Sequence record: OQ411014.1
From: Escherichia phage EJP2
Direction: 5' to 3' (one strand)
Length of the DNA stretch: 64,000 nt
Part shown: positions 1-64,000 of the stretch, one piece after another
How positions within the stretch are numbered: the stretch's first letter is position 1
Layout: every line of letters begins with the position of its first letter
Notes under the pieces: generated by a model
Told to the model about the DNA's origin: nothing
Databases searched by the model: none
What the model saw: the letters and a program-made list of their open reading frames with translations, nothing else
Translations under genes and position numbers: made by a program

Positions 1-165
1 TACTCATATGTGTTTGTACAAAAGGGATAACATCATTGACCAAAAGTTCTTTGATGTTATCAACAATTAATATTATAAAAACACTAACAAATATACACGC
101 TAGTGATGTTATAAATCGAATGATTTTTTGTTTTTTATCTATATGCCCTTGCATGTCACACCTCA

Positions 166-915
<750 letters not shown>

Positions 916-949
916 TTATTATGTAATATTATTTACTAAAAAATGCATA

Positions 950-982
950 AAAATGAGACAGTACGGAGATTTGTGATATAAT
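950..982 (+). promoter_or_regulatory. sigma70-type extended -10 promoter (TGTGATATAAT at 972-982)
   Basis: exact TGTGATATAAT about 25 nt upstream of the 1007 start; same 11-mer recurs before other operons. Confidence 0.55.
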
Positions 983-1006
983 ATTCAAAACATACCGGAG
1001 CAAAAC

Positions 1007-1371
1007 ATGAATTTTATCGTTACGTATGCACAAATACTTGGACTCAACATCATGCTGATTATAATCGCATGTACATCACCAACTGCTGCATTTAGCACTT
1101 ACTTGGTACTATGTATAGTTTCACTCGTGATTGCTATAGTGTACCGTACCCTCTTCACCAGAGCATTAGGTGGTGAGCTTGATATTCCACATGAATGGAA
1201 GTTCATACCACATACATTCCCTAAAGAAAACAAAGTAACATACATTTGTAGTACTATCATTCATATGGGATTGAGTATTTTTATTCTACATTCGTTTGTA
1301 CTTCCAATCATGATGCTTGTGATTTTGGTAGTTCGAATTTATAATTGTAATTTATTTGAGAAGATTCTTTT

Positions 1372-1384
<13 letters not shown>
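1007..1384 (+). CDS. small hydrophobic membrane protein
   Basis: 125-aa ORF, mostly hydrophobic; first gene after promoter. Confidence 0.55.
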
Positions 1385-2309
<925 letters not shown>

Positions 2310-2346
2310 TCACACGAAGTGACAGGAACACATAAAGGGAATTATA

Positions 2347-3693
2347 ATGAGTAATATTACGCTTACGGAAAAGCAACAAAGTACTTTTGATGATTTTATC
2401 GAACGTGTGCATAACTACCCAGGACGCTCTATCTGTGTTCTTGTCGGATATGCTGGTACAGGTAAAACAACATTAGTATCTGAGATAGTACGGAACTTAC
2501 ATTCCGAGTACAACATTGCAGTAACATCACCAACGCATAAGGCGAACTCTGTTATTCGCAATATGCTAATCAATAACGTAGGTCTAAAGAAAGATGATGC
2601 ACAGGTTAGTACTATTCACTCTTTCTTAGGATTGAAGTTAGTATATGAAAAGAACCATCAAGTACTGAAGCATGACCCACAATCTAAGAATAGTAACTCC
2701 TATGTTGATATTCTGATTGTTGATGAATGTTCCATGATTTCCGAAGAGATGTACAATCACATCATGAACCAGATTCACCGTGTTCGACGTGCAATTCTTT
2801 TCATCGGTGACTCATGTCAGCTACCACCAGTTGAAGCTGAAGGTACTATTGGTGAAACCAAACTAAGTCCAACGTTTGATGTACCAGTGAAGTACGAACT
2901 ACAAGAAGTTCTGCGTCAAGCAATGGATAACCCAATCATCAAAGTTGCAACTGCAATTCGTGAATGTATTGGTACTAAGAACAACCCGATGGATATCCTC
3001 AATGCGATTGATGGTTATGATACAATCACACCAATCACTGACGAGGCTTTATTTTTGGACGTGTATAAAGCATATATTTGTGAGAACATTGGTTCAGCGA
3101 AGAAGATTTTTGATTTCGTACAAGAAAACAAAATCATTGCTTATACAAACTACAGAGTGAACTATGCAAACATGTTCATTCGGAGTGAAGTATTCCCTGA
3201 ACACAAAGAAACCGAGTTCGTCAAGGGTGAACCAATTGTCTTTGAATCCGTAACAGAAAACTGTTCATACACTGTACAGCAAATGATTCAATGTCCTGAA
3301 GTTCGTGAAGAACAATTCTTGGGTATTGATTGTTGGCAGTTCAAACTTCCAAACGGAAACTATATCTTAGGTGTAGGGCCATATAGTCGTTTAGCTCTAG
3401 AAGACCATCTTGATAAGTTAGTGAAGAAGATTGAAAAGAAAGAGATGAACCCACTAACACAGAAGCCATATGGTTGGCAAGATTATTACATTATCAAGAA
3501 CAAGATAAACATAATCAACTACCCGTATGCAACAACGGCACATAAGTCTCAAGGTAGCACGTTCAACAATATCTGGTTCGATACTGATTTTATTGATCGT
3601 ATTGCCAATAACGATACTAAATGTCGTATCATGTACACAGCGATGACTCGCCCACGTTATAGTGTTCTACTACGTAAGAACGCGAGTTGGTAA
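2347..3693 (+). CDS. dda: Dda-like SF1B DNA helicase
   Basis: Walker A GYAGTGKTT, Walker B ILIVDECSM, C-terminal TTAHKSQGSTF and AMTRPRYSV motifs; about 448 aa as for T4 Dda. Confidence 0.8.
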   Translation: MSNITLTEKQQSTFDDFIERVHNYPGRSICVLVGYAGTGKTTLVSEIVRNLHSEYNIAVTSPTHKANSVIRNMLINNVGLKKDDAQVSTIHSFLGLKLVYEKNHQVLKHDPQSKNSNSYVDILIVDECSMISEEMYNHIMNQIHRVRRAILFIGDSCQLPPVEAEGTIGETKLSPTFDVPVKYELQEVLRQAMDNPIIKVATAIRECIGTKNNPMDILNAIDGYDTITPITDEALFLDVYKAYICENIGSAKKIFDFVQENKIIAYTNYRVNYANMFIRSEVFPEHKETEFVKGEPIVFESVTENCSYTVQQMIQCPEVREEQFLGIDCWQFKLPNGNYILGVGPYSRLALEDHLDKLVKKIEKKEMNPLTQKPYGWQDYYIIKNKINIINYPYATTAHKSQGSTFNNIWFDTDFIDRIANNDTKCRIMYTAMTRPRYSVLLRKNASW

Positions 3694-3770
3694 ATAAGTA
3701 CTGTGGCGTAATGTCACAGTACTGTTATCGTACAATAAATAATAAAAAGATATTGTTTCGGAGATATAAA

Positions 3771-4322
3771 ATGAACAATCTATTTCAACCTTTTAGTATC
3801 GAGATTCCAGGCCAGCTTTTGGATGACAAACGTTTTTACGAGTATGAAGACTTTGATGGTGACAACTACACTGTCCCAACTGATGCAAACGTACTTGACA
3901 AAGCAAAAGCATATATTCGTATGCAACAACTCAAGCGTAAGCTATCTGAGTGTACCGTACCATTGTACTGCACTGTAGAGTTCACCACTCCAGGTACATG
4001 TAGTACTGTCCCAACTGGTGCAAAAATCACTGTAGGGTACTTGAGTTTCGAACCATTTATTAGCACACTAGACCCAATCCCAGTATATGCTGATGAAGCT
4101 GCTGCTGGTGCAGGTGCTGCTGGTGTTATTCAGAAAATTGTTGACGAAGTTCTTGCATCTGACATTGATCAAGAGTATGCTGTACTACAGAAGTTATACC
4201 AACAAGAAAACAACCCAATTGACAAAGTAGTATATCCTTACCGTGAAATCTATATGGATTACATTGATGTAGCGAAAGCTGATCCAGCGGTAAACAGTAC
4301 TGTAACTTACGTCAAACTATAA
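3771..4322 (+). CDS. hypothetical protein
   Basis: ORF in + array; start moved to ATG 3771 with GGAG RBS (track ORF begins 3687). Confidence 0.55.
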   Translation: MNNLFQPFSIEIPGQLLDDKRFYEYEDFDGDNYTVPTDANVLDKAKAYIRMQQLKRKLSECTVPLYCTVEFTTPGTCSTVPTGAKITVGYLSFEPFISTLDPIPVYADEAAAGAGAAGVIQKIVDEVLASDIDQEYAVLQKLYQQENNPIDKVVYPYREIYMDYIDVAKADPAVNSTVTYVKL

Positions 4323-4346
4323 TTTATTACACAGGAGCTATTGACA

Positions 4347-4538
4347 ATGGAAGGTCAAACTTTTTATAATCGCATTCTTGAAGACAAAGCAACGTTCGAC
4401 CGCACGATTTATGATCTTGAACTAATGATTCAAGATGCTCCTAATCCACGCATTCGTACACAAGCTGAACTCGCAAAGAATTATCTAGTACAAGTACAAC
4501 TGATTTGCGATGCACTAAAAAAACATAATAATGATTGA
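4347..4538 (+). CDS. small hypothetical protein
   Basis: 63-codon ORF, AGGAG 8 nt upstream of ATG 4347. Confidence 0.45.
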   Translation: MEGQTFYNRILEDKATFDRTIYDLELMIQDAPNPRIRTQAELAKNYLVQVQLICDALKKHNND

Positions 4539-4563
4539 CAGTTAGAAAGAAAGACATTATTAT
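4535..4563 (+). promoter_or_regulatory. sigma70-like promoter (TTGACA-17-TATTAT)
   Basis: TTGACA 4535-4540, 17-nt spacer, TATTAT 4558-4563, upstream of 4643 gene. Confidence 0.5.
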
Positions 4564-4642
4564 ACACACATGCACTACAAAGTGGGATGGAAAAGCTATC
4601 CCACTAAAAATTCAAAAACACTATCTGGAGATGTGAATTTAT

Positions 4643-5143
4643 ATGAAATCTATTATTGCCAACAACGAAATTACTGCAACTTCCGTTCGTCTAGTTACTG
4701 AAGGGTCAAGTGAAGTACTGGCAATTGATAAAGCGTTAGCTAAAGCTCGCAATGAAGGTTTGGATCTAATCCAAGTAACTGAACATGATGTTCCGGTTGT
4801 GAAGATTGCTGACCTGAACAAGTTCAAATACGAGCAAAAACAAGCTGAGAAAGCTGCACAGAAGAAGCAACGTGCTAACATCATTCAGACTAAAGAAATC
4901 CAATTCGCTTCAAATACTCAAGAGAATGATCTTGCAGTAAAAGCAAAGAATGCTCGTAAGTTTATCGAAGAAGGTAAACAAGTACATATCGTAATGAAAG
5001 CTGCTGGTCGTTTAGGCACACAAACTGACTCCAACATTGAAACACTAGGGGCGTTTGTTGAACGTCTAGGTGAGAATGTTGAGTTCGTTCAGAAAGTAGA
5101 AGTTCAGGGTAAAAACATCACTTGCACTGTGAAAGCCAAATAA
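4643..5143 (+). CDS. translation initiation factor IF-3-like protein
   Basis: IRL..EG...V....AL..A...GLDL..V.....PVVKI.D..KFKYEQ...K.....Q..KE..F pattern parallels bacterial IF3; about 166 aa. Confidence 0.7.
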   Translation: MKSIIANNEITATSVRLVTEGSSEVLAIDKALAKARNEGLDLIQVTEHDVPVVKIADLNKFKYEQKQAEKAAQKKQRANIIQTKEIQFASNTQENDLAVKAKNARKFIEEGKQVHIVMKAAGRLGTQTDSNIETLGAFVERLGENVEFVQKVEVQGKNITCTVKAK

Positions 5144-5162
5144 TAAAAAGGATTGAGTTAGA

Positions 5163-5699
5163 ATGAAAAATGAAATCGAGCAACAGATTTTTCAAACGAA
5201 TCCTCTGCCAGTAGTAAAAACTACTTATAAGGATTCAGTATATTACGTCGCGGGTAAGCATGACCTTACTCGTTATGTCGAAAATGTTTCAGCGGCAAAG
5301 AGTGAAGAGTTTCGTGTTGAAGCAGCACTAAAACATCTCATCAATGATCGCCCTGAAGTGAATAAGTTGAATGTTCCAATGTTTGACTTTATTCTTCTCG
5401 ACGACCCAAAAACCACGGCAAACTTCGTTTCAATGTATTGCTATGATGTTCTACATTTTGATGATGACCGTTGTAACGAAGTAATTGAAGCACTGAATAC
5501 AGTAGGTTCTTACTATGTTGGTACTTACAGTGATGAACTCACTCTAACTCTAGCACACCTACTAGAAGAAGCTAACTCCCAACTGGACCAAAATCTAGGT
5601 TGGAATAAGATGGAACGTCAACCAGCAGATGATGCATTAGTTGATGCAATGGTTCTTCTAGAAAAACTAATCGAGCGTGATTACCCGCAAGATCTATAA
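5163..5699 (+). CDS. hypothetical protein
   Basis: 178-aa ORF, AG-rich RBS, followed by strong terminator. Confidence 0.6.
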   Translation: MKNEIEQQIFQTNPLPVVKTTYKDSVYYVAGKHDLTRYVENVSAAKSEEFRVEAALKHLINDRPEVNKLNVPMFDFILLDDPKTTANFVSMYCYDVLHFDDDRCNEVIEALNTVGSYYVGTYSDELTLTLAHLLEEANSQLDQNLGWNKMERQPADDALVDAMVLLEKLIERDYPQDL

Positions 5700-5707
5700 C
5701 AATAACT

Positions 5708-7234
<1,527 letters not shown>

Positions 7235-7240
7235 ATATCA

Positions 7241-7270
7241 GGGAGCGTCTATGACGTTCCCAATTTTTTT
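7241..7270 (+). terminator. intrinsic terminator
   Basis: GGGAGCGTC / GACGTTCCC stem followed by AATTTTTTT. Confidence 0.6.
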
Positions 7271-7298
7271 GAGATAACCAAATTATTTGTGATATAAT
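7270..7298 (+). promoter_or_regulatory. extended -10 promoter (TGTGATATAAT at 7288-7298)
   Basis: exact recurring 11-mer about 35 nt upstream of the topoisomerase gene. Confidence 0.55.
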
Positions 7299-7333
7299 AC
7301 AGAAGCTAAGAGACAACATAAAGGAAAATACAA

Positions 7334-9304
7334 ATGGCAAAGAAACAATCATCTGTCATGGAAGAACATGGAATCCAACAACTAACCGAATATGAACACG
7401 CCCGAATCAGGACAGAAATGTATCTTGGTTCACGTTCTGTGCATGAACAGATGGCTCTTATCTTTGGTGAAACAGGCTATGCAGTACTGAACACTGCTTG
7501 GGTTCCAGCACTACTAACATCTATTCGTGAAGTTCTTGATAACTCCCTTGACGAATTCGTGAAAGCAATGGTGAAAGACCCTGAACTACGCGTGACGTAT
7601 GATGAAGGAACTCTAAGCATCGTGGTTTCCGACAACGGTCGCGGTATTCCAATTGACTACGTACCAGATACGCAAAAGAACTTGTGTACTATGGTAATGA
7701 CTGAAATGAAAACTGGTCGTAACTTCAATGATGACGAACGTGAAAACGTCATTGGTATGAACGGTCTTGGTGGTTCAGTTGTAATGATTGTTAGTGAAAC
7801 TGCTGAACTGGAAATCCATCGTGCTGGTCGTCCATACAAAACCACAAGCAGTAATGATGGTTATGATGGAATGTACAAATTTACACAGAAATTCAGCGAA
7901 GGAACTCACATGTTCCCTGACCTACAAATCAATGAACCAACGATTCGTAAAGTCAAAGCTGATAAGACTGGTACTACAATTCGTTTCAAACTAAGCCCAG
8001 CAGTATTCCCGAACCTAGTACTACCAACTGAACTAATCTATAGTATCCTAAAAGAGATTAGTGCTGCGAACCCTACCTACAAAATCTTCCTGAACGACAA
8101 ACGTATTCAGTCTAAAGGTGGAGTAGAGAAAGGTCTATTTGGTAAAGCTAAACTAATGACCCTAAGTGTGAAAGACCCAGGCTTTGACAGTACTTTTTAC
8201 ATCGTTCCTGATTCAGTAGAAGGACAAAGTACTAATTTCCACATGCATGGTCTAGTAAACAACGCCCCAGCGTTAGAAGGTGGCACTCACCTAGAAACAT
8301 TCAAGAAGTTCTTTGCATTAGGTATTGGGACTTCTCTTGAGAAAGAAGCTAAGCGTCGTAAAGTAAAACTAAAACCCAACCGTTCTGATATTGAAGAAGG
8401 TCTATTGATTTACAATATCACACGTATGAACTCTCCATCGTTCAACTCACAGACTAAGACTAAACTAACGAATGAAAATGTTATTCGTCCTGTACAGCAA
8501 GCTATGAGTACTGAATGGTTTGATGAGTTAGTGAAGAAAAATAAGGAGTGGGTGGATTCAATCTTTACTCGTTGTGCTGAACGTACGAACAAGAAAGATG
8601 CAGATGAAGATCGTCGTCTAGCAAAGAAACTACTAAAAGGTAAAGTAGCTAAACTCCGTGATGCAACTGGTACTGACCGTTCCAAATGTATCCTACTAAT
8701 CGCAGAAGGTGATTCCGCAATTAGTAACATGTCCGGTGCTCGTGATTCTGCGATTCATGGTATTCTTCCGTTGCGTGGTAAAATCATGAACGTGAACGGT
8801 ACTGAGAAAACTAAAGATCTAATGGATAGTGATTCTCTACGTGACATTATGGCATCAATCAACCTAATCCCAGGACAAAAAGCTGTACGTTCAGAACTGA
8901 ACTATGGTAAGCTATATATCTGTGCGGATGAGGATGAGGATGGTAAGAACATTGGTGCACTAGTGTGTAACTTCCTATTCAAATTCTGGCCTGAACTATT
9001 CCAAGACCCAGAAAATCCGTTTGTTTACATCTTCAAAACTCCATTTATTATTTTGGAGAAAGGTAAAGAAAGTCGTTATTTCTATGGTCATAACGTGCAT
9101 GAATTCAACCCTGACGAATGGAAAGGATGGAAAGCAACTCGTGCAAAAGGACTAGGAACACTAGAGAAATCCAACTTCCGTGATGCACTAACCGATGGCG
9201 TAGCAATCGCAATCACTGATGACGGTAACTTAGGTGCAACATTAGACCTCATCTTCAATAAAGGTCGTTCCGATGACCGTAAAGAATGGATGAAGGACGA
9301 GTAA
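7334..9304 (+). CDS. DNA topoisomerase II large subunit (GyrB-like ATPase plus Toprim; T4 gp39/gp60 equivalent as one ORF)
   Basis: N-terminal GHKL ATPase motifs (DNGRGIP, GMNGLGGS) and C-terminal Toprim (LLIAEGDSA); 656 aa. Confidence 0.9.
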   Translation: MAKKQSSVMEEHGIQQLTEYEHARIRTEMYLGSRSVHEQMALIFGETGYAVLNTAWVPALLTSIREVLDNSLDEFVKAMVKDPELRVTYDEGTLSIVVSDNGRGIPIDYVPDTQKNLCTMVMTEMKTGRNFNDDERENVIGMNGLGGSVVMIVSETAELEIHRAGRPYKTTSSNDGYDGMYKFTQKFSEGTHMFPDLQINEPTIRKVKADKTGTTIRFKLSPAVFPNLVLPTELIYSILKEISAANPTYKIFLNDKRIQSKGGVEKGLFGKAKLMTLSVKDPGFDSTFYIVPDSVEGQSTNFHMHGLVNNAPALEGGTHLETFKKFFALGIGTSLEKEAKRRKVKLKPNRSDIEEGLLIYNITRMNSPSFNSQTKTKLTNENVIRPVQQAMSTEWFDELVKKNKEWVDSIFTRCAERTNKKDADEDRRLAKKLLKGKVAKLRDATGTDRSKCILLIAEGDSAISNMSGARDSAIHGILPLRGKIMNVNGTEKTKDLMDSDSLRDIMASINLIPGQKAVRSELNYGKLYICADEDEDGKNIGALVCNFLFKFWPELFQDPENPFVYIFKTPFIILEKGKESRYFYGHNVHEFNPDEWKGWKATRAKGLGTLEKSNFRDALTDGVAIAITDDGNLGATLDLIFNKGRSDDRKEWMKDE

Positions 9305-9377
9305 TTCAGTACTGAACTGTGAGGGGTAAATATCCCTCACAACAGATAGGATATCAAGAAACAAAGAGGCAAAGGAT

Positions 9378-10781
9378 ATGGCTAAAAAGCAAAACGAGAG
9401 TATTTCTAACGCAACCCTAACACTACTGGACTATGTGAGTTCAGAGTACATCAACCAATCATCACTGGAATATGCAATCAGTACTCTAGACCGTGCAATT
9501 CCAGGTATTGATGGACTAAAAGCATCACAACGTAAAGCAATCTTCACTATCAGTAAAGTTAGTGGTGAAATCAAAACTGTATCAGCAGCAGGACGTATGA
9601 TCAGTGATGGCATTTATCTACACGGTGACGCATCTGCATCTGGTACTTTACAGAACCTAGCATCACCAGTAGTGAATAACTACCCACTAATTGGCAAACG
9701 TGGTGGTTTCGGGAACCAAGCGAACCCTGAGCCAGCAAGTGCACGTTATACATATGTAAAGAAAACCAAAGTCACTGAAGCTCTAGTACTGCGTGATATG
9801 GATGTAGTTCCAATGCAAGAGAACTACGATGGTACAACTATGGAACCACGTCACTTCTTACCTATTATTCCTTTGTGTCTATTCGGTAACGATAGTATGT
9901 CTGTAGGTTACAAAAGTATTATTATGCCGTACAAATTAGAAGATATTATTGACAACTGTATTCGAGTAATTGACAATAAGAAGTTAGTTGATATGATGCC
10001 GTACTATGTAAGTGTAGGTGCATCACCGAACGTAACTAAACTTGAAGAACTAAAGTACGAGTTCTATGGTAAAGCTGAAGTTATCGATGCAAGTACTGTA
10101 CGTATCACTGGTTTACCTCCTTATCGTAAGCTAGAAACTTTCGTTGAGAAACTAATCTCTATGTCCGATGATGGTTCTATTCGTGATTATGACGATAACA
10201 GTACTGACTTAGTGAACATTACAGTGAAGCTCCCACGTGGTACTTCTGCAAAATGGACTGAAAAAGATGTAATTGAATATTTTGGCCTATCCAAGAAAGT
10301 AACTGAAAAACTAAACGTTCTAGGTGAAAATGGATTGGTCAAATCGTACACCAATACTTTGGACATTATTCGTGACTTCGTTGATTTCCGTTTCAAGTAC
10401 TATGTAAAACGTTATGAGAAGAAACTGGAAGCAGCAGCCGCAGAAGTTCGATACAAAGCTCTAGTACAGGAATGTTTCCATAATGATATGATTGGTAAAA
10501 TCAAAGGCTTCCAGAACCGTGCTGAACTAGTTGCATTCGTTGAATCACTAAACACTGAAATTGAAGCATCTGATGAAAACATTCAGAGCATTGTGAACTA
10601 TCCATCTTACCGTTGGACTCAAGAGAACTATCAGAAAGTTCTTGAAGAAATCCAACACGCTTTAGGTCTAATGGATGAGTACAATGATTTACTTTCCAAT
10701 CACGATAAGATTTGGGCGATTTACAAAAATGAACTACTAGAACTACGGGCTATGGACTGCACTCCTAAGTCAGAGGACTAA
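9378..10781 (+). CDS. DNA topoisomerase II medium subunit (GyrA-like; T4 gp52 equivalent)
   Basis: AIPGIDGLKASQRK and FLPIIPLCLFGN motifs parallel T4 gp52 / GyrA N-terminal region; 467 aa. Confidence 0.85.
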   Translation: MAKKQNESISNATLTLLDYVSSEYINQSSLEYAISTLDRAIPGIDGLKASQRKAIFTISKVSGEIKTVSAAGRMISDGIYLHGDASASGTLQNLASPVVNNYPLIGKRGGFGNQANPEPASARYTYVKKTKVTEALVLRDMDVVPMQENYDGTTMEPRHFLPIIPLCLFGNDSMSVGYKSIIMPYKLEDIIDNCIRVIDNKKLVDMMPYYVSVGASPNVTKLEELKYEFYGKAEVIDASTVRITGLPPYRKLETFVEKLISMSDDGSIRDYDDNSTDLVNITVKLPRGTSAKWTEKDVIEYFGLSKKVTEKLNVLGENGLVKSYTNTLDIIRDFVDFRFKYYVKRYEKKLEAAAAEVRYKALVQECFHNDMIGKIKGFQNRAELVAFVESLNTEIEASDENIQSIVNYPSYRWTQENYQKVLEEIQHALGLMDEYNDLLSNHDKIWAIYKNELLELRAMDCTPKSED

Positions 10782-10787
10782 TACACT

Positions 10788-10816
10788 AAAGGACGCACTA
10801 TGCGTCCTTTGTTATT
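10788..10816 (+). terminator. intrinsic terminator
   Basis: AAAGGACGCA / TGCGTCCTTT perfect 10-bp stem, then T-rich tract. Confidence 0.6.
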
Positions 10817-10854
10817 ATAAATACTCCGTAGCTTTTAATTAATTGGAGAAACAT

Positions 10855-13236
10855 ATGGCACAATTCATACCACGTTGGGATTTGAAGGCTGACACAAATA
10901 TTATTACTGAAGGTGGTACTACCTATGTGCGTATAAACATCAACAGGGATAAAATTAGTGATCCTTCATTATATGAGATTGAAGATAATCAATATTTAGA
11001 ATTAACATACCGCATTACTGGTACAGGTGAAACATTAGAAGAACGAGATTTTGAGTTATCAGTAGGTGAAGATTTAAATAATTTAAAGCCAATCAGTGAA
11101 ACCAGCACTTATCGTAATATGTTAGGAACACACACTGTTAAATTGGATACCAAATCATTCGAATTGGGAAATAATCTCTCAAAAACAGCTTATTACTTGA
11201 AACTTTATTGCGTAGTTGATGGTGTGTGGGATGGTCCTGAAACATTAGAATTCATTCTAGACACAATGAACATTGTCACTATTACCGAAGGACAAATTTC
11301 AAATGAAGAAGCGTCGGGTAGTATTGGTACAAATACGGCTAAGATTGCATACAATGACAGTACTGAAATATGGGTAACACCATCACTAACAGTACGTGAT
11401 GAAATGTACAGTATTTGTGAAATGCACTATGGTTCGAATAGTCGTGCTTTCGTACAAGCATTTGGTAGATGTAAACCTTACTCTGGTCCTATTGTAGAAG
11501 ATTCATCTAATCGTGTATTCTATCCTATGTATCAAATGGTAAATCTAGCACCGTCAGCAATACCCAGCACTAACAGGACTGGTCATGGTACAGTACTGAA
11601 TCCTGATCCTACTGCAACATTCCCACCTAGTGGTGAAGAAATGCCAGTGGTAATTCGGGATGAGTTAGGGAACAACATTGAAACTGGTTTGAGCTTAAAT
11701 GGTAATGGTCAATTACTCGGAACCTTTCTCTACGATTCTGATCCAATAGATGGTTACTTTAGAGTTAAAATTGTTGCACCAACTGCATATTATACAACTG
11801 AGCGTGATGCATTTTATATCGGTAAGCGTTTTAAAGCGTATCAAATGTGGGTATGTCCACAAGATACATCTTACATCAAAGGTTCACCAACACCAGGCCA
11901 CCTTTACCAATTAAAGAACACTGTAATTTATCCTTATGTTATCAAGGACTTCACGGAGAACTCAATTCACTATCCAATCTTTGAAGAAAATGACTGGATT
12001 GATTTGGGATATTATGATGTGAGTTTGGGTTCTGGTATTATTGGACAAGAAAGAACTTTCCGTATGATTATCAATGGTAACACCGGAGATGGCATTAGTT
12101 TTATCACTGATACTGATTTAGGTTCCATCCATGTGGGTGAGTATTTTGGTCACACGGTATATCCGTCGATTCAAGCCTCTGGTACATTAGTAACTTATAA
12201 GATTCTTGAATCATCAAGAGATGACATTACTAAGTACAACATTGATTTAACCGCAGATGGGATTATGGTCGGTACTGCTTATGCACAAAGTACTGATTTT
12301 AGTGCTAATGACGAAATACACTTAGAGTTTGATGTACAAGCAACAGACAAGAGTGGTGCTAGTGTAACTGCAACATTCAAGATTAGAATTACCCGTGGCT
12401 TCGGTCAGAACTTCCTAAGTGCATTTGTAAAACCACATATGCCATTTGAACGTAAGTGGTTTAAAATGATCAGTACTTCTAATTTTGTGAACCAAGAGTA
12501 CTATAGAACATCTGATGATCGTTATGGGTTACAGAAGTTTCCTAAGATGCTATTGAAAGAGAACTTTGTCAGTACTACTTATATGTACGAATCATTACAA
12601 GCAATGAAGAATACATTACGAGATAACTTAGTGAAGCCTGATACTGGAGCACCAGTACCGACAGGGACGTTTGGTTTTAGTTTAGGTAACTATAAAATTC
12701 GTTCAGCACTTGACAGTTTAGGCAACGTACTGTATGATGTACTATATCGTGAAATCCATCCTAAAGGTACTAGTGTTCCTATCTCTATGGAACCGTTGAA
12801 GTACACTACTCAAGACAATGGATTCTTGGCTGAGTTCTTTGGATTGCGTGAGAACATTGTCAGTACTGTAGGTGAAGACACCACGAACTTGCTATCTGAC
12901 CCGACTGATTTACAGAACCGTGGTTTGTATGTAGATGCAATTACTGGAATCTCGAAGGAAATGTTAGACACAGTTCCACGATACATGAACCATCCATATA
13001 CTGGTGATGGAGTTAAGGCTGGATTTTTGCCTGTAATTCCTGTAGCATACTTTAAGCCAGGTCAAGCTGAAGCATTCTTTAACACACTAATCCGTTCCAA
13101 TGAGTATCAGGAATTGGTGAATGAAGAGTTTGAGATTACATACGTTGAGTTCCAATACTTCTTTTTGCAGTACGCTAAATACGTTCAAGAGAACTATACT
13201 GTACAAATTAAAGAACAAAGTTTATTGGGAGGGTAA
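10855..13236 (+). CDS. large hypothetical protein (793 aa)
   Basis: long uninterrupted ORF; start moved to ATG 10855 with GGAG RBS; no motif recognised. Confidence 0.6.
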   Translation: MAQFIPRWDLKADTNIITEGGTTYVRININRDKISDPSLYEIEDNQYLELTYRITGTGETLEERDFELSVGEDLNNLKPISETSTYRNMLGTHTVKLDTKSFELGNNLSKTAYYLKLYCVVDGVWDGPETLEFILDTMNIVTITEGQISNEEASGSIGTNTAKIAYNDSTEIWVTPSLTVRDEMYSICEMHYGSNSRAFVQAFGRCKPYSGPIVEDSSNRVFYPMYQMVNLAPSAIPSTNRTGHGTVLNPDPTATFPPSGEEMPVVIRDELGNNIETGLSLNGNGQLLGTFLYDSDPIDGYFRVKIVAPTAYYTTERDAFYIGKRFKAYQMWVCPQDTSYIKGSPTPGHLYQLKNTVIYPYVIKDFTENSIHYPIFEENDWIDLGYYDVSLGSGIIGQERTFRMIINGNTGDGISFITDTDLGSIHVGEYFGHTVYPSIQASGTLVTYKILESSRDDITKYNIDLTADGIMVGTAYAQSTDFSANDEIHLEFDVQATDKSGASVTATFKIRITRGFGQNFLSAFVKPHMPFERKWFKMISTSNFVNQEYYRTSDDRYGLQKFPKMLLKENFVSTTYMYESLQAMKNTLRDNLVKPDTGAPVPTGTFGFSLGNYKIRSALDSLGNVLYDVLYREIHPKGTSVPISMEPLKYTTQDNGFLAEFFGLRENIVSTVGEDTTNLLSDPTDLQNRGLYVDAITGISKEMLDTVPRYMNHPYTGDGVKAGFLPVIPVAYFKPGQAEAFFNTLIRSNEYQELVNEEFEITYVEFQYFFLQYAKYVQENYTVQIKEQSLLGG

Positions 13237-13240
13237 TAGT

Positions 13241-13549
13241 ATGTTTAATCCATTTTTCAATCCACAAAACATGACTGACAAAGAACTTAATCAGAAAATC
13301 ATTGACATGAGCACTCGCATCACGAATGCTCGTGCTGGTGGTGCAAGTTCTGAAATTATTGGTAATATGTATGCAATCTTAGATGCGTGTGAAGAAGAAA
13401 ACTATATTCGTTATTCATCAAAAGAGGCTGAATCTTGGCGTGATGACGGTGCTTGTATGTTTGATCTAAATGACTACTTAGATTCAGAAGAGGATAATAA
13501 GAAACCACATGAAAGTTCAAGGAAACAGATCTATAAGCCAGGATGGTGA
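13241..13549 (+). CDS. hypothetical protein
   Basis: ATG 13241 preceded by GGGAGGG RBS; 102 aa. Confidence 0.5.
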   Translation: MFNPFFNPQNMTDKELNQKIIDMSTRITNARAGGASSEIIGNMYAILDACEEENYIRYSSKEAESWRDDGACMFDLNDYLDSEEDNKKPHESSRKQIYKPGW

Positions 13550-14027
13550 TGTACGTTGTAATCTTAACGCAGTAGTTTATGCTATGAACTGCGGTCAAGA
13601 CATACAGTACATTCAACTGGATGATATATCGGAATTTGAGCGAGAGAAGTTCAACACTAACTGTAAGAACTTCGGGTTATCCCAACGTATGCTGGATTAT
13701 ACTATAGAGCATGATAAGAACCATGAGCTATGGCGTTATGATCCAGTATACGACAAGATCAACTTGCTTGATTTTTTCTTAGAAAAGTGTACTACCGAAG
13801 AAGGTAGAGAACGTGTTCGATACGAAATTGGTTTGTACGAACACTACAACATGACCAAACTACTACGTTGTATGATTTGGTTAGTTGACTATATGGAAGA
13901 TAAAGAAATCTTCTGGGGATTAGGTCGTGGTAGCTCCGTTGCGAGTTATTGTCTATTCCTGTTAGGGTTGCATCTGGTGGATTCTGTGAAATATTCACTC
14001 GATGTGAACGAATTTTTGAAATGGTAA
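13509..14027 (+). CDS. DnaE-like (DNA polymerase III alpha) palm-motif fragment protein
   Basis: contains FWGLGRGSSVASYCLFLLGLHLVD...FL, matching the conserved [23 protein letters not shown] region of Pol III alpha; only 172 aa. Confidence 0.45.
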   Translation: MKVQGNRSISQDGDVRCNLNAVVYAMNCGQDIQYIQLDDISEFEREKFNTNCKNFGLSQRMLDYTIEHDKNHELWRYDPVYDKINLLDFFLEKCTTEEGRERVRYEIGLYEHYNMTKLLRCMIWLVDYMEDKEIFWGLGRGSSVASYCLFLLGLHLVDSVKYSLDVNEFLKW

Positions 14028-14044
14028 AGAAAAATGTGATATAA
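14010..14044 (+). promoter_or_regulatory. extended -10 promoter (TGTGATATAAT at 14034-14044)
   Basis: exact recurring 11-mer. Confidence 0.55.
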
Positions 14045-14076
14045 TAGATATCACATAAACAAGAAAAGGATTTTTT

Positions 14077-14454
14077 ATGGGTAAGAAACACACATCTTAT
14101 CGTGGTGTTGCCATCGATATGGAAATGTTGAAGTTCCAAAACCAAACTGCAACTGCACTAGGTAACGCTAATATGAACGCTCGCGGCGATAAAATCGGTC
14201 GTGGTGGTTCTATAATCAAAACACGCGAAGAGCTACTCGCTGAACGTGAGCGTGAAATGCAACTACCTGATATCATGCCTGAACACACCAGTCACAGTAC
14301 TGCACCTGCTATCGATGATGGTTTTGATGACAGTATGTTTGAAATTGCTGAAGTTGAACCAGTGCAAGAAGTACAAGCTGAAGAAGCTGCTGCACCTAAG
14401 AAAGCACCAGTGAAACGTGCTAAGACTAAAGAAGACACTGATAATCAGGAGTAA
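14077..14454 (+). CDS. hypothetical protein
   Basis: 125-aa ORF with AAGGA RBS; acidic, alanine-rich C-terminus. Confidence 0.55.
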   Translation: MGKKHTSYRGVAIDMEMLKFQNQTATALGNANMNARGDKIGRGGSIIKTREELLAEREREMQLPDIMPEHTSHSTAPAIDDGFDDSMFEIAEVEPVQEVQAEEAAAPKKAPVKRAKTKEDTDNQE

Positions 14455-14458
14455 TATA

Positions 14459-14779
14459 ATGGAATCTAAAGTGATGAAAGCTGGGGTTGGTAAAGTTGTT
14501 GTTACTAACCTAGACCGTGGTGAGCAAGTCTCTGAAGCTGGTATCGTTCTTCGTGACGATGACGGTACTTTACGTGGTATTCACCCACGCTGGGGTCAAG
14601 TTTATTCTGTAGGTGATGATGTTACTGACGTAAATGTCGGTGATTGGGTTCTAGTGGTACATGGTCGTTGGTCACGTACTATTGAAGTTGATGGTGTCGA
14701 ACTAAACCTCGTGGACTATCCAGAGAACGTAATGATTGCATCTCCTACTCGTCCTAAAGATCTTTTTATTGGTTACTAA
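14459..14779 (+). CDS. hypothetical protein, possibly GroES-like co-chaperonin fold
   Basis: AGIVL...G.V.SVGDDV..V.VGDWVLV pattern loosely parallels GroES; start moved to ATG 14459 with AGGAG RBS. Confidence 0.4.
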   Translation: MESKVMKAGVGKVVVTNLDRGEQVSEAGIVLRDDDGTLRGIHPRWGQVYSVGDDVTDVNVGDWVLVVHGRWSRTIEVDGVELNLVDYPENVMIASPTRPKDLFIGY

Positions 14780-14790
14780 AATGTATAATC

Positions 14791-14819
14791 GCCCAGAAAA
14801 TATTTCTGGGCTTCTTTTT
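14791..14819 (+). terminator. intrinsic terminator
   Basis: GCCCAGAAA / TTTCTGGGC 9-bp stem then CTTCTTTTT. Confidence 0.65.
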
Positions 14820-14830
14820 GAAGGTGTGTT

Positions 14831-15109
14831 ATGATATCAGAAGATGGAAAGTACTTCATATTTGAAGACGCAAAATTAGTTCCTAAGAAGGGAAAGTTCT
14901 ACTTGGAATATCCCACGAATAAACGTAAAGTGTTCGAAGTTAGCGAATCAACATTCAAAATGACTATTGTTAACGCAGCATCTGCACGGGCTTCGGGTTG
15001 GGAACTTCCTGGAGCAGCAAATAACATTGATTATCTTCTTGACCAACTAGAAATGTCAGAAGACTTATTCTCTGCGATGCTTTTTGATTACACCGAATGG
15101 AAATACTAA
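14831..15109 (+). CDS. hypothetical protein
   Basis: 92-aa ORF directly upstream of clamp-loader gene. Confidence 0.55.
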   Translation: MISEDGKYFIFEDAKLVPKKGKFYLEYPTNKRKVFEVSESTFKMTIVNAASARASGWELPGAANNIDYLLDQLEMSEDLFSAMLFDYTEWKY

Positions 15110-15123
15110 GAGGAATATAAAAT

Positions 15124-16080
15124 ATGGCTATTACCCTATGGACTGAAAAATACCGCCCACGTACTCTAGCTGATTATGTTTTCAAAAACCCAGCTTTCCG
15201 TCAGAAGATGGAAGAGTGGATTCGTACTGGTGAGATTCCTCATATTGGTTTCTTCGGTCCAGCAGGTACAGGTAAAACCTCAGCACTACAAGTTCTAATC
15301 AATGGGCTTATTGAGAATGGTTTTATCGATCCTAGCGATGTGACAGTACTGAACATGTCCGATGAAGGTATGGATGCAGTACGTGATAAAATCGACGCAG
15401 CCGCACGTCTAGCTTGCTTTGGTTCTTATCGTATCTTCGTACTAGAAGAAATGGAACAGATGCACCAGAAAGCACAGGGTTCTCTGAAGCGTATCATGGA
15501 GGATTACCATGAGAATGCTCGTTTCATCCTAACTTCTAACGAACCACACAAAATCCTAAAACCAATCCTATCTCGTGTACAATCCATTATGATTGAAAAA
15601 CACGATATGGAACAGTTCATGGAGAAAGTATGCACAGTACTACTCGCTGAAGGTGTAGAACTAGAAACTGAAGAAAGTATCAATCTTGTCCAGAAGTACA
15701 TCAAGAAAACTTTCCCTGATTTCCGTAAAACTCTAAACCTTCTACAGTGTTCCGTTGTAGACAACAAGCTAGTCCAAGTTGAAGAATCAATTGACGGTAC
15801 TGCGTCTTATCGTGATAGTATTGTTGCAGCGTTACAAGCTGGTAACATTCGTCAGATGCGTGAAGAGATTGTTCAGAACATTCCTGAAGATGAAATTGAC
15901 AGTTTCTTCTCCTTCCTGTATCGTAATGTTGATATGTTCACAACTGATGAAGTGAATGTAATGAAAATCAAGGTGAAAATCCGTGATGCAGTTGTGAAAC
16001 AAGCATCTGTATCTGACCGTGAAATGAACCTATCCGCACTCTTGTGTGAAATTGACCTAATTTGTTCTGGGGAAATGTAA
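15124..16080 (+). CDS. sliding-clamp loader subunit (AAA+; T4 gp44-like)
   Basis: EKYRP...FFGPAGTGKTS Walker A, SRV sensor region, KKTFPDFRKT matching T4 gp44 KNFPDFRKT. Confidence 0.85.
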   Translation: MAITLWTEKYRPRTLADYVFKNPAFRQKMEEWIRTGEIPHIGFFGPAGTGKTSALQVLINGLIENGFIDPSDVTVLNMSDEGMDAVRDKIDAAARLACFGSYRIFVLEEMEQMHQKAQGSLKRIMEDYHENARFILTSNEPHKILKPILSRVQSIMIEKHDMEQFMEKVCTVLLAEGVELETEESINLVQKYIKKTFPDFRKTLNLLQCSVVDNKLVQVEESIDGTASYRDSIVAALQAGNIRQMREEIVQNIPEDEIDSFFSFLYRNVDMFTTDEVNVMKIKVKIRDAVVKQASVSDREMNLSALLCEIDLICSGEM

Positions 16081-16706
16081 TGAAGAAACGTGTATGTATT
16101 TTTGATGTTGATGAAGTACTGTTAGACTGGATGGAAGGTTTACGTTCATTTGTTGAAAAACATTATGATATCCATCCAGTAGGACTACCATCTGATTTCT
16201 CGTTAGTAGAGTGGTTGGGTGTTGAGTCCAGTGATGTTCGTGATATCATCAAACATTTCAATGAACGTGCATATGAATTCGGCCTTCTTGGTCGAGTTGA
16301 AGATGATGCTTACGAGTACTTACGAGTACTACGTAAGAACTTCCCAGATGTTGGATTTATCGCTCTAACCAAGAGCGGTACTGGTGGTCATGGTAAAGTA
16401 CTGCGTCAAGTGAACTTAGAGAACCAGTACCCTGGCATCTTCGATGAAGTTCATATTGTTGAGATGTATGAATCTAAACGTACTGCTCTGCATAAGCTAC
16501 AGGTGCAGTATGATGTGCAACTCTTTGTTGATGATTACTTAGCTAACATCACGACTGCCAAGGACTTAGGTATTCGTTCTATCATGTTCGCTTCTAGCCA
16601 TAACTATCAATACAAAGATAGTACTGATTTCGAGTACATCCCGAACTGGTATCAATTACAACGCACAATTTCGTATTCCCTTTTACAAGGTAGTCACAAA
16701 AAATAA
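16080..16706 (+). CDS. HAD-superfamily 5'(3')-deoxyribonucleotidase-like protein
   Basis: N-terminal IFDVDEVLLDW (DxD nucleophile motif); ATG overlaps preceding stop. Confidence 0.55.
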   Translation: MKKRVCIFDVDEVLLDWMEGLRSFVEKHYDIHPVGLPSDFSLVEWLGVESSDVRDIIKHFNERAYEFGLLGRVEDDAYEYLRVLRKNFPDVGFIALTKSGTGGHGKVLRQVNLENQYPGIFDEVHIVEMYESKRTALHKLQVQYDVQLFVDDYLANITTAKDLGIRSIMFASSHNYQYKDSTDFEYIPNWYQLQRTISYSLLQGSHKK

Positions 16707-16747
16707 GTAGTAAATAGGTATATATAAATTACGAAAAGGATTTTATA

Positions 16748-17317
16748 ATGAGTAATACTAGTTCTTCACCAGTACAGACATTATATGATCAAGACGGTCT
16801 TCTCGACATCCTTTTGGGTGTTGAGAAGTATTTTGATGATATGGATTTGTACGCTTATAAGAATTGGATTTACGGTGAACTTGTTGAGGGGCCAATAACC
16901 TCGAAGTACTGGGTTGAAGTAACCTTTAAGTACGATCACGACACATTCCCTGATCCAATCGCTACCCAAATGTTTGAAAAACAAGGGACTAAAGTCTTTG
17001 TAAAAAATGACTTCGAAATAAAACCCATTTCTCACCCTAGAAAATTAGGTGATATGGAAACAGTAGCTGCACAGGGTGCTGGGCTAAGTTTACCTGCTGA
17101 TGAGAAAAAACCAATTATATTATATCGTTTCCAAATTCCACGCCGCATCGTGAACCCTGAAAGTTTCGATGAGTACAAACTAATGACTTCAGTATTCAAT
17201 AGTAATGACGAAGACGAAGTTGCACCAATGATGGATATGGATAGCGAAGATGACGTTGCTGAAATGGATGCACAATTCGGTGATGAACAACCACAGCAAC
17301 AACAAGGGGGTCTATAA
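16748..17317 (+). CDS. hypothetical protein with highly acidic C-terminal tail
   Basis: 189-aa ORF ending DEDEVAPMMDMDSEDDVAEMDAQFGDEQPQQQQ. Confidence 0.6.
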   Translation: MSNTSSSPVQTLYDQDGLLDILLGVEKYFDDMDLYAYKNWIYGELVEGPITSKYWVEVTFKYDHDTFPDPIATQMFEKQGTKVFVKNDFEIKPISHPRKLGDMETVAAQGAGLSLPADEKKPIILYRFQIPRRIVNPESFDEYKLMTSVFNSNDEDEVAPMMDMDSEDDVAEMDAQFGDEQPQQQQGGL

Positions 17318-17997
17318 TGTCCGAATTGAATGAACATGCACTAAGACCTTCAGTACTGAAAGATTTAGTTTACGAGATTATCAGTGTAGATGAATACACT
17401 CCTAAAGTCGGTGAAGGTAATATTGTTGTTGCTTTTCAGGTAAAAGACAACTATGATGCTGCTTATGACTTGAGTTCTTTTATTGAGAAATCACCACTAG
17501 GTGTAGTCGATACTGAAGCTAATGAAACTCCTAACGTTGATGGACGCTACATTGTTTTCGCTGAATTTGAACGTGATGGTGAGTTTCCTAAGAAGCTACT
17601 AACTCTTCTAAAGACAATTGAAAATCTATGTCCAAATCCAGGTTGGAAGTTACAACTATACGGAGTAAACGATCCAATTGATGTTGATTTTGATGTAGTG
17701 AGTACTCGTATTGATTTGACTCACCCTGAAGATTTGACTGAGTTCTTTGACCCAGCGTGTGTGAAAGCTGTAGTACTAGAGAATACAATCTGTTTAGAAA
17801 CTGCTTATGGTGACTTGCATTATACGAAAGGAAGTGCTAAAGTATCTGAGAAGTTTGTAGAAACAGTACTGAAAGAAGGTGCTTATGACCTTGATGACAC
17901 CAGACTAAGTTCTATCTTAGGTTCTGGCTATGATGTAGTGAAAGCTGGCAACCAGTACATCGTAGGACATAAAGGAAAGTATTTCATACTACGTTAA
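17317..17997 (+). CDS. hypothetical protein
   Basis: 226-aa ORF, translationally coupled to upstream gene. Confidence 0.6.
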   Translation: MSELNEHALRPSVLKDLVYEIISVDEYTPKVGEGNIVVAFQVKDNYDAAYDLSSFIEKSPLGVVDTEANETPNVDGRYIVFAEFERDGEFPKKLLTLLKTIENLCPNPGWKLQLYGVNDPIDVDFDVVSTRIDLTHPEDLTEFFDPACVKAVVLENTICLETAYGDLHYTKGSAKVSEKFVETVLKEGAYDLDDTRLSSILGSGYDVVKAGNQYIVGHKGKYFILR

Positions 17998-17999
17998 CC

Positions 18000-18797
18000 A
18001 TGCGTGTATTGAATAAACTTATTGCTTTACATGAGCGTACAAGAATTGAAACCCAATCTTCAGGTAGGGTTGGGTTGAGTAAACGTATGTTCGTAAGAAC
18101 GTACGAAATTAATAGAATTGGAAGAAATTACGACGATTGTACGCGAGACGATGTAAGTACTGAACTTATTTTAAGAACGTACCTAGCCCGTAAGGTCTTT
18201 ATAAATGAAAAGAAATTACGTGGTAAGTACTATATTGAAGAGTTTTACGAACGAGAGAACGAATTTACACTAGGATTATGGGTAATCTTTTGTAATGAAG
18301 TTTTCGGTGAGTACATGCCAGAATTACCAGTACCAACCACGTACGCAGAACTTGAGCGTATCTTTATGAGCAAAGCTATGCATATGAATTTCTCATTGCA
18401 TAAGTGCGTTAAAGATGCAGTTATTCACAACCAAATCAAAGATTCACAGTACTGTAAGAGTATGAAGGATTTTGATTTATTTTGTTCATTACCGGGCGAA
18501 CCTGGATGGACAGCATTTCAAAATGGTGCTATACTAGCTGAACCTGGTAGAACAGAACCACCGCAACGTTTGTTGCAAGCAACATTAGGGATGTACAAGC
18601 TGGAGCACTTAGGAGCACCAGAACCGTACAAACACTTTTGGAAGGAACAAGCAACACTTTCTATGAAGAAAGCTATTGCTATTATGGAAAAGCATTATAT
18701 AGTGCGATTCCGAAACGCAGCGATGTACGACTTACCGTTCATGCCAGAAAGGTTTGAACCTGTCAGTACTTTCGTCTGGAATGTAAAAAGGGCGTAA
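18000..18797 (+). CDS. hypothetical protein
   Basis: 265-aa ORF. Confidence 0.55.
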   Translation: MRVLNKLIALHERTRIETQSSGRVGLSKRMFVRTYEINRIGRNYDDCTRDDVSTELILRTYLARKVFINEKKLRGKYYIEEFYERENEFTLGLWVIFCNEVFGEYMPELPVPTTYAELERIFMSKAMHMNFSLHKCVKDAVIHNQIKDSQYCKSMKDFDLFCSLPGEPGWTAFQNGAILAEPGRTEPPQRLLQATLGMYKLEHLGAPEPYKHFWKEQATLSMKKAIAIMEKHYIVRFRNAAMYDLPFMPERFEPVSTFVWNVKRA

Positions 18798-18815
18798 ATC
18801 AAACGTCCTTTTTCT
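18787..18815 (+). terminator. intrinsic terminator
   Basis: AGGGCGT / ACGTCCT stem (one G-U) followed by TTTTTCTTT. Confidence 0.5.
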
Positions 18816-18826
18816 TTGAAAATATA

Positions 18827-18855
18827 TTGACACACCGATTAGTCTTAGATATAAT
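18827..18855 (+). promoter_or_regulatory. consensus sigma70 promoter (TTGACA-17-TATAAT)
   Basis: TTGACA 18827-18832, 17-nt spacer, TATAAT 18850-18855. Confidence 0.65.
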
Positions 18856-18887
18856 ACAAATTCCAAAACTACATAAGGATTCAAAAT

Positions 18888-19379
18888 ATGAAAATTCAAT
18901 TCTTCTACACCTCTGGTCATTCCTTTACTGCAACTAACGTAGTTTCTTATGGTGAAGCGGAAGATGATTCAGGTATCATTGTTTATAAAACTGAATCATA
19001 TCGTGGTGATATTTGTACAGTTGCAGAACACCAAGTACCTACTTTTGACCTACTGTTTGCTATCGTATCACCACAGCATGGTGAACTACCAGAAGAAGGT
19101 GAAATTCATACTACTACCATTATTCATGGTCGTGCTTCTAAATTTGATATTGCTGTAGCAGTAGCACAGATGAAAGAAATCATCGGTGAAGCACATCAAG
19201 AAGCAATCATTGAAGAAAAACGCCGTGTATTCCGTGAAGAAGAACATGCGAAATATCGTGCACGTCGCAAAGAAGCACGGCAAAAAGCTATCCAGATTCA
19301 AGACAATGAGTTTGTTCGCAGTGCGGCGGCAGCAGCTAAAATGATTGACGAAGTTATTCAATGCCAGCCTAAAAAATAA
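18888..19379 (+). CDS. hypothetical protein
   Basis: 163-aa ORF after consensus promoter; AAGGA RBS. Confidence 0.6.
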   Translation: MKIQFFYTSGHSFTATNVVSYGEAEDDSGIIVYKTESYRGDICTVAEHQVPTFDLLFAIVSPQHGELPEEGEIHTTTIIHGRASKFDIAVAVAQMKEIIGEAHQEAIIEEKRRVFREEEHAKYRARRKEARQKAIQIQDNEFVRSAAAAAKMIDEVIQCQPKK

Positions 19380-19404
19380 GTTGACTTAGTTATGTCAGTA
19401 CTGT

Positions 19405-19448
19405 AAACTAAGTTCATTCAATAGGGAGATTCTTTTGAATTTCCCTCT
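19405..19448 (+). terminator. possible terminator (weak hairpin plus T-run)
   Basis: hairpins in GACTTAGTT...AACTAAGTT and GGGA...TCCC followed by TCTTTTTTT. Confidence 0.4.
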
Positions 19449-19471
19449 TTTTTTAACTAGGAGAAAAACAA

Positions 19472-20707
19472 ATGAAAGGTAAGTATTTTTTTGTTGAAAA
19501 CGGTAAAGAAATCGAAATCCAAGAATTCAATTACGAGTACTATCGTAACTCCCTGCTGCGTAATTGGGATAAACTTAAAAACTCCAATTTTAAGTTCTAT
19601 CTGAATCTGGTAATTTCTAAAACAGTACTGTCTAATGGTGAACTCGAATTTGATGTTCGTAAACTACCATTGGATGAAATTTACTATAGCTCACGTCGTC
19701 TTCGCATCCAGAAATTGATTATGGATGACATTATGTTTGACCGTTCGTTGCGTGTTCAGGATCTTCCTTTACCTAAACTGACTCGTGAATACAATGAATG
19801 GAAGGAACAACAAGAAGCTAAAGCTAAAATGCCATTGCCTGCACCAACGGTTAACGTTCCAGTATATAAATCTGCTGAACGTGTAGAAGTTGATAAAACG
19901 GATGCTCGCATTCCTGATATTATTCAGTTCAGTACTGCATATACTGGTTTGCAGAATTTTGATATCCAGGGTAACGTACTGCAAGTACTGGACTGGATTG
20001 TGAACTACGATGTTTGTAACCGCGAGTTGGCTGTTCAATCGCAGGGTATTTCTGAAAAGAAAATCACACTATCCAGTGCTATCAATGATAATAGTAAGTA
20101 CCTTGAAAGTGTGTTCGATAAACTTCGCGTAACAATGGAAGAACTATTCCCATTGAAACCATCTTTACTGAAACGTATGTTCGGTAAGAACGATGGCCTA
20201 GAAGTGAAAGAAAAGGACATGAGTAAAGTACTGTCAACTCTTCAAAGTGCGGTGAAGTTTGATTATACTCGCTTTGAAGGTATCAAAACTCTGTTTGATG
20301 AAATCAATGCAGATATTGAAACGTTACAGAAGAACATCGATTGTGGTCAAACGGCTTGTCAGTTCCAGGTTTCAGTACTGGAAGATAAGTTCGAATGGGA
20401 ACTCGGTGCTGCTCGTTTAGAAAAGGTTGGTGTAGCTACTGATATTATGTTAGCATCACTTATCAGTACTCGTCAGGAGTTCATGGTGAACTTCAACCGT
20501 ATGAACGAAGTGCAAACCATCCTGATTCCGCTGGTGGTTGATCGTCTTCAGAGTCAAGTTGGTTCTAAGATTGATGCACAAACTGAAAAGACAATCCGTG
20601 CATTAGCATATGGTGCATCTTCTAGTCCTGCTGAAGAGGAAGAGAAAGCGAACCACATCACTATTGATGAAGAACCTAGTCGCGGTGTCGCTTTTCGTAA
20701 GCAATAA
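19472..20707 (+). CDS. hypothetical protein (411 aa)
   Basis: long ORF with GGAG RBS; predicted helical, no motif recognised. Confidence 0.6.
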   Translation: MKGKYFFVENGKEIEIQEFNYEYYRNSLLRNWDKLKNSNFKFYLNLVISKTVLSNGELEFDVRKLPLDEIYYSSRRLRIQKLIMDDIMFDRSLRVQDLPLPKLTREYNEWKEQQEAKAKMPLPAPTVNVPVYKSAERVEVDKTDARIPDIIQFSTAYTGLQNFDIQGNVLQVLDWIVNYDVCNRELAVQSQGISEKKITLSSAINDNSKYLESVFDKLRVTMEELFPLKPSLLKRMFGKNDGLEVKEKDMSKVLSTLQSAVKFDYTRFEGIKTLFDEINADIETLQKNIDCGQTACQFQVSVLEDKFEWELGAARLEKVGVATDIMLASLISTRQEFMVNFNRMNEVQTILIPLVVDRLQSQVGSKIDAQTEKTIRALAYGASSSPAEEEEKANHITIDEEPSRGVAFRKQ

Positions 20708-20725
20708 AAAAGATTCAAAAAAGAT

Positions 20726-20754
20726 GTTGACAGGGAGTATGTAGGAACCTATAA
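20726..20754 (+). promoter_or_regulatory. consensus sigma70 promoter (TTGACA-17-TATAAT)
   Basis: TTGACA 20726-20731, 17-nt spacer, TATAAT 20749-20754. Confidence 0.6.
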
Positions 20755-20804
20755 TACTCCCATACCAAACGAGATGTACTTAAACAACCCATAAGGAACA
20801 CAAA

Positions 20805-21950
20805 ATGTCCGAGAAAGAAATCAACCCAAAAGCAATCGTAAAAACAAAAGCAAAAGCAAAAGCAAAAAAAGCAGCTACTGTATCTCGTACGATTGATGAA
20901 ACTATTGATTTTGTTGATGTTGAAACCAAGAATCTTCCTGCTGCTCCAGTACTGAAAGATTCTAAAGGTGGTACTCTAGCTCTGACCATCGAGAATATCA
21001 ACACTCTAGGTACTGATGTTGGTACTGGTATTGGTAAACTCTCTGATGATATTCTTCGTCAGGTGAACGTAGCGAACGACAATACCGAATTTGGTAAGTC
21101 CGTAAGTACTATTCTGACTCTAACCCGTAAGGTTGATATTGAGTCCCTGAACGGTGAGCAGACTGGTCTTCTGGCTAAGTTCCGTAACATGTTCAAAGAT
21201 GTGAAACATCGTGTATCTGACCAGTTGACTAACAGCCACGAACAGATCCAAGAAGTTGTCGCTACTCTGGAAACTGGTATCAACCGTATGCGTGGTGAAG
21301 CTGAATGGCTGAAACAAACTTACGATGCGAACATTGTATATCTGAAAGAACTCGAAGAAGTAGTACTGAACATTCAAGAAGTACGTGAAGTTGAAGATGC
21401 GAAACTCAAAGAACTTCTCGCTGATGACAGTACTGAAATGCACATTCTTGATGCACAAAAGATGATTTCTGAAGCTCTGTCCAAGCAAGAAGATAAAGTA
21501 AACCGTCTGATTCACCTGTGTCGTCTGAACGCACCACAAATCATGGCTATGCGTGGTGTGAACATCAACACAATTGATAAGTTCGAATCTCTGAAAACTG
21601 TAGTAATTCCAGCTTGGAAATCTAAGATTGCTCAAGGTCTGATTACTGATCGTCAGCGTCGTGATAACGAACTGGGTGAAATGATGGACAACGAAACTAA
21701 CCGTCTGTTCCTTGAAAGTGCTAAACAAACCAGTACTAACATGGTAACAGCAGCTAAATCCGCACAACGAGGGGTAGTAGATATCAAAACTCTACGTGAA
21801 GTACAGAAGATTACCACACAGGGTATCAAAGAAACTATCGCAGTACAGAAAGCAGGTGAAGCAGAACGTGAAGCAGCAAAACGTGAACTAGCTAACATGC
21901 GTATCGAACTTCGTGATACTCTACGCGATATCAAAAACGAATCTCGCTAA
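20805..21950 (+). CDS. coiled-coil protein, possibly TelA-like
   Basis: 381 aa, KAKAKAK repeat at N-terminus, long helical heptad-like stretches; TelA assignment is a guess from size and composition. Confidence 0.55.
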   Translation: MSEKEINPKAIVKTKAKAKAKKAATVSRTIDETIDFVDVETKNLPAAPVLKDSKGGTLALTIENINTLGTDVGTGIGKLSDDILRQVNVANDNTEFGKSVSTILTLTRKVDIESLNGEQTGLLAKFRNMFKDVKHRVSDQLTNSHEQIQEVVATLETGINRMRGEAEWLKQTYDANIVYLKELEEVVLNIQEVREVEDAKLKELLADDSTEMHILDAQKMISEALSKQEDKVNRLIHLCRLNAPQIMAMRGVNINTIDKFESLKTVVIPAWKSKIAQGLITDRQRRDNELGEMMDNETNRLFLESAKQTSTNMVTAAKSAQRGVVDIKTLREVQKITTQGIKETIAVQKAGEAEREAAKRELANMRIELRDTLRDIKNESR

Positions 21951-21957
21951 GACATAC

Positions 21958-21985
21958 AGTGCCACTTTATGTGGCACTTTTTTTA
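21958..21985 (+). terminator. intrinsic terminator
   Basis: AGTGCCAC / GTGGCACT perfect stem then TTTTTTT. Confidence 0.7.
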
Positions 21986-22001
21986 ATTCAATGGAGGATA
22001 T

Positions 22002-22685
22002 ATGACCCGTAGAAGTGCATTAGATATTGAAACGTTATCTACTCCTGAACATTCAGGTTATAGCATTGTTGTCCCGAACTTTGCATTCGTAACCATTCCT
22101 GAAGGGGATGAAGAACTAGAGTGGATGTACGTGAAGTGTCCTATCCAGGATCAACTTGACGCTGGACTAAAACTCAGTACTCATGGTATGGATTTCTGGT
22201 ATAACCTTTGTGCTAAAGAATACCAACACGCACATAAAGAAGTACTTGATTGTAACTCTCTCAGTACTGTTCAGATTTACACGAATGCAAAATATGCAAA
22301 CACCAACACTCAGAACCTGCCGTTGTCAATTCGTCAATTCGTTTACGGTAACAGTACTGGTGAACAGTTAGAGTTTGATAATGCACCAGAAGTGTTCGGT
22401 AACGGGTGTAATTTCGATTGCTCGATTCTTCAACAAAACATCCTAACTATGTACGGCACTGGTGAACTATGGCACTACAGTTCTCCACAGAATGCCCGTA
22501 CTCTAAAGAATCGCATCAATCCTGATGAACGTGATCGTATGGATAAGTACGTCAGTACTAAATTGGAAGAGTTCTGTGCTTCTCTACCACCGGAAGTTGG
22601 CACTATGCAATTACACCATCCACTGTATGATGCAGCCCGTGAAGCACTACAGATGAAATGTTGCTTAGATATCTTGACATTCTAA
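22002..22685 (+). CDS. DEDDh 3'-5' exonuclease (DnaQ/RNase T-like; T4 DexA-like)
   Basis: Exo I motif ALDIETLS and Exo III motif HHPLYDA. Confidence 0.75.
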   Translation: MTRRSALDIETLSTPEHSGYSIVVPNFAFVTIPEGDEELEWMYVKCPIQDQLDAGLKLSTHGMDFWYNLCAKEYQHAHKEVLDCNSLSTVQIYTNAKYANTNTQNLPLSIRQFVYGNSTGEQLEFDNAPEVFGNGCNFDCSILQQNILTMYGTGELWHYSSPQNARTLKNRINPDERDRMDKYVSTKLEEFCASLPPEVGTMQLHHPLYDAAREALQMKCCLDILTF

Positions 22686-22699
22686 TATATGTACGTATA

Positions 22700-22727
22700 A
22701 TGGGTATCAACAGTGATGCCCTTTTTA
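22700..22727 (+). terminator. possible intrinsic terminator
   Basis: GGGTATCA / TGATGCCC imperfect stem followed by TTTTT. Confidence 0.45.
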
Positions 22728-22740
22728 ACAGGAGAACAAG

Positions 22741-32047: not shown

Positions 32048-32605
32048 ATGCTACAAGAAATCCAAACACTAATTACACAAATTGAAAACTTCCTACAAGA
32101 AAAAGAAGGTTTCAGTGCAGAAGTCCACACTGCTGGTGCAGTACTGAAAGTTCATGAACCATCTGGTAATGAAGTACAGTACGATGGGTATGAACTACTC
32201 CTTTACACTCTAGCTTCACGTAAACTCGGTCATGAGATCAAACTAAGCGTAGTGAAAGATGAAAAAGGTAATGATACGTTCCGTATCAATTCAGGTGCTA
32301 ATTATGACCTTGATAAATATATTGCAGAAGTAAACAGTACAGTACTGTCTAAAGTGAAAGCTAAAGATGTACACGCAGTAGTAATGAGCCGTCAAACTGG
32401 TTCAGTAGAATTCCCGTACTGTATCAATACATTCTTTGAAGGTGGTTCTTGGTTGCGTTATGACGTAACTATGCCTGAAATGCTATATGCAGCTATTCAT
32501 GAACTACCAGTAGAAGAACAGTCTGACAAGTCATTCGCGTTTACTAAACTACGTAACATCACTGAAACTCTACGCGTAGAGATTGAAGAATTTCTCAAAA
32601 AATAA
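32048..32605 (+). CDS. hypothetical protein
   Basis: 185-aa ORF. Confidence 0.6.
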   Translation: MLQEIQTLITQIENFLQEKEGFSAEVHTAGAVLKVHEPSGNEVQYDGYELLLYTLASRKLGHEIKLSVVKDEKGNDTFRINSGANYDLDKYIAEVNSTVLSKVKAKDVHAVVMSRQTGSVEFPYCINTFFEGGSWLRYDVTMPEMLYAAIHELPVEEQSDKSFAFTKLRNITETLRVEIEEFLKK

Positions 32606-32609
32606 ATAA

Positions 32610-32643
32610 ATTTTTGAACATTTCAGAAAAAATGTGATATAAT
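32610..32643 (+). promoter_or_regulatory. extended -10 promoter (TGTGATATAAT at 32633-32643)
   Basis: exact recurring 11-mer, upstream of tRNA. Confidence 0.55.
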
Positions 32644-32681
32644 ATAAGTACAGGAGATGAGAGTTCTCCTGTAACAAATTA

Positions 32682-32754
32682 GCTTGAATAGCTCAGTAGG
32701 TAGAGCAGCGTACTTGTAATACGAAGGTCGTGGGTTCAATTCCTGCTTCAAGCA
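32682..32754 (+). tRNA. tRNA-Thr (anticodon UGU)
   Basis: manual cloverleaf: acceptor GCTTGAA/TTCAAGC, D-arm TAGCTCAGTAGGTAGAGC, anticodon loop CTTGTAA, T-loop GGTTCAATTCC; no encoded CCA. Confidence 0.8.
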
Positions 32755-32803
32755 TTTATTCATACGATGATAATAAAAAATAAATATAGTCCTTGACAAT
32801 CTT

Positions 32804-32833
32804 ACCCAGAATTTGTATTCTGGGTTTTCTTTT
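32804..32833 (+). terminator. intrinsic terminator
   Basis: ACCCAGAAT / ATTCTGGGT perfect stem then TTTTCTTTT. Confidence 0.7.
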
Positions 32834-32855
32834 AACTAATCAAAAGGTAAATCCT

Positions 32856-33362
32856 ATGCAAATGACTTACGAAGATACAATGACTCATCTCAGTACTATT
32901 GATATTGAAAAGTTCACTCTAGAAGTCACTACTGGCGACCGCAACAAGAAGATGTGGTACAGTGAATATGAAAATCAAGATGACCTGTATGTTGTGGTTT
33001 CTGATAACAGTTCTTGGGGATTGGTATCAATCACAGTATTCACACCAAATGCTGACAGGACAGTTTTGCATCGCTTCAACCGTTCTATCCATCCTAAGCA
33101 CGAACTGGACGTGATGAAGATTGAATCAATTATGTTCGACTTTGGTGGAAATCGAGATGATAAAGCGGACATTCCAGCAGTGTGCATTCAAAACCTAAGT
33201 ACACTGAAGTCCGAGTCTGATTTCTTCAGTTATATCCTAATGAACAACATCAATGATATCACACATCAGAATATCGTTGACTTCATTGAATTCACTGATA
33301 AACTGTACAGTAAATGGGTAGAACAGTTCGGTGAACCATCTCTAGGAGACGAAGATGAGTGA
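32856..33362 (+). CDS. hypothetical protein
   Basis: start moved to ATG 32856 with AAAAGG RBS. Confidence 0.55.
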   Translation: MQMTYEDTMTHLSTIDIEKFTLEVTTGDRNKKMWYSEYENQDDLYVVVSDNSSWGLVSITVFTPNADRTVLHRFNRSIHPKHELDVMKIESIMFDFGGNRDDKADIPAVCIQNLSTLKSESDFFSYILMNNINDITHQNIVDFIEFTDKLYSKWVEQFGEPSLGDEDE

Positions 33363-33753
33363 AATTCAATCCAGATGTTATATAGTACTGAACAAAGAAC
33401 TCCAGATGCCTGTCGGTAAAGCTGCTGTACAGGTTGGTCATGCGATGGATCAGGTTTGGGGAGCTTTCTGTAATATGACTTCACAACCTACCATGTCTTT
33501 GTTGGGTAACCTGAAGTACATGGAAGACTTTTCCAAATGGAAAGATGAAGGCCGTAAGAAAGTAACACTAGGTGCTAAGAACGACGCTGAAGTTCAGAAA
33601 TATAAAGACAAACTCCTTGATGCGGGTTATACTGTGTTTGATATCGTTGACTACGGAATCAATTTCTTTGATGGTGTAACCAGGACTGGTATTGTAGTCT
33701 TTCCAGTACTGAATGCTATCCCTGAACTAAAACGTTTACAGGTATTCAAATGA
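33355..33753 (+). CDS. peptidyl-tRNA hydrolase, PTH2 family-like
   Basis: VGKAAVQVGHA and C-terminal GVTRTGIVVFPV parallel the PTH2 GKGKVAAQCSHA ... T..GIGP pattern. Confidence 0.65.
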   Translation: MSEIQSRCYIVLNKELQMPVGKAAVQVGHAMDQVWGAFCNMTSQPTMSLLGNLKYMEDFSKWKDEGRKKVTLGAKNDAEVQKYKDKLLDAGYTVFDIVDYGINFFDGVTRTGIVVFPVLNAIPELKRLQVFK

Positions 33754-34172
33754 AAGAATTCAACCGTGCAGAAGCTATAGCAGAGGCTTATGAGAAAATA
33801 AAAAACAATGAACTACGTCTAAAGGATGTATCTCAATCGAATAAGCATCGTGAAACTGACGAATACGTATTGTATTTCAACCCATATGCTGGTATGTTCA
33901 TCTTACGAATGAACTTGGAATGTATCCTAGATACAAACCAGAATCGGACGTTATTATTTTATTCGACCGATGAACCAGATGAAGCATTAGTACCAGTACA
34001 GAACGGTATTGGTAGTATAATTGTACACCCTTATAAATCTGAAGCTGAACAGTTCCAGCGTACTTTGGTCGAAGAAGATTATCCTGACGTTGAAACTATG
34101 AAACAGATTCAATATATTGTTGAGTATATCAAAAGTACACATTTCGGAGGCGTTGATGCAGTACAAGAATAG
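33750..34172 (+). CDS. hypothetical protein
   Basis: 140-aa ORF. Confidence 0.55.
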   Translation: MKEFNRAEAIAEAYEKIKNNELRLKDVSQSNKHRETDEYVLYFNPYAGMFILRMNLECILDTNQNRTLLFYSTDEPDEALVPVQNGIGSIIVHPYKSEAEQFQRTLVEEDYPDVETMKQIQYIVEYIKSTHFGGVDAVQE

Positions 34173-34521
34173 TTATGCAGTCCAACTCGGTACTATGCTG
34201 GCTTTTACTTTCCTGAACGGTTTGTTTGCGTTCTTTTCTCCTAGTACTCCAGAAGTACCAGCACAGGGTCAAGAGAAAGTACTCAAGATTGAAACCATCC
34301 GTCAGGACGTAACTTCATACACTCAAGTACTGAAAAAAGCCGATACGTGTGAAAAGGTAACTGATAAAGAAGAAAATGATTTCTATAGTTGTCCTGACAG
34401 TACTACTATTTCTATGGTACACTGGACTCGTAGCCCAGACCGTAAAGGTGTGGTAACAAAATACTATGACAAGGATAAGAACCTGTTGATGATCTATGGT
34501 CATCCAGATGATGTTTACTAA
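34156..34521 (+). CDS. hypothetical protein with signal-peptide-like N-terminus
   Basis: start moved to ATG 34156 with GGAGG RBS; hydrophobic N-terminus. Confidence 0.5.
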   Translation: MQYKNSYAVQLGTMLAFTFLNGLFAFFSPSTPEVPAQGQEKVLKIETIRQDVTSYTQVLKKADTCEKVTDKEENDFYSCPDSTTISMVHWTRSPDRKGVVTKYYDKDKNLLMIYGHPDDVY

Positions 34522-34530
34522 GGATATATA

Positions 34531-34968
34531 ATGCAATCGTACTTCTCCATAATTACCGATGTACTCGCAGAATATACCAAACCAGAACAGTGGACACCAA
34601 TCAAATCAGACGTAGGAGAACGCTACCGTTCAGTACTGGATGGTAGTGTCCTGTCCGTATCTAAAGCATTGATTGGTTTCATTTACAATGGAGACAAAGC
34701 ACCAGTCCAGGAATTGACTGTGAACATTTTTGCTAACTCGAAGTATTTTGTATTTGTAGACCGAAATACCAACAAGGTAAGAATAAAGACCAGTGTAGGC
34801 AGTACTGGTATTATGACGAGTAAGGTACTTTCTACTTTAGTTCCAGAAGATGAGTATTTTCATTTGATGTTATCATCTGATGAGTATCAGATATCCTATG
34901 AAGAGCAGAAAATATTGCTCAAGTTCATAGAACTCGCAAAGTGGGTACACAGGAAAAATAATCGTTGA
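34531..34968 (+). CDS. hypothetical protein
   Basis: 145-aa ORF. Confidence 0.55.
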   Translation: MQSYFSIITDVLAEYTKPEQWTPIKSDVGERYRSVLDGSVLSVSKALIGFIYNGDKAPVQELTVNIFANSKYFVFVDRNTNKVRIKTSVGSTGIMTSKVLSTLVPEDEYFHLMLSSDEYQISYEEQKILLKFIELAKWVHRKNNR

Positions 34969-34993
34969 CAGTACTGCTAGGTGTGCGTATAAT
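34965..34993 (+). promoter_or_regulatory. consensus sigma70 promoter (TTGACA-17-TATAAT), spacer contains CAGTACTG
   Basis: TTGACA 34965-34970, TATAAT 34988-34993. Confidence 0.6.
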
Positions 34994-35033
34994 CACTTCA
35001 TAACGAAATGACTTAAACACTAAGGATAACAAA

Positions 35034-35291
35034 ATGGCTAACGTAATTCGCTCTCGAAAAATGATTTCTGGTAATGACCTTCGCTATCTGAACAACTATC
35101 GTCATCTTTTCCAACAGTTGGGTAAAGGTGTAAAAATGACAGTTATTACTGATACCATTCAGGAACCAGAAGACATTTTTGGTGTATACCATAGCGTTTT
35201 CAATCTATACATCAAACGTGGTCTGTTGGACGTAAAAACCATTACTGAAATTGATGACGATGAAGAGATGGAGAATTTCCTGTTCCTATGA
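35034..35291 (+). CDS. hypothetical protein
   Basis: 85-aa ORF with AAGGA RBS. Confidence 0.55.
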   Translation: MANVIRSRKMISGNDLRYLNNYRHLFQQLGKGVKMTVITDTIQEPEDIFGVYHSVFNLYIKRGLLDVKTITEIDDDEEMENFLFL

Positions 35292-35434
35292 ATAATGAAT
35301 ACTACAATGCTTGGTCGTACGCGATTGAGTTTTGTCGAAAGTACGACATATGCACGAGTACTAAAAAATGGAAACCGTGGGAGAAGAAATTCTTCTTCTA
35401 CATTTATAACCTAAAATTAGGACGTGAGGTGTAA
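35288..35434 (+). CDS. small ORF (48 aa), unlisted in ORF track
   Basis: ATG overlaps upstream stop (ATGA); in-frame to TAA at 35432-35434; speculative. Confidence 0.3.
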   Translation: MNNEYYNAWSYAIEFCRKYDICTSTKKWKPWEKKFFFYIYNLKLGREV

Positions 35435-35454
35435 CATGCCAGAACCATTAGATC

Positions 35455-35973
35455 GTGATGATGATTTCATGGATGAACGCTATGGTGATAAGGATGAGTA
35501 GATTCCTTACACTAGCTGATGTAATCAAGGAGGCTAATGATTATCTTGACAGTAAACCAGTGTTCAATGATAATGCAAAGGATACAAGAACATCTTTCGT
35601 CCCGAATTTGATTAACACTGCGTACGCTAATATTATTGACGTATTCGTGTGTCCACGCTATGCTATTTTCAAATTCCGTGATGTTGAGAATCTCGTGGAG
35701 TATCAACTATCAGTTCTTCCGTGGCGTAGTGGATTTTCGTTTATGTCATGGGATGATAGTTATATTGATGACGGTGAAGACATGCGGCATCTTTCAATGG
35801 GGTTTATTACATCAGAAGAACAGTTCTTCCAAGAATCGTTGAAACGTGATTTGTCATGGGTAGAATTGGTTGACGTTATCAATGCCAAGAAACTTCATGA
35901 CCGCATCTTTGAGTACTATGGTATTACACCATGTGATGATGAGCAGGACCAACTAGGTGACGTATACAAATGA
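35455..35973 (+). CDS. hypothetical protein, paralog family A (C-terminal SEEQFFQESL)
   Basis: family motif near C-terminus; true start may be ATG 35494. Confidence 0.55.
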   Translation: MMMISWMNAMVIRMSRFLTLADVIKEANDYLDSKPVFNDNAKDTRTSFVPNLINTAYANIIDVFVCPRYAIFKFRDVENLVEYQLSVLPWRSGFSFMSWDDSYIDDGEDMRHLSMGFITSEEQFFQESLKRDLSWVELVDVINAKKLHDRIFEYYGITPCDDEQDQLGDVYK

Positions 35974-36488
35974 AAGTAGAACCGTTCAGTACTGAATTTA
36001 TGCTGGTGGACGTATCACTCTCCAATTTCAAGCGTACTATGCGAAATTCTGGAGTGCACTATTATCGTTTTAAGAATAAACGATTAGTGCATGATACGAT
36101 TCATAACACTGTAAAACTTGTATGTGAATATCAGATTGATGAAGATACTCACACAAACCAAGTTCTGCACTTCAATTACAAAACTAACGAGTTGACTGCA
36201 CTCTTTACTGTAGTTCACAATAAAGTCAAGGAAAAATTCGTAGGTAAATATAAGTTCACGCTAGACGAATGTGAGTACTTCTTACTAAGTTTATCTGCGG
36301 AGAAATATTTTCCTAGTCTACAAGATTTAGTTCAAATCAATTCAGTAGTTCAAGAATTGAAAGAAGATGTGAAGTCTTGGGATGAAGAGATGACCGCTGC
36401 CGCATATAAGCGTCGTGTTGAGAGTTTTCATAAATGGGAAATGAAAACAGGTCGGAAGTTATTTCATTATAATAGTAAGGCAAAATAA
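35970..36488 (+). CDS. hypothetical protein
   Basis: 172-aa ORF. Confidence 0.55.
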   Translation: MKVEPFSTEFMLVDVSLSNFKRTMRNSGVHYYRFKNKRLVHDTIHNTVKLVCEYQIDEDTHTNQVLHFNYKTNELTALFTVVHNKVKEKFVGKYKFTLDECEYFLLSLSAEKYFPSLQDLVQINSVVQELKEDVKSWDEEMTAAAYKRRVESFHKWEMKTGRKLFHYNSKAK

Positions 36489-36742
36489 TGAGTGAATATT
36501 CAAACGTATTGAAAGCAATCATTGCTGATTTGGGCGAAGATTGTGCTAATGTTTCCGAAGAAGAATACCAGTTGTGGAAGATGAACTATGAAAGTCTCCC
36601 AGAGCATGATAAAGTATTCAATCTTCTAGGTGCAATGTCACAGTACTTGACTTGTGCATCTAAAGCTAGTGCAAGTATCTTAGCTACTGCGGTAGTTTGC
36701 ACAGAACGTTGGTGTAACGAAAAAGATTTGGAGAATTTCTAA
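36488..36742 (+). CDS. hypothetical protein
   Basis: 84-aa ORF. Confidence 0.5.
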   Translation: MSEYSNVLKAIIADLGEDCANVSEEEYQLWKMNYESLPEHDKVFNLLGAMSQYLTCASKASASILATAVVCTERWCNEKDLENF

Positions 36743-36760
36743 TATATAAAAGGATTTTAT

Positions 36761-37618
36761 ATGCAACCAATAACAGTACTTAGTCTGTTCAATGGAATGT
36801 CAGGCGGGATGCTTGCTTTAAACGAAGCACAAATACCCGTACATAAGTACTATTCATCTGAGATAGATAAGTTCGCAAACGCTGAGTCCCAAGCGAATTT
36901 CCCTGATATAGTCCAGTTGGGTGATGTTACCAAGTGGAAGGAATGGGATATTGAATGGGACAAAATAGATCTACTCATGGGTGGATTTCCATGCCAGGCA
37001 TGGTCTGTGGCTGGTAAACAGGGTGGAACGAACGATCCACGTGGAATGCTATTCCATACTATGGTTGATATCTATCATCATATTAAGGCGTTGAATCCGA
37101 ACTTGAAAGTACTGTTCGAGAACGTCAAGATGAAAGAAGACTTCAAGCAATACATTGATGGTATCTTAGGAATGACACCTAAGATGATCAACTCTCAAAA
37201 CTACACTGCTCACTATCGCCAGCGATATTACTGGTACTCATCTGATAAGTACTTTATCCCGCCTCCTATCATGTCTTCCCCTTCACTGCAATCAATTCTT
37301 GATAGTGATTACACTGATAGAGAGAAATCGTACTGTATAGATGCGAACTATTGGAAGGGTGGAGATCCTAACCAGTACTTCAACAAGTCCAGGCGGCAGA
37401 TGGTGTTCATGGACCCTGATATTGATAGAGAGTACCTTATTGAAAAGGGTATAAACAAGATTGACTATCGTAAGCTAAGTGTAGTAGAATGTTGTCGTTG
37501 TCAGGGAGTGCCGGATGATTACTTTAAAGTGTCCAGCAATACCCAAGCGTACAAGATGTTAGGTAACGGGTGGACTATCCCAGTCATCGCTCACTTATTA
37601 CGTGATATATTCTTTTGA
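36761..37618 (+). CDS. DNA (cytosine-5)-methyltransferase, orphan
   Basis: motif I LFNGMSGG, motif IV GFPCQAWSVAG, motif VI ENV; no adjacent restriction endonuclease candidate. Confidence 0.85.
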   Translation: MQPITVLSLFNGMSGGMLALNEAQIPVHKYYSSEIDKFANAESQANFPDIVQLGDVTKWKEWDIEWDKIDLLMGGFPCQAWSVAGKQGGTNDPRGMLFHTMVDIYHHIKALNPNLKVLFENVKMKEDFKQYIDGILGMTPKMINSQNYTAHYRQRYYWYSSDKYFIPPPIMSSPSLQSILDSDYTDREKSYCIDANYWKGGDPNQYFNKSRRQMVFMDPDIDREYLIEKGINKIDYRKLSVVECCRCQGVPDDYFKVSSNTQAYKMLGNGWTIPVIAHLLRDIFF

Positions 37619-37648
37619 TATAATACTATGACTTACAAAGGAGAGCAT

Positions 37649-38218
37649 ATGAACTTTATCAAGTTCAATACATCTGAGTCAGAAGCATACTTTGATACAA
37701 ATAATAAATTCAATATTATTCTAAAAGACGGAACAGTTATTATCGGAGTATCATTACTATCATTTGATGGTGAAAACCGCAAAACTGTTTATAAATTCAC
37801 CAATCTTGATGGTGATTACTGGGATACATCAGATGTATCTAAAATTTGCACACATTATGTATTTGAATCAATTGAAGTTGGTGATGGATGGGCGTTGACT
37901 TGTAATGGTAATAAAGTATTTTCTGGTAACATATTTGGGGTAATCACCGAAAAGGAAATAGTAGACCATCATCTTCATGTCCTCAATGATACTGCTAACA
38001 CTTATACACCTGATAATATCAACCTTCGCGATATTGTAACATATACTGATTGTAATGGTTTCAGTCATAAAGCAATCGTAACTGAAGTCAAAAAACCAAG
38101 AAATTATTTCGACCACGGTGTAATTGAAGTATATATGGTAGATGTTGATAAACAATACTTTGAACATTTCACTTATACTGGTTGGGATAAATTCCTAACC
38201 GTTATTGAAGAATATTAG
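37649..38218 (+). CDS. hypothetical protein
   Basis: start moved to ATG 37649 with AGGAGAG RBS. Confidence 0.55.
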   Translation: MNFIKFNTSESEAYFDTNNKFNIILKDGTVIIGVSLLSFDGENRKTVYKFTNLDGDYWDTSDVSKICTHYVFESIEVGDGWALTCNGNKVFSGNIFGVITEKEIVDHHLHVLNDTANTYTPDNINLRDIVTYTDCNGFSHKAIVTEVKKPRNYFDHGVIEVYMVDVDKQYFEHFTYTGWDKFLTVIEEY

Positions 38219-38272
38219 GATTACTCGTGTTCTTGATACATTTTTTACTAATTCAATGAGGTTTTTTATAGT

Positions 38273-38791
38273 ATGCCAAATACAAACAATTACAATATTC
38301 CGTCACTTGCTACTGCCAAATCAGACCGCATTAGTGAACAAAAAGAATATGTGAAACGCCGTACGGATGGTGGTTTTTGTCCAGAAAAGGGTGACCGCGT
38401 ATTCTTCCAAACAACCGACCGTGATGGTAATATTGGTCGCAGTGGTTATGGTAAAGTTAGTGGTAAACATCAGTACAGTTCAAAACACTACATGTACTTT
38501 ATAGACTGTGATGATGCTACAATAGAGAATGTTGTTGTTGGACATCCTAGTGGTTTCTATCCAAAGGACTTTATCCAGTTGGAATCAATGTATAATAAAG
38601 ATAAAGAACTCAAACCTGAAGTTGTACCAAAAGAATACTTTGGTCTATATGACTTCAGAACTCAACGAGTTGAACTTGGAAGTCTATTCACATACCGTTC
38701 TGATACGTTTGAGTATGCAACATCGAAGTACGGAAACCCATTACCACATAATTTAACGATTCGTGCATTCATCATACACGAAAAGTTATAA
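38273..38791 (+). CDS. hypothetical protein
   Basis: 172-aa ORF followed by terminator. Confidence 0.55.
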   Translation: MPNTNNYNIPSLATAKSDRISEQKEYVKRRTDGGFCPEKGDRVFFQTTDRDGNIGRSGYGKVSGKHQYSSKHYMYFIDCDDATIENVVVGHPSGFYPKDFIQLESMYNKDKELKPEVVPKEYFGLYDFRTQRVELGSLFTYRSDTFEYATSKYGNPLPHNLTIRAFIIHEKL

Positions 38792-38798
38792 ATCATAC

Positions 38799-38823
38799 GG
38801 AGTCTTTTTTTAGACTCCTTTTA
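38799..38823 (+). terminator. intrinsic terminator
   Basis: GGAGTCT / AGACTCC stem, T6 loop, then TTTT. Confidence 0.65.
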
Positions 38824-38850
38824 AATTGAATATCCACACTAGGAGTTGTA

Positions 38851-39231
38851 ATGAATCAATTAGATTGGCTAGACAAAGCTCTTGAAAAGATGCGAGCCGA
38901 AGATCCTGAAGTCCTGCACAGAAAGTTATTCGGATTTAGTGCCGCCGAATTTGAACAGTACTGCAACGATTTGACATTCTTTGATGAAGCCAAAACTGTT
39001 CTTGACTTTATGAAGAGCAAAGACTACACGATCATTAACATCTATGATACTGATGATTTTGAGTTACCTTCTCGGATGTTCTTACATTATTTCGAATCTT
39101 ACTGTACTGAAGGATACGATGAATCCTTTTGGAGTGGGTATGGTGCACATACATTGACACATGATGAATTGCAGTTACAATATCTTTTCGTTAATGGTCA
39201 GGGGACTGAACATTTCTTTCGGATTATCTAA
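38851..39231 (+). CDS. hypothetical protein
   Basis: 126-aa ORF with AGGAG RBS. Confidence 0.55.
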   Translation: MNQLDWLDKALEKMRAEDPEVLHRKLFGFSAAEFEQYCNDLTFFDEAKTVLDFMKSKDYTIINIYDTDDFELPSRMFLHYFESYCTEGYDESFWSGYGAHTLTHDELQLQYLFVNGQGTEHFFRII

Positions 39232-39233
39232 CT

Positions 39234-39602
39234 ATGTATGAAGATTACAAAGTAGTACTGGAACCTAAACATCTTGTAAAAATAAAACAAATTTATAAAA
39301 GAGCACATGAGTCCAATGAACCACATTCTTACATTGTAAATAACACAATGTTTTATCTGTGTAAGGGTTTTGCAACAATGACTCGTTCTGGTGGTAATTT
39401 TTATGTAATTTCACAAATGCATAATGACCACATAGAAATCTTCAAAATGAGTTCAATGGGAAAAATTACACATAGCCATACACTCAAATATTGTAATGAT
39501 GAAGACTATTTGTTTCAACTTTCCCTTGTGTGTGATTTTGATTTGACATTAGACGATATGAATCTTATGATTGGTATCCGAGACAATATAGTAAAGGAAT
39601 AA
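39234..39602 (+). CDS. hypothetical protein
   Basis: 122-aa ORF. Confidence 0.55.
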   Translation: MYEDYKVVLEPKHLVKIKQIYKRAHESNEPHSYIVNNTMFYLCKGFATMTRSGGNFYVISQMHNDHIEIFKMSSMGKITHSHTLKYCNDEDYLFQLSLVCDFDLTLDDMNLMIGIRDNIVKE

Positions 39603-39603
39603 A

Positions 39604-39816
39604 ATGAAATACCTAATAAAAGAAGTGTTTGCATTTCTGTATGTGTTGCTGTTGAGTATAGGCTCAATTACGTTAGCTCTTACTCCTTCAATTGTGTACC
39701 AATTCATTTGTGTATCAAATGATTATAACTTCGATGAAACGATCCATTTCACATTACGTGTTTTTGGCTTCATTGTGTGGTTATGTGCATTTAGTTATTT
39801 TATGAACAGGAAATAA
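39604..39816 (+). CDS. small membrane protein
   Basis: 70 aa, two hydrophobic segments. Confidence 0.5.
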   Translation: MKYLIKEVFAFLYVLLLSIGSITLALTPSIVYQFICVSNDYNFDETIHFTLRVFGFIVWLCAFSYFMNRK

Positions 39817-39817
39817 T

Positions 39818-40117
39818 ATGAACAAGCACGAAGTAATTATCTTTGACCGGAAAGTATTCGTACCAACCGAGAACAGTACTGAATCGTACTATCTCATCAA
39901 TGAGATCATGTCCGCAACTAGTACTAGCTGTGAGCAGAAACCAGGTGAGTACATCTTCAGTCAGACCATTGGGTATTATCGTTACAAAGAAAAAGAACAT
40001 TTTGACATTGATTCTGAAAAAATCATTGCAGTACTGAAAGAATGTGGCTATAATGAATGTATTGAAAACGACACTACCTTACCAGTTGTCGTGTTTACAC
40101 TAAACCCAACCATCTAG
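39818..40117 (+). CDS. hypothetical protein
   Basis: 99-aa ORF. Confidence 0.55.
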   Translation: MNKHEVIIFDRKVFVPTENSTESYYLINEIMSATSTSCEQKPGEYIFSQTIGYYRYKEKEHFDIDSEKIIAVLKECGYNECIENDTTLPVVVFTLNPTI

Positions 40118-40126
40118 GATAACATT

Positions 40127-40405
40127 ATGCATTTCGAAAAATTCAACGCAAACCGTAACACACGTATTGAAATGTTGTTTGAAACTCAAGATACTATCAG
40201 TATTTGTACTAAGAGTGGTGATGTTTACCATGAATGTACTATTGAGTGGGAACAAGGCCGAACACGTTCTGTTGAGTTTGACAACTACCATTTCAAACAA
40301 GGCGACCGCAAGATCTGGCCTGAACTGGTAGAAAGCATTGCATATGAAGATGAAGATAAAGAATCTTTTATCAAAGAAAATCCAGAAAATGATGAAGATT
40401 TTTGA
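40127..40405 (+). CDS. hypothetical protein
   Basis: 92-aa ORF. Confidence 0.55.
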   Translation: MHFEKFNANRNTRIEMLFETQDTISICTKSGDVYHECTIEWEQGRTRSVEFDNYHFKQGDRKIWPELVESIAYEDEDKESFIKENPENDEDF

Positions 40406-40431
40406 GCATTTTGAAGAAAATGTGATATAAT
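40400..40431 (+). promoter_or_regulatory. extended -10 promoter (TGTGATATAAT at 40421-40431)
   Basis: exact recurring 11-mer upstream of tRNA pair. Confidence 0.55.
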
Positions 40432-40485
40432 ATAATTAAGAAAGGGACAACATGATGTTCTTTTCTTGTTAATAAATAGAATACA

Positions 40486-40576
<91 letters not shown>

Positions 40577-40689
40577 GTTTTCAAAAGGTAGCCGAAAGGC
40601 AAGTTTATAGGATTTACGGATAGTTATAAATCTGAATTGACAGCAACTCCTAACAGAGTTACTATCCGCTCCTATCTTTTCTTAATCCA

Positions 40690-40764
40690 CGGGGTATAGC
40701 TTAATGGATAAAGCAGTAACCTTCTAAGTTATTGATCTAAGTTCGATTCTTAGTATCCCGACCA
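40690..40764 (+). tRNA. tRNA-Arg (anticodon UCU)
   Basis: acceptor CGGGGTA/TATCCCG, anticodon stem GTAAC/GTTAT with loop CTTCTAA, T-arm CTAAG-TTCGATT-CTTAG, encoded CCA. Confidence 0.8.
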
Positions 40765-40779
40765 AATAAGAGACACAAC

Positions 40780-41286
40780 ATGAACTCCAGAATCTATAAA
40801 GAACTAACTAATATAATGTATGAATTTATGGATTTTGAAGTCCAGCTTGGTGTCATATGGGGTCACACCCAACCCCGTGCCACAGATTTGTTTGAAAACT
40901 GTGGCTATTTTGTTTCTGATTGGTCATGGTATGATGGTCACATTGTATCATTACTTTCTAAACAGTACCCAAATATTGAAATTGACTACGCTGCTTGTGC
41001 TGATTCTTATACATTTAGCAGTACTGAATTTCCTGGTTTGGCAATATGTATAGAAGAAGTTCCTAAGATAAGGACAGAGCCATCAGATCATATCTTTAAT
41101 AGAGTTCCAATTTATAAGGTACTTGAAAATAGGTCAGAAGAAGTACGTATTACTAATCCAACTCCAGAGTTCAGTGAGTTCGTACAAGAATTATGTCAGT
41201 GGGTGATGACATTTGACAAGTCAGAAGAACTTGATTATACTGTCAGTATATATGTACAAGAAAACATTGAGGTCACTGAACTATGA
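40780..41286 (+). CDS. hypothetical protein
   Basis: 168-aa ORF. Confidence 0.55.
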   Translation: MNSRIYKELTNIMYEFMDFEVQLGVIWGHTQPRATDLFENCGYFVSDWSWYDGHIVSLLSKQYPNIEIDYAACADSYTFSSTEFPGLAICIEEVPKIRTEPSDHIFNRVPIYKVLENRSEEVRITNPTPEFSEFVQELCQWVMTFDKSEELDYTVSIYVQENIEVTEL

Positions 41287-41720
41287 TCAATTATGAAGCA
41301 GTACTGAAATCATTTATACACTGGTTGAACGACGATATCGTATACAAAACCATTGTGCGTACTAGAAATGATGAATACATTCCTATTCAGTATTTGGATA
41401 AGAATGAAGATATCTTCTTAGATAATGAAAACCTACATTACAGTTATCAACACTGGGAATTGAACACAACTACCCAAGCTGAAAGCCTGACTTCGTACTT
41501 TGGTATTGATATAAATCGTGATGGTTCTATTGTTATATTATATAATCCATCAGGAAGTGTACGTGATAAAACTCCACCTGCACGATTTAATATTAGTACT
41601 ACAGAAGAGGAATTATTCCAACTTAGTACTATCCAAGAGGATTATGACGTAACGATGGAAGTACTGAAAGAGTTTGCTAAACTGCACGAGAAATATTTTG
41701 GGAACCTAGACGATGTGTAA
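41283..41720 (+). CDS. hypothetical protein, paralog family A (TEEELFQLST)
   Basis: family motif near C-terminus. Confidence 0.55.
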   Translation: MINYEAVLKSFIHWLNDDIVYKTIVRTRNDEYIPIQYLDKNEDIFLDNENLHYSYQHWELNTTTQAESLTSYFGIDINRDGSIVILYNPSGSVRDKTPPARFNISTTEEELFQLSTIQEDYDVTMEVLKEFAKLHEKYFGNLDDV

Positions 41721-42159
41721 TAGATATAACATAAAGATGATCCAACGTGGATTTGATGTGTTTAAAAATATCATTGCAGCTTATAGGTTCTTGATGGAAG
41801 TTGATAATCTTTCTGAACTTGACTTATGTAATGATTTCTGTATAATTGATGATGCTGGTAATCGCAATACTGCATCAGCCACTATAGACGATGATAGAAT
41901 AATTTTCTCATTTGACGCTGCTGGTGTTATAGTTGATAACAATGAACTGATTTACACGGAATGTCTATATGATGATTCTGGACATAAAATCAAGTTCATC
42001 GTGAAGAATCCGAAATTCATTGTAAATGAAGAAACATTCTTCCAAGCGAGTATGTTGTATGATTTGTCTGATGTGAAAAGTTACGAATGGTTTGTAACTA
42101 TTATGCAAACATATGATTTCGTTATGGATTTCATGAAAATGGATTTTGAACAATACTAG
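41713..42159 (+). CDS. hypothetical protein, paralog family A (NEETFFQASM); tandem duplicate of next gene
   Basis: shares FIVNEETFFQAS..DLS.V..YEW.V.IMQ with 42168..42572. Confidence 0.6.
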   Translation: MCNRYNIKMIQRGFDVFKNIIAAYRFLMEVDNLSELDLCNDFCIIDDAGNRNTASATIDDDRIIFSFDAAGVIVDNNELIYTECLYDDSGHKIKFIVKNPKFIVNEETFFQASMLYDLSDVKSYEWFVTIMQTYDFVMDFMKMDFEQY

Positions 42160-42167
42160 GACTTAAA

Positions 42168-42572
42168 ATGATTGATCTTCAGAAACTGCTAATGGTTCAG
42201 TATGGTTTTGATGTGTTGTCGAGTAGTGATTTATCGAACGTGAATTTGAAAGATTTTGAATTCATTATCAGAGATGCAAACAATAACAGTACTGATGCTT
42301 ATGCGTCAATTCATAACGAAAGCGTTGATTTCACATTCAATGATTGTTCTGTGTATGTTGATGCTACAGAAATCGAAATCGTTTACCGTGTATATAGTGA
42401 AAACTACGCGGACGATATCGAATATATCCTTTGTATTGAAAATCCAACTTATATAGTGAATGAAGAAACTTTCTTCCAGGCTAGTACACTTCAAGATTTA
42501 TCAGAAGTTCCTGGGTATGAGTGGATTGTTTCTATTATGCAAATGTACAAAAATATTATTACTAAGGTATAA
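42168..42572 (+). CDS. hypothetical protein, paralog family A (NEETFFQAST); tandem duplicate
   Basis: near-identical C-terminal 40 aa to previous gene. Confidence 0.6.
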   Translation: MIDLQKLLMVQYGFDVLSSSDLSNVNLKDFEFIIRDANNNSTDAYASIHNESVDFTFNDCSVYVDATEIEIVYRVYSENYADDIEYILCIENPTYIVNEETFFQASTLQDLSEVPGYEWIVSIMQMYKNIITKV

Positions 42573-42573
42573 T

Positions 42574-43092
42574 ATGAAAGAGCTTATTGAACGTGTAGAT
42601 TTCTTTGAACTGATTGCATTGGAATTTGATCCAGAATGTACTGATATTCTTTCAGATGTACCAATCTTCCCTATTGAAAACGATGATGGTACTTCATCGT
42701 ACTTAGAAGATTACGAAGATTATTTGCGTAGCTTCTGTCCAACATCAAACGATAAAGTGCATCTCTTTACTGAAATTATTCATGTACAATACAATACAAA
42801 TAATAAAGAAATTGTATTATGTGCAATGGATACATTCAACAGTACTGAAGCTGGTATTGCACGTGAGTATGCTAAACTATATCTCATTGATACAGGTGAG
42901 TATTGTAAACTTACCATCAAGGAAAATTCATTTATATTCAATAACAAAGAATATAAGCTAGGTACTACTGAAGAAGAGAACTTCCAGATTTCATGTACTG
43001 ACATGGGTTACTTCAATAATGTAGTAAATGAAGTAAAGAAATTTATTCTTCAAGATATTGACAAGAATGGATTACCTGAGTATAATAAATAA
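42574..43092 (+). CDS. hypothetical protein, paralog family A (TEEENFQISC)
   Basis: start moved to ATG 42574 (track ORF begins 42460). Confidence 0.55.
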   Translation: MKELIERVDFFELIALEFDPECTDILSDVPIFPIENDDGTSSYLEDYEDYLRSFCPTSNDKVHLFTEIIHVQYNTNNKEIVLCAMDTFNSTEAGIAREYAKLYLIDTGEYCKLTIKENSFIFNNKEYKLGTTEEENFQISCTDMGYFNNVVNEVKKFILQDIDKNGLPEYNK

Positions 43093-43101
43093 CAGAATTA
43101 C

Positions 43102-43191
43102 AGAAGGTTGGCAGAGCGGCTAAATGCACTCGCCTACTAAGCGAGCACTCGCTCCGGCGAGTCGAGGGTTCGAATCCCCCACCTTCTGCCA
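43102..43191 (+). tRNA. type II tRNA with apparent ACU anticodon (Ser-like, unusual)
   Basis: acceptor AGAAGGT/ACCTTCT, anticodon stem CTCGC/GCGAG with loop CTACTAA, long variable arm, T-loop GGTTCGAATCC, encoded CCA; anticodon read by hand. Confidence 0.6.
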
Positions 43192-43204
43192 TATTAGGAT
43201 TTCA

Positions 43205-43594
43205 ATGATGACAATGCATGTGTACGATGAGTATGAAGAACGTATAAAACATGAAATCCAAAGTTATTTGGATGGTGTCAATAAAAAATTGAAATACAGT
43301 TCGGGTAAACGTTTTCAATCATTCACCCTAGAATACATGGATTGTGATGATTATAAACAACGCAGAATAACTATAAAAATTGCAGTTGATCCGAAGTTTA
43401 GTTGTGTGCATTCATCTTTACAGATAGATTCCACTTTTGGTGAAGATGAAGATCAATACTGGAGTGGTTTTTCCTATATACCAGAAAGTGAAGAAAAGCA
43501 CTTTCAAGAAACGTTACTCAATAAACAGATTTTAAGCTGGGATTTATTGCAGTACTTGATTGTTTTCTTCACTAAAATGCAAAATAAAGATTGA
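43205..43594 (+). CDS. hypothetical protein, paralog family A (SEEKHFQETL)
   Basis: start moved to ATG 43205 to clear the tRNA (track ORF begins 43124). Confidence 0.55.
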   Translation: MMTMHVYDEYEERIKHEIQSYLDGVNKKLKYSSGKRFQSFTLEYMDCDDYKQRRITIKIAVDPKFSCVHSSLQIDSTFGEDEDQYWSGFSYIPESEEKHFQETLLNKQILSWDLLQYLIVFFTKMQNKD

Positions 43595-43641
43595 CTGTAC
43601 TGTAATGAACTAGTATTATATTACTTAGAGGATATAAAAAC

Positions 43642-44001
43642 ATGGCAGTTCAGGATTTTTCAAAATATGAAAAGTTTCTTAGAACATTTTTGAATTCCAA
43701 ATTAACATCTTACGATGCAGCACATAGTGAAGATAAACCAGCACGTCGCATTGTAAATGAAAATCAAGATTCATTTATTATTACTAATGATGAAATTATT
43801 TTTGAATCATTTGAAGATATAAAAAGACCTGCAAAACCAACTTTACAAGATATCGTAAATAGCTTAAATGCTAGATACATTACCTTTCAGTTGTGTAATG
43901 ATGAAGAAGATGAATTTCAGAAAAGTACAGTATATGAGAATATCTTTCCACATGAATTAAATTCTGTTATACTTGATATACTGAATAGTACTGAACAGTA
44001 G
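43642..44001 (+). CDS. hypothetical protein, family A-like (EEDEFQKST)
   Basis: degenerate family motif. Confidence 0.5.
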   Translation: MAVQDFSKYEKFLRTFLNSKLTSYDAAHSEDKPARRIVNENQDSFIITNDEIIFESFEDIKRPAKPTLQDIVNSLNARYITFQLCNDEEDEFQKSTVYENIFPHELNSVILDILNSTEQ

Positions 44002-44028
44002 ATATCAGTACTGATAAAAGGGTAACAC

Positions 44029-44238
44029 ATGAAAGCACGAGAACTTGCTAAAATTCTGATGGATAATCCCGAAGCTGAAGTTGTTTTGAATGATAATGAA
44101 TCAAATTATCAATTTTCACATATTGCCTGTACTGAAACTTTTTATAAAGATTCGTATGCTGAATCTTGGCAAAACGATGATAACAAAACTATTTCAGAAA
44201 ATGAAAAATTCAAAGTTGATGTAATAGTTTTGTACTGA
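44029..44238 (+). CDS. hypothetical protein, paralog family B
   Basis: N-terminus MKARELAKILMDNPEAEVV. Confidence 0.55.
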   Translation: MKARELAKILMDNPEAEVVLNDNESNYQFSHIACTETFYKDSYAESWQNDDNKTISENEKFKVDVIVLY

Positions 44239-44244
44239 TATAAT
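44225..44244 (+). promoter_or_regulatory. possible extended -10 promoter (TGATATAAT 44236-44244)
   Basis: TGnTATAAT overlapping upstream stop; would transcribe a 200-nt leader and the tRNA-Ser. Confidence 0.35.
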
Positions 44245-44445
44245 GAATTCCACAATCAGACGTATATGGTGTAAGTTACGTCGATGTAATCCAGAACAAG
44301 ATCTCTGGTACTCTAGGAAGTGGTGAATGTTAACCTAGACGGGTTTGATAATTGGACGATAGGCAATTATTACTTGACTAGCAGGTTTAAACTAGAGGTG
44401 ACAGTCCTTCACCAAACTGGAAAACCGGATGGACTTTTTAATTTA

Positions 44446-44540
<95 letters not shown>

Positions 44541-44607
44541 TATTGTTCCGAAAAGAATCGAGTTCTAAGATTTGTGATAACTTGTCTTAGTATAAGATTT
44601 TGTGTAA

Positions 44608-44686
<79 letters not shown>

Positions 44687-44695
44687 TCCAAATTC

Positions 44696-44769
44696 GGCCC
44701 TTTAGCTCAGTTGGTTAGAGCAGAGAACTCATAATTCTTTGGTCACTGGTTCGAGTCCAGTAGGGGCCA
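44696..44769 (+). tRNA. tRNA with CAU anticodon (Met or lysidine-type Ile2)
   Basis: acceptor GGCCCTT/AGGGGCC, D-arm TAGCTCAGTTGGTTAGAGC, anticodon loop CTCATAA, T-arm ACTGG-TTCGAGT-CCAGT; no CCA. Confidence 0.8.
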
Positions 44770-44785
44770 TTAACAAGGAAACAAA

Positions 44786-44971
44786 ATGCAACTTTTCATT
44801 CTTTCTGTATTGTATATTATGATAATGATTCCATTATCAATACGTCTAATTGCAGTAGAGGGATTTTTATCGAAACATGGACATAGATCTATGATCTTAG
44901 TTCCTATTGGTTTGATACTGTTTGGTATTGTTGCATTTATCATGGGAATTAAAGCTGCATTCTTTTCATAG
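44786..44971 (+). CDS. small membrane protein
   Basis: 61 aa, two hydrophobic helices. Confidence 0.5.
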   Translation: MQLFILSVLYIMIMIPLSIRLIAVEGFLSKHGHRSMILVPIGLILFGIVAFIMGIKAAFFS

Positions 44972-44980
44972 GAAACAACA

Positions 44981-45238
44981 ATGACATATTTCTTGATTCA
45001 AAGCGATGCGGATGATGAAGTAATCGCAAAAACTAAAATCGATATTGATAACTACCGTACAGTACTGGAAGCTATTCACTACTATGATGTGCGTTTACCA
45101 AGCAATGTCAACGAAATCAAAAACTGGATTGAACTGGGTGAATACAAAATTGAATCTTTATCCATTTCAGGTGATGAGTTAGAAGAAGATGGTTTCCTTA
45201 CAGAAACTATGTACTTGACTATTGAAAACGAGTTCTAA
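44981..45238 (+). CDS. hypothetical protein
   Basis: 85-aa ORF. Confidence 0.5.
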   Translation: MTYFLIQSDADDEVIAKTKIDIDNYRTVLEAIHYYDVRLPSNVNEIKNWIELGEYKIESLSISGDELEEDGFLTETMYLTIENEF

Positions 45239-45255
45239 CTCACGGGGAATAACGA

Positions 45256-45507
45256 ATGTTATCAGTATATGTTGTAATATCAATGTCGATTGTCATTTCA
45301 CTTATTCTCATGGTTATCATTTACGATACACTGGTAACACTTAACATCGTTGATGGTACACGTATCAGTACTGGACTATTCGGTTGGCATGTGTTAGCAT
45401 TCATGCTTTCATTTCTACCATTTATCAATCTAGTATGGTTGATGGTTATTATCGTCCATATCCGAAACATGCGTAAAGACACTGGGAAATCAAATGAAAA
45501 AGAATGA
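45256..45507 (+). CDS. small membrane protein
   Basis: 83 aa, hydrophobic. Confidence 0.5.
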   Translation: MLSVYVVISMSIVISLILMVIIYDTLVTLNIVDGTRISTGLFGWHVLAFMLSFLPFINLVWLMVIIVHIRNMRKDTGKSNEKE

Positions 45508-45895
45508 CTTGATCAAAATGCTCCAAGAGATTGACGGCAATCCAGAGATTGTTATTTGGAATGGCTATGTCGATGATTATATGAACATCGAAAAAGGCTT
45601 GACTAAAATCACTCTAGTCAAAGAAACTGAACAGTTCCTTCTGAACGCATTAGAACACGAATGGTGCGAACGTAACAAGACATTCGACATACCAGAAGAC
45701 CAACGAACTAAGATTGCTGAACGGGCAAAAGAACTTCATAAGAAACGTGAATACGATTTCCAGAACCCATATGTTACTGAAGAAGAATTCAATCACTGGT
45801 ACGGAAAGAAAAAGTTGACAAAGTATGTCCTTTCACCTAAACTACGTGGTAAGACTTCACTTGGTGTATTCAACGCTTCTGACTTGGACTACTAA
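45494..45895 (+). CDS. hypothetical protein, paralog family B
   Basis: N-terminus MKKNDLIKMLQEIDGNPEIVI. Confidence 0.55.
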   Translation: MKKNDLIKMLQEIDGNPEIVIWNGYVDDYMNIEKGLTKITLVKETEQFLLNALEHEWCERNKTFDIPEDQRTKIAERAKELHKKREYDFQNPYVTEEEFNHWYGKKKLTKYVLSPKLRGKTSLGVFNASDLDY

Positions 45896-45906
45896 GGAAA
45901 AATAAA

Positions 45907-46227
45907 ATGATGTGGTATTCTAACGTACCGTGTGAACCTAAATATATTCAGATTTCACATAATGCACTGAAAGCGTTCTGTGATAATTGCAGTACTAAAG
46001 ATTATCACTTCGAAGACTTCAGAACGTTGATTTATGACCATCACTGTCAGCCAGCAACCAAAGATGGTATGTTTGTAATTGAACAATTCTTTCATGGTAA
46101 AGTATTGCAAATTGTTGCTGATTATCTGAAAGCAATGGGATATATTATCAAAGATGATTATCTTGATTTGGAAGGTGAATGCATTGTTGATGGTTATGAT
46201 GGTGTACTGATGAATTGGACATGGTGA
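45907..46227 (+). CDS. hypothetical protein
   Basis: 106-aa ORF. Confidence 0.5.
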   Translation: MMWYSNVPCEPKYIQISHNALKAFCDNCSTKDYHFEDFRTLIYDHHCQPATKDGMFVIEQFFHGKVLQIVADYLKAMGYIIKDDYLDLEGECIVDGYDGVLMNWTW

Positions 46228-46231
46228 TGAA

Positions 46232-46534
46232 ATGATTGCAACAATGATGATTGTACTTATCCCAATAGTACTAGTAATTCTAGTTACTTCATATGGTGCA
46301 ACCACAACTATTGAAGATCTAAAAACACATTACGCTATCGTCTTTAGTGAAGCACATGAAGACTTTGGTACAGTACTGACCGATAAGACTTATATTGCAA
46401 CTAAATGTAAGTACTACCGATTCTGGGAACGTTCTGACAAATACCACTACAGAGATGAGAAAGGCGTGAATCAGTACTTAGACGTACTGGATGCATTCTT
46501 GAAACCTTACTATACAGTAACCGAGGTAAAATAA
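46232..46534 (+). CDS. hypothetical protein (N-terminal TM)
   Basis: 100-aa ORF. Confidence 0.5.
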   Translation: MIATMMIVLIPIVLVILVTSYGATTTIEDLKTHYAIVFSEAHEDFGTVLTDKTYIATKCKYYRFWERSDKYHYRDEKGVNQYLDVLDAFLKPYYTVTEVK

Positions 46535-46535
46535 C

Positions 46536-46751
46536 GTGAAAGCTAAAGATTTGATTTCAATTTTACAGAAAAACCCAGAAGCAGATATTCTTATTCATGC
46601 TTCGCCTTATGATGACTATGCGATTGGTAGTTGCGAAACTGCTCATTCATATCAAGCAGGGGACACCGCTGTTGAAGAGTCTGGTGAAGATTTTTCGGAT
46701 TCATTTGATGAAGATGGAAAACTCTTAGTACCAGTCATCATCCTCTCATAA
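46536..46751 (+). CDS. hypothetical protein, paralog family B
   Basis: GTG start; N-terminus MKAKDLISILQKNPEADILI. Confidence 0.5.
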   Translation: MKAKDLISILQKNPEADILIHASPYDDYAIGSCETAHSYQAGDTAVEESGEDFSDSFDEDGKLLVPVIILS

Positions 46752-46840
46752 AAGAACGAAATGTAGACGGTCGTATTCAGTACTGAGTCACCAGGGGAGG
46801 TTGTGATTCCCGATTCAGTAGCTTATAAAGCAGTTCCGTG

Positions 46841-47163
<323 letters not shown>

Positions 47164-47232
47164 TACAGTAAGATAACCTCCCCTCAATGCGAAAGAGTAT
47201 GGAGACTTGTTGGTTATCTTACTTCCTAAATA

Positions 47233-47294
47233 GCCGTTTAGCTCAGTTGGTAGAGCAAACACCTAGGTCGTCTGTTCGAGTCAGATAAACTGCA
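47233..47294 (+). other. tRNA-like element lacking an anticodon arm (possible tRNA remnant)
   Basis: acceptor GCCGTTT/AAACTGC, canonical D-arm TAGCTCAGTTGGTAGAGC and T-arm GTCTG-TTCGAGT-CAGAT, but only about 13 nt between them. Confidence 0.4.
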
Positions 47295-47311
47295 CAAAAT
47301 AAAGGTACAAT

Positions 47312-47728
47312 ATGGAATACAACATTGTTAAAATGGTGAACTACGTATTAAAAAACAACACATGGTCACTCTATGATGTACAAATAGAAGATATTGGTGA
47401 AGTTAGAGTATTTTGTTATGATCCAGATTTGTATGAAACCACAGATTTGAGTAAATGTTTTAATATTTTTCTTGGTTATGAAATCAATAATCATTTTTAT
47501 TCATTTGATGTGTATTTTGAACGAGTTATAATCAGAATTACTAATGTAGATAATGATTATTTTGACACTGAAATTATATTGAATTTTAACGATATTGATA
47601 CAGAAGAAAAATTCTTCCAGTACTCTTTAGTTAACGACACAATGGGATTGTCATTTGAGGACATTGAAGCTATACTTAAAGTTCAAAGTTCAATTTCAGA
47701 AGAGGTTCTAAATCCGTTAAATGTCTAG
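47312..47728 (+). CDS. hypothetical protein, paralog family A (TEEKFFQYSL)
   Basis: family motif near C-terminus. Confidence 0.55.
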   Translation: MEYNIVKMVNYVLKNNTWSLYDVQIEDIGEVRVFCYDPDLYETTDLSKCFNIFLGYEINNHFYSFDVYFERVIIRITNVDNDYFDTEIILNFNDIDTEEKFFQYSLVNDTMGLSFEDIEAILKVQSSISEEVLNPLNV

Positions 47729-47933
47729 AACAGTTTACAAGCACAATGGTGTAGTTTACATTACTGACAATGCTGGAACGTGGATTGTTAATAAAGGTAA
47801 TGCACCAAACCCGTACTCAATTGGTAGTGAGTTTTTATTGAAAAGGACATGGATTGCCACAGACAATATGTGCAAGTGCGGTGAGTACAGTACATATGAA
47901 GAAGCAATGAACCGTGTTCGTTCTATTATGTAA
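47721..47933 (+). CDS. hypothetical protein
   Basis: 70-aa ORF. Confidence 0.5.
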   Translation: MSRTVYKHNGVVYITDNAGTWIVNKGNAPNPYSIGSEFLLKRTWIATDNMCKCGEYSTYEEAMNRVRSIM

Positions 47934-47944
47934 TAGGAGATTTT

Positions 47945-48136
47945 ATGATTTGGAATTTAGCATGTTTATTTGGTCGTACATTCGTACTGGCAATTATCCA
48001 CACTCCTGGTATTCGTAATTTCGTTTCGTATGAATTCAAAGAAGCATACCATAACAACACTGAGCCTCGTCTTATTCGTATGAGTAAAGACTTTAACGTT
48101 CCTGTACAAAAATTCAAAAAGTACAGCGACGAATAA
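47945..48136 (+). CDS. hypothetical protein
   Basis: 63-aa ORF with GGAG RBS. Confidence 0.45.
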   Translation: MIWNLACLFGRTFVLAIIHTPGIRNFVSYEFKEAYHNNTEPRLIRMSKDFNVPVQKFKKYSDE

Positions 48137-48292
48137 TATAACAAATTTGAACAATTCAATCCGAACTAGTACTGATAGAACAAGCACTTACGGCTGTAAA
48201 CTGGGGTTCAGTACAAACCCCTTCAGGTACAGAGTGCAACAGATTGATGACAAAAGGTATCCTTCGTCACGTTCAACCCATAAGGACAACCC

Positions 48293-48658
48293 ATGAATGT
48301 AAAAGACCTCATGGCGATTTTAACTCGCCTTGACCCTGAAACTGAAGTAGTTATTGACGTTCAGGTTCCATATGACTCAATCGGTCCTACACCTAGTGTA
48401 GCTATCAAACACGCAGTAAAAGGATTTGATTGGGATAATGGTACAGTACGTTTATGTACTGAGCAGAAGTTAGTACTGTTCAATGAAGAGCAATATAAAC
48501 ATTTCTGTGTAATGAAGACTGAAGCTCGTAAAGAACGTTCAGATGCATGGAATAAACTAAACATCAGGAGTATGTCCTATGAAGAGTCCATTGAAGTTTC
48601 TAAGGACATTGATAAAAATGTACACCCTCTATTCAAAGGTTCTTACAATGAAAGATAA
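48293..48658 (+). CDS. hypothetical protein, paralog family B
   Basis: N-terminus MNVKDLMAILTRLDPETEVVI. Confidence 0.55.
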   Translation: MNVKDLMAILTRLDPETEVVIDVQVPYDSIGPTPSVAIKHAVKGFDWDNGTVRLCTEQKLVLFNEEQYKHFCVMKTEARKERSDAWNKLNIRSMSYEESIEVSKDIDKNVHPLFKGSYNER

Positions 48659-48877
48659 GAAATTCAATACAAAACGGTTTATCAGTCCAGAAGTAAAAGC
48701 TCGTCTAATCGAGATGTTGAAAAAGAAATAATCAATAATACCTATCATCTAATATCAGTACTACCAGGCGAGGTTCTACGTTTGCAGTACTGACAGGATA
48801 CCTCGTTCGCCAGTGGTGGGTTCGGGGGATGTACGTAAAGTCGTACTGGGTATGCCAAATGTGATATGGAGAGAAAC

Positions 48878-49357
48878 ATGGAATTAAGTTTAAAGCACCA
48901 GAATGCTCTGAAACGAGTAATGGACCATATCAAAACGAACAAGTCACTTTCTATGAGTACGTATGATTCCTTCCACAAAACAACACAAGTGTGGGCGAGT
49001 GATTCATTCGATAACTCGAAAGATAAAAGTAATTCTTGTATAGAAGATACTGATGGTGTAATATATGTAAATCTAAAGTACTCAAATTTTGAAGAAATGT
49101 ATATGTATATCGACATCAGAGATATGGTGGTTAACATTTCATATGCATATGATGAAGACATTGCTGCATTGAAACATGAATCGGAGATAACAAATGATTA
49201 TTGGTATGCTGATTTCACTGTTCCGATATTTGAAAAAGAAGAAGAATATTTCCAGTACTTAACTACTGAAGAGAATCCTTTGTCTATAGAAGAAAACAAA
49301 ATGTTTATTGATTTTGTTGTTGAATTTTATAAAAGAAAAGAAAAACATATTCGTTGA
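48878..49357 (+). CDS. hypothetical protein, paralog family A (KEEEYFQYLT)
   Basis: start moved to ATG 48878 with GGAGAG RBS. Confidence 0.55.
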   Translation: MELSLKHQNALKRVMDHIKTNKSLSMSTYDSFHKTTQVWASDSFDNSKDKSNSCIEDTDGVIYVNLKYSNFEEMYMYIDIRDMVVNISYAYDEDIAALKHESEITNDYWYADFTVPIFEKEEEYFQYLTTEENPLSIEENKMFIDFVVEFYKRKEKHIR

Positions 49358-49382
49358 CACATGACCTGTACTTGAGTATAAT
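49354..49382 (+). promoter_or_regulatory. consensus sigma70 promoter (TTGACA-17-TATAAT)
   Basis: TTGACA 49354-49359, TATAAT 49377-49382. Confidence 0.55.
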
Positions 49383-49417
49383 CAGTACAGGTTTTTTTAT
49401 TGTCAAAAGGTGAAGAC

Positions 49418-49885
49418 ATGACAGCCCAAACTATAGCAAAGCACTTTCAACAGGAATGTGAAACGTTCAGGACATTTAAAATTGACAACTGGTTAGGTCC
49501 AGATGGTAAGCCAACTGTAGATTTCAATGCTAGTGGTGAAGGAATTACTAATTACTACGCCCCGAACTATAAACCATCTGTAGGTTTAGCACAGACTATA
49601 TACATCGGCAATTATGCAACATCTATTGGTGTAGTTGGTGGTGATGGAACAGGTGATATTGAACTGGATTTGAGTTATTATTACGAAACCAGTACTCTGA
49701 AGATTCACTACAGTTATACTAACGCCAATGACTACGGTCAGATTGAAACGAAAATTAGCGGTACTGAAGAAGATTACTTTCAACAAAGTACAATTCATGA
49801 GAAGCTATTCTCGCTGGAGTTCGAAAAAGAAATGTACGAATTCTTTCAAGAAGTCAAGAAACATTTCGCATATAAATCTAGGTGA
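49418..49885 (+). CDS. hypothetical protein, paralog family A (TEEDYFQQST)
   Basis: start moved to ATG 49418 with AAAGGTGAAG RBS. Confidence 0.55.
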   Translation: MTAQTIAKHFQQECETFRTFKIDNWLGPDGKPTVDFNASGEGITNYYAPNYKPSVGLAQTIYIGNYATSIGVVGGDGTGDIELDLSYYYETSTLKIHYSYTNANDYGQIETKISGTEEDYFQQSTIHEKLFSLEFEKEMYEFFQEVKKHFAYKSR

Positions 49886-49888
49886 CAT

Positions 49889-50302
49889 ATGAGTAAGTTA
49901 TTTGAAGAGTTATTAGACATGCTCGTTCAAGGGGCATATGATTTGGGTACGTTCTCTGCTGAAGAACATGCACGGAAATTCCGCTACGGCCTGACTAGTT
50001 CTTCTATGATCGTCGGGACGTACGCAGTGTTTGCACCTGATTCGTCCTTTAGTCTCAAAAGTGAAGCATATACTATTGACAAAGACGTATTGAAACTACC
50101 TAACGGTACTAAGATTCCACACAAAGAGTGCCAAACAGAAGAACAGTACTTCCAATTTAGTTTATTAGAGAATACTCTGGACCTGGAGTACCATGAATAC
50201 GCGTACGTTGTGAAGAAATATAAAACTCTACAATTCACTGCGAATCGCAAGATTTATCATTACAACAATTTATCACATAACAGTTTAGTTGCGAGGTACT
50301 AA
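49889..50302 (+). CDS. hypothetical protein, paralog family A (TEEQYFQFSL)
   Basis: family motif. Confidence 0.55.
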   Translation: MSKLFEELLDMLVQGAYDLGTFSAEEHARKFRYGLTSSSMIVGTYAVFAPDSSFSLKSEAYTIDKDVLKLPNGTKIPHKECQTEEQYFQFSLLENTLDLEYHEYAYVVKKYKTLQFTANRKIYHYNNLSHNSLVARY

Positions 50303-50700
50303 TGATGTGGACTATCAATGTAAAATATCAAACTGGGGATAGCTTTGGTTCTTCTGAATCTGAAGATACTATCCCTGTTGTGTGGGAAAACTTGGCATTA
50401 GCTAAAGAAGCACTACAGGCGATCCGTAATCACAACACAGCGGCGAATGAAATCGATAACGCAAGAAACCGTGAAGCAAAAATTGCATCCATGATGAAAT
50501 ACAATGCTGAGTACTGGTTCCTTCCATCAGAGAACCTGACAGGCCAGCACTGGGACTACAACTTAGCAGTACTGAACGATGATCGAATCCCTACTATTAT
50601 TCATGCTTTCTGGCGTGGATACTTTGAGCGTATTATTTGTGCTAAGATTGTGAAGTACACTGAAGATGATGAAGATGATGGTATGGAAATTTATTTCTAG
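50302..50700 (+). CDS. hypothetical protein
   Basis: 132-aa ORF, acidic C-terminus. Confidence 0.5.
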   Translation: MMWTINVKYQTGDSFGSSESEDTIPVVWENLALAKEALQAIRNHNTAANEIDNARNREAKIASMMKYNAEYWFLPSENLTGQHWDYNLAVLNDDRIPTIIHAFWRGYFERIICAKIVKYTEDDEDDGMEIYF

Positions 50701-50728
50701 TTGACAACGCATTCAGTACTGATATAAT
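50701..50728 (+). promoter_or_regulatory. sigma70 promoter (TTGACA-16-TATAAT), spacer contains TTCAGTACTGA
   Basis: TTGACA 50701-50706, TATAAT 50723-50728. Confidence 0.5.
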
Positions 50729-50759
50729 GTCAGTACTTTAACCAACTAAGGGTAATGAA

Positions 50760-50939
50760 ATGCAAAAGCAACGTATAGTGAACGTTCCAAAGGCGAATGA
50801 ACCTAATAACCGTGTGTTAGGGTTCGTGGTCGATTCTTCTAAAATTCCAGTAATGGGTTTATTCGAAGAAGAGTTCGAAGAAGAGTGCATTAACTATCTT
50901 CGTTCTAAGGGTTATGTTATTCAGTCCATAGGGGAATGA
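50760..50939 (+). CDS. small ORF (59 aa), unlisted in ORF track
   Basis: ATG 50760 with AAGGG RBS downstream of promoter; TGA at 50937-50939. Confidence 0.4.
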   Translation: MQKQRIVNVPKANEPNNRVLGFVVDSSKIPVMGLFEEEFEEECINYLRSKGYVIQSIGE

Positions 50940-50940
50940 T

Positions 50941-51456
50941 ATGTTTTCAATTATGTACAAAGATGAGAATAATCAGCCACAGTACTTAGAGAGTTCCAGA
51001 TTTTACTCTTGGACTGATGATCTCGACGATGCTGCAAAGTTCGCACAAGAGAAGACAGCAGAAAAAGAAGTCAAGAAGATGTACAAAAATGGCTTCGATG
51101 AACAACTCTACGTAGTCTCTGTGAAGTGTGTTGCTATGTCTTTGAATACTGTAAAAATGCCCCCTATGAAGAATGGGTATACTTTCTGGTTGTCTGTTAC
51201 TGAAGAGTTCTATCGTGGTCCTAAGAAAAACTTCGGATTCAGTTCTTTCAGTACTGCGGTAAGTGCATGTACTATATTCAAAACAGAAGAAGAAGCTGAA
51301 AAAACAATGCAAGAATATATTCAGTTCTTGCAGGATTGTTATAATATGTATAAAACAACTTCACCTTCGTATAAAGTATATAAAGATACATATGATAAAG
51401 AATCAGTACAGCTTCGTGTTGTGAAAATTGTTGATGGGAAAATGCACAATGCGTAA
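50941..51456 (+). CDS. hypothetical protein
   Basis: 171-aa ORF. Confidence 0.55.
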   Translation: MFSIMYKDENNQPQYLESSRFYSWTDDLDDAAKFAQEKTAEKEVKKMYKNGFDEQLYVVSVKCVAMSLNTVKMPPMKNGYTFWLSVTEEFYRGPKKNFGFSSFSTAVSACTIFKTEEEAEKTMQEYIQFLQDCYNMYKTTSPSYKVYKDTYDKESVQLRVVKIVDGKMHNA

Positions 51457-51937
51457 AATTCATCACAAGATGAAACCCTTCTGGAAAGAAGTTGATGGGC
51501 TGGTGGAGTACTTAGTGTACTACCATGCATTTGGTTCCGTCTATGAACGACAAGGCTTGAAGGACCGTTCCATCTGTATCAATAAATCCAAATCGTACTT
51601 CATTTCATTTCAGTACGATAACTTATTGTACATGATTCTTTACAGCCTGAAGAACCCGAATGTGTTTTCTATTGAGATTGCAGATACATGGGACAAAACA
51701 TCATATTCTACACTATATGATTTCACTGTACCAGTACTGCTAACTGAAGAAGAACTGTTCAGTAAAGCATTGACGCAAGACATTGCGGAGTATAGTATTG
51801 AATTGCATAAGGAAGTATATAATTACTTCATGTACGTTCACACTATGCTTGGGGTTGGTCAGTTGAAAGATATGGACCCAATCACACCGCACATCCAGTC
51901 AGTACTGGATTCTGTAAAAGATTTGAAGAAGTGTTGA
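51431..51937 (+). CDS. hypothetical protein, paralog family A (TEEELFSKAL)
   Basis: family motif; start ambiguous (ATG 51431 or 51449). Confidence 0.5.
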   Translation: MMGKCTMRKIHHKMKPFWKEVDGLVEYLVYYHAFGSVYERQGLKDRSICINKSKSYFISFQYDNLLYMILYSLKNPNVFSIEIADTWDKTSYSTLYDFTVPVLLTEEELFSKALTQDIAEYSIELHKEVYNYFMYVHTMLGVGQLKDMDPITPHIQSVLDSVKDLKKC

Positions 51938-51962
51938 CATAGGGGGAATCTTCCCCTATAAT
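51934..51962 (+). promoter_or_regulatory. consensus sigma70 promoter with palindromic spacer
   Basis: TTGACA 51934-51939, spacer contains AGGGGGAATCTTCCCCT, TATAAT 51957-51962. Confidence 0.55.
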
Positions 51963-51989
51963 TAATTCATACAAAACGCAGAGGTTAAC

Positions 51990-52691
51990 ATGGACATTAC
52001 TGATTCTTTAATTGTGGTATTACGTAATCACATACAAAAGCACTTCAATAGGACTGAAATTAGAAATTTCAATTATGAACTATCTGAATGCACCAAGCTG
52101 CAATTTGTACACGAAGAACCATTTAAGGTTATTAGTGTAGCATTTGTTTCCGAAGGTGGGTGTACACAGCATCCGTTCTTTGAGTTCGAGGACAAATACT
52201 TAAAGAGTGCATTTAGCTATGAAGATACTATTTCAATTGAAACATCAAGGATTGCACCAATTCATATAGAAACGATTCCGTGGAGTCGATTACTTGATGC
52301 ACCTGCAATTCAATGCGAACCTGACTGGGTGGGACTTAGTATTGAAGTAATATCGTACATTCAATATCCTACGTCAGACGATTATGGATTTGCTCTTGAT
52401 GCGTACCTATTACAATGTACTGATTTGAAGATGAAAACAGTACTGAAGACTTCCAGAAAGCGAACTGACCTGATATACTATAAGGATGAGATTATAGCTA
52501 TCATGTCCGGTACTGGATCATATGGGATGCGTTATACAGTACTCAGTACTGATAGAGATAAGTTCACTGAAATGATACATACAATCATTACAGAATCCAA
52601 AGCTGAAGATTACAAAATTCCAATTGAACATACGAAAGTGATTGACTTCACCCAAGACCCTGATGTATACTTTCATGTACCAGGTTTATAA
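51990..52691 (+). CDS. hypothetical protein (233 aa)
   Basis: ORF with GAGG RBS. Confidence 0.55.
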   Translation: MDITDSLIVVLRNHIQKHFNRTEIRNFNYELSECTKLQFVHEEPFKVISVAFVSEGGCTQHPFFEFEDKYLKSAFSYEDTISIETSRIAPIHIETIPWSRLLDAPAIQCEPDWVGLSIEVISYIQYPTSDDYGFALDAYLLQCTDLKMKTVLKTSRKRTDLIYYKDEIIAIMSGTGSYGMRYTVLSTDRDKFTEMIHTIITESKAEDYKIPIEHTKVIDFTQDPDVYFHVPGL

Positions 52692-52710
52692 ACAAACATA
52701 GGAACAGAAA

Positions 52711-52905
52711 ATGAAATTTTTTGAACGTATCGTCGCATCAATCAAAGCATATCTTGGTAACAACAACACAGGCCCAGGTGAGCTAGAGTGCTGGCGTGAT
52801 TGGGATAAACGTATGGATAGTATTGTTCCAGCGGCACATCCTAAGACGTATGACCGTTACGACCCGAAGTACAATCTTCATGAAAAAATTGAAAAAGATT
52901 CATAA
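52711..52905 (+). CDS. hypothetical protein
   Basis: 64-aa ORF. Confidence 0.5.
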   Translation: MKFFERIVASIKAYLGNNNTGPGELECWRDWDKRMDSIVPAAHPKTYDRYDPKYNLHEKIEKDS

Positions 52906-52939
52906 AAAAATGAGACAAACTGGAAAATTGTGATATAAT
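52905..52939 (+). promoter_or_regulatory. extended -10 promoter (TGTGATATAAT at 52929-52939)
   Basis: exact recurring 11-mer. Confidence 0.55.
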
Positions 52940-53036
52940 ATAATTATCCAAACATCGTCGGATGTAAAACGAAAAACTCACAGCGTTCAATCATTTGAAC
53001 GCAATTCTATAGAAAAGTAATAAAAGGATTTATAAA

Positions 53037-53258
53037 ATGGCTAACGAACTAAACCAAACCGCAGTAATCGCTGACATTTCCGATGTAGAACGTACCATGA
53101 ACTACATTCAATTCCAACTAAGTCAAGCAGATGCTGAATTGGCTACCTTTGCTGGTACAGATGCTAAGAAAATCTGTTATGTTCACCTACTTGCTTGGAA
53201 GCAAGAGCTACAAACTGAACTACATGAACTACGCAAAGCTCTAAAGCGTAAAGCATAA
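53037..53258 (+). CDS. hypothetical protein
   Basis: 73-aa ORF with AAAGGA RBS. Confidence 0.5.
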   Translation: MANELNQTAVIADISDVERTMNYIQFQLSQADAELATFAGTDAKKICYVHLLAWKQELQTELHELRKALKRKA

Positions 53259-53272
53259 GTTCATAATGAATG

Positions 53273-53299
53273 CCATCCACATGGGTGGCATTTTTAAAC
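53273..53299 (+). terminator. intrinsic terminator
   Basis: AATGCCATCC / GGGTGGCATT stem then TTTTT. Confidence 0.65.
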
Positions 53300-53319
53300 T
53301 TACCTATTTGGAGATTATA

Positions 53320-53568
53320 ATGAAACAAGGCGATTTGGAGCAACAAGTCAAACATCTACACAAACGTATTGAGCAGATGAAAGCCCAACGTACAGAAGCG
53401 TGGAGTAAATGGCAAGAACTACAAAACGTACAAGCAACTCGTGAAATTCAAAAAGAAATTTCTTCTCTTTCTGGATTGATTTGTTCTCTGAACTATAGTA
53501 TTATGGGTACTCAGAAGACGTACAAAGAAGCGTGTTCCGAATTGATTTCATTCATCACTAAAGGGTAA
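53320..53568 (+). CDS. hypothetical coiled-coil protein
   Basis: start moved to ATG 53320 with GGAG RBS. Confidence 0.5.
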   Translation: MKQGDLEQQVKHLHKRIEQMKAQRTEAWSKWQELQNVQATREIQKEISSLSGLICSLNYSIMGTQKTYKEACSELISFITKG

Positions 53569-53573
53569 TAACA

Positions 53574-54101
53574 ATGTCAATTGAAATGATTTTTCTGTTC
53601 TCATGTTTAGCTTTCCTGGGTGCGTTCATTGTACTGCTAACTATCAGTACTGCGGTAATTGGTTCTAACAAAGCACTTCGTTTGCAATACATGATGAGTG
53701 CTCTGAAGAAAGATAAGAACGTTACTGATATCGTTGAGCATATCTTAGCTAAAGAAGAAGTAGGTCTTCTTGAAGTTTCACTATCTGGTAATCGCTTACG
53801 TTTTTATGAAGTAGGTGAAGTTCCAAATGATGGTCTTTCCTGGAGCAACCGTAACTCACATAGTGTTTCTATTTGGATTGGTAATCGTTATTCTAACTAT
53901 GGTTATATCGAGAAGTACTATTCCGAAGATGATTCACAGTTCGACGGTAAGTGTCCAGCATATAAGACTTGGTTGAAACTGATTGCACTTGAACAAAGGA
54001 TTGCAAACAAAGAAACTGGTATCAATACCGACAAGACCAAAGCTAAGAAAGAAACTACTTACAAAGCTGAAAAGAACAAAGTAACAGAAATCGAATTATA
54101 A
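53574..54101 (+). CDS. membrane-anchored hypothetical protein
   Basis: hydrophobic N-terminus; 175 aa. Confidence 0.55.
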   Translation: MSIEMIFLFSCLAFLGAFIVLLTISTAVIGSNKALRLQYMMSALKKDKNVTDIVEHILAKEEVGLLEVSLSGNRLRFYEVGEVPNDGLSWSNRNSHSVSIWIGNRYSNYGYIEKYYSEDDSQFDGKCPAYKTWLKLIALEQRIANKETGINTDKTKAKKETTYKAEKNKVTEIEL

Positions 54102-54103
54102 TC

Positions 54104-54127
54104 AAAAGGGGTCTTGTGCCCCTTTTT
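54104..54127 (+). terminator. intrinsic terminator
   Basis: AAAAGGGG / CCCCTTTT stem, loop TCTTGTG, T-run. Confidence 0.7.
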
Positions 54128-54138
54128 CGTGTAAGGAA

Positions 54139-54444
54139 ATGAATATGAGTATTCACCAAACTATTGTTGATAAACTCCAAGAAGTTCTCGATGAAGTTCA
54201 AGAACTTCCTGCTGGATATCAGTACAAGATTCGTGAGTTATGTTCTTGTATTGAAACTGTTGTTAGCATGTATGAAGATGTTCAGAAGGGTATCATCCCT
54301 GAAGTTTTCAAAAAGAATACGGCACAGCATGTAGATGCAGCAGAACATGAAGTTCAGGATGAACCACAGCCTGTTCAAGAAGTAAAAGAAGAAGTAAAGC
54401 CCATAAAGAATGATGTGTTGAATATCCCTAACATCGAGCTATAA
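54139..54444 (+). CDS. hypothetical protein
   Basis: 101-aa ORF. Confidence 0.5.
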   Translation: MNMSIHQTIVDKLQEVLDEVQELPAGYQYKIRELCSCIETVVSMYEDVQKGIIPEVFKKNTAQHVDAAEHEVQDEPQPVQEVKEEVKPIKNDVLNIPNIEL

Positions 54445-54446
54445 TT

Positions 54447-54947
54447 ATGATAAACCCAAAGGTACTCAAAACTATAAAAGACGAATTGACAGTACTGCAA
54501 AGTACTATCCCAATGACTCGTAATAGTGGTGTACACAATTCAACAAAGAAGACTACCGTATTCATACCCATTGATGGTGTTAGTGGTGAAGATATAAATC
54601 TCACAGTGAACACGTATCATAATGGAGAGACATTCTTTGATGGTAAGTGTAGTAACATTCATATACTCGTTGTGGGTAGAAATGATGATGTTGATGCAGC
54701 GGGGAATCGATATTCTTCATTTTTCGAGATTGACATATATCGAGATAGATTGTTCATGCCTGGAATGAATGGTGAAGGATCTATCGATTTCAGTATGTTC
54801 TCTGACGATTATGAAATTAGTGAAAAAGAATTGTTTGAATTTTTCCTAGTTACTGATACAATGGGTTTACCAGATGACCTCATGTTGACTATCATCGAAG
54901 TTACACGAGTATTACAAGATACTGATACGTTTTCACCCATATTCTAA
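54447..54947 (+). CDS. hypothetical protein, paralog family A (SEKELFEFFL)
   Basis: family motif variant. Confidence 0.55.
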   Translation: MINPKVLKTIKDELTVLQSTIPMTRNSGVHNSTKKTTVFIPIDGVSGEDINLTVNTYHNGETFFDGKCSNIHILVVGRNDDVDAAGNRYSSFFEIDIYRDRLFMPGMNGEGSIDFSMFSDDYEISEKELFEFFLVTDTMGLPDDLMLTIIEVTRVLQDTDTFSPIF

Positions 54948-54956
54948 GGAACAACA

Positions 54957-55229
54957 ATGCAAAATTTAGATGGCTTCAAACCTTTCTTCACTTTCTATGA
55001 CTTTGGTATTCGCAAAGAAGATGCTAAAGGTTTCTTACAATTTGGTGCTACTGTAGCAGGTTCCCCAAACAGTGGATATCATGTGTTCATTGCAGCACTA
55101 GGGAAACGTTCTAAAGTACTGGCAGACTTGGAACTCTTCCATAAGCTACATGTTGCGTTAGAAGATAATCAAGAGTTTTATGATTTGTGTGTTCAAATTG
55201 TAACAGAAAATCCAGAACGTAATAAATAA
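54957..55229 (+). CDS. hypothetical protein
   Basis: 90-aa ORF. Confidence 0.5.
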   Translation: MQNLDGFKPFFTFYDFGIRKEDAKGFLQFGATVAGSPNSGYHVFIAALGKRSKVLADLELFHKLHVALEDNQEFYDLCVQIVTENPERNK

Positions 55230-55365
55230 TAATACCAAAAGAAGAATAACATAATTATATCCCTCCCCTACCTATGGGATTTGGTGTACTAGTACTGCAA
55301 TAGTACTGTACATCCCGTTGGTAGACAACTTGTGTATCTCCTGCACATATAAACATCCGCAAACT

Positions 55366-55395
55366 GTCCAGCTTTATGCTGGACTTTTTGTTTTT
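55366..55395 (+). terminator. intrinsic terminator
   Basis: GTCCAGC / GCTGGAC stem then TTTTTGTTTTT. Confidence 0.75.
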
Positions 55396-55397
55396 AT

Positions 55398-55408
55398 GCT
55401 GTTATAAT
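55398..55408 (+). promoter_or_regulatory. extended -10 element (TGTTATAAT)
   Basis: TGnTATAAT at 55400-55408 directly after terminator. Confidence 0.45.
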
Positions 55409-55438
55409 TTAAGTATTAACAACCATAAAGAGATAATC

Positions 55439-55828
55439 ATGAAAGCTGAACTATATGATTTATTGTTACAATCATTGAAGACTGAATTTGTATTTGACTT
55501 CAAGAACCCAACTGGCTCAATTGTATTCACGAACAAGATCGTTTATGCCAAAGCTGAAGGCGGGGCATCTGTAATCTACGTACCGTATGAAGGTCAATCA
55601 TTTTATGTGTGTATCTATCCTGACACAACAGATTACGTTACAGTAATGTACATGTCAGGTGATGATTTTGAAGAAAAAGAGGGCAGTACTGAATCTTTTG
55701 GTACATTCAAAATGATCAGTACTGAAGAAGAGTTCTTCATGAAGAGTACTATCAACGATATGAATCATTCTTTTGAATTGATCAGTACTCTTCATGAACT
55801 CCAGAAAGAACTTGACCAGTATTTGTAA
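55439..55828 (+). CDS. hypothetical protein, paralog family A (TEEEFFMKST)
   Basis: start moved to ATG 55439 with AAGAGA RBS. Confidence 0.55.
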   Translation: MKAELYDLLLQSLKTEFVFDFKNPTGSIVFTNKIVYAKAEGGASVIYVPYEGQSFYVCIYPDTTDYVTVMYMSGDDFEEKEGSTESFGTFKMISTEEEFFMKSTINDMNHSFELISTLHELQKELDQYL

Positions 55829-55834
55829 GGACAG

Positions 55835-56170
55835 ATGATGTTAGAACTACTAGAAACAATCCTGTACGCAGCTAGAGCAGAACGATATGATAAACTCGAT
55901 GCACTAGCACCTAAAGTGTTTTATGGTCGAGAAGGTGATGCGATATTGTCCTTTACTATCATGACAGAAGAAAACTTTTCTATCATGATTAGGGCAACAC
56001 ACGTCATTGACTGTCGTTGTAAAAACTGGTCTGACGCAACATTGAAGTACGGTTACAAGGAAGATGAATTCTTCTTAGAATCACTCAAGCGTGAAATACA
56101 TTTTTCCTATGAAGAATATCTACTTGCACAAAAAATTTCAGAAGTTCTAAAAAGACTCGCATATAAATGA
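55835..56170 (+). CDS. hypothetical protein, paralog family A (KEDEFFLESL)
   Basis: family motif. Confidence 0.55.
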   Translation: MMLELLETILYAARAERYDKLDALAPKVFYGREGDAILSFTIMTEENFSIMIRATHVIDCRCKNWSDATLKYGYKEDEFFLESLKREIHFSYEEYLLAQKISEVLKRLAYK

Positions 56171-56196
56171 GAAATTTAGGATAAATGTGATATAAT
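56162..56196 (+). promoter_or_regulatory. extended -10 promoter (TGTGATATAAT at 56186-56196)
   Basis: exact recurring 11-mer. Confidence 0.55.
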
Positions 56197-56199
56197 ATA

Positions 56200-56335
56200 A
56201 TTATTAGGGACATTCGTCCCAACCGCCCTCACTGAAGCATGGTCAGACTCAGTGAGCACACTACGGGTGCTCTGACTGGTAAATGGAGGCTACCATAGAT
56301 GTAGCCTCCAATTTATCCTTAAACAAAAGGAGAGC
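56200..56335 (+). other. structured 5' leader / possible small RNA
   Basis: hairpins GGGACATTCGTCCC and GGAGGCTACCATAGATGTAGCCTCC between promoter and next start codon. Confidence 0.3.
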
Positions 56336-56338
56336 AAA

Positions 56339-56785
56339 ATGAAATTCAACAAAATTCAGTTAGTGTTTGAAAACTGTGAAACTTTAGTTATTAATGCATC
56401 TGATATTGTTACATTGAAGACTTCACCAGCCCAAACTTCTTATCACAAGAACTACGGTAACAGTATCATTGAAGAACATGAAATCAAACACATCTTCCTG
56501 GCAGTGAAGAATGGCACTAAGGCTGATCCTGATTCTGTGTCATGGGACGATGACAGTACTGTGCGATTCCGTAATGACGTTACGAACATTACCTTCATTA
56601 GTGATAATGAAAGTAAAAACTACGTAGTTCGTTGGGAAGAGAGTAATACTAATAATTACTCATCTGCGTATCAGCGTTGCACAACCACTCTAGATGGTCA
56701 TCAAGTCTGGATCAACTCATCTGATGTTATTATGGATTTGCAAATTTCTGACGTTGATGAGTTAGCATCGTTTATGAATATCTAA
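56339..56785 (+). CDS. hypothetical protein
   Basis: 148-aa ORF with AAGGAGAG RBS. Confidence 0.55.
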   Translation: MKFNKIQLVFENCETLVINASDIVTLKTSPAQTSYHKNYGNSIIEEHEIKHIFLAVKNGTKADPDSVSWDDDSTVRFRNDVTNITFISDNESKNYVVRWEESNTNNYSSAYQRCTTTLDGHQVWINSSDVIMDLQISDVDELASFMNI

Positions 56786-56794
56786 GGAAATCAA

Positions 56795-57157
56795 ATGACA
56801 AAGCACCGTACATTACATAATGCAATAAAACATGTTCATACTAATATCAGTACTATCATGTCTAACCAGCCATATATATGCGGTGCTTTGGAATTCACAT
56901 CTCTAGGACACCAAACTGTCCACGCATACGAACTCTTCTGGAACACCCACAGAGCCATTACTATTGATATGTATGAGAATCACATGGCCTTCAAATCATG
57001 GAACGTTGATACGTACCGATGGATGGATGTGTGCAAGATAAGTTATGACATCACCAGGGAAGAGTTCGATCAGTTGTTGTTCGTTCATGACTTACGTACT
57101 TTGGAGTTCAAATCATTCAAGTACCTAAAGCTCATCAAAGAACACATTTTCAGTTGA
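56795..57157 (+). CDS. hypothetical protein
   Basis: 120-aa ORF. Confidence 0.55.
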   Translation: MTKHRTLHNAIKHVHTNISTIMSNQPYICGALEFTSLGHQTVHAYELFWNTHRAITIDMYENHMAFKSWNVDTYRWMDVCKISYDITREEFDQLLFVHDLRTLEFKSFKYLKLIKEHIFS

Positions 57158-57181
57158 CAATGATTTGTTATGATGTATAAT
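57154..57181 (+). promoter_or_regulatory. sigma70 promoter (TTGACA-16-TATAAT)
   Basis: TTGACA 57154-57159, TATAAT 57176-57181. Confidence 0.55.
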
Positions 57182-57210
57182 ACTAACAAATAACACAGAG
57201 GATTGAAAAC

Positions 57211-57639
57211 ATGTCATTAGAAGCTAAAGTACATTTCAAAGATACGTGGATTGACTTAACCACCAATACAGTACTGAACAATGAATTCAGTACACAAACT
57301 CTTTCTGCTGATACAGTAGAAGAACTAACCAAAGATGTTAAGCAACTCATCTCATCACGTGTTGGCTCTGACGTATACAACGCTCAACGCCATATTACTG
57401 AATTGTTAGGTGTAGATGGTATTGAATACCAGATGCAGTACAAAATGAGCAAAGAAGAGATGTTTGACTTCATTTTGACTAACAATGTAGAAATCACACG
57501 AGATGGTGCTGTTTGGACTAAAACTGACGGTCGTAAAGTTCGTGTGAAATATTCTGTCAAGATCAATGATTTGAACTTAGCTGGATATGATTTAGAAGAA
57601 GCTATTCAGTACTATCACGATACGAGAGGTTCACGATGA
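57211..57639 (+). CDS. hypothetical protein, family A-like (SKEEMFDFIL)
   Basis: degenerate family motif. Confidence 0.55.
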   Translation: MSLEAKVHFKDTWIDLTTNTVLNNEFSTQTLSADTVEELTKDVKQLISSRVGSDVYNAQRHITELLGVDGIEYQMQYKMSKEEMFDFILTNNVEITRDGAVWTKTDGRKVRVKYSVKINDLNLAGYDLEEAIQYYHDTRGSR

Positions 57640-58028
57640 TTGTAGTTGCAGTATTACTTGGATTTGCTATAATGGCTATAACGTTACGTCTTAACGGTTA
57701 CTACAGAGACGAACGATTTCGCATTGAGCGAGAGAAAGAACGTGACTTGCACAAAGAAATATATAAAGCACATGAGCCAGTAAAATCACCATATGAAGTT
57801 CGATTGTCTTTGAGTAAGGACAAGAAGTTGGGTTATGCAGTGTATGACCACAGTGTGGGGCATTTTGCGAACTCAAATGGTGTTTTTATGTGGTTTCCTG
57901 ATTCGAAAAGTGCTATGATATTTCAAACAACACTGGAAGTGATTGGTTCATATCCACTAACGTACAAAGAATATCTAGATGTAATTCTTCCTGAAGTACT
58001 AAACCAAGAGAAAACTGAGGAAAAATAA
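57636..58028 (+). CDS. membrane-anchored protein; paralog of next gene
   Basis: N-terminal TM; shares GYAVYD / FANSNG-type motifs with 58029..58379. Confidence 0.5.
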   Translation: MIVVAVLLGFAIMAITLRLNGYYRDERFRIEREKERDLHKEIYKAHEPVKSPYEVRLSLSKDKKLGYAVYDHSVGHFANSNGVFMWFPDSKSAMIFQTTLEVIGSYPLTYKEYLDVILPEVLNQEKTEEK

Positions 58029-58379
58029 ATGTTAGCTGCAATCATCTGTACTGTTATCTTTTCTGCAACGTATTATATTTGCCAGAAGAAACGTACTGAA
58101 GCGTTTGAAACAGCACAAGCTAATCAACTAGAACTTGAGCGTTCTATGTTGATACAGGAGTCCAATGAGGGTAAAGAAGATTCCCCATTCCTCATTAAAC
58201 GTGTAGAATGTAATGGTCGCTGGGGTTATGCAATTTGGGATAAACGTATTTCTGATTATGCTAACATCTCTGACCAAAAGATTGAATTCTTCAGGACATT
58301 GGCTGCGGTTTATTGTATTATGAACGAAATAGAAACTTTTGAGAACTTTAAAGTTACTAAACCTATGCATACATTATAA
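58029..58379 (+). CDS. membrane-anchored protein; paralog of previous gene
   Basis: N-terminal TM; GYAIWD...YANISD. Confidence 0.5.
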   Translation: MLAAIICTVIFSATYYICQKKRTEAFETAQANQLELERSMLIQESNEGKEDSPFLIKRVECNGRWGYAIWDKRISDYANISDQKIEFFRTLAAVYCIMNEIETFENFKVTKPMHTL

Positions 58380-58390
58380 GGAGATATAAG

Positions 58391-58537
58391 ATGATTACTG
58401 TACAACTAAATGGTGTAGAACTAGAACTATCTGTCAAGGATGCAGAGAAACTAGTAGAAGAACTGAACTTCAAAATCAACGAGTACTATTACAGTACTAC
58501 TAACGTTCCTGACTCGGAAATCCTATACCGCGAGTAA
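58391..58537 (+). CDS. small ORF (48 aa), unlisted in ORF track
   Basis: ATG 58391 with strong TAAGGAG RBS; TAA at 58535-58537. Confidence 0.4.
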   Translation: MITVQLNGVELELSVKDAEKLVEELNFKINEYYYSTTNVPDSEILYRE

Positions 58538-58540
58538 ATC

Positions 58541-58942
58541 ATGCAAGAAGAAGATATTGTCGATATACTGAAGGGTGTAGTCAAAGAAATCAGAGATAAT
58601 GGTGAATGCAAACAATGTAGGTTCACCATCAATGATGGTAATGGTTCTGATGGCTCATTTCTTATGCAGTTTGAGAATATGACACTTACCATTTACCCGA
58701 CTTCAGTTATAACAAATCAGTTCGAAACAAATTCAGTGAATTACTTTCGGCGGCATCCAAACGATACAGAAGAACAGTACTTCGCTAGAATGCTAACAGG
58801 CACTGAGAGTATAATTTCTCCCAGTACTGAATTAGTACTACAAAGATTCTTTTTCGTTGTCATTACATTCATTCGTGATGGTCTATCCATGTTTCACGAT
58901 ACAGTCTGGACTGGCAATGCATACTACGATGACCAATTATAA
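58541..58942 (+). CDS. hypothetical protein, paralog family A (TEEQYFARML)
   Basis: family motif. Confidence 0.55.
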   Translation: MQEEDIVDILKGVVKEIRDNGECKQCRFTINDGNGSDGSFLMQFENMTLTIYPTSVITNQFETNSVNYFRRHPNDTEEQYFARMLTGTESIISPSTELVLQRFFFVVITFIRDGLSMFHDTVWTGNAYYDDQL

Positions 58943-58956
58943 GTTAGGAGATATAT

Positions 58957-59754
58957 ATGATTTTTGATAAAGTTAGTTTTCCTGCACATGCCTTCACTCA
59001 TGCGATTGTAGAAGACACAACTCTGTACGTGTACCTTAGTACTGGTAAGTGTATTGATATTGAATACGATAGCAATGACGCAGCAGAATACGCACTACTA
59101 CGCATTGATGCAGCCGTTTCACAATCCAATCCAGCACAAGAAGTTGTGTACGATGTGAAAGGTAAGATCACTGACATTGTGGGTTCTCTGAAAGAAAAAG
59201 TACTAGACGTTGCTAAAGATAAGGTCAAGAAAACTGCTCAAGAGAAAATCCAAGACACCATTGAAGAACGTGCACAGAAAATGTACGATGACCTACAGAA
59301 TGCACTAACTAACACCAAAGGTGTAGTTCAGAAGGTAGATGATATTTTCAGTACTATCTTTAGTGTTGGTGCACCCACTGAAGAAGAAAAACCTAAAGCA
59401 AAACCAGAAGTGAAACCTTCCCAACCTAAGAAGAAAACATACAAGCATTTTGGTGAAGATTTTTACAGTACTGTAAAAGTAACTGACCAACCGCGTGATC
59501 TAGACGGTCATCAACTACTCAATACTAAAGTATCTGATTTGACCCTGGATGAACTACGTACTGCTGTTGGTTTTGGTATTGATGATGCAATTTCTAACAA
59601 TCCAAATGTTAGTGAAAGTATCAAGATGATTGTGAAAACATTTGGTGCACAAGAAACTGAAGAAGCAATGACTTATCTAAAAGACCTGATTGTGGATTAT
59701 GCACAATCACAACCGAACGCAACCGTTCGACAAGCAATCGCTAAATTCTTGTAA
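58957..59754 (+). CDS. hypothetical protein (265 aa)
   Basis: ORF with AGGAG RBS; last + strand gene before convergent terminator. Confidence 0.55.
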   Translation: MIFDKVSFPAHAFTHAIVEDTTLYVYLSTGKCIDIEYDSNDAAEYALLRIDAAVSQSNPAQEVVYDVKGKITDIVGSLKEKVLDVAKDKVKKTAQEKIQDTIEERAQKMYDDLQNALTNTKGVVQKVDDIFSTIFSVGAPTEEEKPKAKPEVKPSQPKKKTYKHFGEDFYSTVKVTDQPRDLDGHQLLNTKVSDLTLDELRTAVGFGIDDAISNNPNVSESIKMIVKTFGAQETEEAMTYLKDLIVDYAQSQPNATVRQAIAKFL

Positions 59755-59788
59755 TAAAAAAGGCTCCTATAAAGGAGCCTTTTGTTTT
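59755..59788. terminator. bidirectional intrinsic terminator between convergent genes
   Basis: A-run, GGCTCCT / AGGAGCC stem, T-run; sits between + gene end (59754) and minus gene end (59787). Confidence 0.75.
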
Positions 59789-60930
59789 AATCTTTTCCAG
59801 CAATTACGATAGAACCAGCAAACCCATCGAGGGCTGTTAGTACTATATCATCTGCGTCATTAACCTGAACCTGAACAGTACAAACTGATGTACCATCATA
59901 TACAGTATATGACATATTGGATTTACCATGTTGTGCTTTGGTAATAGAAGCACTTGAGGAACCATCACCATTTGGTGTCCATGATAGAGCAGAACGGAAT
60001 GGAACACTTTGAGATGTTTTACCAATAATAACAACAACAGCGGCAGACGCAGCACTTTGTGTAACAGTAATGTTACCACTTGCATCTACGTCTACAGTAC
60101 TGAATTGTACTGCGTCATCTTGAGGTTCATGTAACTGAACAACCAGGTCCGCACCACGTCCGTGAATGATAGCAGGAACAGTAGCTTTGTACTGACCATC
60201 TGATTGTATTGCAAAATCAGCAGGAGCAATGTTGATTGAAGTTACATAGTCAGAATCAGCACCATCTGCATATACAGGGAATTGTACTTGAATTTCATTG
60301 TAATTCGGTGAAGTAATTGTTATAGTAGCTGTACCAGTTTGGGAGATAACCACTGGAGAAATACTGAATGTTCCATCTGGATTAACAGTACCTTCATATT
60401 CAGAACCATCTGGTAGAACAATTTTAACAACCATATCAGTAACGTCTAGAGCACCCGAACTAGAGGTGATAGCACCACTAATTTCAGTATCATTAACGTG
60501 AACTGGATTGATTACGATGTTGTCAATATCTGGTAGAGGGATAGTACATGTAGGTGTGTACATATCATAAAGCGTTTTACCAGTACTGAGAATTATTTTG
60601 TTCAATAGGAAACGAATGACGAAACCTTCCTTGGTCTTTTGATCATTGTAACCCCTTACAAAGAAGGTATTGCGTGGAATCTTAGCCAAGATTTGATCGT
60701 TATTTTCTAGATAATCCAGAACTCTACCCTCGGTGTCATAACCAGTGAGTAGTACTTTTTGATAAATTGTGTTTGTCGCAGGATCAATAAGGTCGAACAT
60801 TACATCAGAACGTTGTTTGTATATACGTAACATCTTTTTCTTTGTAAAGTCTCGCAGATATGCCCCATCAACTACAAATCCACAAACCCCATAAGGATAA
60901 TCCCCAACCCCAGCTATCGGTTTAGCCATA
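59787..60930 (-). CDS. hypothetical protein with repeated beta-rich (Ig-like?) segments
   Basis: minus-strand ORF; start placed at ATG 60930 with AAGGAG RBS; Thr/Ser/Val-rich repeats; fold guess only. Confidence 0.55.
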
Positions 60931-60974
60931 GATAAACTCCTTTTTTTGTTTTTCATTATGAACGTATTTACCCC

Positions 60975-61003
60975 TTGACATGTGATTATGCTTGTATTAT
61001 GAT
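60975..61003 (+). promoter_or_regulatory. possible promoter (TTGACA-17-TATGAT) in divergent control region
   Basis: TTGACA 60975-60980, TATGAT 60998-61003. Confidence 0.4.
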
Positions 61004-61049
61004 ACATGCATTGATTGACGCACATGTAATAAAGAACATTAAATGTGTG

Positions 61050-61078
61050 TTGACAGTACTGAATGACTGCTCTATAAT
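61050..61078 (+). promoter_or_regulatory. consensus sigma70 promoter (TTGACA-17-TATAAT), spacer contains CAGTACTGAA
   Basis: TTGACA 61050-61055, TATAAT 61073-61078. Confidence 0.55.
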
Positions 61079-61123
61079 ACTTACATCAACTACGAACTTA
61101 AAGAAACCATAAGGAATACTAAA

Positions 61124-61702
61124 ATGACTACTCGCTTAAAAATCGTTGACAACAAAATGTCCATCAGCCTGTTCAAAGACGAAGCTGATTCTTACATGGC
61201 TAAAGCAATGGCTAAATCACAGCGTTATAACAACATGCTGAATGGTCGTAAAGCTCCTTACGGTCAGAACCACCCACACAGCCACTACGTTGGTATGGTT
61301 GCTGAACACGCTACTTTAGTACTGATGGAAGAAATCGAACAGCTTCTGAACATTGATATGAAAATCGATGCAGTGTTCCTGGACGACAAGCGTGACAAAG
61401 AATGTGATATCGTTGTGAATGGTCTGCGTATTGAAGTAAAATGCATCAAGTACGGTTCATGGGTAAAATTCGGCCCTTGCATTACTGCCGCTCAACGTAA
61501 GAACATTGAACGCAAAGCTGATGTAGTACTGTGGGCTGTATACAACGAACGTAAACAATCCTTTACGTTTGAAGGTTTCAACCGTGTAGAAGACATTGCT
61601 AACATCCCAACTGAAATGACTGGTGTCCAAGGTCGTGAGAAGATCGAAAACCATCCAGTAATGAGTATCATCAAACCTTTACAGGAGATGCAATTTTGCT
61701 AA
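61124..61702 (+). CDS. hypothetical protein, possible PD-(D/E)xK nuclease-like
   Basis: D...ECDIVVNGLRIEVKC arrangement resembles a D-x(n)-E-x-K motif; weak. Confidence 0.5.
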   Translation: MTTRLKIVDNKMSISLFKDEADSYMAKAMAKSQRYNNMLNGRKAPYGQNHPHSHYVGMVAEHATLVLMEEIEQLLNIDMKIDAVFLDDKRDKECDIVVNGLRIEVKCIKYGSWVKFGPCITAAQRKNIERKADVVLWAVYNERKQSFTFEGFNRVEDIANIPTEMTGVQGREKIENHPVMSIIKPLQEMQFC

Positions 61703-61905
61703 AATATTTCTTACACTTCGAAGATGATGATGAGTTTATTGTGGTACGTGAATTTACATTACCACATAAACCACAGAAAGGTGATTTCATTACAATTGGA
61801 ACTGAATACCATTCAGTACAATATGTAGTTCAAGAAGTCGATACGTTCCTTGATATTGAAAGTGCAGCGTATAGTGTGAATGTTCATTTGGAAAAACGAA
61901 AATAA
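61696..61905 (+). CDS. hypothetical protein
   Basis: 69-aa ORF. Confidence 0.45.
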   Translation: MLKYFLHFEDDDEFIVVREFTLPHKPQKGDFITIGTEYHSVQYVVQEVDTFLDIESAAYSVNVHLEKRK

Positions 61906-62252
61906 TGAAAATTGTATCAGTACTGGCTGGGTTGATTTTATGTAGTACTCAAGTATTGGCTAGTACAGTCGATACTGATGTGAATTATAAGAAAGAGTAC
62001 AAGACTGGTATTGCATCTGACCCATCATATTGTATTGGTTATGCGGATGCAAAGATGTTCCAGACAGGGAATCAGCAGTACTACGAATGGATGAAACAAT
62101 GGTACGAGGATCAAACTAGTAATACTGATTTGGTCATGAAGCCATTCAATCATCGTTCGTACGTTAACGGTACTGAAATGAATAATAACGATTTGACCGT
62201 TGAATGTGTAATGGAATTTGATTTCATTATCACTGACGAGGTACAACAGTGA
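61905..62252 (+). CDS. putative secreted protein
   Basis: N-terminal signal-peptide-like MKIVSVLAGLILCSTQVLAS. Confidence 0.5.
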   Translation: MKIVSVLAGLILCSTQVLASTVDTDVNYKKEYKTGIASDPSYCIGYADAKMFQTGNQQYYEWMKQWYEDQTSNTDLVMKPFNHRSYVNGTEMNNNDLTVECVMEFDFIITDEVQQ

Positions 62253-62258
62253 GGCTCT

Positions 62259-62723
62259 ATGAGTGTATTTGATTTGGTATCTAGTATTTCGTGGATTGAA
62301 GTAATAATCTTTATTGTACTTAGTGCAGTACTGTTCATGTTCATGTTCAACGATGATTACACGTACTGTAAAAAGATTCATAAAGCATGTGCAGAACCAG
62401 TATGGAAATCATTTTGGTATATGCAGTTCATCCCGAATAAGTTCATACGACCGTTTGAAAGCTGGTGTGATGTTTCAACCAGAACAGTCCCCACGATTGA
62501 AACGATTTTATCTCTCTATGAAGATAATCGAGATTCGTTGATTATCAAACTTATACCTACATTAGATGATGATACAATCGAATTCATATGCAAGAGATTA
62601 CCATCCGTATCAATTAGGGTTAGTAACAAAATGGTTGTGAACTACAGGACTGAGCATGTGATTCCACCACGAGTTCTTGTGGGTTTGTTGAATATGTACG
62701 AAATAGAACGAAAGAAAATCTAG
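62259..62723 (+). CDS. membrane-anchored hypothetical protein
   Basis: N-terminal TM; 154 aa. Confidence 0.5.
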   Translation: MSVFDLVSSISWIEVIIFIVLSAVLFMFMFNDDYTYCKKIHKACAEPVWKSFWYMQFIPNKFIRPFESWCDVSTRTVPTIETILSLYEDNRDSLIIKLIPTLDDDTIEFICKRLPSVSIRVSNKMVVNYRTEHVIPPRVLVGLLNMYEIERKKI

Positions 62724-62724
62724 A

Positions 62725-62748
62725 CATATACTTTGAGTGTGTTATAAT
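62725..62748 (+). promoter_or_regulatory. extended -10 promoter (TGTGTTATAAT at 62738-62748)
   Basis: variant of recurring 11-mer. Confidence 0.45.
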
Positions 62749-62780
62749 ACAGTCATCAAATAACAAGAAGAGAGGTTTAT

Positions 62781-63230
62781 ATGAACGTACTAGGAACGAA
62801 GTTCAGTACTGCAATGGGTGCACGTAATGGTTGGTTTACTATCAATGAAGTACTGGACGATACTTTCAAACATTACACGTTCAATCAGTGCCTAAAACTC
62901 AAAGTAACTCCAGAAACTAAAGATGACATGAACTTCATCGAGTGGGTTATGTATTGGGAAGGTTCACCCGTTGCAGTGCATTTACACGTTCTAACTACAG
63001 TATTGAGTACTGGTTATGTGAAAGCAACTGTCATCTCTAAGCGTCATGTATTCACTGATGAAATTGGTGAATTCCCAGGTAAACAAGCAATCATTGATGG
63101 TTACATGATTGATGGGAAATTCATGGATAAGAAGGGTGCAGAGGCATATCATACTCGTAAGCTAATGAACGGGAACTTCCGTCCAGCAGCTAAGATCCCT
63201 GATGCAGTCATTCAACCTAAACGTAAGTAA
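62781..63230 (+). CDS. hypothetical protein
   Basis: 149-aa ORF with AGAGAGG RBS. Confidence 0.55.
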   Translation: MNVLGTKFSTAMGARNGWFTINEVLDDTFKHYTFNQCLKLKVTPETKDDMNFIEWVMYWEGSPVAVHLHVLTTVLSTGYVKATVISKRHVFTDEIGEFPGKQAIIDGYMIDGKFMDKKGAEAYHTRKLMNGNFRPAAKIPDAVIQPKRK

Positions 63231-63279
63231 TGTAGTCCCTCCTTAACTGGGGGGATTTAAACACATAAGGACAAAATAA

Positions 63280-63705
63280 ATGTTCAAATATTGTTTCCGT
63301 ACGTATGTAGTACTGTTCTTAGTACCAGCACTGTACTTGATTACTGCACAACTTAGTAAAATCTTCGAAAGTCTTAGCTTTTTGAATTTTACTGCACCAG
63401 AACAGTACAAAATTCTATTGACAATAATGTACGTTTTTTCTTTCATATTGTCAGTACTGATCATTTTCAATTCAGGATGTGACTACCGAGAGTTTCATAT
63501 TTTCAGAAACTTCAAGAACGTAACGTACTCAAAGTTCTGGAGTTATATACTCGCAGTCCCTGTTGTATTGAATTTCCATATTGAGGGCTTCTCGTTCACA
63601 ACTTTTATGCTCTTCATTGAACCAATTGCAATCTATATGTACATCCATCAACATAACCGATTCGTATTGAGTCATAATCTAGTCCACGTAGAGGAACAAC
63701 CATGA
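63280..63705 (+). CDS. polytopic membrane protein
   Basis: several hydrophobic segments. Confidence 0.5.
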   Translation: MFKYCFRTYVVLFLVPALYLITAQLSKIFESLSFLNFTAPEQYKILLTIMYVFSFILSVLIIFNSGCDYREFHIFRNFKNVTYSKFWSYILAVPVVLNFHIEGFSFTTFMLFIEPIAIYMYIHQHNRFVLSHNLVHVEEQP

Positions 63706-64000
63706 ATACGTATATCAGTGGGTTTTACAAGTACTACCTATCGTTCATAACTATATTTGCTATTCTGTTATTGAATGAAACAGAACAATTTGGATCAAAA
63801 TTCCTATCAGAAGGACTAGGAATCTTCCTTCAGGTTATCTTTGCACTGATGGCTGCTATATCAATGCCAGTACTGATCTATGGTATTCATCTTGTTGCGA
63901 GCGATGACCAGGATAGTAAGGACTCGTGTATCCGTGAGTACTGCCAAGCAGCAAAATACAGTACTATAAGTTCTATGATACCGTTTAGTCTAATTATTGT
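63702..64000 (+). CDS. membrane protein, 3'-truncated by window edge
   Basis: ATG 63702, open to end of window; hydrophobic. Confidence 0.45.
   Translation, partial: MNTYISGFYKYYLSFITIFAILLLNETEQFGSKFLSEGLGIFLQVIFALMAAISMPVLIYGIHLVASDDQDSKDSCIREYCQAAKYSTISSMIPFSLII

Follow-up and report, generated by a model that had tools for sequence, protein, structure and literature searches.

An IF3 homologue of Escherichia phage EJP2 belongs to a jumbo-phage family that lacks the start-codon inspection motif and may proofread initiation less strictly

Introduction

The presence of a gene for translation initiation factor 3 (IF3) in Escherichia phage EJP2 raises the question of what a phage would do with a copy of this factor of its own, next to that of its host. 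The DNA analysed here, referred to as the window, is a stretch of 64,000 nucleotides from sequence record OQ411014.1 with a G+C content of 37.4%. The original prediction for this locus, made from the nucleotide sequence by eye, proposed a two-domain IF3 which could bias initiation toward phage mRNAs. The identification is right but was already known, because the GenBank entries of EJP2 itself and of dozens of relatives annotate the gene as IF3; it is also mentioned in reviews, so that its presence in EJP2 is not news. IF3 was listed among the translation genes of huge phages by Al-Shayeb et al. (2020), and genes for IF3, PTH2 and KTSC proteins were reported by Iyer et al. (2021) for the jumbo phages of 'group 2.2' treated here. 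For Sharanji, a related phage, a paper from 2025 states that the function of IF3 in phages 'cannot be definitively stated', and literature searches revealed no experimental work on any phage IF3.

What is new here is that the start-codon inspection motif has been lost throughout the family, a loss of which no mention was found in the literature searched, together with promoter evidence and a conserved block of IF3, ClpS-like and KTSC genes, joined by S21 in one relative. The combination of motif loss and intact ribosome-binding residues replaces the vague notion that the factor 'may help phage translation' by a specific hypothesis, which can be tested in E. coli.

The IF3 gene and its product

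The gene was identified on the plus strand at positions 4643..5143 as an open reading frame with an ATG start, 166 codons and a TAA stop, which is exactly the frame of the original prediction. A Shine-Dalgarno sequence, GGAG, is located at 4627..4630 on the same strand, 12 nt before the ATG. Comparison of the upstream regions and starts showed that both the position of GGAG and the N-terminus MKSIIA... are kept in the relatives, and the start call is therefore secure. The product is 100% identical to the deposited 'translation initiation factor 3 [Escherichia phage EJP2]'.

Profile searches identified both IF3 domains above their cut-offs, and the resemblance to IF3 greatly exceeds what chance would give. 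Residues 7-72 (4661..4858, plus strand) form the N-terminal domain and match Pfam IF3_N (PF05198) over profile positions 2-70 of 70 with 59.9 bits (cut-off 26.9). After this domain follows a helical linker rich in Lys and Gln, which spans residues ~58-79 in the predicted secondary structure. The C-terminal 30S-binding domain, with a βαβαββ topology, comprises residues 81-165 (4883..5137, plus strand); it was assigned by Foldseek and by Pfam IF3_C (PF00707), with 58.7 bits (cut-off 34.8) over profile positions 1-85 of 86. The full-length infC equivalog model of NCBIfam, TIGR00168, gave 108.5 bits (cut-off 60), and PHROG 9787, a phage family labelled 'translation initiation factor', was matched by residues 1-166 over positions 1-167 of 168 (E = 4.5e-61). 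Among proteins of known structure, the E. coli IF3 chain 8jsg_A was matched with E = 1.6e-18 and the IF3 chain of G. stearothermophilus with ~1e-18.

An AlphaFold2 model, calculated from an input alignment of 45 sequences, reached a mean pLDDT of 85.8. Its order of secondary structure elements, E-E-H-E-E / H58-79 / E-H-E-H-E-E, is that of the dumbbell IF3 architecture, and the model resembles full-length, ribosome-bound IF3. In a Foldseek search against the PDB the top matches were all IF3, including the full-length factors of the 30S complexes 5lmn, 9ss1 and 8jsh (TM 0.70-0.82) and, for the C-terminal domain, 1tig, 2ife and 6vrj. The segment KFKYEQ, which had been pointed out by eye as a linker signature, corresponds in the alignment to 72-KFLYEK-77 of E. 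coli IF3 and includes the critical residue Y75. Profile, structural and comparative evidence thus agree on a two-domain IF3 homologue, and the 166-aa product is unambiguously a member of the IF3 family by homology. Comparison with the gene of Erwinia phage Hallingskeid gave a dN/dS of 0.11, which shows that the gene is under purifying selection.

Distribution of the phage IF3 family and its conserved gene block

By tblastn, homologues of the IF3 gene were identified in 89 phage records, mostly from RaK2/121Q/GAP32-like jumbo phages. All matches with 52-74% identity belong to RaK2-, 121Q/PBECO4-, GAP32-, CBB- or Hallingskeid-like jumbo phages. EJP2 represents a divergent lineage, its DNA being ~75% identical to that of the nearest relative, and a megablast search with the locus gave no match in the phage collection. 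An IF3 annotation is present in many of these phages, for RaK2 and GAP32 in the reference records. Older annotations of the gene in relatives name Megasphaera or Hydrogenobacter, which are unrelated best matches.

Located 19 nt downstream of the IF3 gene, at 5163..5699 on the plus strand, is a gene for a ClpS-like adaptor homologue of 178 aa, which is probably cotranscribed with IF3. The protein scores 20.3 bits with Pfam ClpS, below the cut-off of 23, and matches PHROG 15940 with E = 8.7e-51; its homologues in the phages 121Q and GAP32 and on the contigs L008 and L009 are annotated or scored as ClpS. It is followed at 5764..6327 (plus strand) by a gene for a KTSC-domain protein of 187 aa (PF13619, 49.7 bits), found in the same place on L008 and L009. 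The order helicase, two small open reading frames, IF3, ClpS, KTSC and topoisomerase II is kept even on these two contigs, whose IF3 proteins are just 40-48% identical. A more distant jumbo phage, with the 349-kb genome MG592671.1, has a gene for ribosomal protein S21 inserted between IF3 and ClpS. The IF3, ClpS-like and KTSC genes are a conserved block with IF3 at its head.

Transcription of the IF3 gene

Promoters and terminators were called as consensus matches only. On this basis, a σ70-type promoter-like site, TTGACA-17 nt-TATTAT (11 of 12 positions), was identified on the plus strand at 4535..4563, 80 nt ahead of the start codon of IF3. Sites of this kind with at least 11 of 12 matches occur 27 times on the plus strand of the window and never on the minus strand, with ~1.8 expected per strand, so that the site before IF3 is not a chance match. 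Most of the 27 sites lie 28-50 nt ahead of a gene start. Comparable sites are present directly upstream of IF3 in 121Q, fEgEco12, RaK2, Hallingskeid and GAP32, with the sequence TTGACA-17-TATAAT in 121Q and fEgEco12. The related phage PA5oct is known to rely on the host RNA polymerase. Based on the consensus promoter, the same arrangement in relatives and the dependence of PA5oct on the host enzyme, the IF3 gene is likely to be transcribed early by host RNA polymerase.

The predicted 5' UTR of 98 nt folds at -19.3 kcal/mol (z = -2.56) and contains a 10-bp hairpin, AGUGGGAUGG / CUAUCCCACU, at 4581..4605 on the plus strand. A role of the hairpin as a conserved regulatory element was ruled out, since it is not kept in relatives. 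Downstream of the KTSC gene, a gene at 6317..7234 (plus strand) codes for a 305-aa protein that matches PHROG 25121 ('virion structural protein') and is the last gene before an intrinsic-terminator-like site. This site, a hairpin followed by a T run at 7241..7261 on the plus strand, is the first of its kind downstream of IF3 and probably marks where the transcription unit of IF3 ends. A further promoter-like site follows the terminator-like hairpin at 7269-7298.

Residues kept and residues lost in the phage family

For the comparison of single residues, an alignment was built from 45 members of the phage family and 134 further IF3 representatives, which were found by searching 1.8 billion proteins exhaustively. 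The comparison set consists of the 150 best matches to the phage protein and is not an unbiased sample of IF3; most of these representatives carry no taxonomic label.

Residues that are nearly universal among IF3s are all kept in the phage family: in E. coli numbering these are N16, I19, R25, D52, L53, P63, K72 and Y75, and D106, K110, G121, G132, R133 and G167 in the C-terminal domain. Positions 112, 116, 129 and 168 remain basic, with lysine at 112, 116 and 129. The phage residues D96, K100, K102 and Y63 correspond to D106, K110, the basic residue 112 and Y75 of E. coli IF3. D106 and K110 are each present in 45/45 members, position 112 is basic in 45/45 (K in 44, R in one), and position 75 is aromatic in 45/45 (Y in 40, F in 5). 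D106 and K110 have been implicated in ribosome interaction, R112 has been linked to the dissociation of subunits and to binding of the 30S subunit, and Y75 was described as a critical residue (PMC3401457). D106, K110, the basic residues 112 and 116, G132 and R133 are those by which cellular IF3 binds the 30S subunit and splits the subunits or prevents their joining. Since these ribosome-contact residues and Y75 are kept, 30S binding and the anti-association activity are expected to be preserved in the phage factor.

A different picture was obtained for the motif 129-RFRGR-133 of E. coli IF3, the phage counterpart of which is the degenerate sequence K119-A-A-G-R123 (4997..5011, plus strand). 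The motif is highly conserved in bacteria, and R131 contacts the nucleotides +2 to +4 at the start codon (PMC11775629). At position 131, a basic residue (R or K) is found in 0/45 members of the phage family and in 3/18 sequences of sister phage-like lineages, as compared to 112/125 other IF3s among the best matches. An F, L or Y at position 130 is present in 2/45, 10/18 and 111/125 sequences, and an E, Q or D at position 134 in 0/45, 6/18 and 118/125 sequences of the same three groups, respectively. Columns 130, 131 and 134 lie between the 92nd and 96th percentile of entropy in the phage family and between the 11th and 28th in the other IF3s. HMMER and MAFFT agree on this result, so that the motif loss is not an accident of the alignment. 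The confidence of the AlphaFold2 model is lowest around the degenerate motif, with a pLDDT of 72 for residues 121-130. The loss of E134 serves as a secondary argument only, because the IF3 of G. stearothermophilus has an alanine at this position. R99 was also considered as a family-specific loss; it was rejected as not robust, with R present in 69/134 comparison IF3s and S in G. stearothermophilus.

In a neighbour-joining tree, calculated without support values, the sequences with the degenerate motif form a single clade, and two of its sampled outgroup members come from jumbo phages that share the gene order described above. Because these sequences group together, unrelated huge-phage IF3s retain a basic residue 131 and E134, and K131 is found even in mitochondria, the motif loss is an old, lineage-specific trait. 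Literature searches returned nothing relevant on the RFRGR motif of phage IF3.

The consequences of motif loss have been described for E. coli IF3 (PMC11775629). With the exchange R131P (infC135), non-AUG codons, leaderless mRNAs and initiators altered in the 3GC pairs are used more readily for initiation. When RFRGR is replaced by the KKGK of mitochondria, start codons are discriminated less strictly and high IF3 no longer inhibits the translation of leaderless mRNAs; in mycoplasmas, position 131 is naturally occupied by P, F or Y (PMC11775629). As RFRGR is absent from some accepted IF3s, its loss weakens the view that the phage protein functions just as bacterial IF3 does, but leaves its identity as an IF3 untouched. 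By analogy with the E. coli mutants and organellar IF3, inspection of the start codon should be relaxed after loss of R131. In some members, the loss could be made good by a different basic residue of the phage loop, which is longer.

Start codons, tRNAs and PTH2 in the window

Three features of the window had been offered as context for a special IF3, namely GTG/TTG or stop-start overlapping starts, a tRNA with a CAU anticodon and a PTH2-like enzyme. All three were re-examined, and they fared differently. Overlaps are indeed present, with 28 of 106 same-strand junctions being stop-start overlaps in rough gene calls, a number which is ordinary for phages. An enrichment of GTG/TTG starts was ruled out as largely an artefact of choosing the first possible start, since homologue lengths and Shine-Dalgarno sequences favour downstream ATGs. 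When starts were assigned by Shine-Dalgarno scoring and a check of homologue lengths, 104 of the ~108 plus-strand genes, or ~97%, begin with ATG; GTG/TTG starts account for ~3%, and ~3-4 of the ~108 genes are without a nearby ATG that has a Shine-Dalgarno sequence. With ~97% ATG starts, non-canonical starts provide no reason for a special IF3.

The CAU-anticodon tRNA was located at 44696-44769. Bacterial initiator tRNA is characterized by a C1xA72 mismatch and by an anticodon stem with three G:C pairs in a row (29-31:39-41). The phage tRNA has neither of these features: it has a G1:C72 pair and the anticodon stem GAGAA/UUCUU. Its best E. coli matches, with 87.8% identity, are annotated tRNA-Ile genes. 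Because of its tRNA-Ile similarity, the G1:C72 pair and the missing G:C pairs it is assigned to the AUA-decoding tRNA-Ile2 type. A tRNA reading AUA fits the AT-rich genome, in which ATA occurs with 9.8 per 1000 codons. The tRNA exists as predicted, but a link to IF3 as a phage initiator was ruled out by its tRNA-Ile2-like character; all six tRNAs of EJP2 lie inside the window, and 0/6 are initiators.

The third feature, the PTH2-like enzyme, was found by a whole-proteome Pfam scan combined with a motif search at 33355-33753 (PF01981, 52.5 bits). It is located 28 kb from IF3 and outside its operon, and a PTH2 annotation is not present in the closest relative, Hallingskeid.

Possible role of the phage factor

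For the EJP2 protein, the reading with somewhat better than even chances is that of a genuine, functional IF3 paralogue which is made early, binds the host 30S subunit and has a weakened start-codon proofreading function. Host RNA polymerase would produce the phage IF3 early in infection, and the protein would occupy its canonical site on the platform of the host 30S subunit, either replacing host IF3 or acting alongside it. There it could provide anti-association activity, recycling and initiation kinetics while host gene expression is shut down. With the start-codon loop of F130 and R131 (and E134) lost, the codon-anticodon pair would be inspected less stringently than by host IF3; weaker inspection is expected from the behaviour of R131P, the KKGK swap, Mycoplasma and mitochondrial IF3. 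At high dose, more initiation-competent 30S subunits might then be available without the inhibition by over-proofreading that an excess of canonical IF3 would cause, and a high dose could also help re-initiation where genes overlap or follow each other closely, as they do at many junctions. The factor would probably work together with the cotranscribed ClpS-like and KTSC proteins. A tension lies in the phage genes themselves, for which no obvious need for relaxed proofreading is apparent with ~97% ATG starts and Shine-Dalgarno sequences and no unusual initiator tRNA.

One alternative is a plain supplement of dosage, in which a phage IF3 of normal fidelity acts like host IF3 and raises its concentration. 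The extra stringency would favour phage mRNAs, nearly all with AUG and Shine-Dalgarno sequences, at the expense of weaker-starting host mRNAs, and host infC would be repressed through its AUU start. The start codons of the phage agree with such a supplement, as do the conserved N-terminal domain, linker, Y75 and ribosome-contact residues and the infC equivalog score, which exceeds its cut-off. However, the start-codon motif is gone in 45/45 members and its columns are among the most variable, which is unexpected if stringency was selected, and in E. coli IF3 discrimination becomes weaker after changes of the same kind (PMC11775629). A supplement of normal fidelity is thus considered unlikely. 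For the bias toward phage mRNAs suggested in the original prediction, the motif loss argues against a simple version in which selection would become more stringent. Another alternative is a defective protein that fills the IF3 site of the 30S subunit, blocks host initiation and contributes to host shut-off. Retained 30S-binding residues next to a degenerate functional loop, and apparent early expression from a σ70-type promoter, would suit such a competitive decoy. Phage mRNAs must, however, initiate on the same ribosomes, and purifying selection (dN/dS 0.11) acts on both domains, the linker and Y75, none of which a mere site-blocker would need. For E. coli IF3, the isolated C-terminal domain suffices for 30S binding, which also counts against a decoy. 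Overall, a decoy is considered very unlikely.

A role outside start-site selection is a further alternative: the protein could rescue or recycle ribosomes, reactivate hibernating ones or free the 30S subunit of assembly factors such as RbfA and, together with PTH2 and the ClpS-like and KTSC proteins, enable stressed or stationary cells to support infection. Iyer et al. (2021) suggested that IF3, PTH2 and KTSC genes serve to rescue ribosomes or to assist phage translation, and in stressed cells mature 30S subunits are freed of RbfA by IF3 (PMC7145577). Conservation of the ClpS and KTSC neighbours and the presence of PTH2 in the window fit this role; however, the evidence is circumstantial, PTH2 is separated from IF3 by 28 kb and lies outside its operon, and the activities named require ordinary 30S binding, by which this role overlaps with the preferred one. 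As a separate explanation it is regarded as quite unlikely. That the gene is a functionless passenger, recently captured from a bacterium, is hardly credible and effectively refuted by its conservation: cellular ancestry is all that speaks for it, against just 31% identity to host IF3, synteny in 89 phage records and more distant jumbo-phage contigs, the low dN/dS of 0.11, and a conserved promoter and Shine-Dalgarno sequence of its own.

Starting from the paralogue with relaxed proofreading, a wider proposal can be put forward tentatively for the whole group. The IF3 of RaK2-like jumbo phages might be a naturally proofreading-relaxed protein that retains 30S binding and anti-association without the R131 loop, is encoded by the lead gene of an IF3-(bS21)-ClpS-like-KTSC takeover operon expressed early from a host-type promoter, displaces host IF3 and alters the rules of initiation; this is possible, and at present rather doubtful. 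Altered rules could mean, for example, re-initiation at overlapping junctions, initiation at weak sites or tolerance of a very high IF3 dose. If true, the phage protein would be a natural separation-of-function variant of IF3 and represent a new mode of viral translational control, and it would provide the first example in which the fidelity of initiation is re-tuned by a factor of viral origin. The conserved IF3-ClpS-like-KTSC block, which sometimes includes S21, gives a further lead.

Comparison to known IF3 proteins and phage factors

E. coli InfC and the phage IF3 share the two-domain fold, the helical linker and conserved core residues. They are 31% identical, and the phage protein lacks the N-terminal tail. 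The phage gene starts with ATG, in contrast to the autoregulatory AUU of E. coli infC, and is organized with the ClpS-like and KTSC genes instead of an infC-rpmI-rplT operon. Both the AUU start and this operon are typical for enterobacterial infC and do not define the family. In place of RFRGR-E in E. coli IF3, the phage protein has KAAGR-L.

The start-codon loop is likewise lost or weakened in infC135 (R131P), the KKGK swap, Mycoplasma IF3 and mammalian IF-3mt. In these relaxed variants discrimination of start codon and initiator is loosened and the inhibition by high IF3 is relieved (PMC11775629). Unlike for these variants, no usage of non-AUG starts, leaderless mRNAs or odd initiators was seen in the window. 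K131 is present in mitochondrial IF3 and yeast Aim23p (PMC3401457), but in none of the phage family.

Among the phages, RaK2 ORF153, 121Q gp47 and GAP32_313 (PHROG 9787) are the same gene as EJP2 IF3, with 52-74% identity over the full length. In the RaK2/121Q/GAP32/CBB-like phages, as in EJP2, the gene lies between a Dda-like helicase block and the ClpS-like gene; nothing essential differs, and EJP2 has the additional 5'-UTR hairpin. Phage bS21 is, like IF3, a phage-borne component aimed at 30S initiation, and its gene directly follows IF3 in MG592671.1. However, bS21 is a ribosomal protein and not a factor, and it is absent from this position in EJP2; phage S21 was discussed by Al-Shayeb et al. 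(2020).

Huge phages outside this group also encode two-domain IF3 proteins, which were proposed to redirect host translation (Al-Shayeb et al. 2020). Those of Atu_ph07 from Agrobacterium, Phosso from Sinorhizobium and the uncultured huge phages LR756511 and LR756504 are ~33-38% identical to the EJP2 protein. In contrast to the latter, they have kept the basic residue 131 and E134, in the sequences RFKGRE, RFKGRE, VFKGRE and EYKRRE. In Atu_ph07 and Phosso the IF3 gene follows a gene for a Clp ATPase, whereas in EJP2 it precedes the gene for the ClpS-like adaptor.

Promoter-Like Sites and the IF3 Leader

When the whole window was searched for near-perfect σ70 promoter matches (at least 11 of 12 positions), 27 sites were identified on the plus strand and none on the minus strand, with about 1.8 expected. 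Thirteen of the 27 match at all 12 positions, and most lie 28-50 nt upstream of a gene start; examples on the plus strand are found at 18827-18855, 20727-20755, 34965-34993, 49354-49382, and 61050-61078. Judged by these sites, the window looks like a dense array of early-type transcription units served by the host RNA polymerase. One perfect 12/12 match (4341-4370, plus strand) overlaps the start of a conserved 63-aa open reading frame at 4347-4538 (PHROG 15132), and a transcript from it would start within that reading frame. In the predicted 5' UTR of the IF3 gene, a 10-bp hairpin was identified at 4581-4605 (plus strand). It is specific to EJP2; the relatives compared, in which the UTR is shorter, do not have it.

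tRNAs and Other Genes of the Window

For the plus-strand tRNA-Ser at 43102-43191 (Rfam, 47.9 bits), ARAGORN predicts the anticodon ACU within the loop CUACUAA, which places A at position 34. An A at this position of a tRNA is unusual. A tRNA-specific adenosine deaminase is reportedly encoded by a related phage. A second reader of AGY codons, tRNA-Ser(GCU), is located at 44451-44540. The CAU-anticodon tRNA (44696-44769, plus strand) shares 87.8% identity with E. coli tRNA-Ile genes, contains the pairs C4:G69 and C5:G68, and is by its sequence tRNA-Ile2-like. Reading of AUA by this tRNA would require lysidine modification by the host TilS; ATA is used in the window at 9.8 per 1000 codons.

A homologue of the archaeo-eukaryotic peptidyl-tRNA hydrolase PTH2 is encoded at 33355-33753 on the plus strand (PF01981, 52.5 bits). 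It falls in PHROG 1866, labelled "unknown function", and no PTH2 entry is present in the annotation of the closest relative, Erwinia phage Hallingskeid. Three further proteins were identified in the scan of the window proteome, and their genes were placed by length and synteny with Hallingskeid: an ADP-ribosylglycohydrolase (E = 5.7e-66), probably encoded at 27164-28105; a TelA-like protein (E = 6.3e-37), probably at 20805-21950; and a C-5 cytosine DNA methylase (E = 2.4e-38), probably at 36761-37618.

The IF3-ClpS-KTSC Gene Block

The genes for IF3, a ClpS-like protein, and a KTSC-domain protein form a block which is kept among divergent jumbo phages, being present in EJP2 (4643-7234) and in the contigs L008 (6001-7753) and L009 (6001-7804). 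In the latter, the 349-kb phage genome MG592671.1, a gene for ribosomal protein S21 (PF01165, 81 aa) is located between IF3 and ClpS, and the same arrangement was identified in a second contig, L010. In Agrobacterium phage Atu_ph07 (L004, 1-795) and Sinorhizobium phage Phosso (L005, 1-801), two unrelated jumbo phages, IF3 lies directly downstream of a gene annotated as "Clp protease ATP-binding subunit", so that the linkage of IF3 to Clp recurs in separate phage lineages.

Follow-up and report, generated by a model that had tools for sequence, protein, structure and literature searches.

A conserved jumbo-phage gene homologous to the first part of the DNA polymerase III alpha palm, and its probable distant partner

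The window analysed here, a 64-kb stretch (64,000 nucleotides) of Escherichia phage EJP2 (OQ411014.1), encodes an intact, conserved gene that is homologous to the first part of the palm of C-family DNA polymerases, including the GS loop. We refer to it as the N-unit, and propose that, together with a distant gene for a protein of ~210 aa (the C-unit), it probably makes up a two-gene, drastically reduced C-family (Pol III alpha/DnaE-type) nucleotidyltransferase. This proposal draws on homology, on the exact complementarity of the two halves, on their co-occurrence and on purifying selection. As the orthologue of a family described computationally in 2021, the N-unit was already known. The genome paper of phage CBB had reported a ‘truncated’ 172-aa Pol III alpha-like protein, the Atu_ph07 paper a Pol III alpha subunit that is conserved in most Rak2-like phages, and Iyer, Anantharaman, Krishnan, Burroughs and Aravind (2021, Viruses 13:63) a minimal, phage-specific Pol III alpha in jumbo phages of group 2.2, split into an NTP-binding protein for the N-terminal part and a Mg2+-/template-binding protein for the C-terminal part, which are encoded by distant genes, come without the other Pol III domains and accompany a family B polymerase. 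The gene described here shares with that system (whose N unit is phrog_11127) its family, size, end point, context and two-gene arrangement, and nothing substantive differs; ours is a copy from a different phage with the partner gene outside the window. Our literature search found no experimental follow-up of the split minimal Pol III alpha, biochemical or genetic, for either unit, and the main text of the PA5oct omics paper does not mention a DNA polymerase; the remaining interest of the N-unit is its biochemistry.

Structurally, the N-unit is an ATG-initiated ORF whose product includes FWGLGRGSSVASYCLFLLGLHLVD...EFLKW. The initial annotation had picked out this 172-aa ORF by a GRGS motif, and that call holds, with GLGRGSS present and the Pfam family DNA_pol3_alpha (PF07733) scoring 33.2 bits against a curated gathering cut-off of 23.9 (E=5.3e-08). 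The significant alignment extends beyond the short motif and pairs residues 92-171 with profile positions 16-95 of 260. A PDB search with a profile of 45 N-unit family members matched Pol III alpha chains only (Mtb DnaE1 336-406 and Taq 385-454, E=0.007-0.01), and HMM alignment placed R140, G141 and S142 on R362, G363 and S364 of E. coli DnaE, with an invariant Glu (E168) at the position of E. coli R390, a replacement that speaks against the proposed two-gene enzyme. The fold resembles the solved DnaE/PolC palm, with C-family polymerases as the only closest folds and no other NTase family scoring, and is preceded by a lineage-specific N-terminal segment of ~50 aa. The protein ends (...EFLKW) at the equivalent of E. 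coli ~392, and the catalytic aspartate triad (E. coli D401, D403 and D555) is absent from it, as are Pfam matches to PHP, thumb, full fingers, clamp-binding motif and OB fold, in the N-unit and in the 95 window ORFs alike. Modelled alone, aa 131-172, the most conserved part, has the lowest confidence (pLDDT 57-84), which fits a segment that is ordered only within a complex.

Table 1 Features of the N-unit locus (positions in the window).
Feature	Position	Strand	Remarks
Upstream 102-aa ORF, phrog_15348, function unknown	13241..13549	+	overlaps N-unit start by 41 nt
N-unit gene, N-terminal (NTP-binding) unit of split minimal DNA polymerase III alpha	13509..14027	+	172 aa plus stop codon
Pol III alpha palm-like segment, aa 92-171	13782..14021	+	aligns with E. 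coli DnaE 321 to ~392 and Mtb DnaE1 336-406; Pfam, PDB profile and HMM alignments
GLGRGSS, G137-S143, Pol-beta-fold ‘GS’ triphosphate-binding loop	13917..13937	+	alignment of 45 family members

Evolutionarily, the N-unit matches phrog_11127 from end to end (1-171/171, E=1.6e-80) and is the orthologue of 121Q gene 56 (81% identical) and RaK2 ORF162 (75%). An intact full-length gene at this locus, which the initial annotation had proposed to look for in related phages, did not appear; instead, tblastn recovered a same-sized short gene in 92 phage records, at identities of 75-81% in Rak2-like phages and 28-47% in Vibrio, PA5oct-like, Atu_ph07, Phosso, SCTP-2, RsoM2USA and Xoo-sp13 phages, and where annotated these genes encode 170-178 aa in the same neighbourhood. 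All 93 word-seeded homologues span 95-187 aa. An exhaustive HMMER search of 1.84 billion representatives (threshold E<=1e-30) returned 445 clusters, the best 150 of which are 157-196 aa long, with the match reaching the end of both profile and protein (...EFLK) and no longer or fused form among them. Compared with 121Q, RaK2 and Hallingskeid, the gene is saturated at its synonymous sites (pS 0.56-0.77) at pN of 0.12-0.18, and dN/dS, where computable, is about 0.07-0.13 both in the N-terminal 91 aa and in the Pol III-like part, so that the gene is under strong purifying selection. Across 45 members the invariant residues are concentrated C-terminally (W136, G137, G139, R140, G141, S142, S143, S146, L149, L151, H155 and E168-K171), and the exact 172-aa protein occurs on at least 24 public assembly contigs, up to >200 kb in length. 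What speaks for a decaying fragment of a once full-length dnaE, as the initial annotation had suggested among other readings, is size, with 172 aa against the 1160 aa of DnaE and a shortness already remarked upon for CBB; however, the low dN/dS, the same length and end point in the best 150 of 445 clusters, the full-length PHROG match and the exact protein on many independent public contigs refute the decayed-remnant reading, to which we attach next to no credence.

A second reading offered at the outset, that the ORF is one piece of a split gene, fared far better, as every relative examined encodes the catalytic half in a co-occurring gene of its own, which begins exactly where the N-unit ends. 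The partner in 121Q is gene 16 (13282..13920, 212 aa), which lies ~30 kb upstream of gene 56 (44257..44775), near primase and helicase genes, and begins MQDSTDSKHYRKARTDIDIDF, with the catalytic motif TDIDIDF at its start. An alignment of 34 diverse C-unit homologues revealed invariant D16, D18 and D20, K80 and D82 in GYQKVDFL, R149 and P150 in IRPG/IRPA, and K187, H190 and Y194 in FKKxHAxAY; these proteins carry 0-15 non-conserved aa before DIDID, some simply beginning MDIDIDF, and their fingers are cut down to about 130 aa. Phage records with a C-unit number 95 and those with an N-unit 92, with nearly identical genus counts. In the 13 genomes for which both positions are available, the two genes lie 14-224 kb apart: ~14 kb in Xoo-sp13 and RAS14, ~29-34 kb in Rak2-like and Vibrio phages, 43 kb in PA5oct-like phages, 116 kb in SCTP-2, 182 kb in Atu_ph07 and 224 kb in Phosso. 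Alishewanella phage Slickus01, which at 142 kb is not a jumbo phage, also has a C-unit homologue. Separately, 121Q encodes a DnaQ/RNase T-type exonuclease (8128..8946, 272 aa) ~4 kb upstream of its C-unit; this could be a proofreading partner of the mini-polymerase, though the latter lacks the PHP domain to which epsilon binds in bacteria.

For EJP2 itself, the pairing of the two genes rests on relatives, because the partner gene is absent from the 64-kb window: tblastn with 121Q gp16 found no C-unit homologue there, and a Pfam scan of its 95 ORFs matched PF07733 to the N-unit only. The view that the ORF has no flanking DnaE segments is thereby borne out for the window. Synteny with 121Q would place the EJP2 C-unit gene some 15-17 kb left of the window start. 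One candidate for the catalytic half inside the window, ORF 17317..17997, was picked up by a D-x-D-x-D regular expression (‘NDPIDVDFDVV’, window position 17680) and rejected as a chance match, since the ORF encodes a virion structural protein (phrog_13138, E=2.9e-95) without polymerase signal.

The two halves fit one another closely. On Mtb DnaE1, the N-unit ends at the equivalent of residue 406 and the C-unit starts at 412. Concatenating the N-unit with 121Q gp16 in silico raised the PF07733 score from 33.2 to 40.3 bits, and doing so for four distant N+C pairs raised it from 34.8-41.5 to 47.0-55.6 bits, with gains of +7 to +16 bits and a single alignment that crosses the junction to positions 112-120. 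Likewise, a profile of 24 concatenations searched against the PDB returned Pol III alpha only, at E=2.8e-11, compared with E=0.0066 for the N-unit profile and E=0.029 for the C-unit profile searched separately; the match forms one stretch (Mtb DnaE1 336-424, E. coli 321-420) in which the junction shows as a gap of 2 residues. The N-unit and C-unit are thus collinear and abutting on DnaE. These observations weigh against an N-unit that acts independently of the C-unit, as a polymerase-derived adaptor or decoy binding host or phage replication factors. Such a role would suit the conserved block upstream of GroES-like and gp44 clamp-loader genes and the lineage-specific N-terminal ~50 aa, and it would account for a gene that never sits beside the C-unit; indeed, placement in different neighbourhoods, never adjacent in 13 genomes, is unusual and speaks against obligate pairing. 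Yet conservation peaks at the dNTP-binding GRGSS loop and in the segment up to the break, and co-occurrence is near-perfect with a protein that starts exactly at that break, so we consider independent action quite unlikely. The third reading offered at the outset, co-option of the domain for another role, may still hold.

We also weighed whether the halves are joined covalently, either after translation by a split intein or through an N-unit read as a frameshift fusion with the 102-aa ORF. The former has a precedent in cyanobacteria, where distant split dnaE genes are joined in this manner, but it is rejected because there is no space for intein fragments and no Hint/intein domain in Pfam: nearly all N-unit members end 1-2 aa after EFLK, and C-units have their 0-15 aa before DIDID. 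For the latter, the initial annotation had correctly described a 41-nt overlap with the upstream ORF in a different frame (the N-unit frame is +1 relative to it) and had raised the prospect of a fused product. This overlap is exactly kept in 121Q, RaK2 and Hallingskeid; however, its length varies between clades, being 4 nt in Atu_ph07 against 17 nt in Paride, and the N-unit ATG and N-terminus (MKVQGNR) are conserved among relatives, on which grounds frameshift fusion is rejected too. Covalent joining by either route is, in our estimate, highly improbable. The 102-aa ORF and the N-unit are probably translationally coupled, and the 102-aa ORF is context, outside the polymerase.

Functionally, we posit the following for the two-gene enzyme, with physical assembly, catalytic activity and biological role predicted from the observations above. 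The N-unit would contribute the palm's first part, with the GRGSS loop to hold the triphosphate of the incoming dNTP, and ends a few residues before the catalytic aspartates, while the C-unit, encoded tens of kb away, would supply the metal-ligand strand (DxD), the third aspartate (KxDFL) and reduced fingers (RPG/RPA, KxHAxAY). The two would then associate, most likely non-covalently, to complete one palm beta-sheet and one active site, and the complex would transfer nucleotides as a small polymerase without PHP, thumb, clamp-binding region or OB domain. Because those modules are missing, a distributive, short-patch or repair enzyme is likelier than a replicase, and the mini-polymerase would act alongside the T4-like family B replicase, with short-patch, gap-filling or repair synthesis as plausible tasks. 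As the thumb and the larger part of the fingers are absent, synthesis of DNA on a template is plausible but not guaranteed. The same losses (thumb, clamp-binding, OB and PHP all missing, fingers of ~130 aa) are what an alternative would lean on, namely that the halves assemble into some other Pol-beta-fold nucleotidyltransferase, such as a tailing/terminal transferase or an enzyme producing a nucleotide signal, perhaps active only with both halves present; different timing of the two genes is conceivable as well, the N-unit following gaplessly after a virion gene and the C-unit lying near primase and helicase genes in 121Q. We regard this alternative as unlikely, since the C-unit keeps the Pol III alpha fingers motifs RPG/RPA and KxHAxAY, and the closest folds are C-family polymerases only, with no other NTase family scoring. 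Somewhat speculatively, and with little expectation that it will prove correct, the break in the palm might itself be a regulatory device, whereby an active site forms only when a late N-unit meets a C-unit from the replication module, in an enzyme that may be a non-replicative nucleotidyltransferase (end-tailing, lesion bypass or nucleotide signal).

The genomic setting agrees with that of group 2.2 phages, which are Rak2-, PA5oct- or Atu_ph07-like jumbo phages equipped with a T4-like replication module. At the nucleotide level, the window is ~75% identical to Erwinia phage Hallingskeid and other Rak2-like jumbo phages (121Q, PBECO4, GAP32, CBB and RaK2), the nearest phage-collection record being at 75.5%, and it carries, ordered as in 121Q, genes for a gp44-like clamp loader, a Dda-like helicase, topo II and a gp31/GroES-like protein; a family B polymerase gene is absent from the 64 kb. 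Around the N-unit, gene order is also as in 121Q (virion protein, 102-aa ORF, N-unit, hypothetical, GroES/gp31-like, small ORF, gp44-like clamp loader and HAD phosphatase), and the series N-unit, hypothetical, GroES-like and, further on, clamp loader is kept in Rak2-like phages and as far as Atu_ph07, Phosso and PA5oct-like phages. The virion-protein gene runs gaplessly into the 102-aa ORF and then the N-unit. Upstream of the virion-protein gene, by 20-30 nt, lies the only TATAAATA (a T4-late-type promoter core) in the 64 kb (10816..10823, +), though its count of 1 against 6.2 expected by chance is itself meaningless. Since the virion gene below TATAAATA continues gaplessly into the N-unit, the latter may be transcribed late with the structural gene. 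At the other end of the N-unit is a strong sigma70-type promoter-like site (14016..14045, +; TTGAAA, 18 nt, TATAAT, with a TG extended -10 and 11/12 matches), whose -35 hexamer lies inside the last N-unit codons (EFLKW). The sequence TGATATAAT at this site is invariant in 121Q, Hallingskeid and RaK2, and a 7-bp palindrome (GTGATAT/ATATCAC, 14036..14054) spans the -10; the site probably drives the downstream hypothetical and GroES-like genes.

Relative to known systems, the phage pair shares with bacterial DnaE/PolC a homologous palm, with GRGS in the N-unit and, in its partner, DxD, KxDFL, RPG and KSHAAY, all ordered as in E. coli 321-767. It differs from them in having no PHP, thumb, clamp-binding motif, OB fold or tau-binding domain and heavily reduced fingers, in dividing its active site over two polypeptides, and in standing beside a family B replicase instead of serving as the replicase itself. 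Cyanobacterial DnaE (dnaE-n/dnaE-c) is likewise a C-family polymerase from two distant genes, but its halves, broken in the fingers, are spliced to a full-length enzyme by a split intein, whereas the phage pair has no intein, has its break within the palm immediately ahead of the catalytic aspartates, and would give a minimal product. African swine fever virus (ASFV) Pol X, for which gap-filling activity has been shown experimentally, offers an analogy of working only: it too is a Pol-beta-fold nucleotidyltransferase, made of a palm and a small nucleotide-binding module, in a large DNA virus with a family B replicase, but it belongs to family X rather than C and is a single polypeptide. Split RNAP beta/beta' in jumbo phages and two-gene gp43 in some T4-like phages are comparable as catalytic polymerases built from separately encoded fragments, although their folds are unrelated and their pieces are usually adjacent or in one module. 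If it is true that two ~20-kDa proteins reconstitute a polymerase, no smaller C-family enzyme would be known, and it would be a natural example of a polymerase whose active site is shared between two polypeptides. This would be informative about the minimal catalytic core, about how the bacterial replicase arose and about why a second polymerase is retained by phages that have a T4-type family B replicase.

In public records, the pairing is hidden by inconsistent labels: the N-unit appears as ‘DNA polymerase III alpha subunit’, as ‘DNA polymerase’ or as hypothetical, whereas its partner is often ‘hypothetical’ or ‘putative membrane protein’ or left unannotated, and the N-unit of Vibrio phage 2.275.O is annotated 50 codons too short. 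Elsewhere in the window, the Pfam census of the 95 ORFs also identified an IF3 homologue, a PTH2 peptidyl-tRNA hydrolase, an ADP-ribosylglycohydrolase, a TelA-like protein (20805..21950), a C5 cytosine DNA methylase, DHFR, RNase H, a Dda/PIF1-like helicase, both topo II subunits and a KTSC-domain protein. ARAGORN called six tRNAs in the interval from 32.7 to 44.8 kb (Thr-TGT, Ser-TGA, Arg-TCT, Ser-ACT, Ser-GCT and Met-CAT), among which the tRNA-Ser with the unusual anticodon ACT (43102..43191, +) overlaps ORF 43124..43594.

Follow-up and report, generated by a model that had tools for sequence, protein, structure and literature searches.

The gene at 33355..33753 (+ strand, stop codon included) of the window, the 64-kb stretch of phage DNA analysed here, encodes a true PTH2-domain protein of 132 residues. 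The coding sequence, a predicted peptidyl-tRNA hydrolase, was defined from the open reading frame (ORF), matches to Pfam PF01981 and phrog_1866, and an AF2 model. The protein is probably an active PTH2 hydrolase that the phage uses to recycle tRNA from dropped-off peptidyl-tRNA. We infer this enzymatic activity and this physiological role from the family, the fold, the conserved active-site residues, the orthology, and the synteny, all of which the analysis shows.

In the ORF listing of the window, the frame starts with the ATG at 33355 and its stop codon ends at 33753. An AGGAG Shine-Dalgarno sequence, found by reading the sequence, is located at 33344..33348 (+ strand), 6 nt before the ATG and still within the 3′ end of the preceding ORF. 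The stop of that ORF overlaps the PTH2 start by 8 nt (33355–33362), and the PTH2 stop in turn overlaps the start of the next ORF in the ATGA at 33750. Translational coupling links the PTH2 gene to both adjacent genes. On a 98%-identical metagenomic Logan contig (run SRR22213601), a gene call made independently gave the same PTH2 gene boundaries and the same upstream overlap. The translated protein is small, single-domain, and basic, with a pI of 8.5. The segment GKAAVQVGHA corresponds to its residues 21–30, and GVTRTGIVVFPV to its residues 107–118.

In the Pfam scan, the protein scores 52.5 bits for the PTH2 family (PF01981), whose gathering score is 23 (E = 6.7e-14), a similarity that chance does not explain. 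The match spans residues 8–118 and covers profile positions 3–100 of 115. A precomputed PF01981 match is likewise present in all 26 of the 26 database homologues. The match to phrog_1866 (9.3e-22) extends over the full length, with residues 4–130 aligned to profile positions 6–124 of 126; the label of this profile in PHROGs is 'unknown function'. Among PDB sequences, phmmer found the A. fulgidus Pth2 at 1e-4, and a profile made of 22 homologues retrieved seven PDB matches, all of them Pth2 and the best at 5.6e-10. Neither Pfam nor NCBIfam yielded a match to Pth1 (PF01195), even at E-values up to 10. The NCBIfam equivalog models of archaeal Pth2, NF003314 and TIGR00283, gave 42.0 and 33.7 bits, which are below their cut-offs of 126 and 82 bits, respectively. 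Because these scores are far under the curated cut-offs, the archaeal-Pth2 equivalog label was dropped, and we refer to the protein as a family member only.

The AF2 model, a monomer built on the homologue alignment, has a pLDDT of 88.3 and a pTM of 0.82. It contains four strands (residues 7–13, 69–74, 94–99, and 109–115) and three helices of at least four residues (residues 20–43, 46–64, and 77–89). The model has the α/β fold of Pth2, in which a four-stranded mixed sheet is packed on helices. A variable insert of about 10–15 residues is located in the helical hairpin formed by residues 36–56, where the pLDDT is lower. In a Foldseek search against the PDB, the 13 best matches are all Pth2, with a probability of 1.00 and TM-scores up to 0.84. 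The Pth2 structures among these best matches include 3ERJ, 2ZV3, 1XTY, 1RLK, 1Q7S (human Bit1), and 1WN2. 1XTY aligns with a TM-score of 0.84 and an rmsd of 2.4.

The archaeal Pth2 proteins of S. solfataricus (1XTY), A. fulgidus (3ERJ/1RZW), P. horikoshii (1WN2), M. jannaschii (2ZV3), and T. acidophilum (1RLK) share the α/β fold with the phage protein at target-normalised TM-scores of 0.72–0.84, and both have the motifs GK...Q..H, W...K, D.G, and T.T...P. The sequence identity in the Foldseek alignments is 17–27%. Different from the archaeal proteins, the phage protein has D-Y-G-I-N instead of D-A-G-x-T and GRKK instead of GQKK, its helical hairpin is longer by about 10–15 residues, and it is encoded by a virus whose bacterial hosts possess Pth1. 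The catalytic domain of human PTRH2/Bit1 (1Q7S) also has the same fold (Foldseek E = 3.9e-05, TM-score 0.76) at 17–19% identity, whereas the N-terminal region of human PTRH2, which is responsible for mitochondrial targeting and cell death, has no counterpart in the phage protein. The homodimer is the reported state of archaeal and human Pth2.

The active site was mapped through the description of human PTRH2, in which K81, Q85, H88, K115, D145, and T157 constitute a putative active-site network with a salt bridge between K81 and D145 (PMC10217894). In the HMMER alignments, K22, Q26, H29, K69, D99, and T111 of the phage protein are equivalent to these six residues, respectively, and K22 is also equivalent to K17 of the M. 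jannaschii protein. Hence, the Lys/Asp pair and the accompanying Gln, His, Lys, and Thr are all present, with D99 in the place of the aspartate that salt-bridges the lysine. The codon of Lys22, the proposed catalytic lysine in the GK motif, is at 33418..33420 (+ strand), and the codons of Gln26 to His29 (Q-V-G-H), which include the counterparts of human Q85 and H88, are at 33430..33441 (+ strand). Alignments to the Pth2 chains in the PDB place the active-site loop, Asp99 to Phe105 (D-Y-G-I-N-F-F), at 33649..33669 (+ strand), and Thr109 to Thr111 (T-R-T), the last of which corresponds to human T157, are encoded at 33679..33687 (+ strand). According to HMMER, W62 and K69 belong to the W...GQKK segment, D99 and G101 to the D-A-G loop, and T109 and T111 to the T-x-T motif. 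In the work of Fromant et al. from 2005, K18 and D86, the Lys/Asp pair of the S. solfataricus Pth2, were reportedly found by mutagenesis to be essential, in agreement with this mapping.

Conservation was counted in a MAFFT alignment of 97 sequences, consisting of the window protein and 96 relatives from two protein searches; three repeat proteins or split matches (P0060, P0080, and P0098) were excluded. K22, H29, D99, and G101 are invariant in all 97 sequences, down to about 30% identity. Six further residues, namely Q26 (93/97), W62, K69, T109 (89/97), T111 (96/97), and P117, are each found in 90% or more of the sequences. The active-site residues are also kept in 26 homologues with 44–98% identity, and they appear to be under purifying selection. 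An earlier note on this DNA had read the gene as PTH2-like from two motifs, and had named structure prediction and the catalytic residues as checks. The ORF at 33355–33753 is present with both motifs exactly as quoted there, the prediction returned the PTH2 fold with nothing but Pth2 among the 13 best PDB matches, and every putative Pth2 active-site residue is kept. The family assignment is thus supported by sequence, fold, and active-site residues.

The phage protein departs from the canonical motifs in the active-site loop and in the GQKK segment. The D-A-G-x-T loop is replaced by D99-Y-G-I-N103, in which Asn takes the place of a Thr (human T149) that is part of a conserved motif and not a proven catalytic residue. 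Position 103 is Thr in 66 and Asn in 31 of the 97 sequences. N103, F104, and F105 are invariant in 22 close homologues, within the motif G-[IV]-N-F-F. GQKK has become GRKK, with R67 replacing Gln. Owing to the N103 and GRKK changes, the substrate preference could differ from that of canonical Pth2.

A megablast search of 50,697 phage records gave no DNA match for the 3.5 kb around the PTH2 gene, and relatives were therefore sought at the protein level. With the window protein as query, tblastn found 35 records, each with a match to 95% or more of the protein's length. They are jumbo myoviruses of 337–378 kb (Rak2/GAP32/CBB/BF/fHe-Yen9-04 type) or, in one case, a fragment, plus two Xanthomonas jumbo phages. 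The best match is in Erwinia phage Hallingskeid with 60.8% identity, and most of the others have 36–40%. Six phage genera or more have kept the gene. HMMER searching of 1.84 billion cluster representatives retrieved four at E ≤ 1e-10 and 74 at E ≤ 1e-3; the clade of the window protein is small and isolated. The Rak2-like PTH2 proteins (GAP32_382, RaK2 ORF188, CBB_392, Muenster gp429, that of Serratia phage BF, and the unannotated Hallingskeid CDS0288) have the same PF01981 and phrog_1866 assignments as the window protein, a similar length, and the same C-terminal tail, LKR-[LV]-[QR]-V-[YF]. They differ from it in the length of the variable insert between helices 1 and 2.

PTH2 genes are also present in more distant viruses. 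With a more canonical relative (P0039) as query, they were found in at least 59 further phage records. The matches include Mycobacterium phages Myrna, Baka, and Phabba, Sinorhizobium phages phiM7, M12, and N3, Agrobacterium phage Atu_ph07, Xanthomonas phage Xoo-sp13, Salicola phage SCTP-2, the C. difficile phiCD211 group, Enterococcus phages, and huge uncultured phages. A fold search of viral models adds Klosneuvirus, Pithovirus, Yasminevirus, Hyperionvirus, and Fowlpox virus. The PTH2 proteins of these other large phages and giant viruses have the same fold and family, usually come from tRNA-rich genomes, and are already annotated as peptidyl-tRNA hydrolase. They constitute separate, more canonical clades with the motif D-[AN]-G-x-T-x-F, and were reached only via an intermediate sequence, not by tblastn with the window protein.

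Annotation and discussion of the gene in this giant-phage group date back to 2012–2013. Many GenBank records of the group already name it 'peptidyl-tRNA hydrolase', as do three publications (PMC3622015; PMC5259590; PMC7760394). The annotation of GAP32_382 cites PF01981 and the P. horikoshii enzyme, and that of Muenster gp429 cites an HHpred match to 1XTY. That the phage PTH2 is of archaeo-eukaryotic type, and not the Pth1 of the host, was pointed out in the RaK2 paper of 2013 (PMC3622015), in the CBB paper of 2017 (PMC5259590), and in the jumbo-phage survey of Iyer et al. of 2021 (PMC7824862). The CBB paper further counts CBB_392 among the tRNA-turnover genes common to GAP32 and RaK2 (PMC5259590), and the Eneladusvirus paper repeats this gene sharing (PMC7760394). 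Iyer et al. proposed that PTH2 hydrolyses peptidyl-tRNA in ribosome rescue after tRNA cleavage (PMC7824862). The literature searched contained no experimental test, biochemical or genetic, of any phage PTH2. The earlier note had called a PTH2 gene in a bacteriophage unusual, a view that is not supported in light of the 35 Rak2-like records, the further phage records, the giant viruses, and the published accounts. What is new here is one divergent sequence of a kind already known and published for this phage lineage.

The upstream co-directional gene (32856..33362, + strand) encodes a hypothetical protein of 168 residues from the ATG at 32856, which has only a weak match to phrog_24941 and none in Pfam or PADLOC. 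The downstream co-directional gene (33750..34172, + strand) encodes a hypothetical protein of 140 residues without a Pfam, PHROG, or PADLOC match. No match in PADLOC-DB was obtained for the PTH2 gene or for these two adjacent genes at E-values up to 0.01. The gene at 34117–34521 encodes a membrane protein according to PHROGs. Among the ten neighbours scanned, the eight closest have no Pfam family above threshold, and the sole significant Pfam match is a C5 DNA methylase at 36761–37618. As the Pfam and PHROG scans of the neighbours returned only hypothetical families, a membrane protein, and a C5 DNA methylase, the context offers no mechanistic clue. On a larger scale, a replication block lies upstream in the window, with genes for an SF1 helicase, a clamp loader, and both subunits of topoisomerase II. 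The window also encodes a TelA-like protein and an ADP-ribosylglycohydrolase. From about 29 kb onwards follows a long array of small co-directional hypothetical genes with tRNA genes in between, and the PTH2 gene lies inside this array.

The region is tRNA-rich, as the earlier note had said, with six tRNA genes in the window found by both ARAGORN and Rfam. The nearest is tRNA-Thr(UGU) at 32682–32754 (+ strand; ARAGORN, and 66.5 bits with Rfam), a separate small unit 600 nt upstream of the PTH2 gene. It is flanked by a promoter-like site at 32614–32643 and a terminator-like hairpin at 32804–32825. The scan for sigma-70 promoters and terminators was not enriched, with 38 sites as compared to 32.9 ± 5.4 in shuffled sequences. 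Only the tRNA-Thr gene has a plausible pair of promoter and hairpin, and no promoter is claimed for the PTH2 gene.

The gene context was also read in three relatives, Hallingskeid, GAP32, and Muenster. In all three, the PTH2 gene is followed in the same order as in the window by a gene for a hypothetical protein of about 120–140 residues, a membrane protein gene, further genes, and a C5 DNA methyltransferase gene. The likeness of the gene directly downstream of PTH2 is one of size and position. The PTH2 gene lies between tRNA genes in the window, GAP32, and Hallingskeid; the Muenster annotation has no tRNA gene within 5 kb of it. The PTH2 gene is a conserved accessory gene of the Rak2/GAP32-like group; it belongs to the vertically inherited core of the group and is not a recent acquisition.

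In the proposed recycling role, a hydrolase dependent on Lys22 and Asp99 would cut the ester bond of peptidyl-tRNA or of N-blocked aminoacyl-tRNA and thereby release reusable tRNA. With a phage genome of 37% GC being translated in an enterobacterial host, hungry codons together with massive translation would cause peptidyl-tRNA to drop off, so that tRNAs would become sequestered. An extra hydrolase would then top up the host Pth1 and replenish the free pool with tRNAs of both host and phage. The window has a GC content of 37.4%. CTA accounts for 24% of its Leu codons, ATA for 14% of its Ile codons, AGT for 31% of its Ser codons, and AGA for 13% of its Arg codons; ACA and TCA are also heavily used. 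CTA, ATA, AGA, ACA, TCA, and AGT are rare codons in enterobacteria. The phage tRNAs Thr-UGU, Ser-UGA, Arg-UCU, Ser-ACU, and Ser-GCU, found by ARAGORN, match codons that are heavily used in the window. Rare codons near start sites and minigenes lead to accumulation of peptidyl-tRNA and to tRNA starvation, which Pth relieves (PMC2490762; PMC8012679). In cluster C mycobacteriophages, about 96% of the tRNA arrays contain a PTH2-like gene, and the authors of that study concluded that extra rescue factors go with extra tRNAs (PMC5966550). The enzyme to be supplemented would be the E. coli Pth (Pth1, PF01195), which catalyses the reaction predicted for the phage protein (PMC8012679), whereas Pth1 and PTH2 are unrelated in sequence and fold (PMC3488237). 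Several points weigh against the recycling role. The host already has an essential Pth1, and that a second hydrolase is needed is argued rather than observed. The adjacent genes are hypothetical, and the functional link drawn from the context is closeness to tRNA genes only. The scores against the NCBIfam equivalog models are far below the cut-offs, and N103 and GRKK deviate from the canonical motifs.

The same chemistry could instead serve counter-defence, an alternative that we consider unlikely. The enzyme would then deacylate the N-acetyl-aminoacyl-tRNAs produced by host GNAT toxins of the TacT/AtaT/ItaT type, or clear peptidyl-tRNA fragments from ribosomes after anticodon-nuclease attack; the latter is the role that Iyer et al. 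proposed, next to tRNA repair enzymes of the phage. Acetylation of aminoacyl-tRNA by TacT is indeed reversed by Pth (PMC9241777), Iyer et al. set the jumbo-phage PTH2 in a context of RNA repair and ribosome rescue from cleaved tRNAs (PMC7824862), and Rak2-like phages also possess an RNA ligase, a polynucleotide kinase, and a CCA-adding enzyme (PMC3622015). The PTH2 gene is among small accessory genes typical of host-takeover regions, but there is no PADLOC match, and no recognisable defence or anti-defence partner adjoins it. It is moreover a stable core gene that keeps its syntenic position from genus to genus, in contrast to counter-defence genes, which tend to be more variable. We know of no GNAT toxin that has been established as an anti-phage effector against Rak2-like phages. 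A narrower form of this alternative, in which the enzymes of the N-F-F subclade are dedicated to counter-defence instead of recycling tRNA in general, acting for example on N-acetyl-aminoacyl-tRNA from host GNAT toxins, is quite improbable; a specialised enzyme of this sort might suit particular damaged or modified tRNA 3′ ends.

The loop differences also bear on a further alternative, namely that the D-x-G-x-N-F-F subclade has shifted its specificity to unblocked aminoacyl-tRNA (as a means of host shut-off), to particular tRNA species, or to a non-tRNA ester. Its N103, F104, and F105 do not vary among the 22 close homologues, as compared to the Thr followed by Glu or Gln in 66 of the 97 wider relatives and in all solved Pth2 proteins, and the R67 substitution and the scores under the equivalog cut-offs point in the same direction. 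However, every proposed catalytic residue is retained, and the fold superposes on Pth2 with TM-scores of at least 0.8 (normalised by target length). A general aminoacyl-tRNA deacylase would in addition damage the phage's own translation, and the context gives no pointer to another substrate; we hold such a shift to be very unlikely. The low scores against the archaeal equivalog models are also the only observed point in favour of an inactive relic, or of a non-enzymatic binding protein keeping nothing but the fold. This is extremely improbable in view of the Lys, Asp, His, and Gly positions that are invariant in 97 sequences of down to about 30% identity, the confident and compact AF2 model, the intact frame with its ribosome-binding site, and the conservation of the gene in at least six phage genera. 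The pseudoenzyme reading was rejected because of the invariant active-site residues.

Recycling of tRNA by an active hydrolase thus stays the reading that we prefer. That Rak2-like phages and other jumbo phages have a PTH2 of archaeo-eukaryotic type has been published and is part of routine annotation, and it carries little weight as a discovery. The divergent copy described here provides one more sequence for a clade that may be used to test tRNA recycling against counter-defence directed at tRNA-targeting toxins.

The window encodes several tRNAs, of which the tRNA-Ser with anticodon ACU (43102-43191, plus strand) carries A34 at the wobble position. Outside tRNA-Arg(ACG), A34 is rare in bacterial tRNAs. 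ARAGORN, Rfam (47.9 bits) and the alignment all support this 90-nt gene, which is well-formed, has an encoded CCA end and displays the anticodon loop CU-ACU-AA. The gene is conserved, since Erwinia phage Hallingskeid, the nearest GenBank phage by PTH2 protein, also encodes one (2211-2301 of its sequence L001). By codon count, AGT is the top serine codon in the window (31%) and AGC accounts for 5%. If A34 were deaminated to inosine, there would be a risk of AGA being read. A mechanically called ORF at 43124..43594 overlaps the tRNA; hence, its real start is probably farther downstream.

The tRNA-Thr(UGU) gene (32682-32754, plus strand) lies within 32614-32825 and, judged by its flanking signals, looks like a self-contained unit. 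Ahead of it, at 32614-32643, TTGAAC-18-TATAAT plus an extended TG resembles a promoter, and behind it a 9-bp hairpin with a T-run occupies 32804-32825. Since this hairpin falls within the TTG-started form of the next ORF, the ATG at 32856 is favoured as the start of that ORF. The gene call on the Logan contig has an ATG start matching 32856 for the same ORF. Two tRNA pairs are also located on the plus strand, Ser(UGA)-Arg(UCU) at 40487-40764 and Ser(GCU)-Met(CAU) at 44451-44769. The genes of the former pair are adjacent in Hallingskeid as well (L004 22560-22732), which makes the arrangement of tRNA genes conserved in part. Different from the window, Hallingskeid has its tRNA-Ser(ACU) on the opposite side of PTH2.

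The whole window has a GC content of 37.4%, and the enterobacterial hosts of related phages have a GC content far above this value. Codon use is strongly AT-biased, with CTA making up 24% of leucine codons, ATA 14% of isoleucine codons, and ACT and ACA together 79% of threonine codons. No nucleotide-level match to the 3.5 kb of the window tested was found in the GenBank phage collection. A 70.9-kb contig of Logan run SRR22213601 encodes a 98%-identical protein within the same order of genes.

The replication module spans 2347-16080 on the plus strand. It comprises genes for an SF1/PIF1-like helicase (2347-3693) and for an AAA+ subunit of a clamp loader (15124-16080); between these, the topoisomerase II B-like (7334-9304) and A-like (9378-10781) subunits have one gene each, and all lie on that strand. 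For the 797-aa ORF at 10843-13236, no Pfam match was found.

Three further proteins are encoded elsewhere on the plus strand. About 3 kb downstream of PTH2 is a C5 cytosine DNA methyltransferase (36761-37618; PF00145, E=2.4e-38), and the Rak2-like jumbo phages Hallingskeid, GAP32 and Muenster each have an annotated DNA methyltransferase at the equivalent place. The phage also encodes a TelA-like protein ('toxic anion resistance') of 381 aa (20805-21950; PF05816, E=6.3e-37) and a 313-aa ADP-ribosylglycohydrolase (27164-28105; PF03747, E=5.7e-66). The latter could reverse ADP-ribosylation, and such reversal would bear on host defence or toxin systems.

Follow-up and report, generated by a model that had tools for sequence, protein, structure and literature searches.

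Three probable small genes and a conserved 21-codon micro-ORF lie below the 60-codon annotation cut-off in a RaK2-like jumbo phage

Do three short open reading frames (ORFs) that fall below a 60-codon cut-off in Escherichia phage EJP2 encode proteins? We analysed a 64,000-nucleotide stretch of this genome (OQ411014.1), hereafter the window, in which the first-pass annotation had proposed three small genes filling gaps in the ORF track. Their coordinates and lengths are confirmed:

35288..35434, + strand: ORF1, 48 aa, with homologues, a coding-type codon-position pattern and an ATGA overlap
50760..50939, + strand: ORF2, 59 aa, phrog_12628, first cistron after the promoter at 50701
58391..58537, + strand: ORF3, 48 aa, fourth cistron after the promoter at 57154

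The description of the surrounding array as otherwise gap-free is overstated. The + strand contains 35 stretches of at least 50 nt outside ORFs of at least 60 aa, and these uncovered stretches hold tRNAs, promoters, terminators, a 21-codon gene and a structured RNA. An open frame by itself does not go beyond chance, because 181 spurious ORFs (wrong-frame or antisense) of 40-65 aa are found in the window. The coding status of the three ORFs is settled by conservation, as read from the sequences. Conservation in related phages had been named as the check on the proposal of real small genes, and ORF1, ORF2 and ORF3 are all conserved, which supports it. Thus ORF1, ORF2 and ORF3 very probably encode proteins and are real, conserved genes of this RaK2-like jumbo phage.

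Each ORF is gene-called in independent assemblies (P0001-P0003), and annotated homologues are found among the CDSs of GenBank phages: XPP58578.1 (ORF1) and XPP58498.1 (ORF3) of Hallingskeid, and phiTE_052 (ORF2). The codon-usage scores of ORF2 (0.315) and ORF3 (0.462) are both within the range of real genes. Only 0.6% of the spurious ORFs score as high as ORF2 or higher, and none (0%) matches ORF3, which has the top score of the three. The score of ORF1 (0.146) is borderline, with 7% of the spurious ORFs at or above it and 7% of the chunks of real genes at or below it. Pfam gives zero matches for the three ORFs and for most of their neighbours, and the PHROG search matches the small ORFs to no family of known function. 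With the Rfam 15 covariance models only tRNAs are detected in 30000..64000, and no family overlaps the ORFs. Scans of viral contigs for additional relatives of ORF1 and ORF3 found none.

ORF1 is located in a compact operon with the following elements:

34965..34993, + strand: perfect sigma-70 promoter (TTGACA-N17-TATAAT), upstream of the operon of the 85-aa gene, ORF1 and the micro-ORF
35034..35291, + strand: 85-aa gene, phrog_4868 (PHROG match E 3.5e-18)
35436..35501, + strand: micro-ORF of 21 codons, MPEPLDRDDDFMDERYGDKDE; motif in 52 phage records, with third-position variation
35494..35973, + strand: 159-aa gene, phrog_30111 (residues 4-151 correspond to profile positions 7-154 of 154)

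As first noted, the start of ORF1 at 35288 overlaps the stop of the 85-aa gene before it, ATG and TGA together forming ATGA at 35288-35291, and this overlap is retained in L003 and L019. The closest GGAG is found 14 nt upstream of the start, beyond the normal Shine-Dalgarno (SD) distance. Translation of ORF1 is probably coupled to that of the 85-aa gene via the stop/start overlap. Homologues of the 85-aa gene, aligned by eye, are present in RaK2, 121Q, Munch, CBB, Hallingskeid and L003. For ORF1 itself megablast of the region against GenBank phages gives no matches, and four homologues with 74-83% identity are known, including those in L003, L019 and Hallingskeid. Pairwise comparisons yield 11-18 synonymous versus 8-11 non-synonymous codon differences. 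Against L003 there are 20 synonymous and 8 non-synonymous differences, with 5, 6 and 24 changes at codon positions 1, 2 and 3, and both alternative frames of the region are interrupted by stops. dN ranges from 0.10 to 0.18; of six pairs, five have a saturated dS, and the sole computable pair gives a dN/dS of 0.11. Among three sequences 35 positions are invariant. The AF2 model (pLDDT 82.7) contains helices at H3-19 and H30-43, and the ORF1 product is predicted to be a helical hairpin. Its full-length homologue in Erwinia phage Hallingskeid, CDS0274 (XPP58578.1, 48 aa, hypothetical), is about 78-80% identical. This gene lies directly 3' of a DNA methyltransferase and has its own SD, whereas ORF1 of the window sits between the phrog_4868 gene and the micro-ORF. 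The position of ORF1 is therefore shifted between the two phages.

ORF2 was proposed to have a promoter and a ribosome-binding site upstream, and both are found. The SD (TAAGGG) is 7 nt before the ATG, and the promoter is the following:

50701..50728, + strand: perfect (12/12) sigma-70 promoter with TG-extended -10, about 25 nt upstream of ORF2

Its -10 box is bracketed by an 8-bp inverted repeat (AGTACTGA/TCAGTACT). The promoter is kept in L004 with a single spacer substitution. Residues 5-54 of ORF2 match positions 12-62 of the 77-position phrog_12628 profile (E 2.6e-13). By tblastn, homologues with 37-47% identity are found in 25 Certrevirus-type phage records and none in Hallingskeid, and the family has 8 cluster representatives in 1.84 billion proteins. 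Besides the initiator Met, residues P10, R18, G21, F22, G33, F35, L47 and G51 are invariant in nine divergent sequences. These residues are shared with the phrog_12628 members, which include phiTE_052 and homologues in CR3, CR8, CR9 and vB_ExiM_F1M1E. The phiTE homologue also lies within a run of small hypothetical genes. ORF2 is the shortest member (59 aa versus 61-102 aa), and it is carried by a RaK2-like jumbo phage, not by a phage of the Vequintavirinae. Compared with a 97%-identical relative, L004, ORF2 has 7 synonymous and 1 non-synonymous differences (1, 0 and 7 at codon positions 1, 2 and 3), with dN 0.007 and dS 0.22. The AF2 model (pLDDT 74.8) combines a beta-hairpin with a helix, and a fold search of this model against the PDB gives no match (best E 1.9).

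ORF3 carries the strong SD that had been reported, TAAGGAG at 58377-58383, 7 nt before its ATG. Its operon starts from another promoter:

57154..57181, + strand: perfect (12/12) sigma-70 promoter heading the ORF3 operon, with an 8-bp inverted repeat around the -10 box

The syntenic Hallingskeid gene CDS0194 (XPP58498.1, 51 aa, hypothetical) is a full-length homologue with 43% identity (pairwise E 6e-9). It occupies the same position, where a 136-aa gene and a pair of virion structural genes follow. The 133-aa gene adjoining ORF3 is only 24% identical to its Hallingskeid counterpart and is thus less conserved than ORF3. Homologues with 98-100% identity are gene-called in two metagenome assemblies; each close relative differs from ORF3 at one or two places only, too few for dN/dS. 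Hallingskeid is the one phage with a distant homologue. Matches of SPN3US type (E 0.3) fall inside a 176-aa protein and probably arise by chance.

The smallest and best conserved micro-gene of this region, 35436..35501, is absent from the list of the first-pass annotation. The same logic as for ORF1-ORF3 marks it as a fourth small gene, encoding a 21-aa acidic peptide with little beyond a conserved linear motif. An SD (GAGG at 35426-35429) precedes its start with a 6-nt spacer, and the codon score in the true frame is 0.65, on a very short sequence. The motif, LD[RK]DD.[FY].DE[RK]YG, is present in 52 phage records. Eight residues of the core are invariant, yet 13 of 13 third-codon positions vary, a clear sign in the aligned sequences of peptide-level selection on the motif in RaK2-like phages. 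Codon comparison thus reveals that the proposed frames of ORF1, ORF2 and the micro-ORF are under purifying selection. The phrog_4868 gene is the constant 5' partner of the micro-ORF in these phages. The genes on its 3' side belong to at least three unrelated families (phrog_30111 type, 121Q gp90 type and RaK2_193). In the window the phrog_30111 gene likely starts at the ATG at 35494, overlapping the micro-ORF end, and Munch, fENko-Kae01 and CBB have homologues of this 159-aa gene. The annotation of the following gene in 121Q, gp90, begins at a GTG that lies within the micro-ORF in a different frame.

How would these genes be expressed? The window contains 12 perfect sigma-70 promoters against a mean of 0.14 in shuffles, and no terminator is predicted between the sigma-70 promoters and ORF1, ORF2 or ORF3. 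We infer that the ORFs are transcribed from these promoters. ORF1-ORF3 would then be translated from polycistronic units under the host-type promoters at 34965, 50701 and 57154, ORF2 as first cistron with its own SD and ORF3 from a strong SD inside its unit. ORF1, which has no well-placed SD, would most likely be translated by termination-reinitiation at the ATGA overlap with the 85-aa gene. The products would be a 48-aa helical hairpin (ORF1), a 59-aa protein with beta-hairpin plus helix (ORF2) and a 48-aa protein (ORF3). In the related phage CBB, RpoD-like promoters cluster among short hypothetical ORFs taken as early genes (PMC5259590). By analogy with CBB and with PA5oct (PMC7318152), and given the clustered consensus sigma-70 promoters, the label of an early region is plausible for the window. 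It is weakest for ORF3, where it is uncertain because a later gene of the operon belongs to a family of virion structural proteins.

Could the act of translation alone matter, with ORF1-ORF3 serving as leader or coupling ORFs that set downstream expression while their peptides are functionless? The gene arrangement is compatible with this: the start of ORF1 overlaps the preceding gene's stop, the stop of ORF2 overlaps the next start (ATGATATG at 50937-50943), the stop of ORF3 is 3 nt ahead of the next ATG, and the micro-ORF stop overlaps the start region of the following gene. However, the amino-acid conservation, with 35 invariant positions in ORF1 and the core of ORF2 kept in nine sequences, exceeds what coupling needs. 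Furthermore, the Hallingskeid homologue of ORF1 is found in another context, behind the methyltransferase gene and preceded by an SD of its own, and the downstream neighbours of the micro-ORF come from several unrelated families. We consider functionless peptides improbable.

Still less probable, and hardly credible, is that the ORFs are open merely by chance, lie in non-coding spacers such as 5' leaders or intercistronic stretches, and yield no functional protein. The many spurious ORFs of similar length, the borderline codon score of ORF1 and its lack of a proper SD would agree with such an origin. Against it stand the frame-specific synonymous excess in ORF1 and ORF2, frames that stay intact across relatives 75-80% identical in DNA, the ORF2 protein homologues in an unrelated phage group, and the stronger conservation of ORF3 relative to its flanking gene. 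That the regions act chiefly as RNA elements (sRNAs, riboswitch-like leaders or processing sites) with incidental ORFs is the least probable of all and can practically be dismissed: a conserved structured RNA does occur elsewhere in the window (26390..26786) and inverted repeats surround the -10 box at some promoters including that of ORF2, but Rfam detects tRNAs only in 30000..64000 and the variation at third codon positions is a signature of protein selection, not of base pairing.

The best reading of ORF1-ORF3 is therefore that of small accessory proteins, probably early ones. Their products are too small for enzymes. Their likeliest role, which we offer only tentatively, is to bind host or phage proteins stoichiometrically, or to modulate them, in the course of infection. 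Their mode of action is a guess, because there is no Pfam match, no PHROG of known function and no PDB fold for ORF2. Small early proteins that bind host proteins include Gp2 and Gp0.4 of T7 and Stp of T4. These are similar in size (26-64 aa) to the ORFs of the window, which likewise lie downstream of promoters of the host RNA polymerase type and for which a binding role is presumed. No similarity in sequence or fold to Gp2, Gp0.4 or Stp is found; the likeness is one of kind and not of family.

For the micro-ORF several explanations can be rejected. It is not a dedicated leader peptide for one gene, since the downstream gene is not constant, with at least three families in this position. Nor is it the detached tail of the family of the 85-aa gene, as that gene is phrog_4868 and complete at 85 aa. 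Conservation as an RNA or DNA element is contradicted by the variation at all third codon positions, and conservation via overlap with the next gene by RaK2, where such an overlap does not exist. The C-terminal tail of E. coli SSB is also acidic and ends in ...DDDIPF-COOH, with a hydrophobic last residue and a free carboxylate. Mimicry of this tail is not supported: 11 of 12 family members of the micro-ORF have acidic residues or Ala at their end, and the conserved aromatic residue lies inside the sequence; only L018 (long form) ends in F. Searching the PDB with a profile of the motif gave no match, and the strict motif is encoded by no bacterial genome across 185,579 species.

The closest relatives are proteins of the CBB_397 / GAP32_388 type (118-125 aa). 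Their last 20 residues or so correspond to the micro-ORF peptide and share its motif, and their C-terminus weakly matches phrog_24806. The genes also share the position of the micro-ORF, with the phrog_4868 gene before them and a DNA methyltransferase downstream. Unlike this type, the window, Munch, 121Q, RaK2, Hallingskeid and others carry only the tail, as an ORF of 21-27 aa with its own start. A 64-aa form in L003 and L019 is intermediate between the two. It is conceivable, though we regard it as unlikely, that MPEPLDRDDDFMDERYGDKDE is a free-standing short linear motif, a functional remnant of a 120-aa protein that lost its N-terminal domain. As a micro-effector it would work either together with its constant neighbour, the phrog_4868 protein, or as a decoy or competitor at a site where a host or phage protein binds acidic tails. 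RaK2-like phages would then carry a conserved, unannotated class of peptide effectors, and ORF1-ORF3 would be further members of a hidden micro-proteome. Should the peptide prove to bind a defined partner, a conserved step in infection by jumbo phages would become accessible through a compact handle.

Taken by themselves, the three ORFs are an ordinary result, the value of which lies in annotation: a 60-codon cut-off drops real, selected genes in the accessory regions of jumbo phages, and comparative codon analysis retrieves such small genes without expression data. In phage PA5oct, curation by RNA-seq added 49 CDSs, and its authors note that this approach helps to find small peptides under the thresholds of gene prediction (PMC7318152). 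With the micro-ORF the problem of missed genes reaches down to 21 codons. Conservation of this gene extends to more than 50 genomes of jumbo phages, and its short form is without annotation in six of six inspected records that carry it.

Outside the finding on the three ORFs, the region 26390..26786 has no Rfam identity, RNase P included, even at E up to 10; it is a conserved structured RNA with strong covariation.

The first-pass annotation proposed that three small genes, missed by a 60-codon ORF track, fill gaps in an otherwise gap-free gene array. The three ORFs are found exactly where it placed them and with the features it described. The array itself is not gap-free, as 35 stretches of at least 50 nt are uncovered on the + strand, and one gene overlooked there, a micro-ORF of 21 codons, is conserved and is the more notable item.

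Small genes discussed here; codon scores are codon-usage log-odds trained on 85 long genes of the window, followed by the share of spurious ORFs scoring the same or above
35288..35434, + strand: ORF1, 48 aa; ATG at 35288 shared with the TGA of the upstream 85-aa gene; codon score 0.15, 7%
50760..50939, + strand: ORF2, 59 aa; 12/12 sigma-70 promoter upstream at 50701-50728 with a TG-extended -10; codon score 0.32, 0.6%
58391..58537, + strand: ORF3, 48 aa; Shine-Dalgarno sequence (SD) TAAGGAG 7 nt 5' of the ATG; codon score 0.46, 0%
35436..35501, + strand: micro-ORF, 21 codons encoding MPEPLDRDDDFMDERYGDKDE; directly 3' of ORF1

An open frame of such length is no evidence by itself, because 181 wrong-frame or antisense ORFs of 40-65 aa are present in the window. 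The codon scores of ORF2 and ORF3 lie within those of real genes, and that of ORF1 lies in the zone of overlap. ORF2 has the SD TAAGGG 7 nt 5' of its ATG. ORF1 has no proper SD, since its nearest GGAG is located 14 nt 5' of the start.

The window has a G+C content of ~37%, six tRNA genes and almost all of its long ORFs on the + strand. No near-identical relative was found among GenBank phages. The lower-stringency matches are RaK2-like jumbo phages, including Erwinia phage Hallingskeid (366 kb), Kaldavass, Xanthomonas XbC2 and the 121Q, PBECO4, RaK2 and Munch groups. Metagenome contigs L004 (13.4 kb) and L005 share 97.3% and 99.4% identity with the window, and two others, L003 and L019, share ~75-77% around ORF1. 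One tRNA gene, a tRNA-Ser with anticodon ACT called by ARAGORN (43102..43191, +), carries an unusual A at position 34 and, at 47.9 bits, scores below the other five against the Rfam tRNA model.

Gene calling in independent assemblies picked up a homologue of every ORF (P0001, 83%; P0002, 98%; P0003, 98%). The ORF1 set (n=4: the window, L003, L019 and Hallingskeid XPP58578.1) shows 74-83% identity. Between the window and L003, 20 codon differences are synonymous and 8 non-synonymous, with 5, 6 and 24 differences at the three codon positions; in the two other frames the third-position pattern is lost and stop codons are present. Pairwise dN values are 0.10-0.18; saturation of dS affects five of the six pairs, and the single pair allowing computation gives a dN/dS of 0.11. 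ORF2 differs from L004 by seven synonymous changes and one non-synonymous change (dN 0.007, dS 0.22). It is a member of phrog_12628 (E 2.6e-13), with homologues of 37-47% identity in 25 Certrevirus-type phage records and eight family representatives among 1.84 billion library proteins; P10, R18, G21, F22, G33, F35, L47 and G51 are invariant. Among its close relatives, ORF3 shows too few differences to allow a substitution test. Its Hallingskeid counterpart is a 51-aa CDS at the same place (43% identity, pairwise E 6e-9), followed by a 136-aa gene and two virion structural genes, the second of them convergent, and the 133-aa gene adjoining ORF3 is only 24% identical to its own counterpart there. 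No Rfam family overlaps ORF1, ORF2 or ORF3. Judged from these comparisons, all three are real genes, as first proposed, with homologues for each and substitution patterns in ORF1 and ORF2. Further sub-60-codon ORFs in + strand gaps, at 48648..48731, 44323..44472 and 47187..47288, are candidate genes; the first (27 aa) has an SD and in L004 partly overlaps a gene call of 37 aa.

In the window, L003 and L019, ORF1 sits between an 85-aa phrog_4868 gene (35034..35291, +) and the micro-ORF, and its ATGA overlap is kept in both contigs. In Hallingskeid (L001, 2492..2638) the homologue lies directly 3' of a DNA methyltransferase gene with an SD of its own. ORF1 has therefore moved within the module. 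A tblastn search found no homologue in any other phage record, 121Q, RaK2 and Munch included.

The ORF-containing units are headed by perfect promoters at 34965, 50701 and 57154. There are 12 such promoters in the window versus a mean of 0.14 in mononucleotide shuffles.

Perfect promoters of the window, TTGACA-N16-18-TATAAT, all on the + strand
4341, 18827, 20727, 22674, 34965, 43058
47030, 49354, 50701, 51934, 57154, 61050

In the related phage CBB, the short hypothetical ORFs of a region with clustered RpoD-like promoters were read by the authors as early genes (PMC5259590), and the relative PA5oct relies on the RNA polymerase of its host (PMC7318152). Because of the consensus promoters and these two precedents, the best inference is that the three ORFs would be expressed early by the host polymerase; ORF3's unit continues into a structural gene, which weakens the early label there. 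In PA5oct, RNA-seq curation added 49 CDSs, and its authors note that such curation aids the finding of small peptides under gene-prediction thresholds (PMC7318152). A perfect 7-9-bp inverted repeat is also observed at 6 of 18 strong sigma-70 promoters (14016, 20727, 49354, 50701, 57154 and also 51934) versus 4.9% of random 45-nt windows, with the -10 box inside the loop at five of the six. Since the arm sequences vary between promoters, a hairpin seems likelier than a protein operator. At 49354, T7 follows the repeat, which resembles a terminator overlapping the next promoter.

AlphaFold models ORF1 as a helical hairpin (pLDDT 82.7) and ORF2 as a beta-hairpin plus helix (pLDDT 74.8), the latter without a PDB match; none of the three ORFs has a Pfam match. 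Our best guess, which draws on protein size, gene context and the analogy of small early proteins known from other phages, is that the products may be small binding proteins. ORF1 and ORF3 belong to small families whose Hallingskeid members are already in the databases as hypothetical proteins. The three are small phage accessory proteins without assigned function, a correct but ordinary finding.

The micro-ORF has the SD GAGG 6 nt upstream, and its 21 codons contain 35441..35499, the sole stretch of the ORF1 region matching the distant 121Q and RaK2 groups in DNA (85-90%). The peptide has 21 aa in Munch, 24 in Hallingskeid, 25 in 121Q and 27 in RaK2, and 21 and 23 aa in two 350-366-kb contigs, each found in viral and metagenome collections alike (L010/L017 and L011/L021). 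It forms the C-terminus of a 64-aa protein in L003 and L019, and of 118-125-aa proteins in CBB_397 and two metagenome contigs. By tblastn, its motif LD[RK]DD.[FY].DE[RK]YG occurs in at least 52 phage records, all jumbo phages of the RaK2-like group; this is a lower bound, as Hallingskeid is outside those 52 yet carries the micro-ORF. None of 185,579 bacterial and archaeal genomes contains the strict motif, and neither a relative among solved structures nor any literature on the motif was found. The short form is without annotation in all six records inspected (121Q, RaK2, Hallingskeid, Munch, fENko-Kae01 and JNE01). In 121Q (L006), the start of gp90 is annotated as a GTG at 1515, within the micro-ORF (1484..1561) in another frame; an ATG run at the micro-ORF stop agrees better with homologues.

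Eight residues, L, D, D, D, D, E, Y and G, are the same in all 12 distinct sequences compared. At the third position each of the 13 core codons varies, and four codons are in use for Leu and four for Gly. Therefore selection acts on the peptide, and a conserved RNA or DNA element is ruled out. The gene is always directly 3' of the phrog_4868 gene, except where ORF1 lies in between, and a DNA methyltransferase gene follows one to four genes downstream. Its immediate 3' neighbours belong to at least three unrelated families, which speaks against a role as dedicated leader peptide. A resemblance of the peptide to the SSB C-terminal tail fails on the terminal hydrophobic residue by which that tail is defined. 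The micro-ORF still belongs to the general class of phage micro-proteins.

The long-form motif proteins (L018, L020 and CBB_397, L016) carry an N-terminal domain of ~100 aa (WNNRVVVE...DG...EVYY...EEAIAELK), which by eye looks HicB-like and has no Pfam match. Four genes 5' of the micro-ORF lies a PTH2-type peptidyl-tRNA hydrolase gene (33355..33753, +; Pfam E 6.7e-14), in a syntenic block shared with RaK2_188 and Munch_390; a link between the hydrolase and the acidic mini-ORF, for example via peptidyl-tRNA drop-off, would be pure speculation.

Elsewhere in the window, 26364..26930 (+; core 26390..26786) comprises 567 nt without a convincing ORF, opening with the extended -10 TGTGATATAAT and containing the hairpin CATCCCCCCGTGGGGGATG. 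Matches occur in 61 records of RaK2-like phages, the best of which are 72-82% identical to it in DNA; the best matches fall in unannotated 600-900-nt gaps, with 2-4 matching places per genome. In an alignment of eight sequences, the core forms 72 pairs (94.6% paired) with compensatory double changes at 23 pairs versus 2-4 with slid partner columns, and none of 500 shuffles reached the observed compensatory value. No Rfam match was obtained at E up to 10 and no literature was found. The region probably specifies a so far undescribed structured RNA, ~400-450 nt long. The terminator hairpin located 3' of this RNA in other phages is deleted in the window.

Follow-up and report, generated by a model that had tools for sequence, protein, structure and literature searches.

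A compact, DNMT3-like orphan C5-cytosine methyltransferase gene in the jumbo phage EJP2, possibly directed at CpG and probably unconnected to the phage's abundant AGTACT palindromes

The methyltransferase gene and its surroundings

The window analyzed here is a stretch of 64,000 nucleotides from Escherichia phage EJP2 (sequence record OQ411014.1), and its plus strand contains the gene for a C5-cytosine DNA methyltransferase (C5-MTase), with the following features.

36750..36754, + strand: Shine-Dalgarno sequence AAGGA, 6 nt 5' of the ATG, from direct reading of the sequence
36761..37618, + strand: C5-cytosine DNA methyltransferase ORF, 285 aa plus stop, the sole ATG-started ORF at this place, assigned by family profiles
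36785..36808, + strand: motif I, LFNGMSGG (aa 9-16), AdoMet binding, within the DNMT3-like string VLSLFNGMSGG
36983..37015, + strand: motif IV, GFPCQAWSVAG (aa 75-85), with the catalytic Cys78 (codon 36992-36994)
37118..37126, + strand: motif VI, ENV (aa 120-122), from the sequence and the family alignment
37217..37234, + strand: motif VIII, RQRYYW (aa 153-158), from the family alignment and a profile search
37262..37468, + strand: target-recognition region (TRD), aa 168-236, from the family alignment
37469..37585, + strand: motifs IX, RKLSVVEC (aa 237-244), to X, GNGWTIPV (aa 268-275)

The initial annotation had called a C5-MTase here on the strength of motifs I, IV, and VI, and this call is borne out: the ORF and its coordinates are exact and the catalytic residues are intact. 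The product matches Pfam PF00145 with E=2.4e-38 (132.8 bits, the cut-off being 22), NCBIfam TIGR00675 with 126.5 bits (threshold 100.65), and PHROG 116, 'DNA methyltransferase', with E=2e-62. It carries the complete motif set of the class, namely FxGxG in motif I, PC in IV, ENV in VI, RxR in VIII, and GN in X, and residues F10, G12, E34, P77, C78, E120, N121, V122, R153, R155, G268, and N269 are invariant in a 63-member family alignment. Judged by its sequence, the ORF is a genuine and intact C5-cytosine DNA methyltransferase gene, and we infer that the enzyme is catalytically active. The gene is already known and annotated in EJP2, its product being 100% identical to a protein that NCBI lists for this phage, on a contig of 349,185 bp, as 'DNA-cytosine methyltransferase'. 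EJP2 itself has been published as a Rak2-like jumbo coliphage, in a paper from which methylation is absent (PMC10213699).

The gene appears to stand alone. None of the ten ORFs within ~3 kb of it has a significant Pfam match, and their PHROG matches are either to families of unknown function or lacking. In a profile scan of the 116 ORFs of the window, one methylase family was found and there was no restriction-enzyme, Vsr, or TET/JBP family among the best 25 of 39 Pfam and the best 25 of 62 PADLOC families. The earlier statement that the methyltransferase has no neighboring endonuclease therefore stands for the ten flanking ORFs as searched by profile, and likewise for the families reported for the window. 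Many restriction endonucleases match no profile, and it is within the limits of profile searches that the EJP2 enzyme is an orphan. The genes flanking it vary among phages Hallingskeid, 121Q, and RaK2, and the same solitary state is seen for two family members of ~52% identity from metagenomic contigs of unrelated phages. A role in TET-coupled hypermodification was considered and rejected, as no TET/JBP family turned up either in the flanking ORFs or in what the scan reported for the window; TET/JBP enzymes are reported to be absent from jumbo phages (PMC7824862).

Distribution, fold, and target-recognition region

Orthologues with 60-85% identity are found in Erwinia phage Hallingskeid and in phages 121Q (gp91), PBECO4, GAP32, CBB, XbC2, RaK2 (gp194), and K64-1, such that most of the Rak2-like jumbo phages sampled carry one. 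In phage UE-S1 the orthologue is interrupted by an intein inserted exactly before the catalytic Cys. Inteins typically occupy conserved functional sites, and we take this insertion as support for an intact enzyme. The wider family comprises at least 7,843 database proteins at E<=1e-20 (among 8,000 candidates scored), most of them metagenomic. No orthologue turned up for PHA46 or Munch, two phages of Salmonella, in the set of 117 phage records that match the methyltransferase at E<=1e-60, the five 'Salmonella' entries of that set being other phages, and the syntenic 49 kb of PHA46 gave no methyltransferase match. PHA46 and Munch are nevertheless Rak2-like, as indicated for PHA46 by a topoisomerase II that is 75% identical, and they serve below as the methyltransferase-less members of the comparison.

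Based on a single-sequence search, the best solved relatives of the EJP2 enzyme are M.HhaI and the catalytic domains of DNMT3A/3B. When solved structures were searched with a family profile, DNMT3B (E=3.9e-35) ranked above M.HhaI (8.7e-32) and M.HaeIII (3.1e-28), and PDB entry 4dkj, which we take to be the CpG methylase M.MpeI, came far lower (E=3e-13). An AlphaFold model built from the family alignment has a mean pLDDT of 92.3, and the best 50 Foldseek matches of this model in the PDB are all catalytic domains of DNMT3A/3B/3C, with a TM score of 0.80 across 285 residues. DNMT2/tRNA methylases also appear among the PDB matches, with much poorer scores (E about 1e-9 to 1e-19). The EJP2 enzyme is thus, as modeled, compact and DNMT3-like in fold.

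The TRD contains a block, YTDRxKSYCIDANYWKGG..QYFNKSRRQ, that is near-invariant throughout the family and is followed by a variable insert, which ranges from 0 to 90 aa across the 63-member alignment and is minimal in EJP2. No solved enzyme in the PDB matches the sequence of this region, which lies between motifs VIII and IX. An attempt to read the specificity from the TRD, with queries of 81 aa (the TRD) and 138 aa (the C-terminal part), was given up, in that no solved or characterized enzyme shares the TRD and motifs IX-X alone align.

Palindromes in EJP2 and its relatives

The hyper-abundance of AGTACT that had been seen in this DNA is confirmed and proves stronger than it first appeared, with 230 copies in the window against 21 expected. 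Within coding sequence there are 202 copies against 42±6 after synonymous-codon shuffling (z=27), a treatment under which TGTACA and CGTACG are not enriched, and the AGTACT sites lie in all three codon frames as well as in intergenic DNA. The flanks of these sites reveal that the unit actually enriched is an octamer palindrome, CAGTACTG, of which there are 78 copies, compared with 1.14±1.04 in dinucleotide-preserving shuffles, again in all frames and between genes. The octamer is also enriched in Hallingskeid, 121Q, UE-S1, and RaK2, and it reaches 52-104x in carriers of the methyltransferase compared with 12-23x in PHA46 and Munch. In RaK2, AGTACT occurs every 400 bp or so. The positions of AGTACT sites are shared with closer relatives only weakly above background (44% and 40% versus 19-20%, and 28% versus 18%) and with PHA46 at background (19% versus 18%). 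This weak positional conservation suggests that the sites turn over, so that their density is kept and their position is not. A literature search on over-representation of AGTACT or CAGTACTG in phages returned nothing.

A separate observation concerns GCGC, which has 0 occurrences in 301 kb sampled from seven Rak2-like phages.

Proposed target and role of the methyltransferase

The one experimental indication of a target that we found concerns RaK2. In the accessible part of their paper, Simoliunas et al. (2013) describe two putative methyltransferases, gp194 and gp447. Of restriction enzymes, they state, only those that tolerate methylation cut RaK2 DNA, and methylated CpG was seen when this DNA was sequenced after bisulfite treatment, both results being given as 'data not shown' (PMC3622015). 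In our analysis gp447 is a 172-aa N6-adenine methylase of family PF05869, while gp194 is the PF00145 orthologue of the EJP2 ORF, 60% identical to it and with the TRD block conserved. Among RaK2's own enzymes, therefore, only gp194 can make 5mC. A search of the methylome literature on Asteriusvirus, 121Q, PBECO4, Sharanji, CBB, EJP2, and Munch produced nothing besides the RaK2 statement. Taken together, the RaK2 bisulfite result, the DNMT3-type fold, and the small TRD make CpG, or a very short target containing CpG, the best-supported substrate of the EJP2 enzyme, and a protein of 285 aa with a minimal TRD would suit a target of 2-4 bp better than one of 6-8 bp. By orthology to gp194 and by modeled fold, we would put the odds on CpG specificity as roughly even and no higher, because the RaK2 data come without published detail and the two enzymes have diverged; the EJP2 enzyme, at only 60% identity to gp194, might recognize something more restricted than CpG or have another specificity.

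We now put forward a reading of the locus as a whole, to which we assign a probability of about 0.55, in which the gene encodes an active orphan C5-MTase of CpG type that acts against restriction and has no connection to the AGTACT/CAGTACTG palindromes. According to this proposal, the solitary DNMT3-like enzyme would act on EJP2 DNA soon after its replication and methylate a very short target there, which is probably CpG, and progeny genomes would enter the next host already shielded from restriction enzymes that have this dinucleotide in their sites. The enzyme would neither act on the AGTACT/CAGTACTG palindromes nor explain them. The anti-restriction role is what such a gene would most plausibly serve, given the established knowledge of phage orphan methyltransferases.

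Any reading that invokes CpG must be set against the composition of the genomes. Palindromes containing CpG are strongly avoided in EJP2 (CCGG 0.24x, CGCG 0.29x, GCGC 0), a pattern hard to square with broad CpG protection. CCGG is less avoided (0.8-1.0x) in the methyltransferase-less PHA46 and Munch, the opposite of what would simply be expected if the enzyme methylates CpG. The CpG odds ratio, rho(CG), is 0.64-0.95 in phages with the methyltransferase and 0.80-0.89 in those without, and these ranges overlap. Avoidance of CG-centered AT-rich palindromes is relieved in EJP2 only. Overall, dinucleotide and palindrome-class statistics do not separate the phages that carry the enzyme from those that lack it.

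The main rival to CpG is GpC, and more generally we consider it unlikely, though still worth weighing, that the enzyme recognizes some other short target, be it GpC or GC[C/T], as do the phage TET-associated C5-MT clades or M.CviPI, or another motif of 2-3 bp. Phage-specific C5-MT clades that combine a conserved core with a variable TRD insert methylate GpC (PMC8256090), and the EJP2 family has the same architecture, with its conserved block followed by an insert of 0-90 aa, as would fit a short target other than CpG. The GpC odds ratio also leans this way, at 0.74-0.90 in phages with the methyltransferase versus 0.93-0.94 in phages without it. It is nevertheless CpG, and not GpC, that the RaK2 bisulfite experiment names (PMC3622015), and the analogy to the GpC clades is weakened by the absence of TET/JBP both from the families reported for the window and from jumbo phages (PMC7824862).

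A conventional methylase with a target of 4-6 bp, for instance GGCC or CCGG, that protects against one host restriction enzyme is in our view improbable. The source names of orthologues include 'modification methylase HaeIII' and 'HpaII', but such labels arise by automatic transfer from a best hit, the TRD is unlike that of HaeIII or HhaI with the alignment limited to motifs IX-X, and both profile and fold lie nearer to DNMT3. GGCC is the only GC-only tetramer palindrome to escape depletion when compared with the synonymous-shuffle null (20 versus 25, z=-1.3), although by base composition it still stands at 0.3x.

It is very improbable that the enzyme serves something other than defense against restriction, whether as a DNMT2-like RNA methylase or as an epigenetic timer of replication, packaging, or transcription. 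The extreme avoidance of sites in EJP2 makes a protective methylase partly redundant, some relatives manage without the enzyme, and DNMT2/tRNA methylases do appear among the structural matches. On the other hand, those matches fall far below the ones to DNMT3 or HhaI, RaK2 DNA is reported to be both methylated and resistant to restriction (PMC3622015), and the thousands of solitary homologues in diverse phages form the usual pattern of orphan anti-restriction enzymes.

The least probable reading, and one that we find hard to credit, is that the EJP2 enzyme methylates the C of GTAC/AGTACT or of CAGTACTG, the palindromes being its substrate in a viral analogue of the HIP1 palindrome and its methylases. 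The initial annotation had proposed the enzyme as a candidate for the AGTACT sites on the grounds that some C5-MTases, such as M.RsaI, target GTAC. That premise is mistaken, as the product of M.RsaI is GTA(m4C) and that of M.CviQI is GT(m6A)C (PMC3287169, PMC6256690), the known GTAC methylases thus making m4C or m6A and not m5C. Against the proposal itself stand the result for the RaK2 orthologue, which points to CpG, and the finding of the enrichment without the enzyme and of the enzyme without the enrichment. Neither AGTACT nor CAGTACTG contains CpG or GpC. In the accessible part of the RaK2 paper the bisulfite data name CpG only, despite the frequency of AGTACT in that genome (PMC3622015). 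The methyltransferase is not necessary for the enrichment, in that the two phages with no orthologue, PHA46 and Munch, have AGTACT at 6.1-6.5x, a level equal to that of 121Q and RaK2. Nor is it sufficient: phage phi92, with a 52% identical enzyme, has 0 AGTACT versus 17 expected in the 50 kb sampled, ICP1, with a family member, has 7 versus 17, and the counts on two phage contigs from metagenomes, whose family members are of the short type, are 1 versus 3.7 and 1 versus 2.8. A DNMT3-like enzyme of this size with a minimal TRD is, moreover, small for a site of 6-8 bp.

Repair drive of the Vsr type is a known way for a C5-MTase to raise the frequency of its own site. As an explanation of the enrichment it was rejected, since the deamination product AGTATT/AATACT is not depleted (82 versus 72) and no Vsr was reported among the families of the window.

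What speaks for a link is that the methyltransferase and the palindrome enrichment co-occur in EJP2, Hallingskeid, 121Q, UE-S1, and RaK2, and that there is a precedent in HIP1/CGATCG for an orphan C5-MTase acting on the core of a hyper-abundant octamer palindrome (PMC4390886, PMC6105098). The lower enrichment of CAGTACTG in PHA46 and Munch is a residual hint of the same kind, and for this reason we leave a sliver of probability for a HIP1-like reading (PMC4390886, PMC5861425, PMC6105098). It would take the form that the methyltransferase, alone or together with the small PF05869 adenine methylase of EJP2, marks CAGTACTG/AGTACT, with PHA46 and Munch as lineages in which the octamer is decaying, a combination that we regard as most doubtful. 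If it were true, the Rak2-like jumbo phages would be the first viruses with a HIP1-like self-marking by 'iterated palindrome plus orphan methylase'. As matters stand, a link between the methyltransferase and AGTACT/GTAC is not supported.

The preferred reading, that of a CpG-type anti-restriction enzyme, gives the gene a modest significance. It is an annotated and widespread type of phage orphan methylase and matters little by itself, its only unusual trait being its membership in a very large family, carried by phages, for which the eukaryotic de novo DNMT3 enzymes are the nearest relatives of solved structure. Should the CpG specificity hold, EJP2 would possess a compact viral methylase for CpG, 285 aa long, that would hold some interest both as a tool and for how DNMT3 evolved. 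What the analysis chiefly contributes is negative, in that it sets the methyltransferase apart from the palindrome statistics of Rak2-like phages. The remarkable features of these genomes are the about 100-fold enrichment of CAGTACTG and the absence of GCGC, and the EJP2 methyltransferase does not explain either. Other candidates to account for the palindromes and for GCGC would be, for example, a protein that binds or nicks DNA, a nuclease that tells self from non-self, or the adenine methylase.

Comparison with known systems

The nearest counterparts of the EJP2 gene are those in RaK2 (gp194), 121Q (gp91), PBECO4, GAP32, CBB, and Hallingskeid, which are orthologous and share the TRD block. 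The orthologues of the RaK2 group also share synteny with EJP2, lying downstream of the topoisomerase II, clamp-loader, and TelA genes. RaK2 gp194 differs from the EJP2 enzyme in having SPC in place of FPC in motif IV, followed by an insert of 8 aa.

Among systems that combine a palindrome with methylases, HIP1 (GCGATCGC) of cyanobacteria resembles CAGTACTG in EJP2, as an octamer palindrome that is hyper-abundant in both coding and non-coding DNA. Genomes with HIP1 have orphan methylases, DmtA/M.Ssp6803I and a Dam-like enzyme, and EJP2 likewise has orphan C5 and N6A methylases. The two systems part in that the HIP1 methylases have their targets inside the palindrome, whereas CAGTACTG does not include CpG, the probable target of the EJP2 enzyme, and is enriched even where the enzyme is missing. 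The enzymes that do act on GTAC, M.RsaI (m4C) and M.CviQI (m6A), belong to other classes than the PF00145 C5-MTase of EJP2.

The phage TET-coupled C5-MTs described by Burke et al. (2021) have a conserved core, a variable TRD insert, and a GpC target, and they adjoin TET/JBP dioxygenases and glycosyltransferases (PMC8256090), none of which is reported around the EJP2 gene. M.SssI and M.MpeI are orphan methylases of the CpG dinucleotide, with the same chemistry and outcome as we propose for EJP2. At about 390-400 aa they exceed the EJP2 enzyme in size, and their relationship to it is only distant.

The DNMT3 enzymes are CpG-specific, and the catalytic domain of DNMT3A/3B/3C comes closest to the EJP2 enzyme in its overall build. 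Their TRD loop sequence does not align with the EJP2 family in a profile search, and the EJP2 enzyme, being viral and solitary, has neither the PWWP/ADD regulatory domains nor a DNMT3L partner. The two nevertheless agree in length (about 285 aa), superpose with a TM score of 0.80 at about 25% identity over the whole chain, and have in common the motif I signature VLSLF(D/N)G, with DNMT3 giving the best profile match.

Abundance and placement of the octamer palindrome

The actual unit of hyper-abundance is CAGTACTG, an 8-bp palindrome containing AGTACT, in the EJP2 window and in the stretches taken from its relatives (L001-L003, L006-L010), and the enrichment extends to the half-sites of this octamer and to AGTACT. 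The 64 kb of EJP2 hold 78 copies, compared with 1.14 ± 1.04 in dinucleotide shuffles, and these occur in all frames and in intergenic DNA and are evenly spread (spacing CV 0.82):

Window positions e.g. 1607, 3717, 4295 ... 63868: CAGTACTG

Across the seven Rak2-like phages sampled (EJP2, Hallingskeid, 121Q, UE-S1, RaK2, PHA46, and Munch) the octamer is enriched 12-104x, which makes it a conserved property of these genomes, while single sites turn over between them. We found no description of this over-representation in the searchable literature.

The commonest reading frame of AGTACT in the window is AGT-ACT (87 of 230 sites). Six tRNA genes are predicted in the same window:

32682-32754, predicted tRNA Thr(TGT)
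40487-40576, predicted tRNA Ser(TGA)
40690-40764, predicted tRNA Arg(TCT)
43102-43191, predicted tRNA Ser(ACT)
44451-44540, predicted tRNA Ser(GCT)
44696-44769, predicted tRNA Met(CAT)

The predicted AGY-serine and threonine tRNAs match the codon families of AGT-ACT; the threonine anticodon TGT could read ACT only via extended wobble, and the unusual ACT anticodon of one serine tRNA may be a prediction artefact.

Methylases of the Rak2-like phages

The initial annotation had put forward the C5-cytosine methylase of the window as a candidate for acting on AGTACT. No orthologue of it was found at E<=1e-60 for two Rak2-like Salmonella phages, PHA46 (PP191103.1, 288000-337158) and Munch (MK268344.1, 100000-130000), and despite this both keep the AGTACT enrichment and the absence of GCGC; CCGG, by comparison, is much less avoided in them (0.8-1.0x) than in EJP2 (0.24x). 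An alternative candidate for acting on AGTACT/GTAC is the second methylase of these phages, a small adenine methylase of the PF05869 'Dam' type, whose EJP2 counterpart lies outside the window and which is represented in RaK2 by a 172-aa protein:

L007 (RaK2 locus), 22981-23499: gp447

The C5 methylase orthologue of UE-S1 is a 626-aa ORF interrupted by an intein that contains both Hint and LAGLIDADG homing-endonuclease domains; the insertion point lies immediately ahead of the catalytic Cys in motif IV (junctions CFPAGT...VVHN|CQAWS):

L009 (UE-S1 locus), 1250-3130 (ON568341.1, 50728-52608): intein-bearing methylase ORF

The tblastn match to the methylase likewise begins at residue 78 in A4 and TH47, and therefore these two phages probably carry an intein as well.

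Avoidance of palindromes

Palindromes in general are very strongly avoided in the EJP2 window. Nearly all 6-bp palindromes with at least four G/C have zero copies, AAGCTT and CTTAAG are absent against 21 expected, and TTAA and GATC stand at 0.22x and 0.48x, GATC being under-represented in every one of these Rak2-like genomes. The defence of EJP2 against restriction seems to be mainly site avoidance. GCGC has 0 sites against 261 expected in the 301 kb sampled from the seven phages (window, L001-L003, and L006-L010), the methylase-less PHA46 and Munch included, and it is present in the unrelated phages phi92 and ICP1. This absence could reflect extreme restriction avoidance or, alternatively, self-protection against a hypothetical phage-encoded GCGC-cutting nuclease.

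Possible reader of the palindrome and comparison with HIP1

Among the genes of the window is a T4-like replication module (7334-10778 and neighbours) with large and small subunits of topoisomerase II, clamp loader, RNase H, and RecD/Dda-like helicases, together with genes for TelA, DHFR, an IF3 homologue, peptidyl-tRNA hydrolase, and ADP-ribosylglycohydrolase. As pure speculation, the type II topoisomerase is a conceivable reader of a GTAC-centred, dyad-symmetric site. In kind, the octamer of the Rak2-like phages resembles the HIP1 of cyanobacteria.

Follow-up and report, generated by a model that had tools for sequence, protein, structure and literature searches.

A recurrent 15-bp inverted repeat in a jumbo phage paralog array is very probably a by-product of a conserved peptide motif

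Introduction

The closest described setting for the genes analysed here is that of the RaK2-like jumbo phages, and in RaK2 itself nearly 10% of the gene products are paralogues of one another (PMC3622015). Our window, by which we mean the whole 64-kb stretch of DNA that was analysed, is from a jumbo phage of the RaK2/121Q/BF lineage and has the same tandem expansion of small genes without database matches. Neither the family nor the motif that we describe was defined in the RaK2 paper (PMC3622015), and the literature that we checked on RaK2-like jumbo phages holds no description of the unifying motif. Two of the family genes, 47312 and 35458, match phrog_17453 and phrog_30111, but PHROGs divides the family into many small groups.

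Among known DNA elements, the repeat considered here, GAAGAA-N3-TTCTTC, recalls the heat-shock element (nGAAnnTTCn), which is eukaryotic, lies in promoters and is conserved as DNA. The two share a GAA...TTC inverted repeat, but the inner spacing of the heat-shock element is N2 where ours is N3, and its eukaryotic, promoter-borne and DNA-conserved character is absent here. The likeness is complete with palindromes built from reverse-complementary codons. The codons GAA (Glu) and TTC (Phe) are each other's exact reverse complement, so that the peptide E-E-x-F-F written in these codons must read GAAGAA-N3-TTCTTC, and a majority-codon E-E-x-F-F is automatically palindromic. At the protein level the nearest relative is the helix N-cap motif, in which an S, T, D or N residue is followed by acidic residues in the first helical turn. 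The family shares this arrangement, with T, S, D or N at position 0 in 104 of 116 members, E-E next, and both of the helices predicted for it starting there. Unlike the general N-cap motif, that of the family carries a specific Φ-F-Q-x-S extension, and the comparison is with predicted models of moderate confidence rather than with a solved structure.

The original prediction drew attention to the repeat in two adjacent genes of the window and weighed a nucleic-acid element embedded in these genes against a by-product of the peptide, leaning towards the latter. Our analysis supports that lean on different grounds. The string is real, but we conclude, with a probability of about 0.9, that it is an ordinary by-product of peptide coding and not a separate feature.

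Results

The 793-aa virion protein of the window (10855-13236) is 70% identical to that of Erwinia phage Hallingskeid and 51-57% identical to its counterparts in Salmonella, Klebsiella, Serratia and other Erwinia phages, and the remaining matches, E. coli phages included, are below 60%. The protein of gene 47312 is 80-84% identical to its orthologues of the E. coli 121Q/PBECO4 type, against the <60% of the virion protein (Hallingskeid excepted). This contrast between sequence identities may point to mosaicism, to horizontal exchange or to unusually strong constraint on that paralog. Between about 31600 and 61900, near-identical phages (94-99.8% at the nucleotide level) are present in metagenome assemblies as loci L087-L094, an example being the 236,674-bp contig NODE_4 of ENA ERZ12343533; a megablast search of the GenBank phage collection gave no close relative.

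The small genes of interest are interspersed with tRNA genes, of which the window carries six, with a PTH2-type peptidyl-tRNA hydrolase and a Dcm-type DNA cytosine methyltransferase (33355-33753 and 36761-37618), and with other small genes. The hydrolase and the methyltransferase are syntenic in Hallingskeid, 121Q, PBECO4, Munch and CBB. The ORF listed at 43124-43594 begins within a tRNA-Ser gene (43102-43191), and relatives call a 128-aa product; from these sequences its true start is probably the ATG at 43208.

HMM searches and alignments define an array of at least 21 divergent paralogs on the plus strand between 30332 and 58942. Its members, which include 41283-41720, 41713-42159, 42168-42572, 47312-47728 and 48866-50302, encode products of 100-175 aa. 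Pairwise identities within the window are 11-24%, with the exception of one adjacent pair at 44%, in which gene 42168-42572 is a tandem duplicate of gene 41713-42159. Iterated HMM searches over eight genome regions (the window, Hallingskeid, Turkey3, PBECO4, 121Q, Munch, a 345,809-bp RaK2-like contig and CBB) extended the family to about 130 members, and essentially all of them carry the motif [T/S/D/N]-E-E-x-Φ-F-Q-x-S-[T/L].

The first Glu and the Phe at position 5 are invariant in the alignments of the window paralogs. Position 4 is far more permissive. Of 116 members, 36 have F there, 27 have Y, 25 L, 11 H and 7 V, and Tyr outnumbers Phe (22 to 15) in 56 independent cluster representatives. 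The peptide E-E-x-F-F, which alone is capable of encoding the palindrome, is present in only 23 of the 116 members (~20%). Position 0 is T in 63 members, S in 17, D in 16 and N in 8, and in an independent sample of 43 it is T in 32, S in 7, N in 3 and D in 1.

The family is narrowly distributed. When 1.84 billion representative proteins were searched exhaustively with a profile, only 56 family clusters were recovered, all of 87-176 aa, and of 80 loci anchored on the Dcm methyltransferase only the one on the 345,809-bp contig (L006) carries the family. Neither a megablast search with 41000-44000 nor a tblastn search with the 41713 protein found a match in the phage collection, and no relatives of the proteins of 42168 and 55439 were found in viral contigs. 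Pfam, NCBIfam and PDB hold no significant profile or fold match; a weak Pfam HSF_DNA-bind match (E=0.1, under the cut-off) was set aside as noise. Fold searches with models of the family returned only other uncharacterised members. The protein of gene 47312 matches phrog_17453 (E=1.5e-48) and that of gene 35458 matches phrog_30111 (E=5.8e-27), while other members give weak matches to several PHROGs of unknown function.

An exact search of the 64-kb window for GAAGAANNNTTCTTC found five copies, at 35815, 42028, 42462, 47603 and 55724, where 100 dinucleotide-preserving shuffles of the window gave an expectation of 0.00. All five are in frame and encode E-E-x-F-F in small plus-strand paralogs of the family, and every E-E-x-F-F site of the window (5 of 5) is an exact palindrome. 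The two repeats first reported are present exactly as described, namely GAAGAAACATTCTTC at 42028-42042 on the plus strand (codons E106-E107-T108-F109-F110 of gene 41713-42159) and GAAGAAACTTTCTTC at 42462-42476, plus strand (E-E-T-F-F of gene 42168-42572).

Four further genes had been named as carriers, under the positions 35455, 47312, 55439 and 55835, and the first three are indeed so. Their plus-strand copies are GAAGAACAGTTCTTC at 35815-35829 (E-E-Q-F-F, gene 35458-35973), GAAGAAAAATTCTTC at 47603-47617 (E98-E99-K100-F101-F102, gene 47312-47728) and GAAGAAGAGTTCTTC at 55724-55738 (E-E-E-F-F, gene 55439-55828). The fourth, gene 55835-56170, is not a carrier; its E-D-E-F-F codons, at 56060-56074 on the plus strand, read GAAGATGAATTCTTC and are one mismatch off.

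Allowing one mismatch raised the count to nine (five exact and four with one mismatch), all of them in-frame E-[ED]-x-[FY]-[FL]. The other three near-palindromes, also on the plus strand, are GAAGAACAGTACTTC at 50138-50152 and again at 58769-58783 (E-E-Q-Y-F in the family genes 49889-50302 and 58541-58942) and GAAGAACAATTCTTG at 3307-3321, where the frame, derived from the start of ORF 2347-3693, gives E-E-Q-F-L. The last of these ORFs is not a member of the family, which indicates that the pattern tracks the peptide rather than the family. None of the nine exact or one-mismatch copies in the 64-kb window lies in intergenic DNA or in another frame, and the spacer codon differs by copy (CAG, ACA, ACT, AAA, GAG).

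The codons themselves follow the local usage of the genome. Outside the motif, Glu before another Glu is encoded by GAA in 107 of 112 cases in the window (~96%) and in 93% of cases pooled, as against 71-76% in other contexts. The F-F pair of the motif is more varied across the family, being TTCTTC in 15 members, TTCTTT in 12, TTTTTC in 5 and TTTTTT in 4, and all four of these encodings are used for E-E-x-F-F in other genera. Codon use showed no significant difference between palindrome-capable members and the others; the counts of GAA against other codons were 20/0 and 71/10 at the first Glu (p=0.20) and 20/0 and 60/10 at the second (p=0.11), and those of TTC against other codons at the position 5 Phe were 13/7 and 43/47 (p=0.22). 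The GAA GAA arm is present in 23 of 23 capable members, compared with ~87% GAA per position in the non-capable ones, a trend in the direction of the palindrome that is not significant.

Codon context has marked effects in these genomes. GAG almost never precedes another Glu codon in the window, and the same bias is seen in five related phages. Serine codons in non-family genes are strongly context-dependent as well, with AGY in 83 of 95 cases before Thr and TCN in 55 of 70 before Leu. We had considered that the split between AGT and TCN at motif position 8 might mark two ancient subfamilies, and rejected this in favour of genome-wide codon-pair bias. Three of the tRNA genes are for serine, at 40487-40576 (UGA), 43102-43191 (ACU) and 44451-44540 (GCU), and the ACU anticodon is unusual.

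How far the palindromes exceed chance depends on the null. Against a naive genome-wide codon background, 13 of 20 capable members were palindromic where 3.6 were expected; we dropped this null because it takes no account of codon context and treats orthologues as independent, and replaced it with a context-aware one that collapses orthologues. The context-aware chance that an E-E-x-F-F site is an exact palindrome is 0.19-0.51 overall and 0.36-0.45 in the window. Recurrence above chance stands against random sequence, but the appropriate null is one that takes peptide and codon context as given.

With the window excluded and orthologues from E. coli phages collapsed, 5 of 12 units are palindromic where 3.44 are expected (p=0.24), in a sample that is small and drawn from partial genome regions. 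Once the window is added, 10 of 17 collapsed units are palindromic, where the null predicts 5.3 (p=0.015). Multiplying the expectations of the five window sites gives ~0.007, a nominally significant value in what is the post-hoc discovery set. The nominal excess is limited to the data that first revealed the pattern and is not replicated elsewhere.

Comparison across genomes separates the peptide from the repeat. The orthologues of gene 47312 read GAAGAAAAATTCTTC in PBECO4 and 121Q, but GAAGAAAAATTCTTT in Turkey3, where the two Phe codons are TTC TTT. Members of the TEESFFM group are palindromic in the E. coli phages, but that of the RaK2-like contig reads GAAGAATCATTTTTT (TTT TTT). Together, that contig and CBB have four E-E-x-F-F members, all of them non-palindromic. 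The best orthologues of gene 35458 in Munch and CBB have E-E-E-Y-F (GAA GAA GAA TAC TTT) and no palindrome; here the difference from the window is an amino-acid change, to Tyr at position 4. In related genomes, then, synonymous positions of the motif vary while the amino acids are kept, which is the pattern that the original prediction had named as the mark of pure protein-level constraint.

The argument first offered for peptide-level selection was faulty in its examples, since the "non-palindromic synonymous codons" that it quoted are not synonymous. In both, the amino acid at position 4 differs, GAG GAA TTA TTC of gene 41283 being E-E-L-F and GAA GAT TAC TTT of gene 49418 being E-D-Y-F, and these are amino-acid replacements. 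Synonymous non-palindromic versions of E-E-x-F-F are found only in the related genomes and nowhere in the window.

It had also been proposed that synonymous conservation at the motif be compared with that of other codons. We scored, in orthologue clusters that span genera, whether the same codon was used where the amino acid was the same; the pairs are phylogenetically non-independent, and we rely on the direction of the effect and not on p-values. The motif Phe codon is kept in 45 of 86 cross-genus pairs (0.52), which is less than the 116 of 158 (0.73) for other Phe codons in the same genes. For Glu codons the figures are 72 of 84 pairs (0.86) at the motif and 0.68 at other positions. High Glu retention extends to non-capable members, for example those with TEEEYF as GAA GAA GAA, and we attribute it to the general Glu-Glu codon-pair bias. 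The close relatives (L087-L094) keep every motif codon whether palindromic or not and so have no discriminating power. Covariation between the arms is unobservable with an invariant 5' arm, and C-to-T changes in the 3' arm give only G-U wobble pairs.

Two AlphaFold models, of different paralogs, agree on a fold in which a helix at the N-terminus is followed by a sheet of about six strands and then by two C-terminal helices. In the AF2 model of gene 41713, N105 is followed by a helix at 106-115 (local pLDDT ~80) that the motif residues open, and in that of gene 47312, T97 is followed by a helix at 98-107 (local pLDDT 87-91), again with the motif at the helix start. Both models thus predict that the motif opens the first C-terminal helix. 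An N-cap and first-turn role of this kind would give a structural reason for constraint on the peptide, and a motif placed at a helix start would account for the exchange of F, Y, L and H at position 4.

Of the alternatives, the one that survives best is an mRNA hairpin within the coding sequence, acting as a translational pause at the start of the C-terminal helix or as a site for an RNase or a regulator, and weakly selected on top of the peptide. All five window sites are palindromic where ~0.4 is expected per site, and any GAR GAR nnn UUY UUY still pairs through G-U wobble. The isolated hairpin is worth only -2.8 kcal/mol as RNA (-2.5 with DNA parameters), and its synonymous TTT variants give -1.2, -0.2 and +1.4 kcal/mol. 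Mean stem pairing probability in ±45 nt of mRNA is high at 42462 (0.76) and 47603 (0.90), but is 0.27 at 35815, 0.10 at 42028 and 0.02 at 55724, and the stem is part of the MFE fold at two of the five sites. A gathering-threshold Rfam scan of the window returned only the six tRNAs and no family at the palindrome sites. Some 80% of the family is unable to form the stem, and orthologues have lost it both through synonymous changes and through replacement of F by Y. Outside the window no excess is seen, and the motif Phe codons are less conserved than their background. We consider such a hairpin very unlikely.

Discussion

Our comparisons argue that the 15-bp repeat is what the peptide looks like in DNA when it is written in the codons that this phage favours. 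In the account that we prefer, selection acts on the peptide [T/S/D/N]-E-E-x-Φ-F-Q-x-S-[T/L], as the comparative evidence shows, with a structural role suggested by the models. The predicted layout is an N-cap residue, two acidic residues in the first turn and then two hydrophobic or aromatic residues. In members that happen to have Phe at position 4, use of the codons favoured in the local context would make the DNA read GAAGAA-N3-TTCTTC. The GAA GAA arm would come from the genome-wide codon-pair bias that makes Glu before Glu GAA in 96% of cases, and the TTC TTC arm probably from avoidance of T runs together with a moderate preference for TTC before C or A.

The nucleic-acid element that was offered as the alternative finds no support, the repeat being lost in orthologues and showing no excess outside the window. 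There is a narrower form of the hairpin idea, in which the exact repeat is under weak selection only in the window phage and its 94-99.8% identical relatives, where a hairpin would modulate elongation. If true, the hairpin would act where the beta-sheet gives way to the C-terminal helices, the constraint would be one that other genera do not share, and the five perfect sites out of five (nominal P ~0.007) would be explained. We give this little credence, about as little as the hairpin in general.

Still less probable is a double-stranded DNA site within the genes, whether a cruciform or a site bound by a dimeric protein. The form would suit such a site, since the two 6-bp arms match perfectly across a 3-bp spacer and the repeat is found five times in 20 kb where shuffling gives 0. 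But every exact or near copy is in a single coding frame and none is intergenic or in a promoter region, the spacer is whatever codon x requires, and the repeat is not conserved in orthologues. The A+T-rich 6-bp arms, moreover, yield only -2.5 kcal/mol with DNA parameters.

Equally improbable is a role for the motif DNA as microhomology, through which tandem paralogs would recombine or undergo gene conversion, with the palindromes copied and not independently derived. In favour of this, the arrays are tandem with a shared conserved stretch of ~27 nt, and one pair of adjacent duplicates supplies two of the five palindromic genes. Against it, pairwise identity among the paralogs is only 11-24%, the sequence around the motif is not similar at the nucleotide level, and each copy has its own loop codon and its own codons for the flanking Q and S. 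The idea, moreover, concerns homology generally and gives the inverted-repeat symmetry no role.

Coding of the conserved peptide is, in our judgement, the explanation to retain, and it carries a lesson for sequence scans. A shuffle null is unsuited to palindromes at peptide motifs with reverse-complementary codons. Palindromes at E/F, K/F (AAA/TTT), D/I or D/V (GAT/ATC, GAC/GTC) and comparable conserved motifs need a null that takes account of both the peptide and its codon context.

In summary, a false lead can very probably be closed, the striking 15-bp repeat being the DNA shadow of a conserved peptide, sharpened by codon-context bias. The biology of note lies in the motif-bearing paralog family, which is uncharacterised and narrowly distributed.
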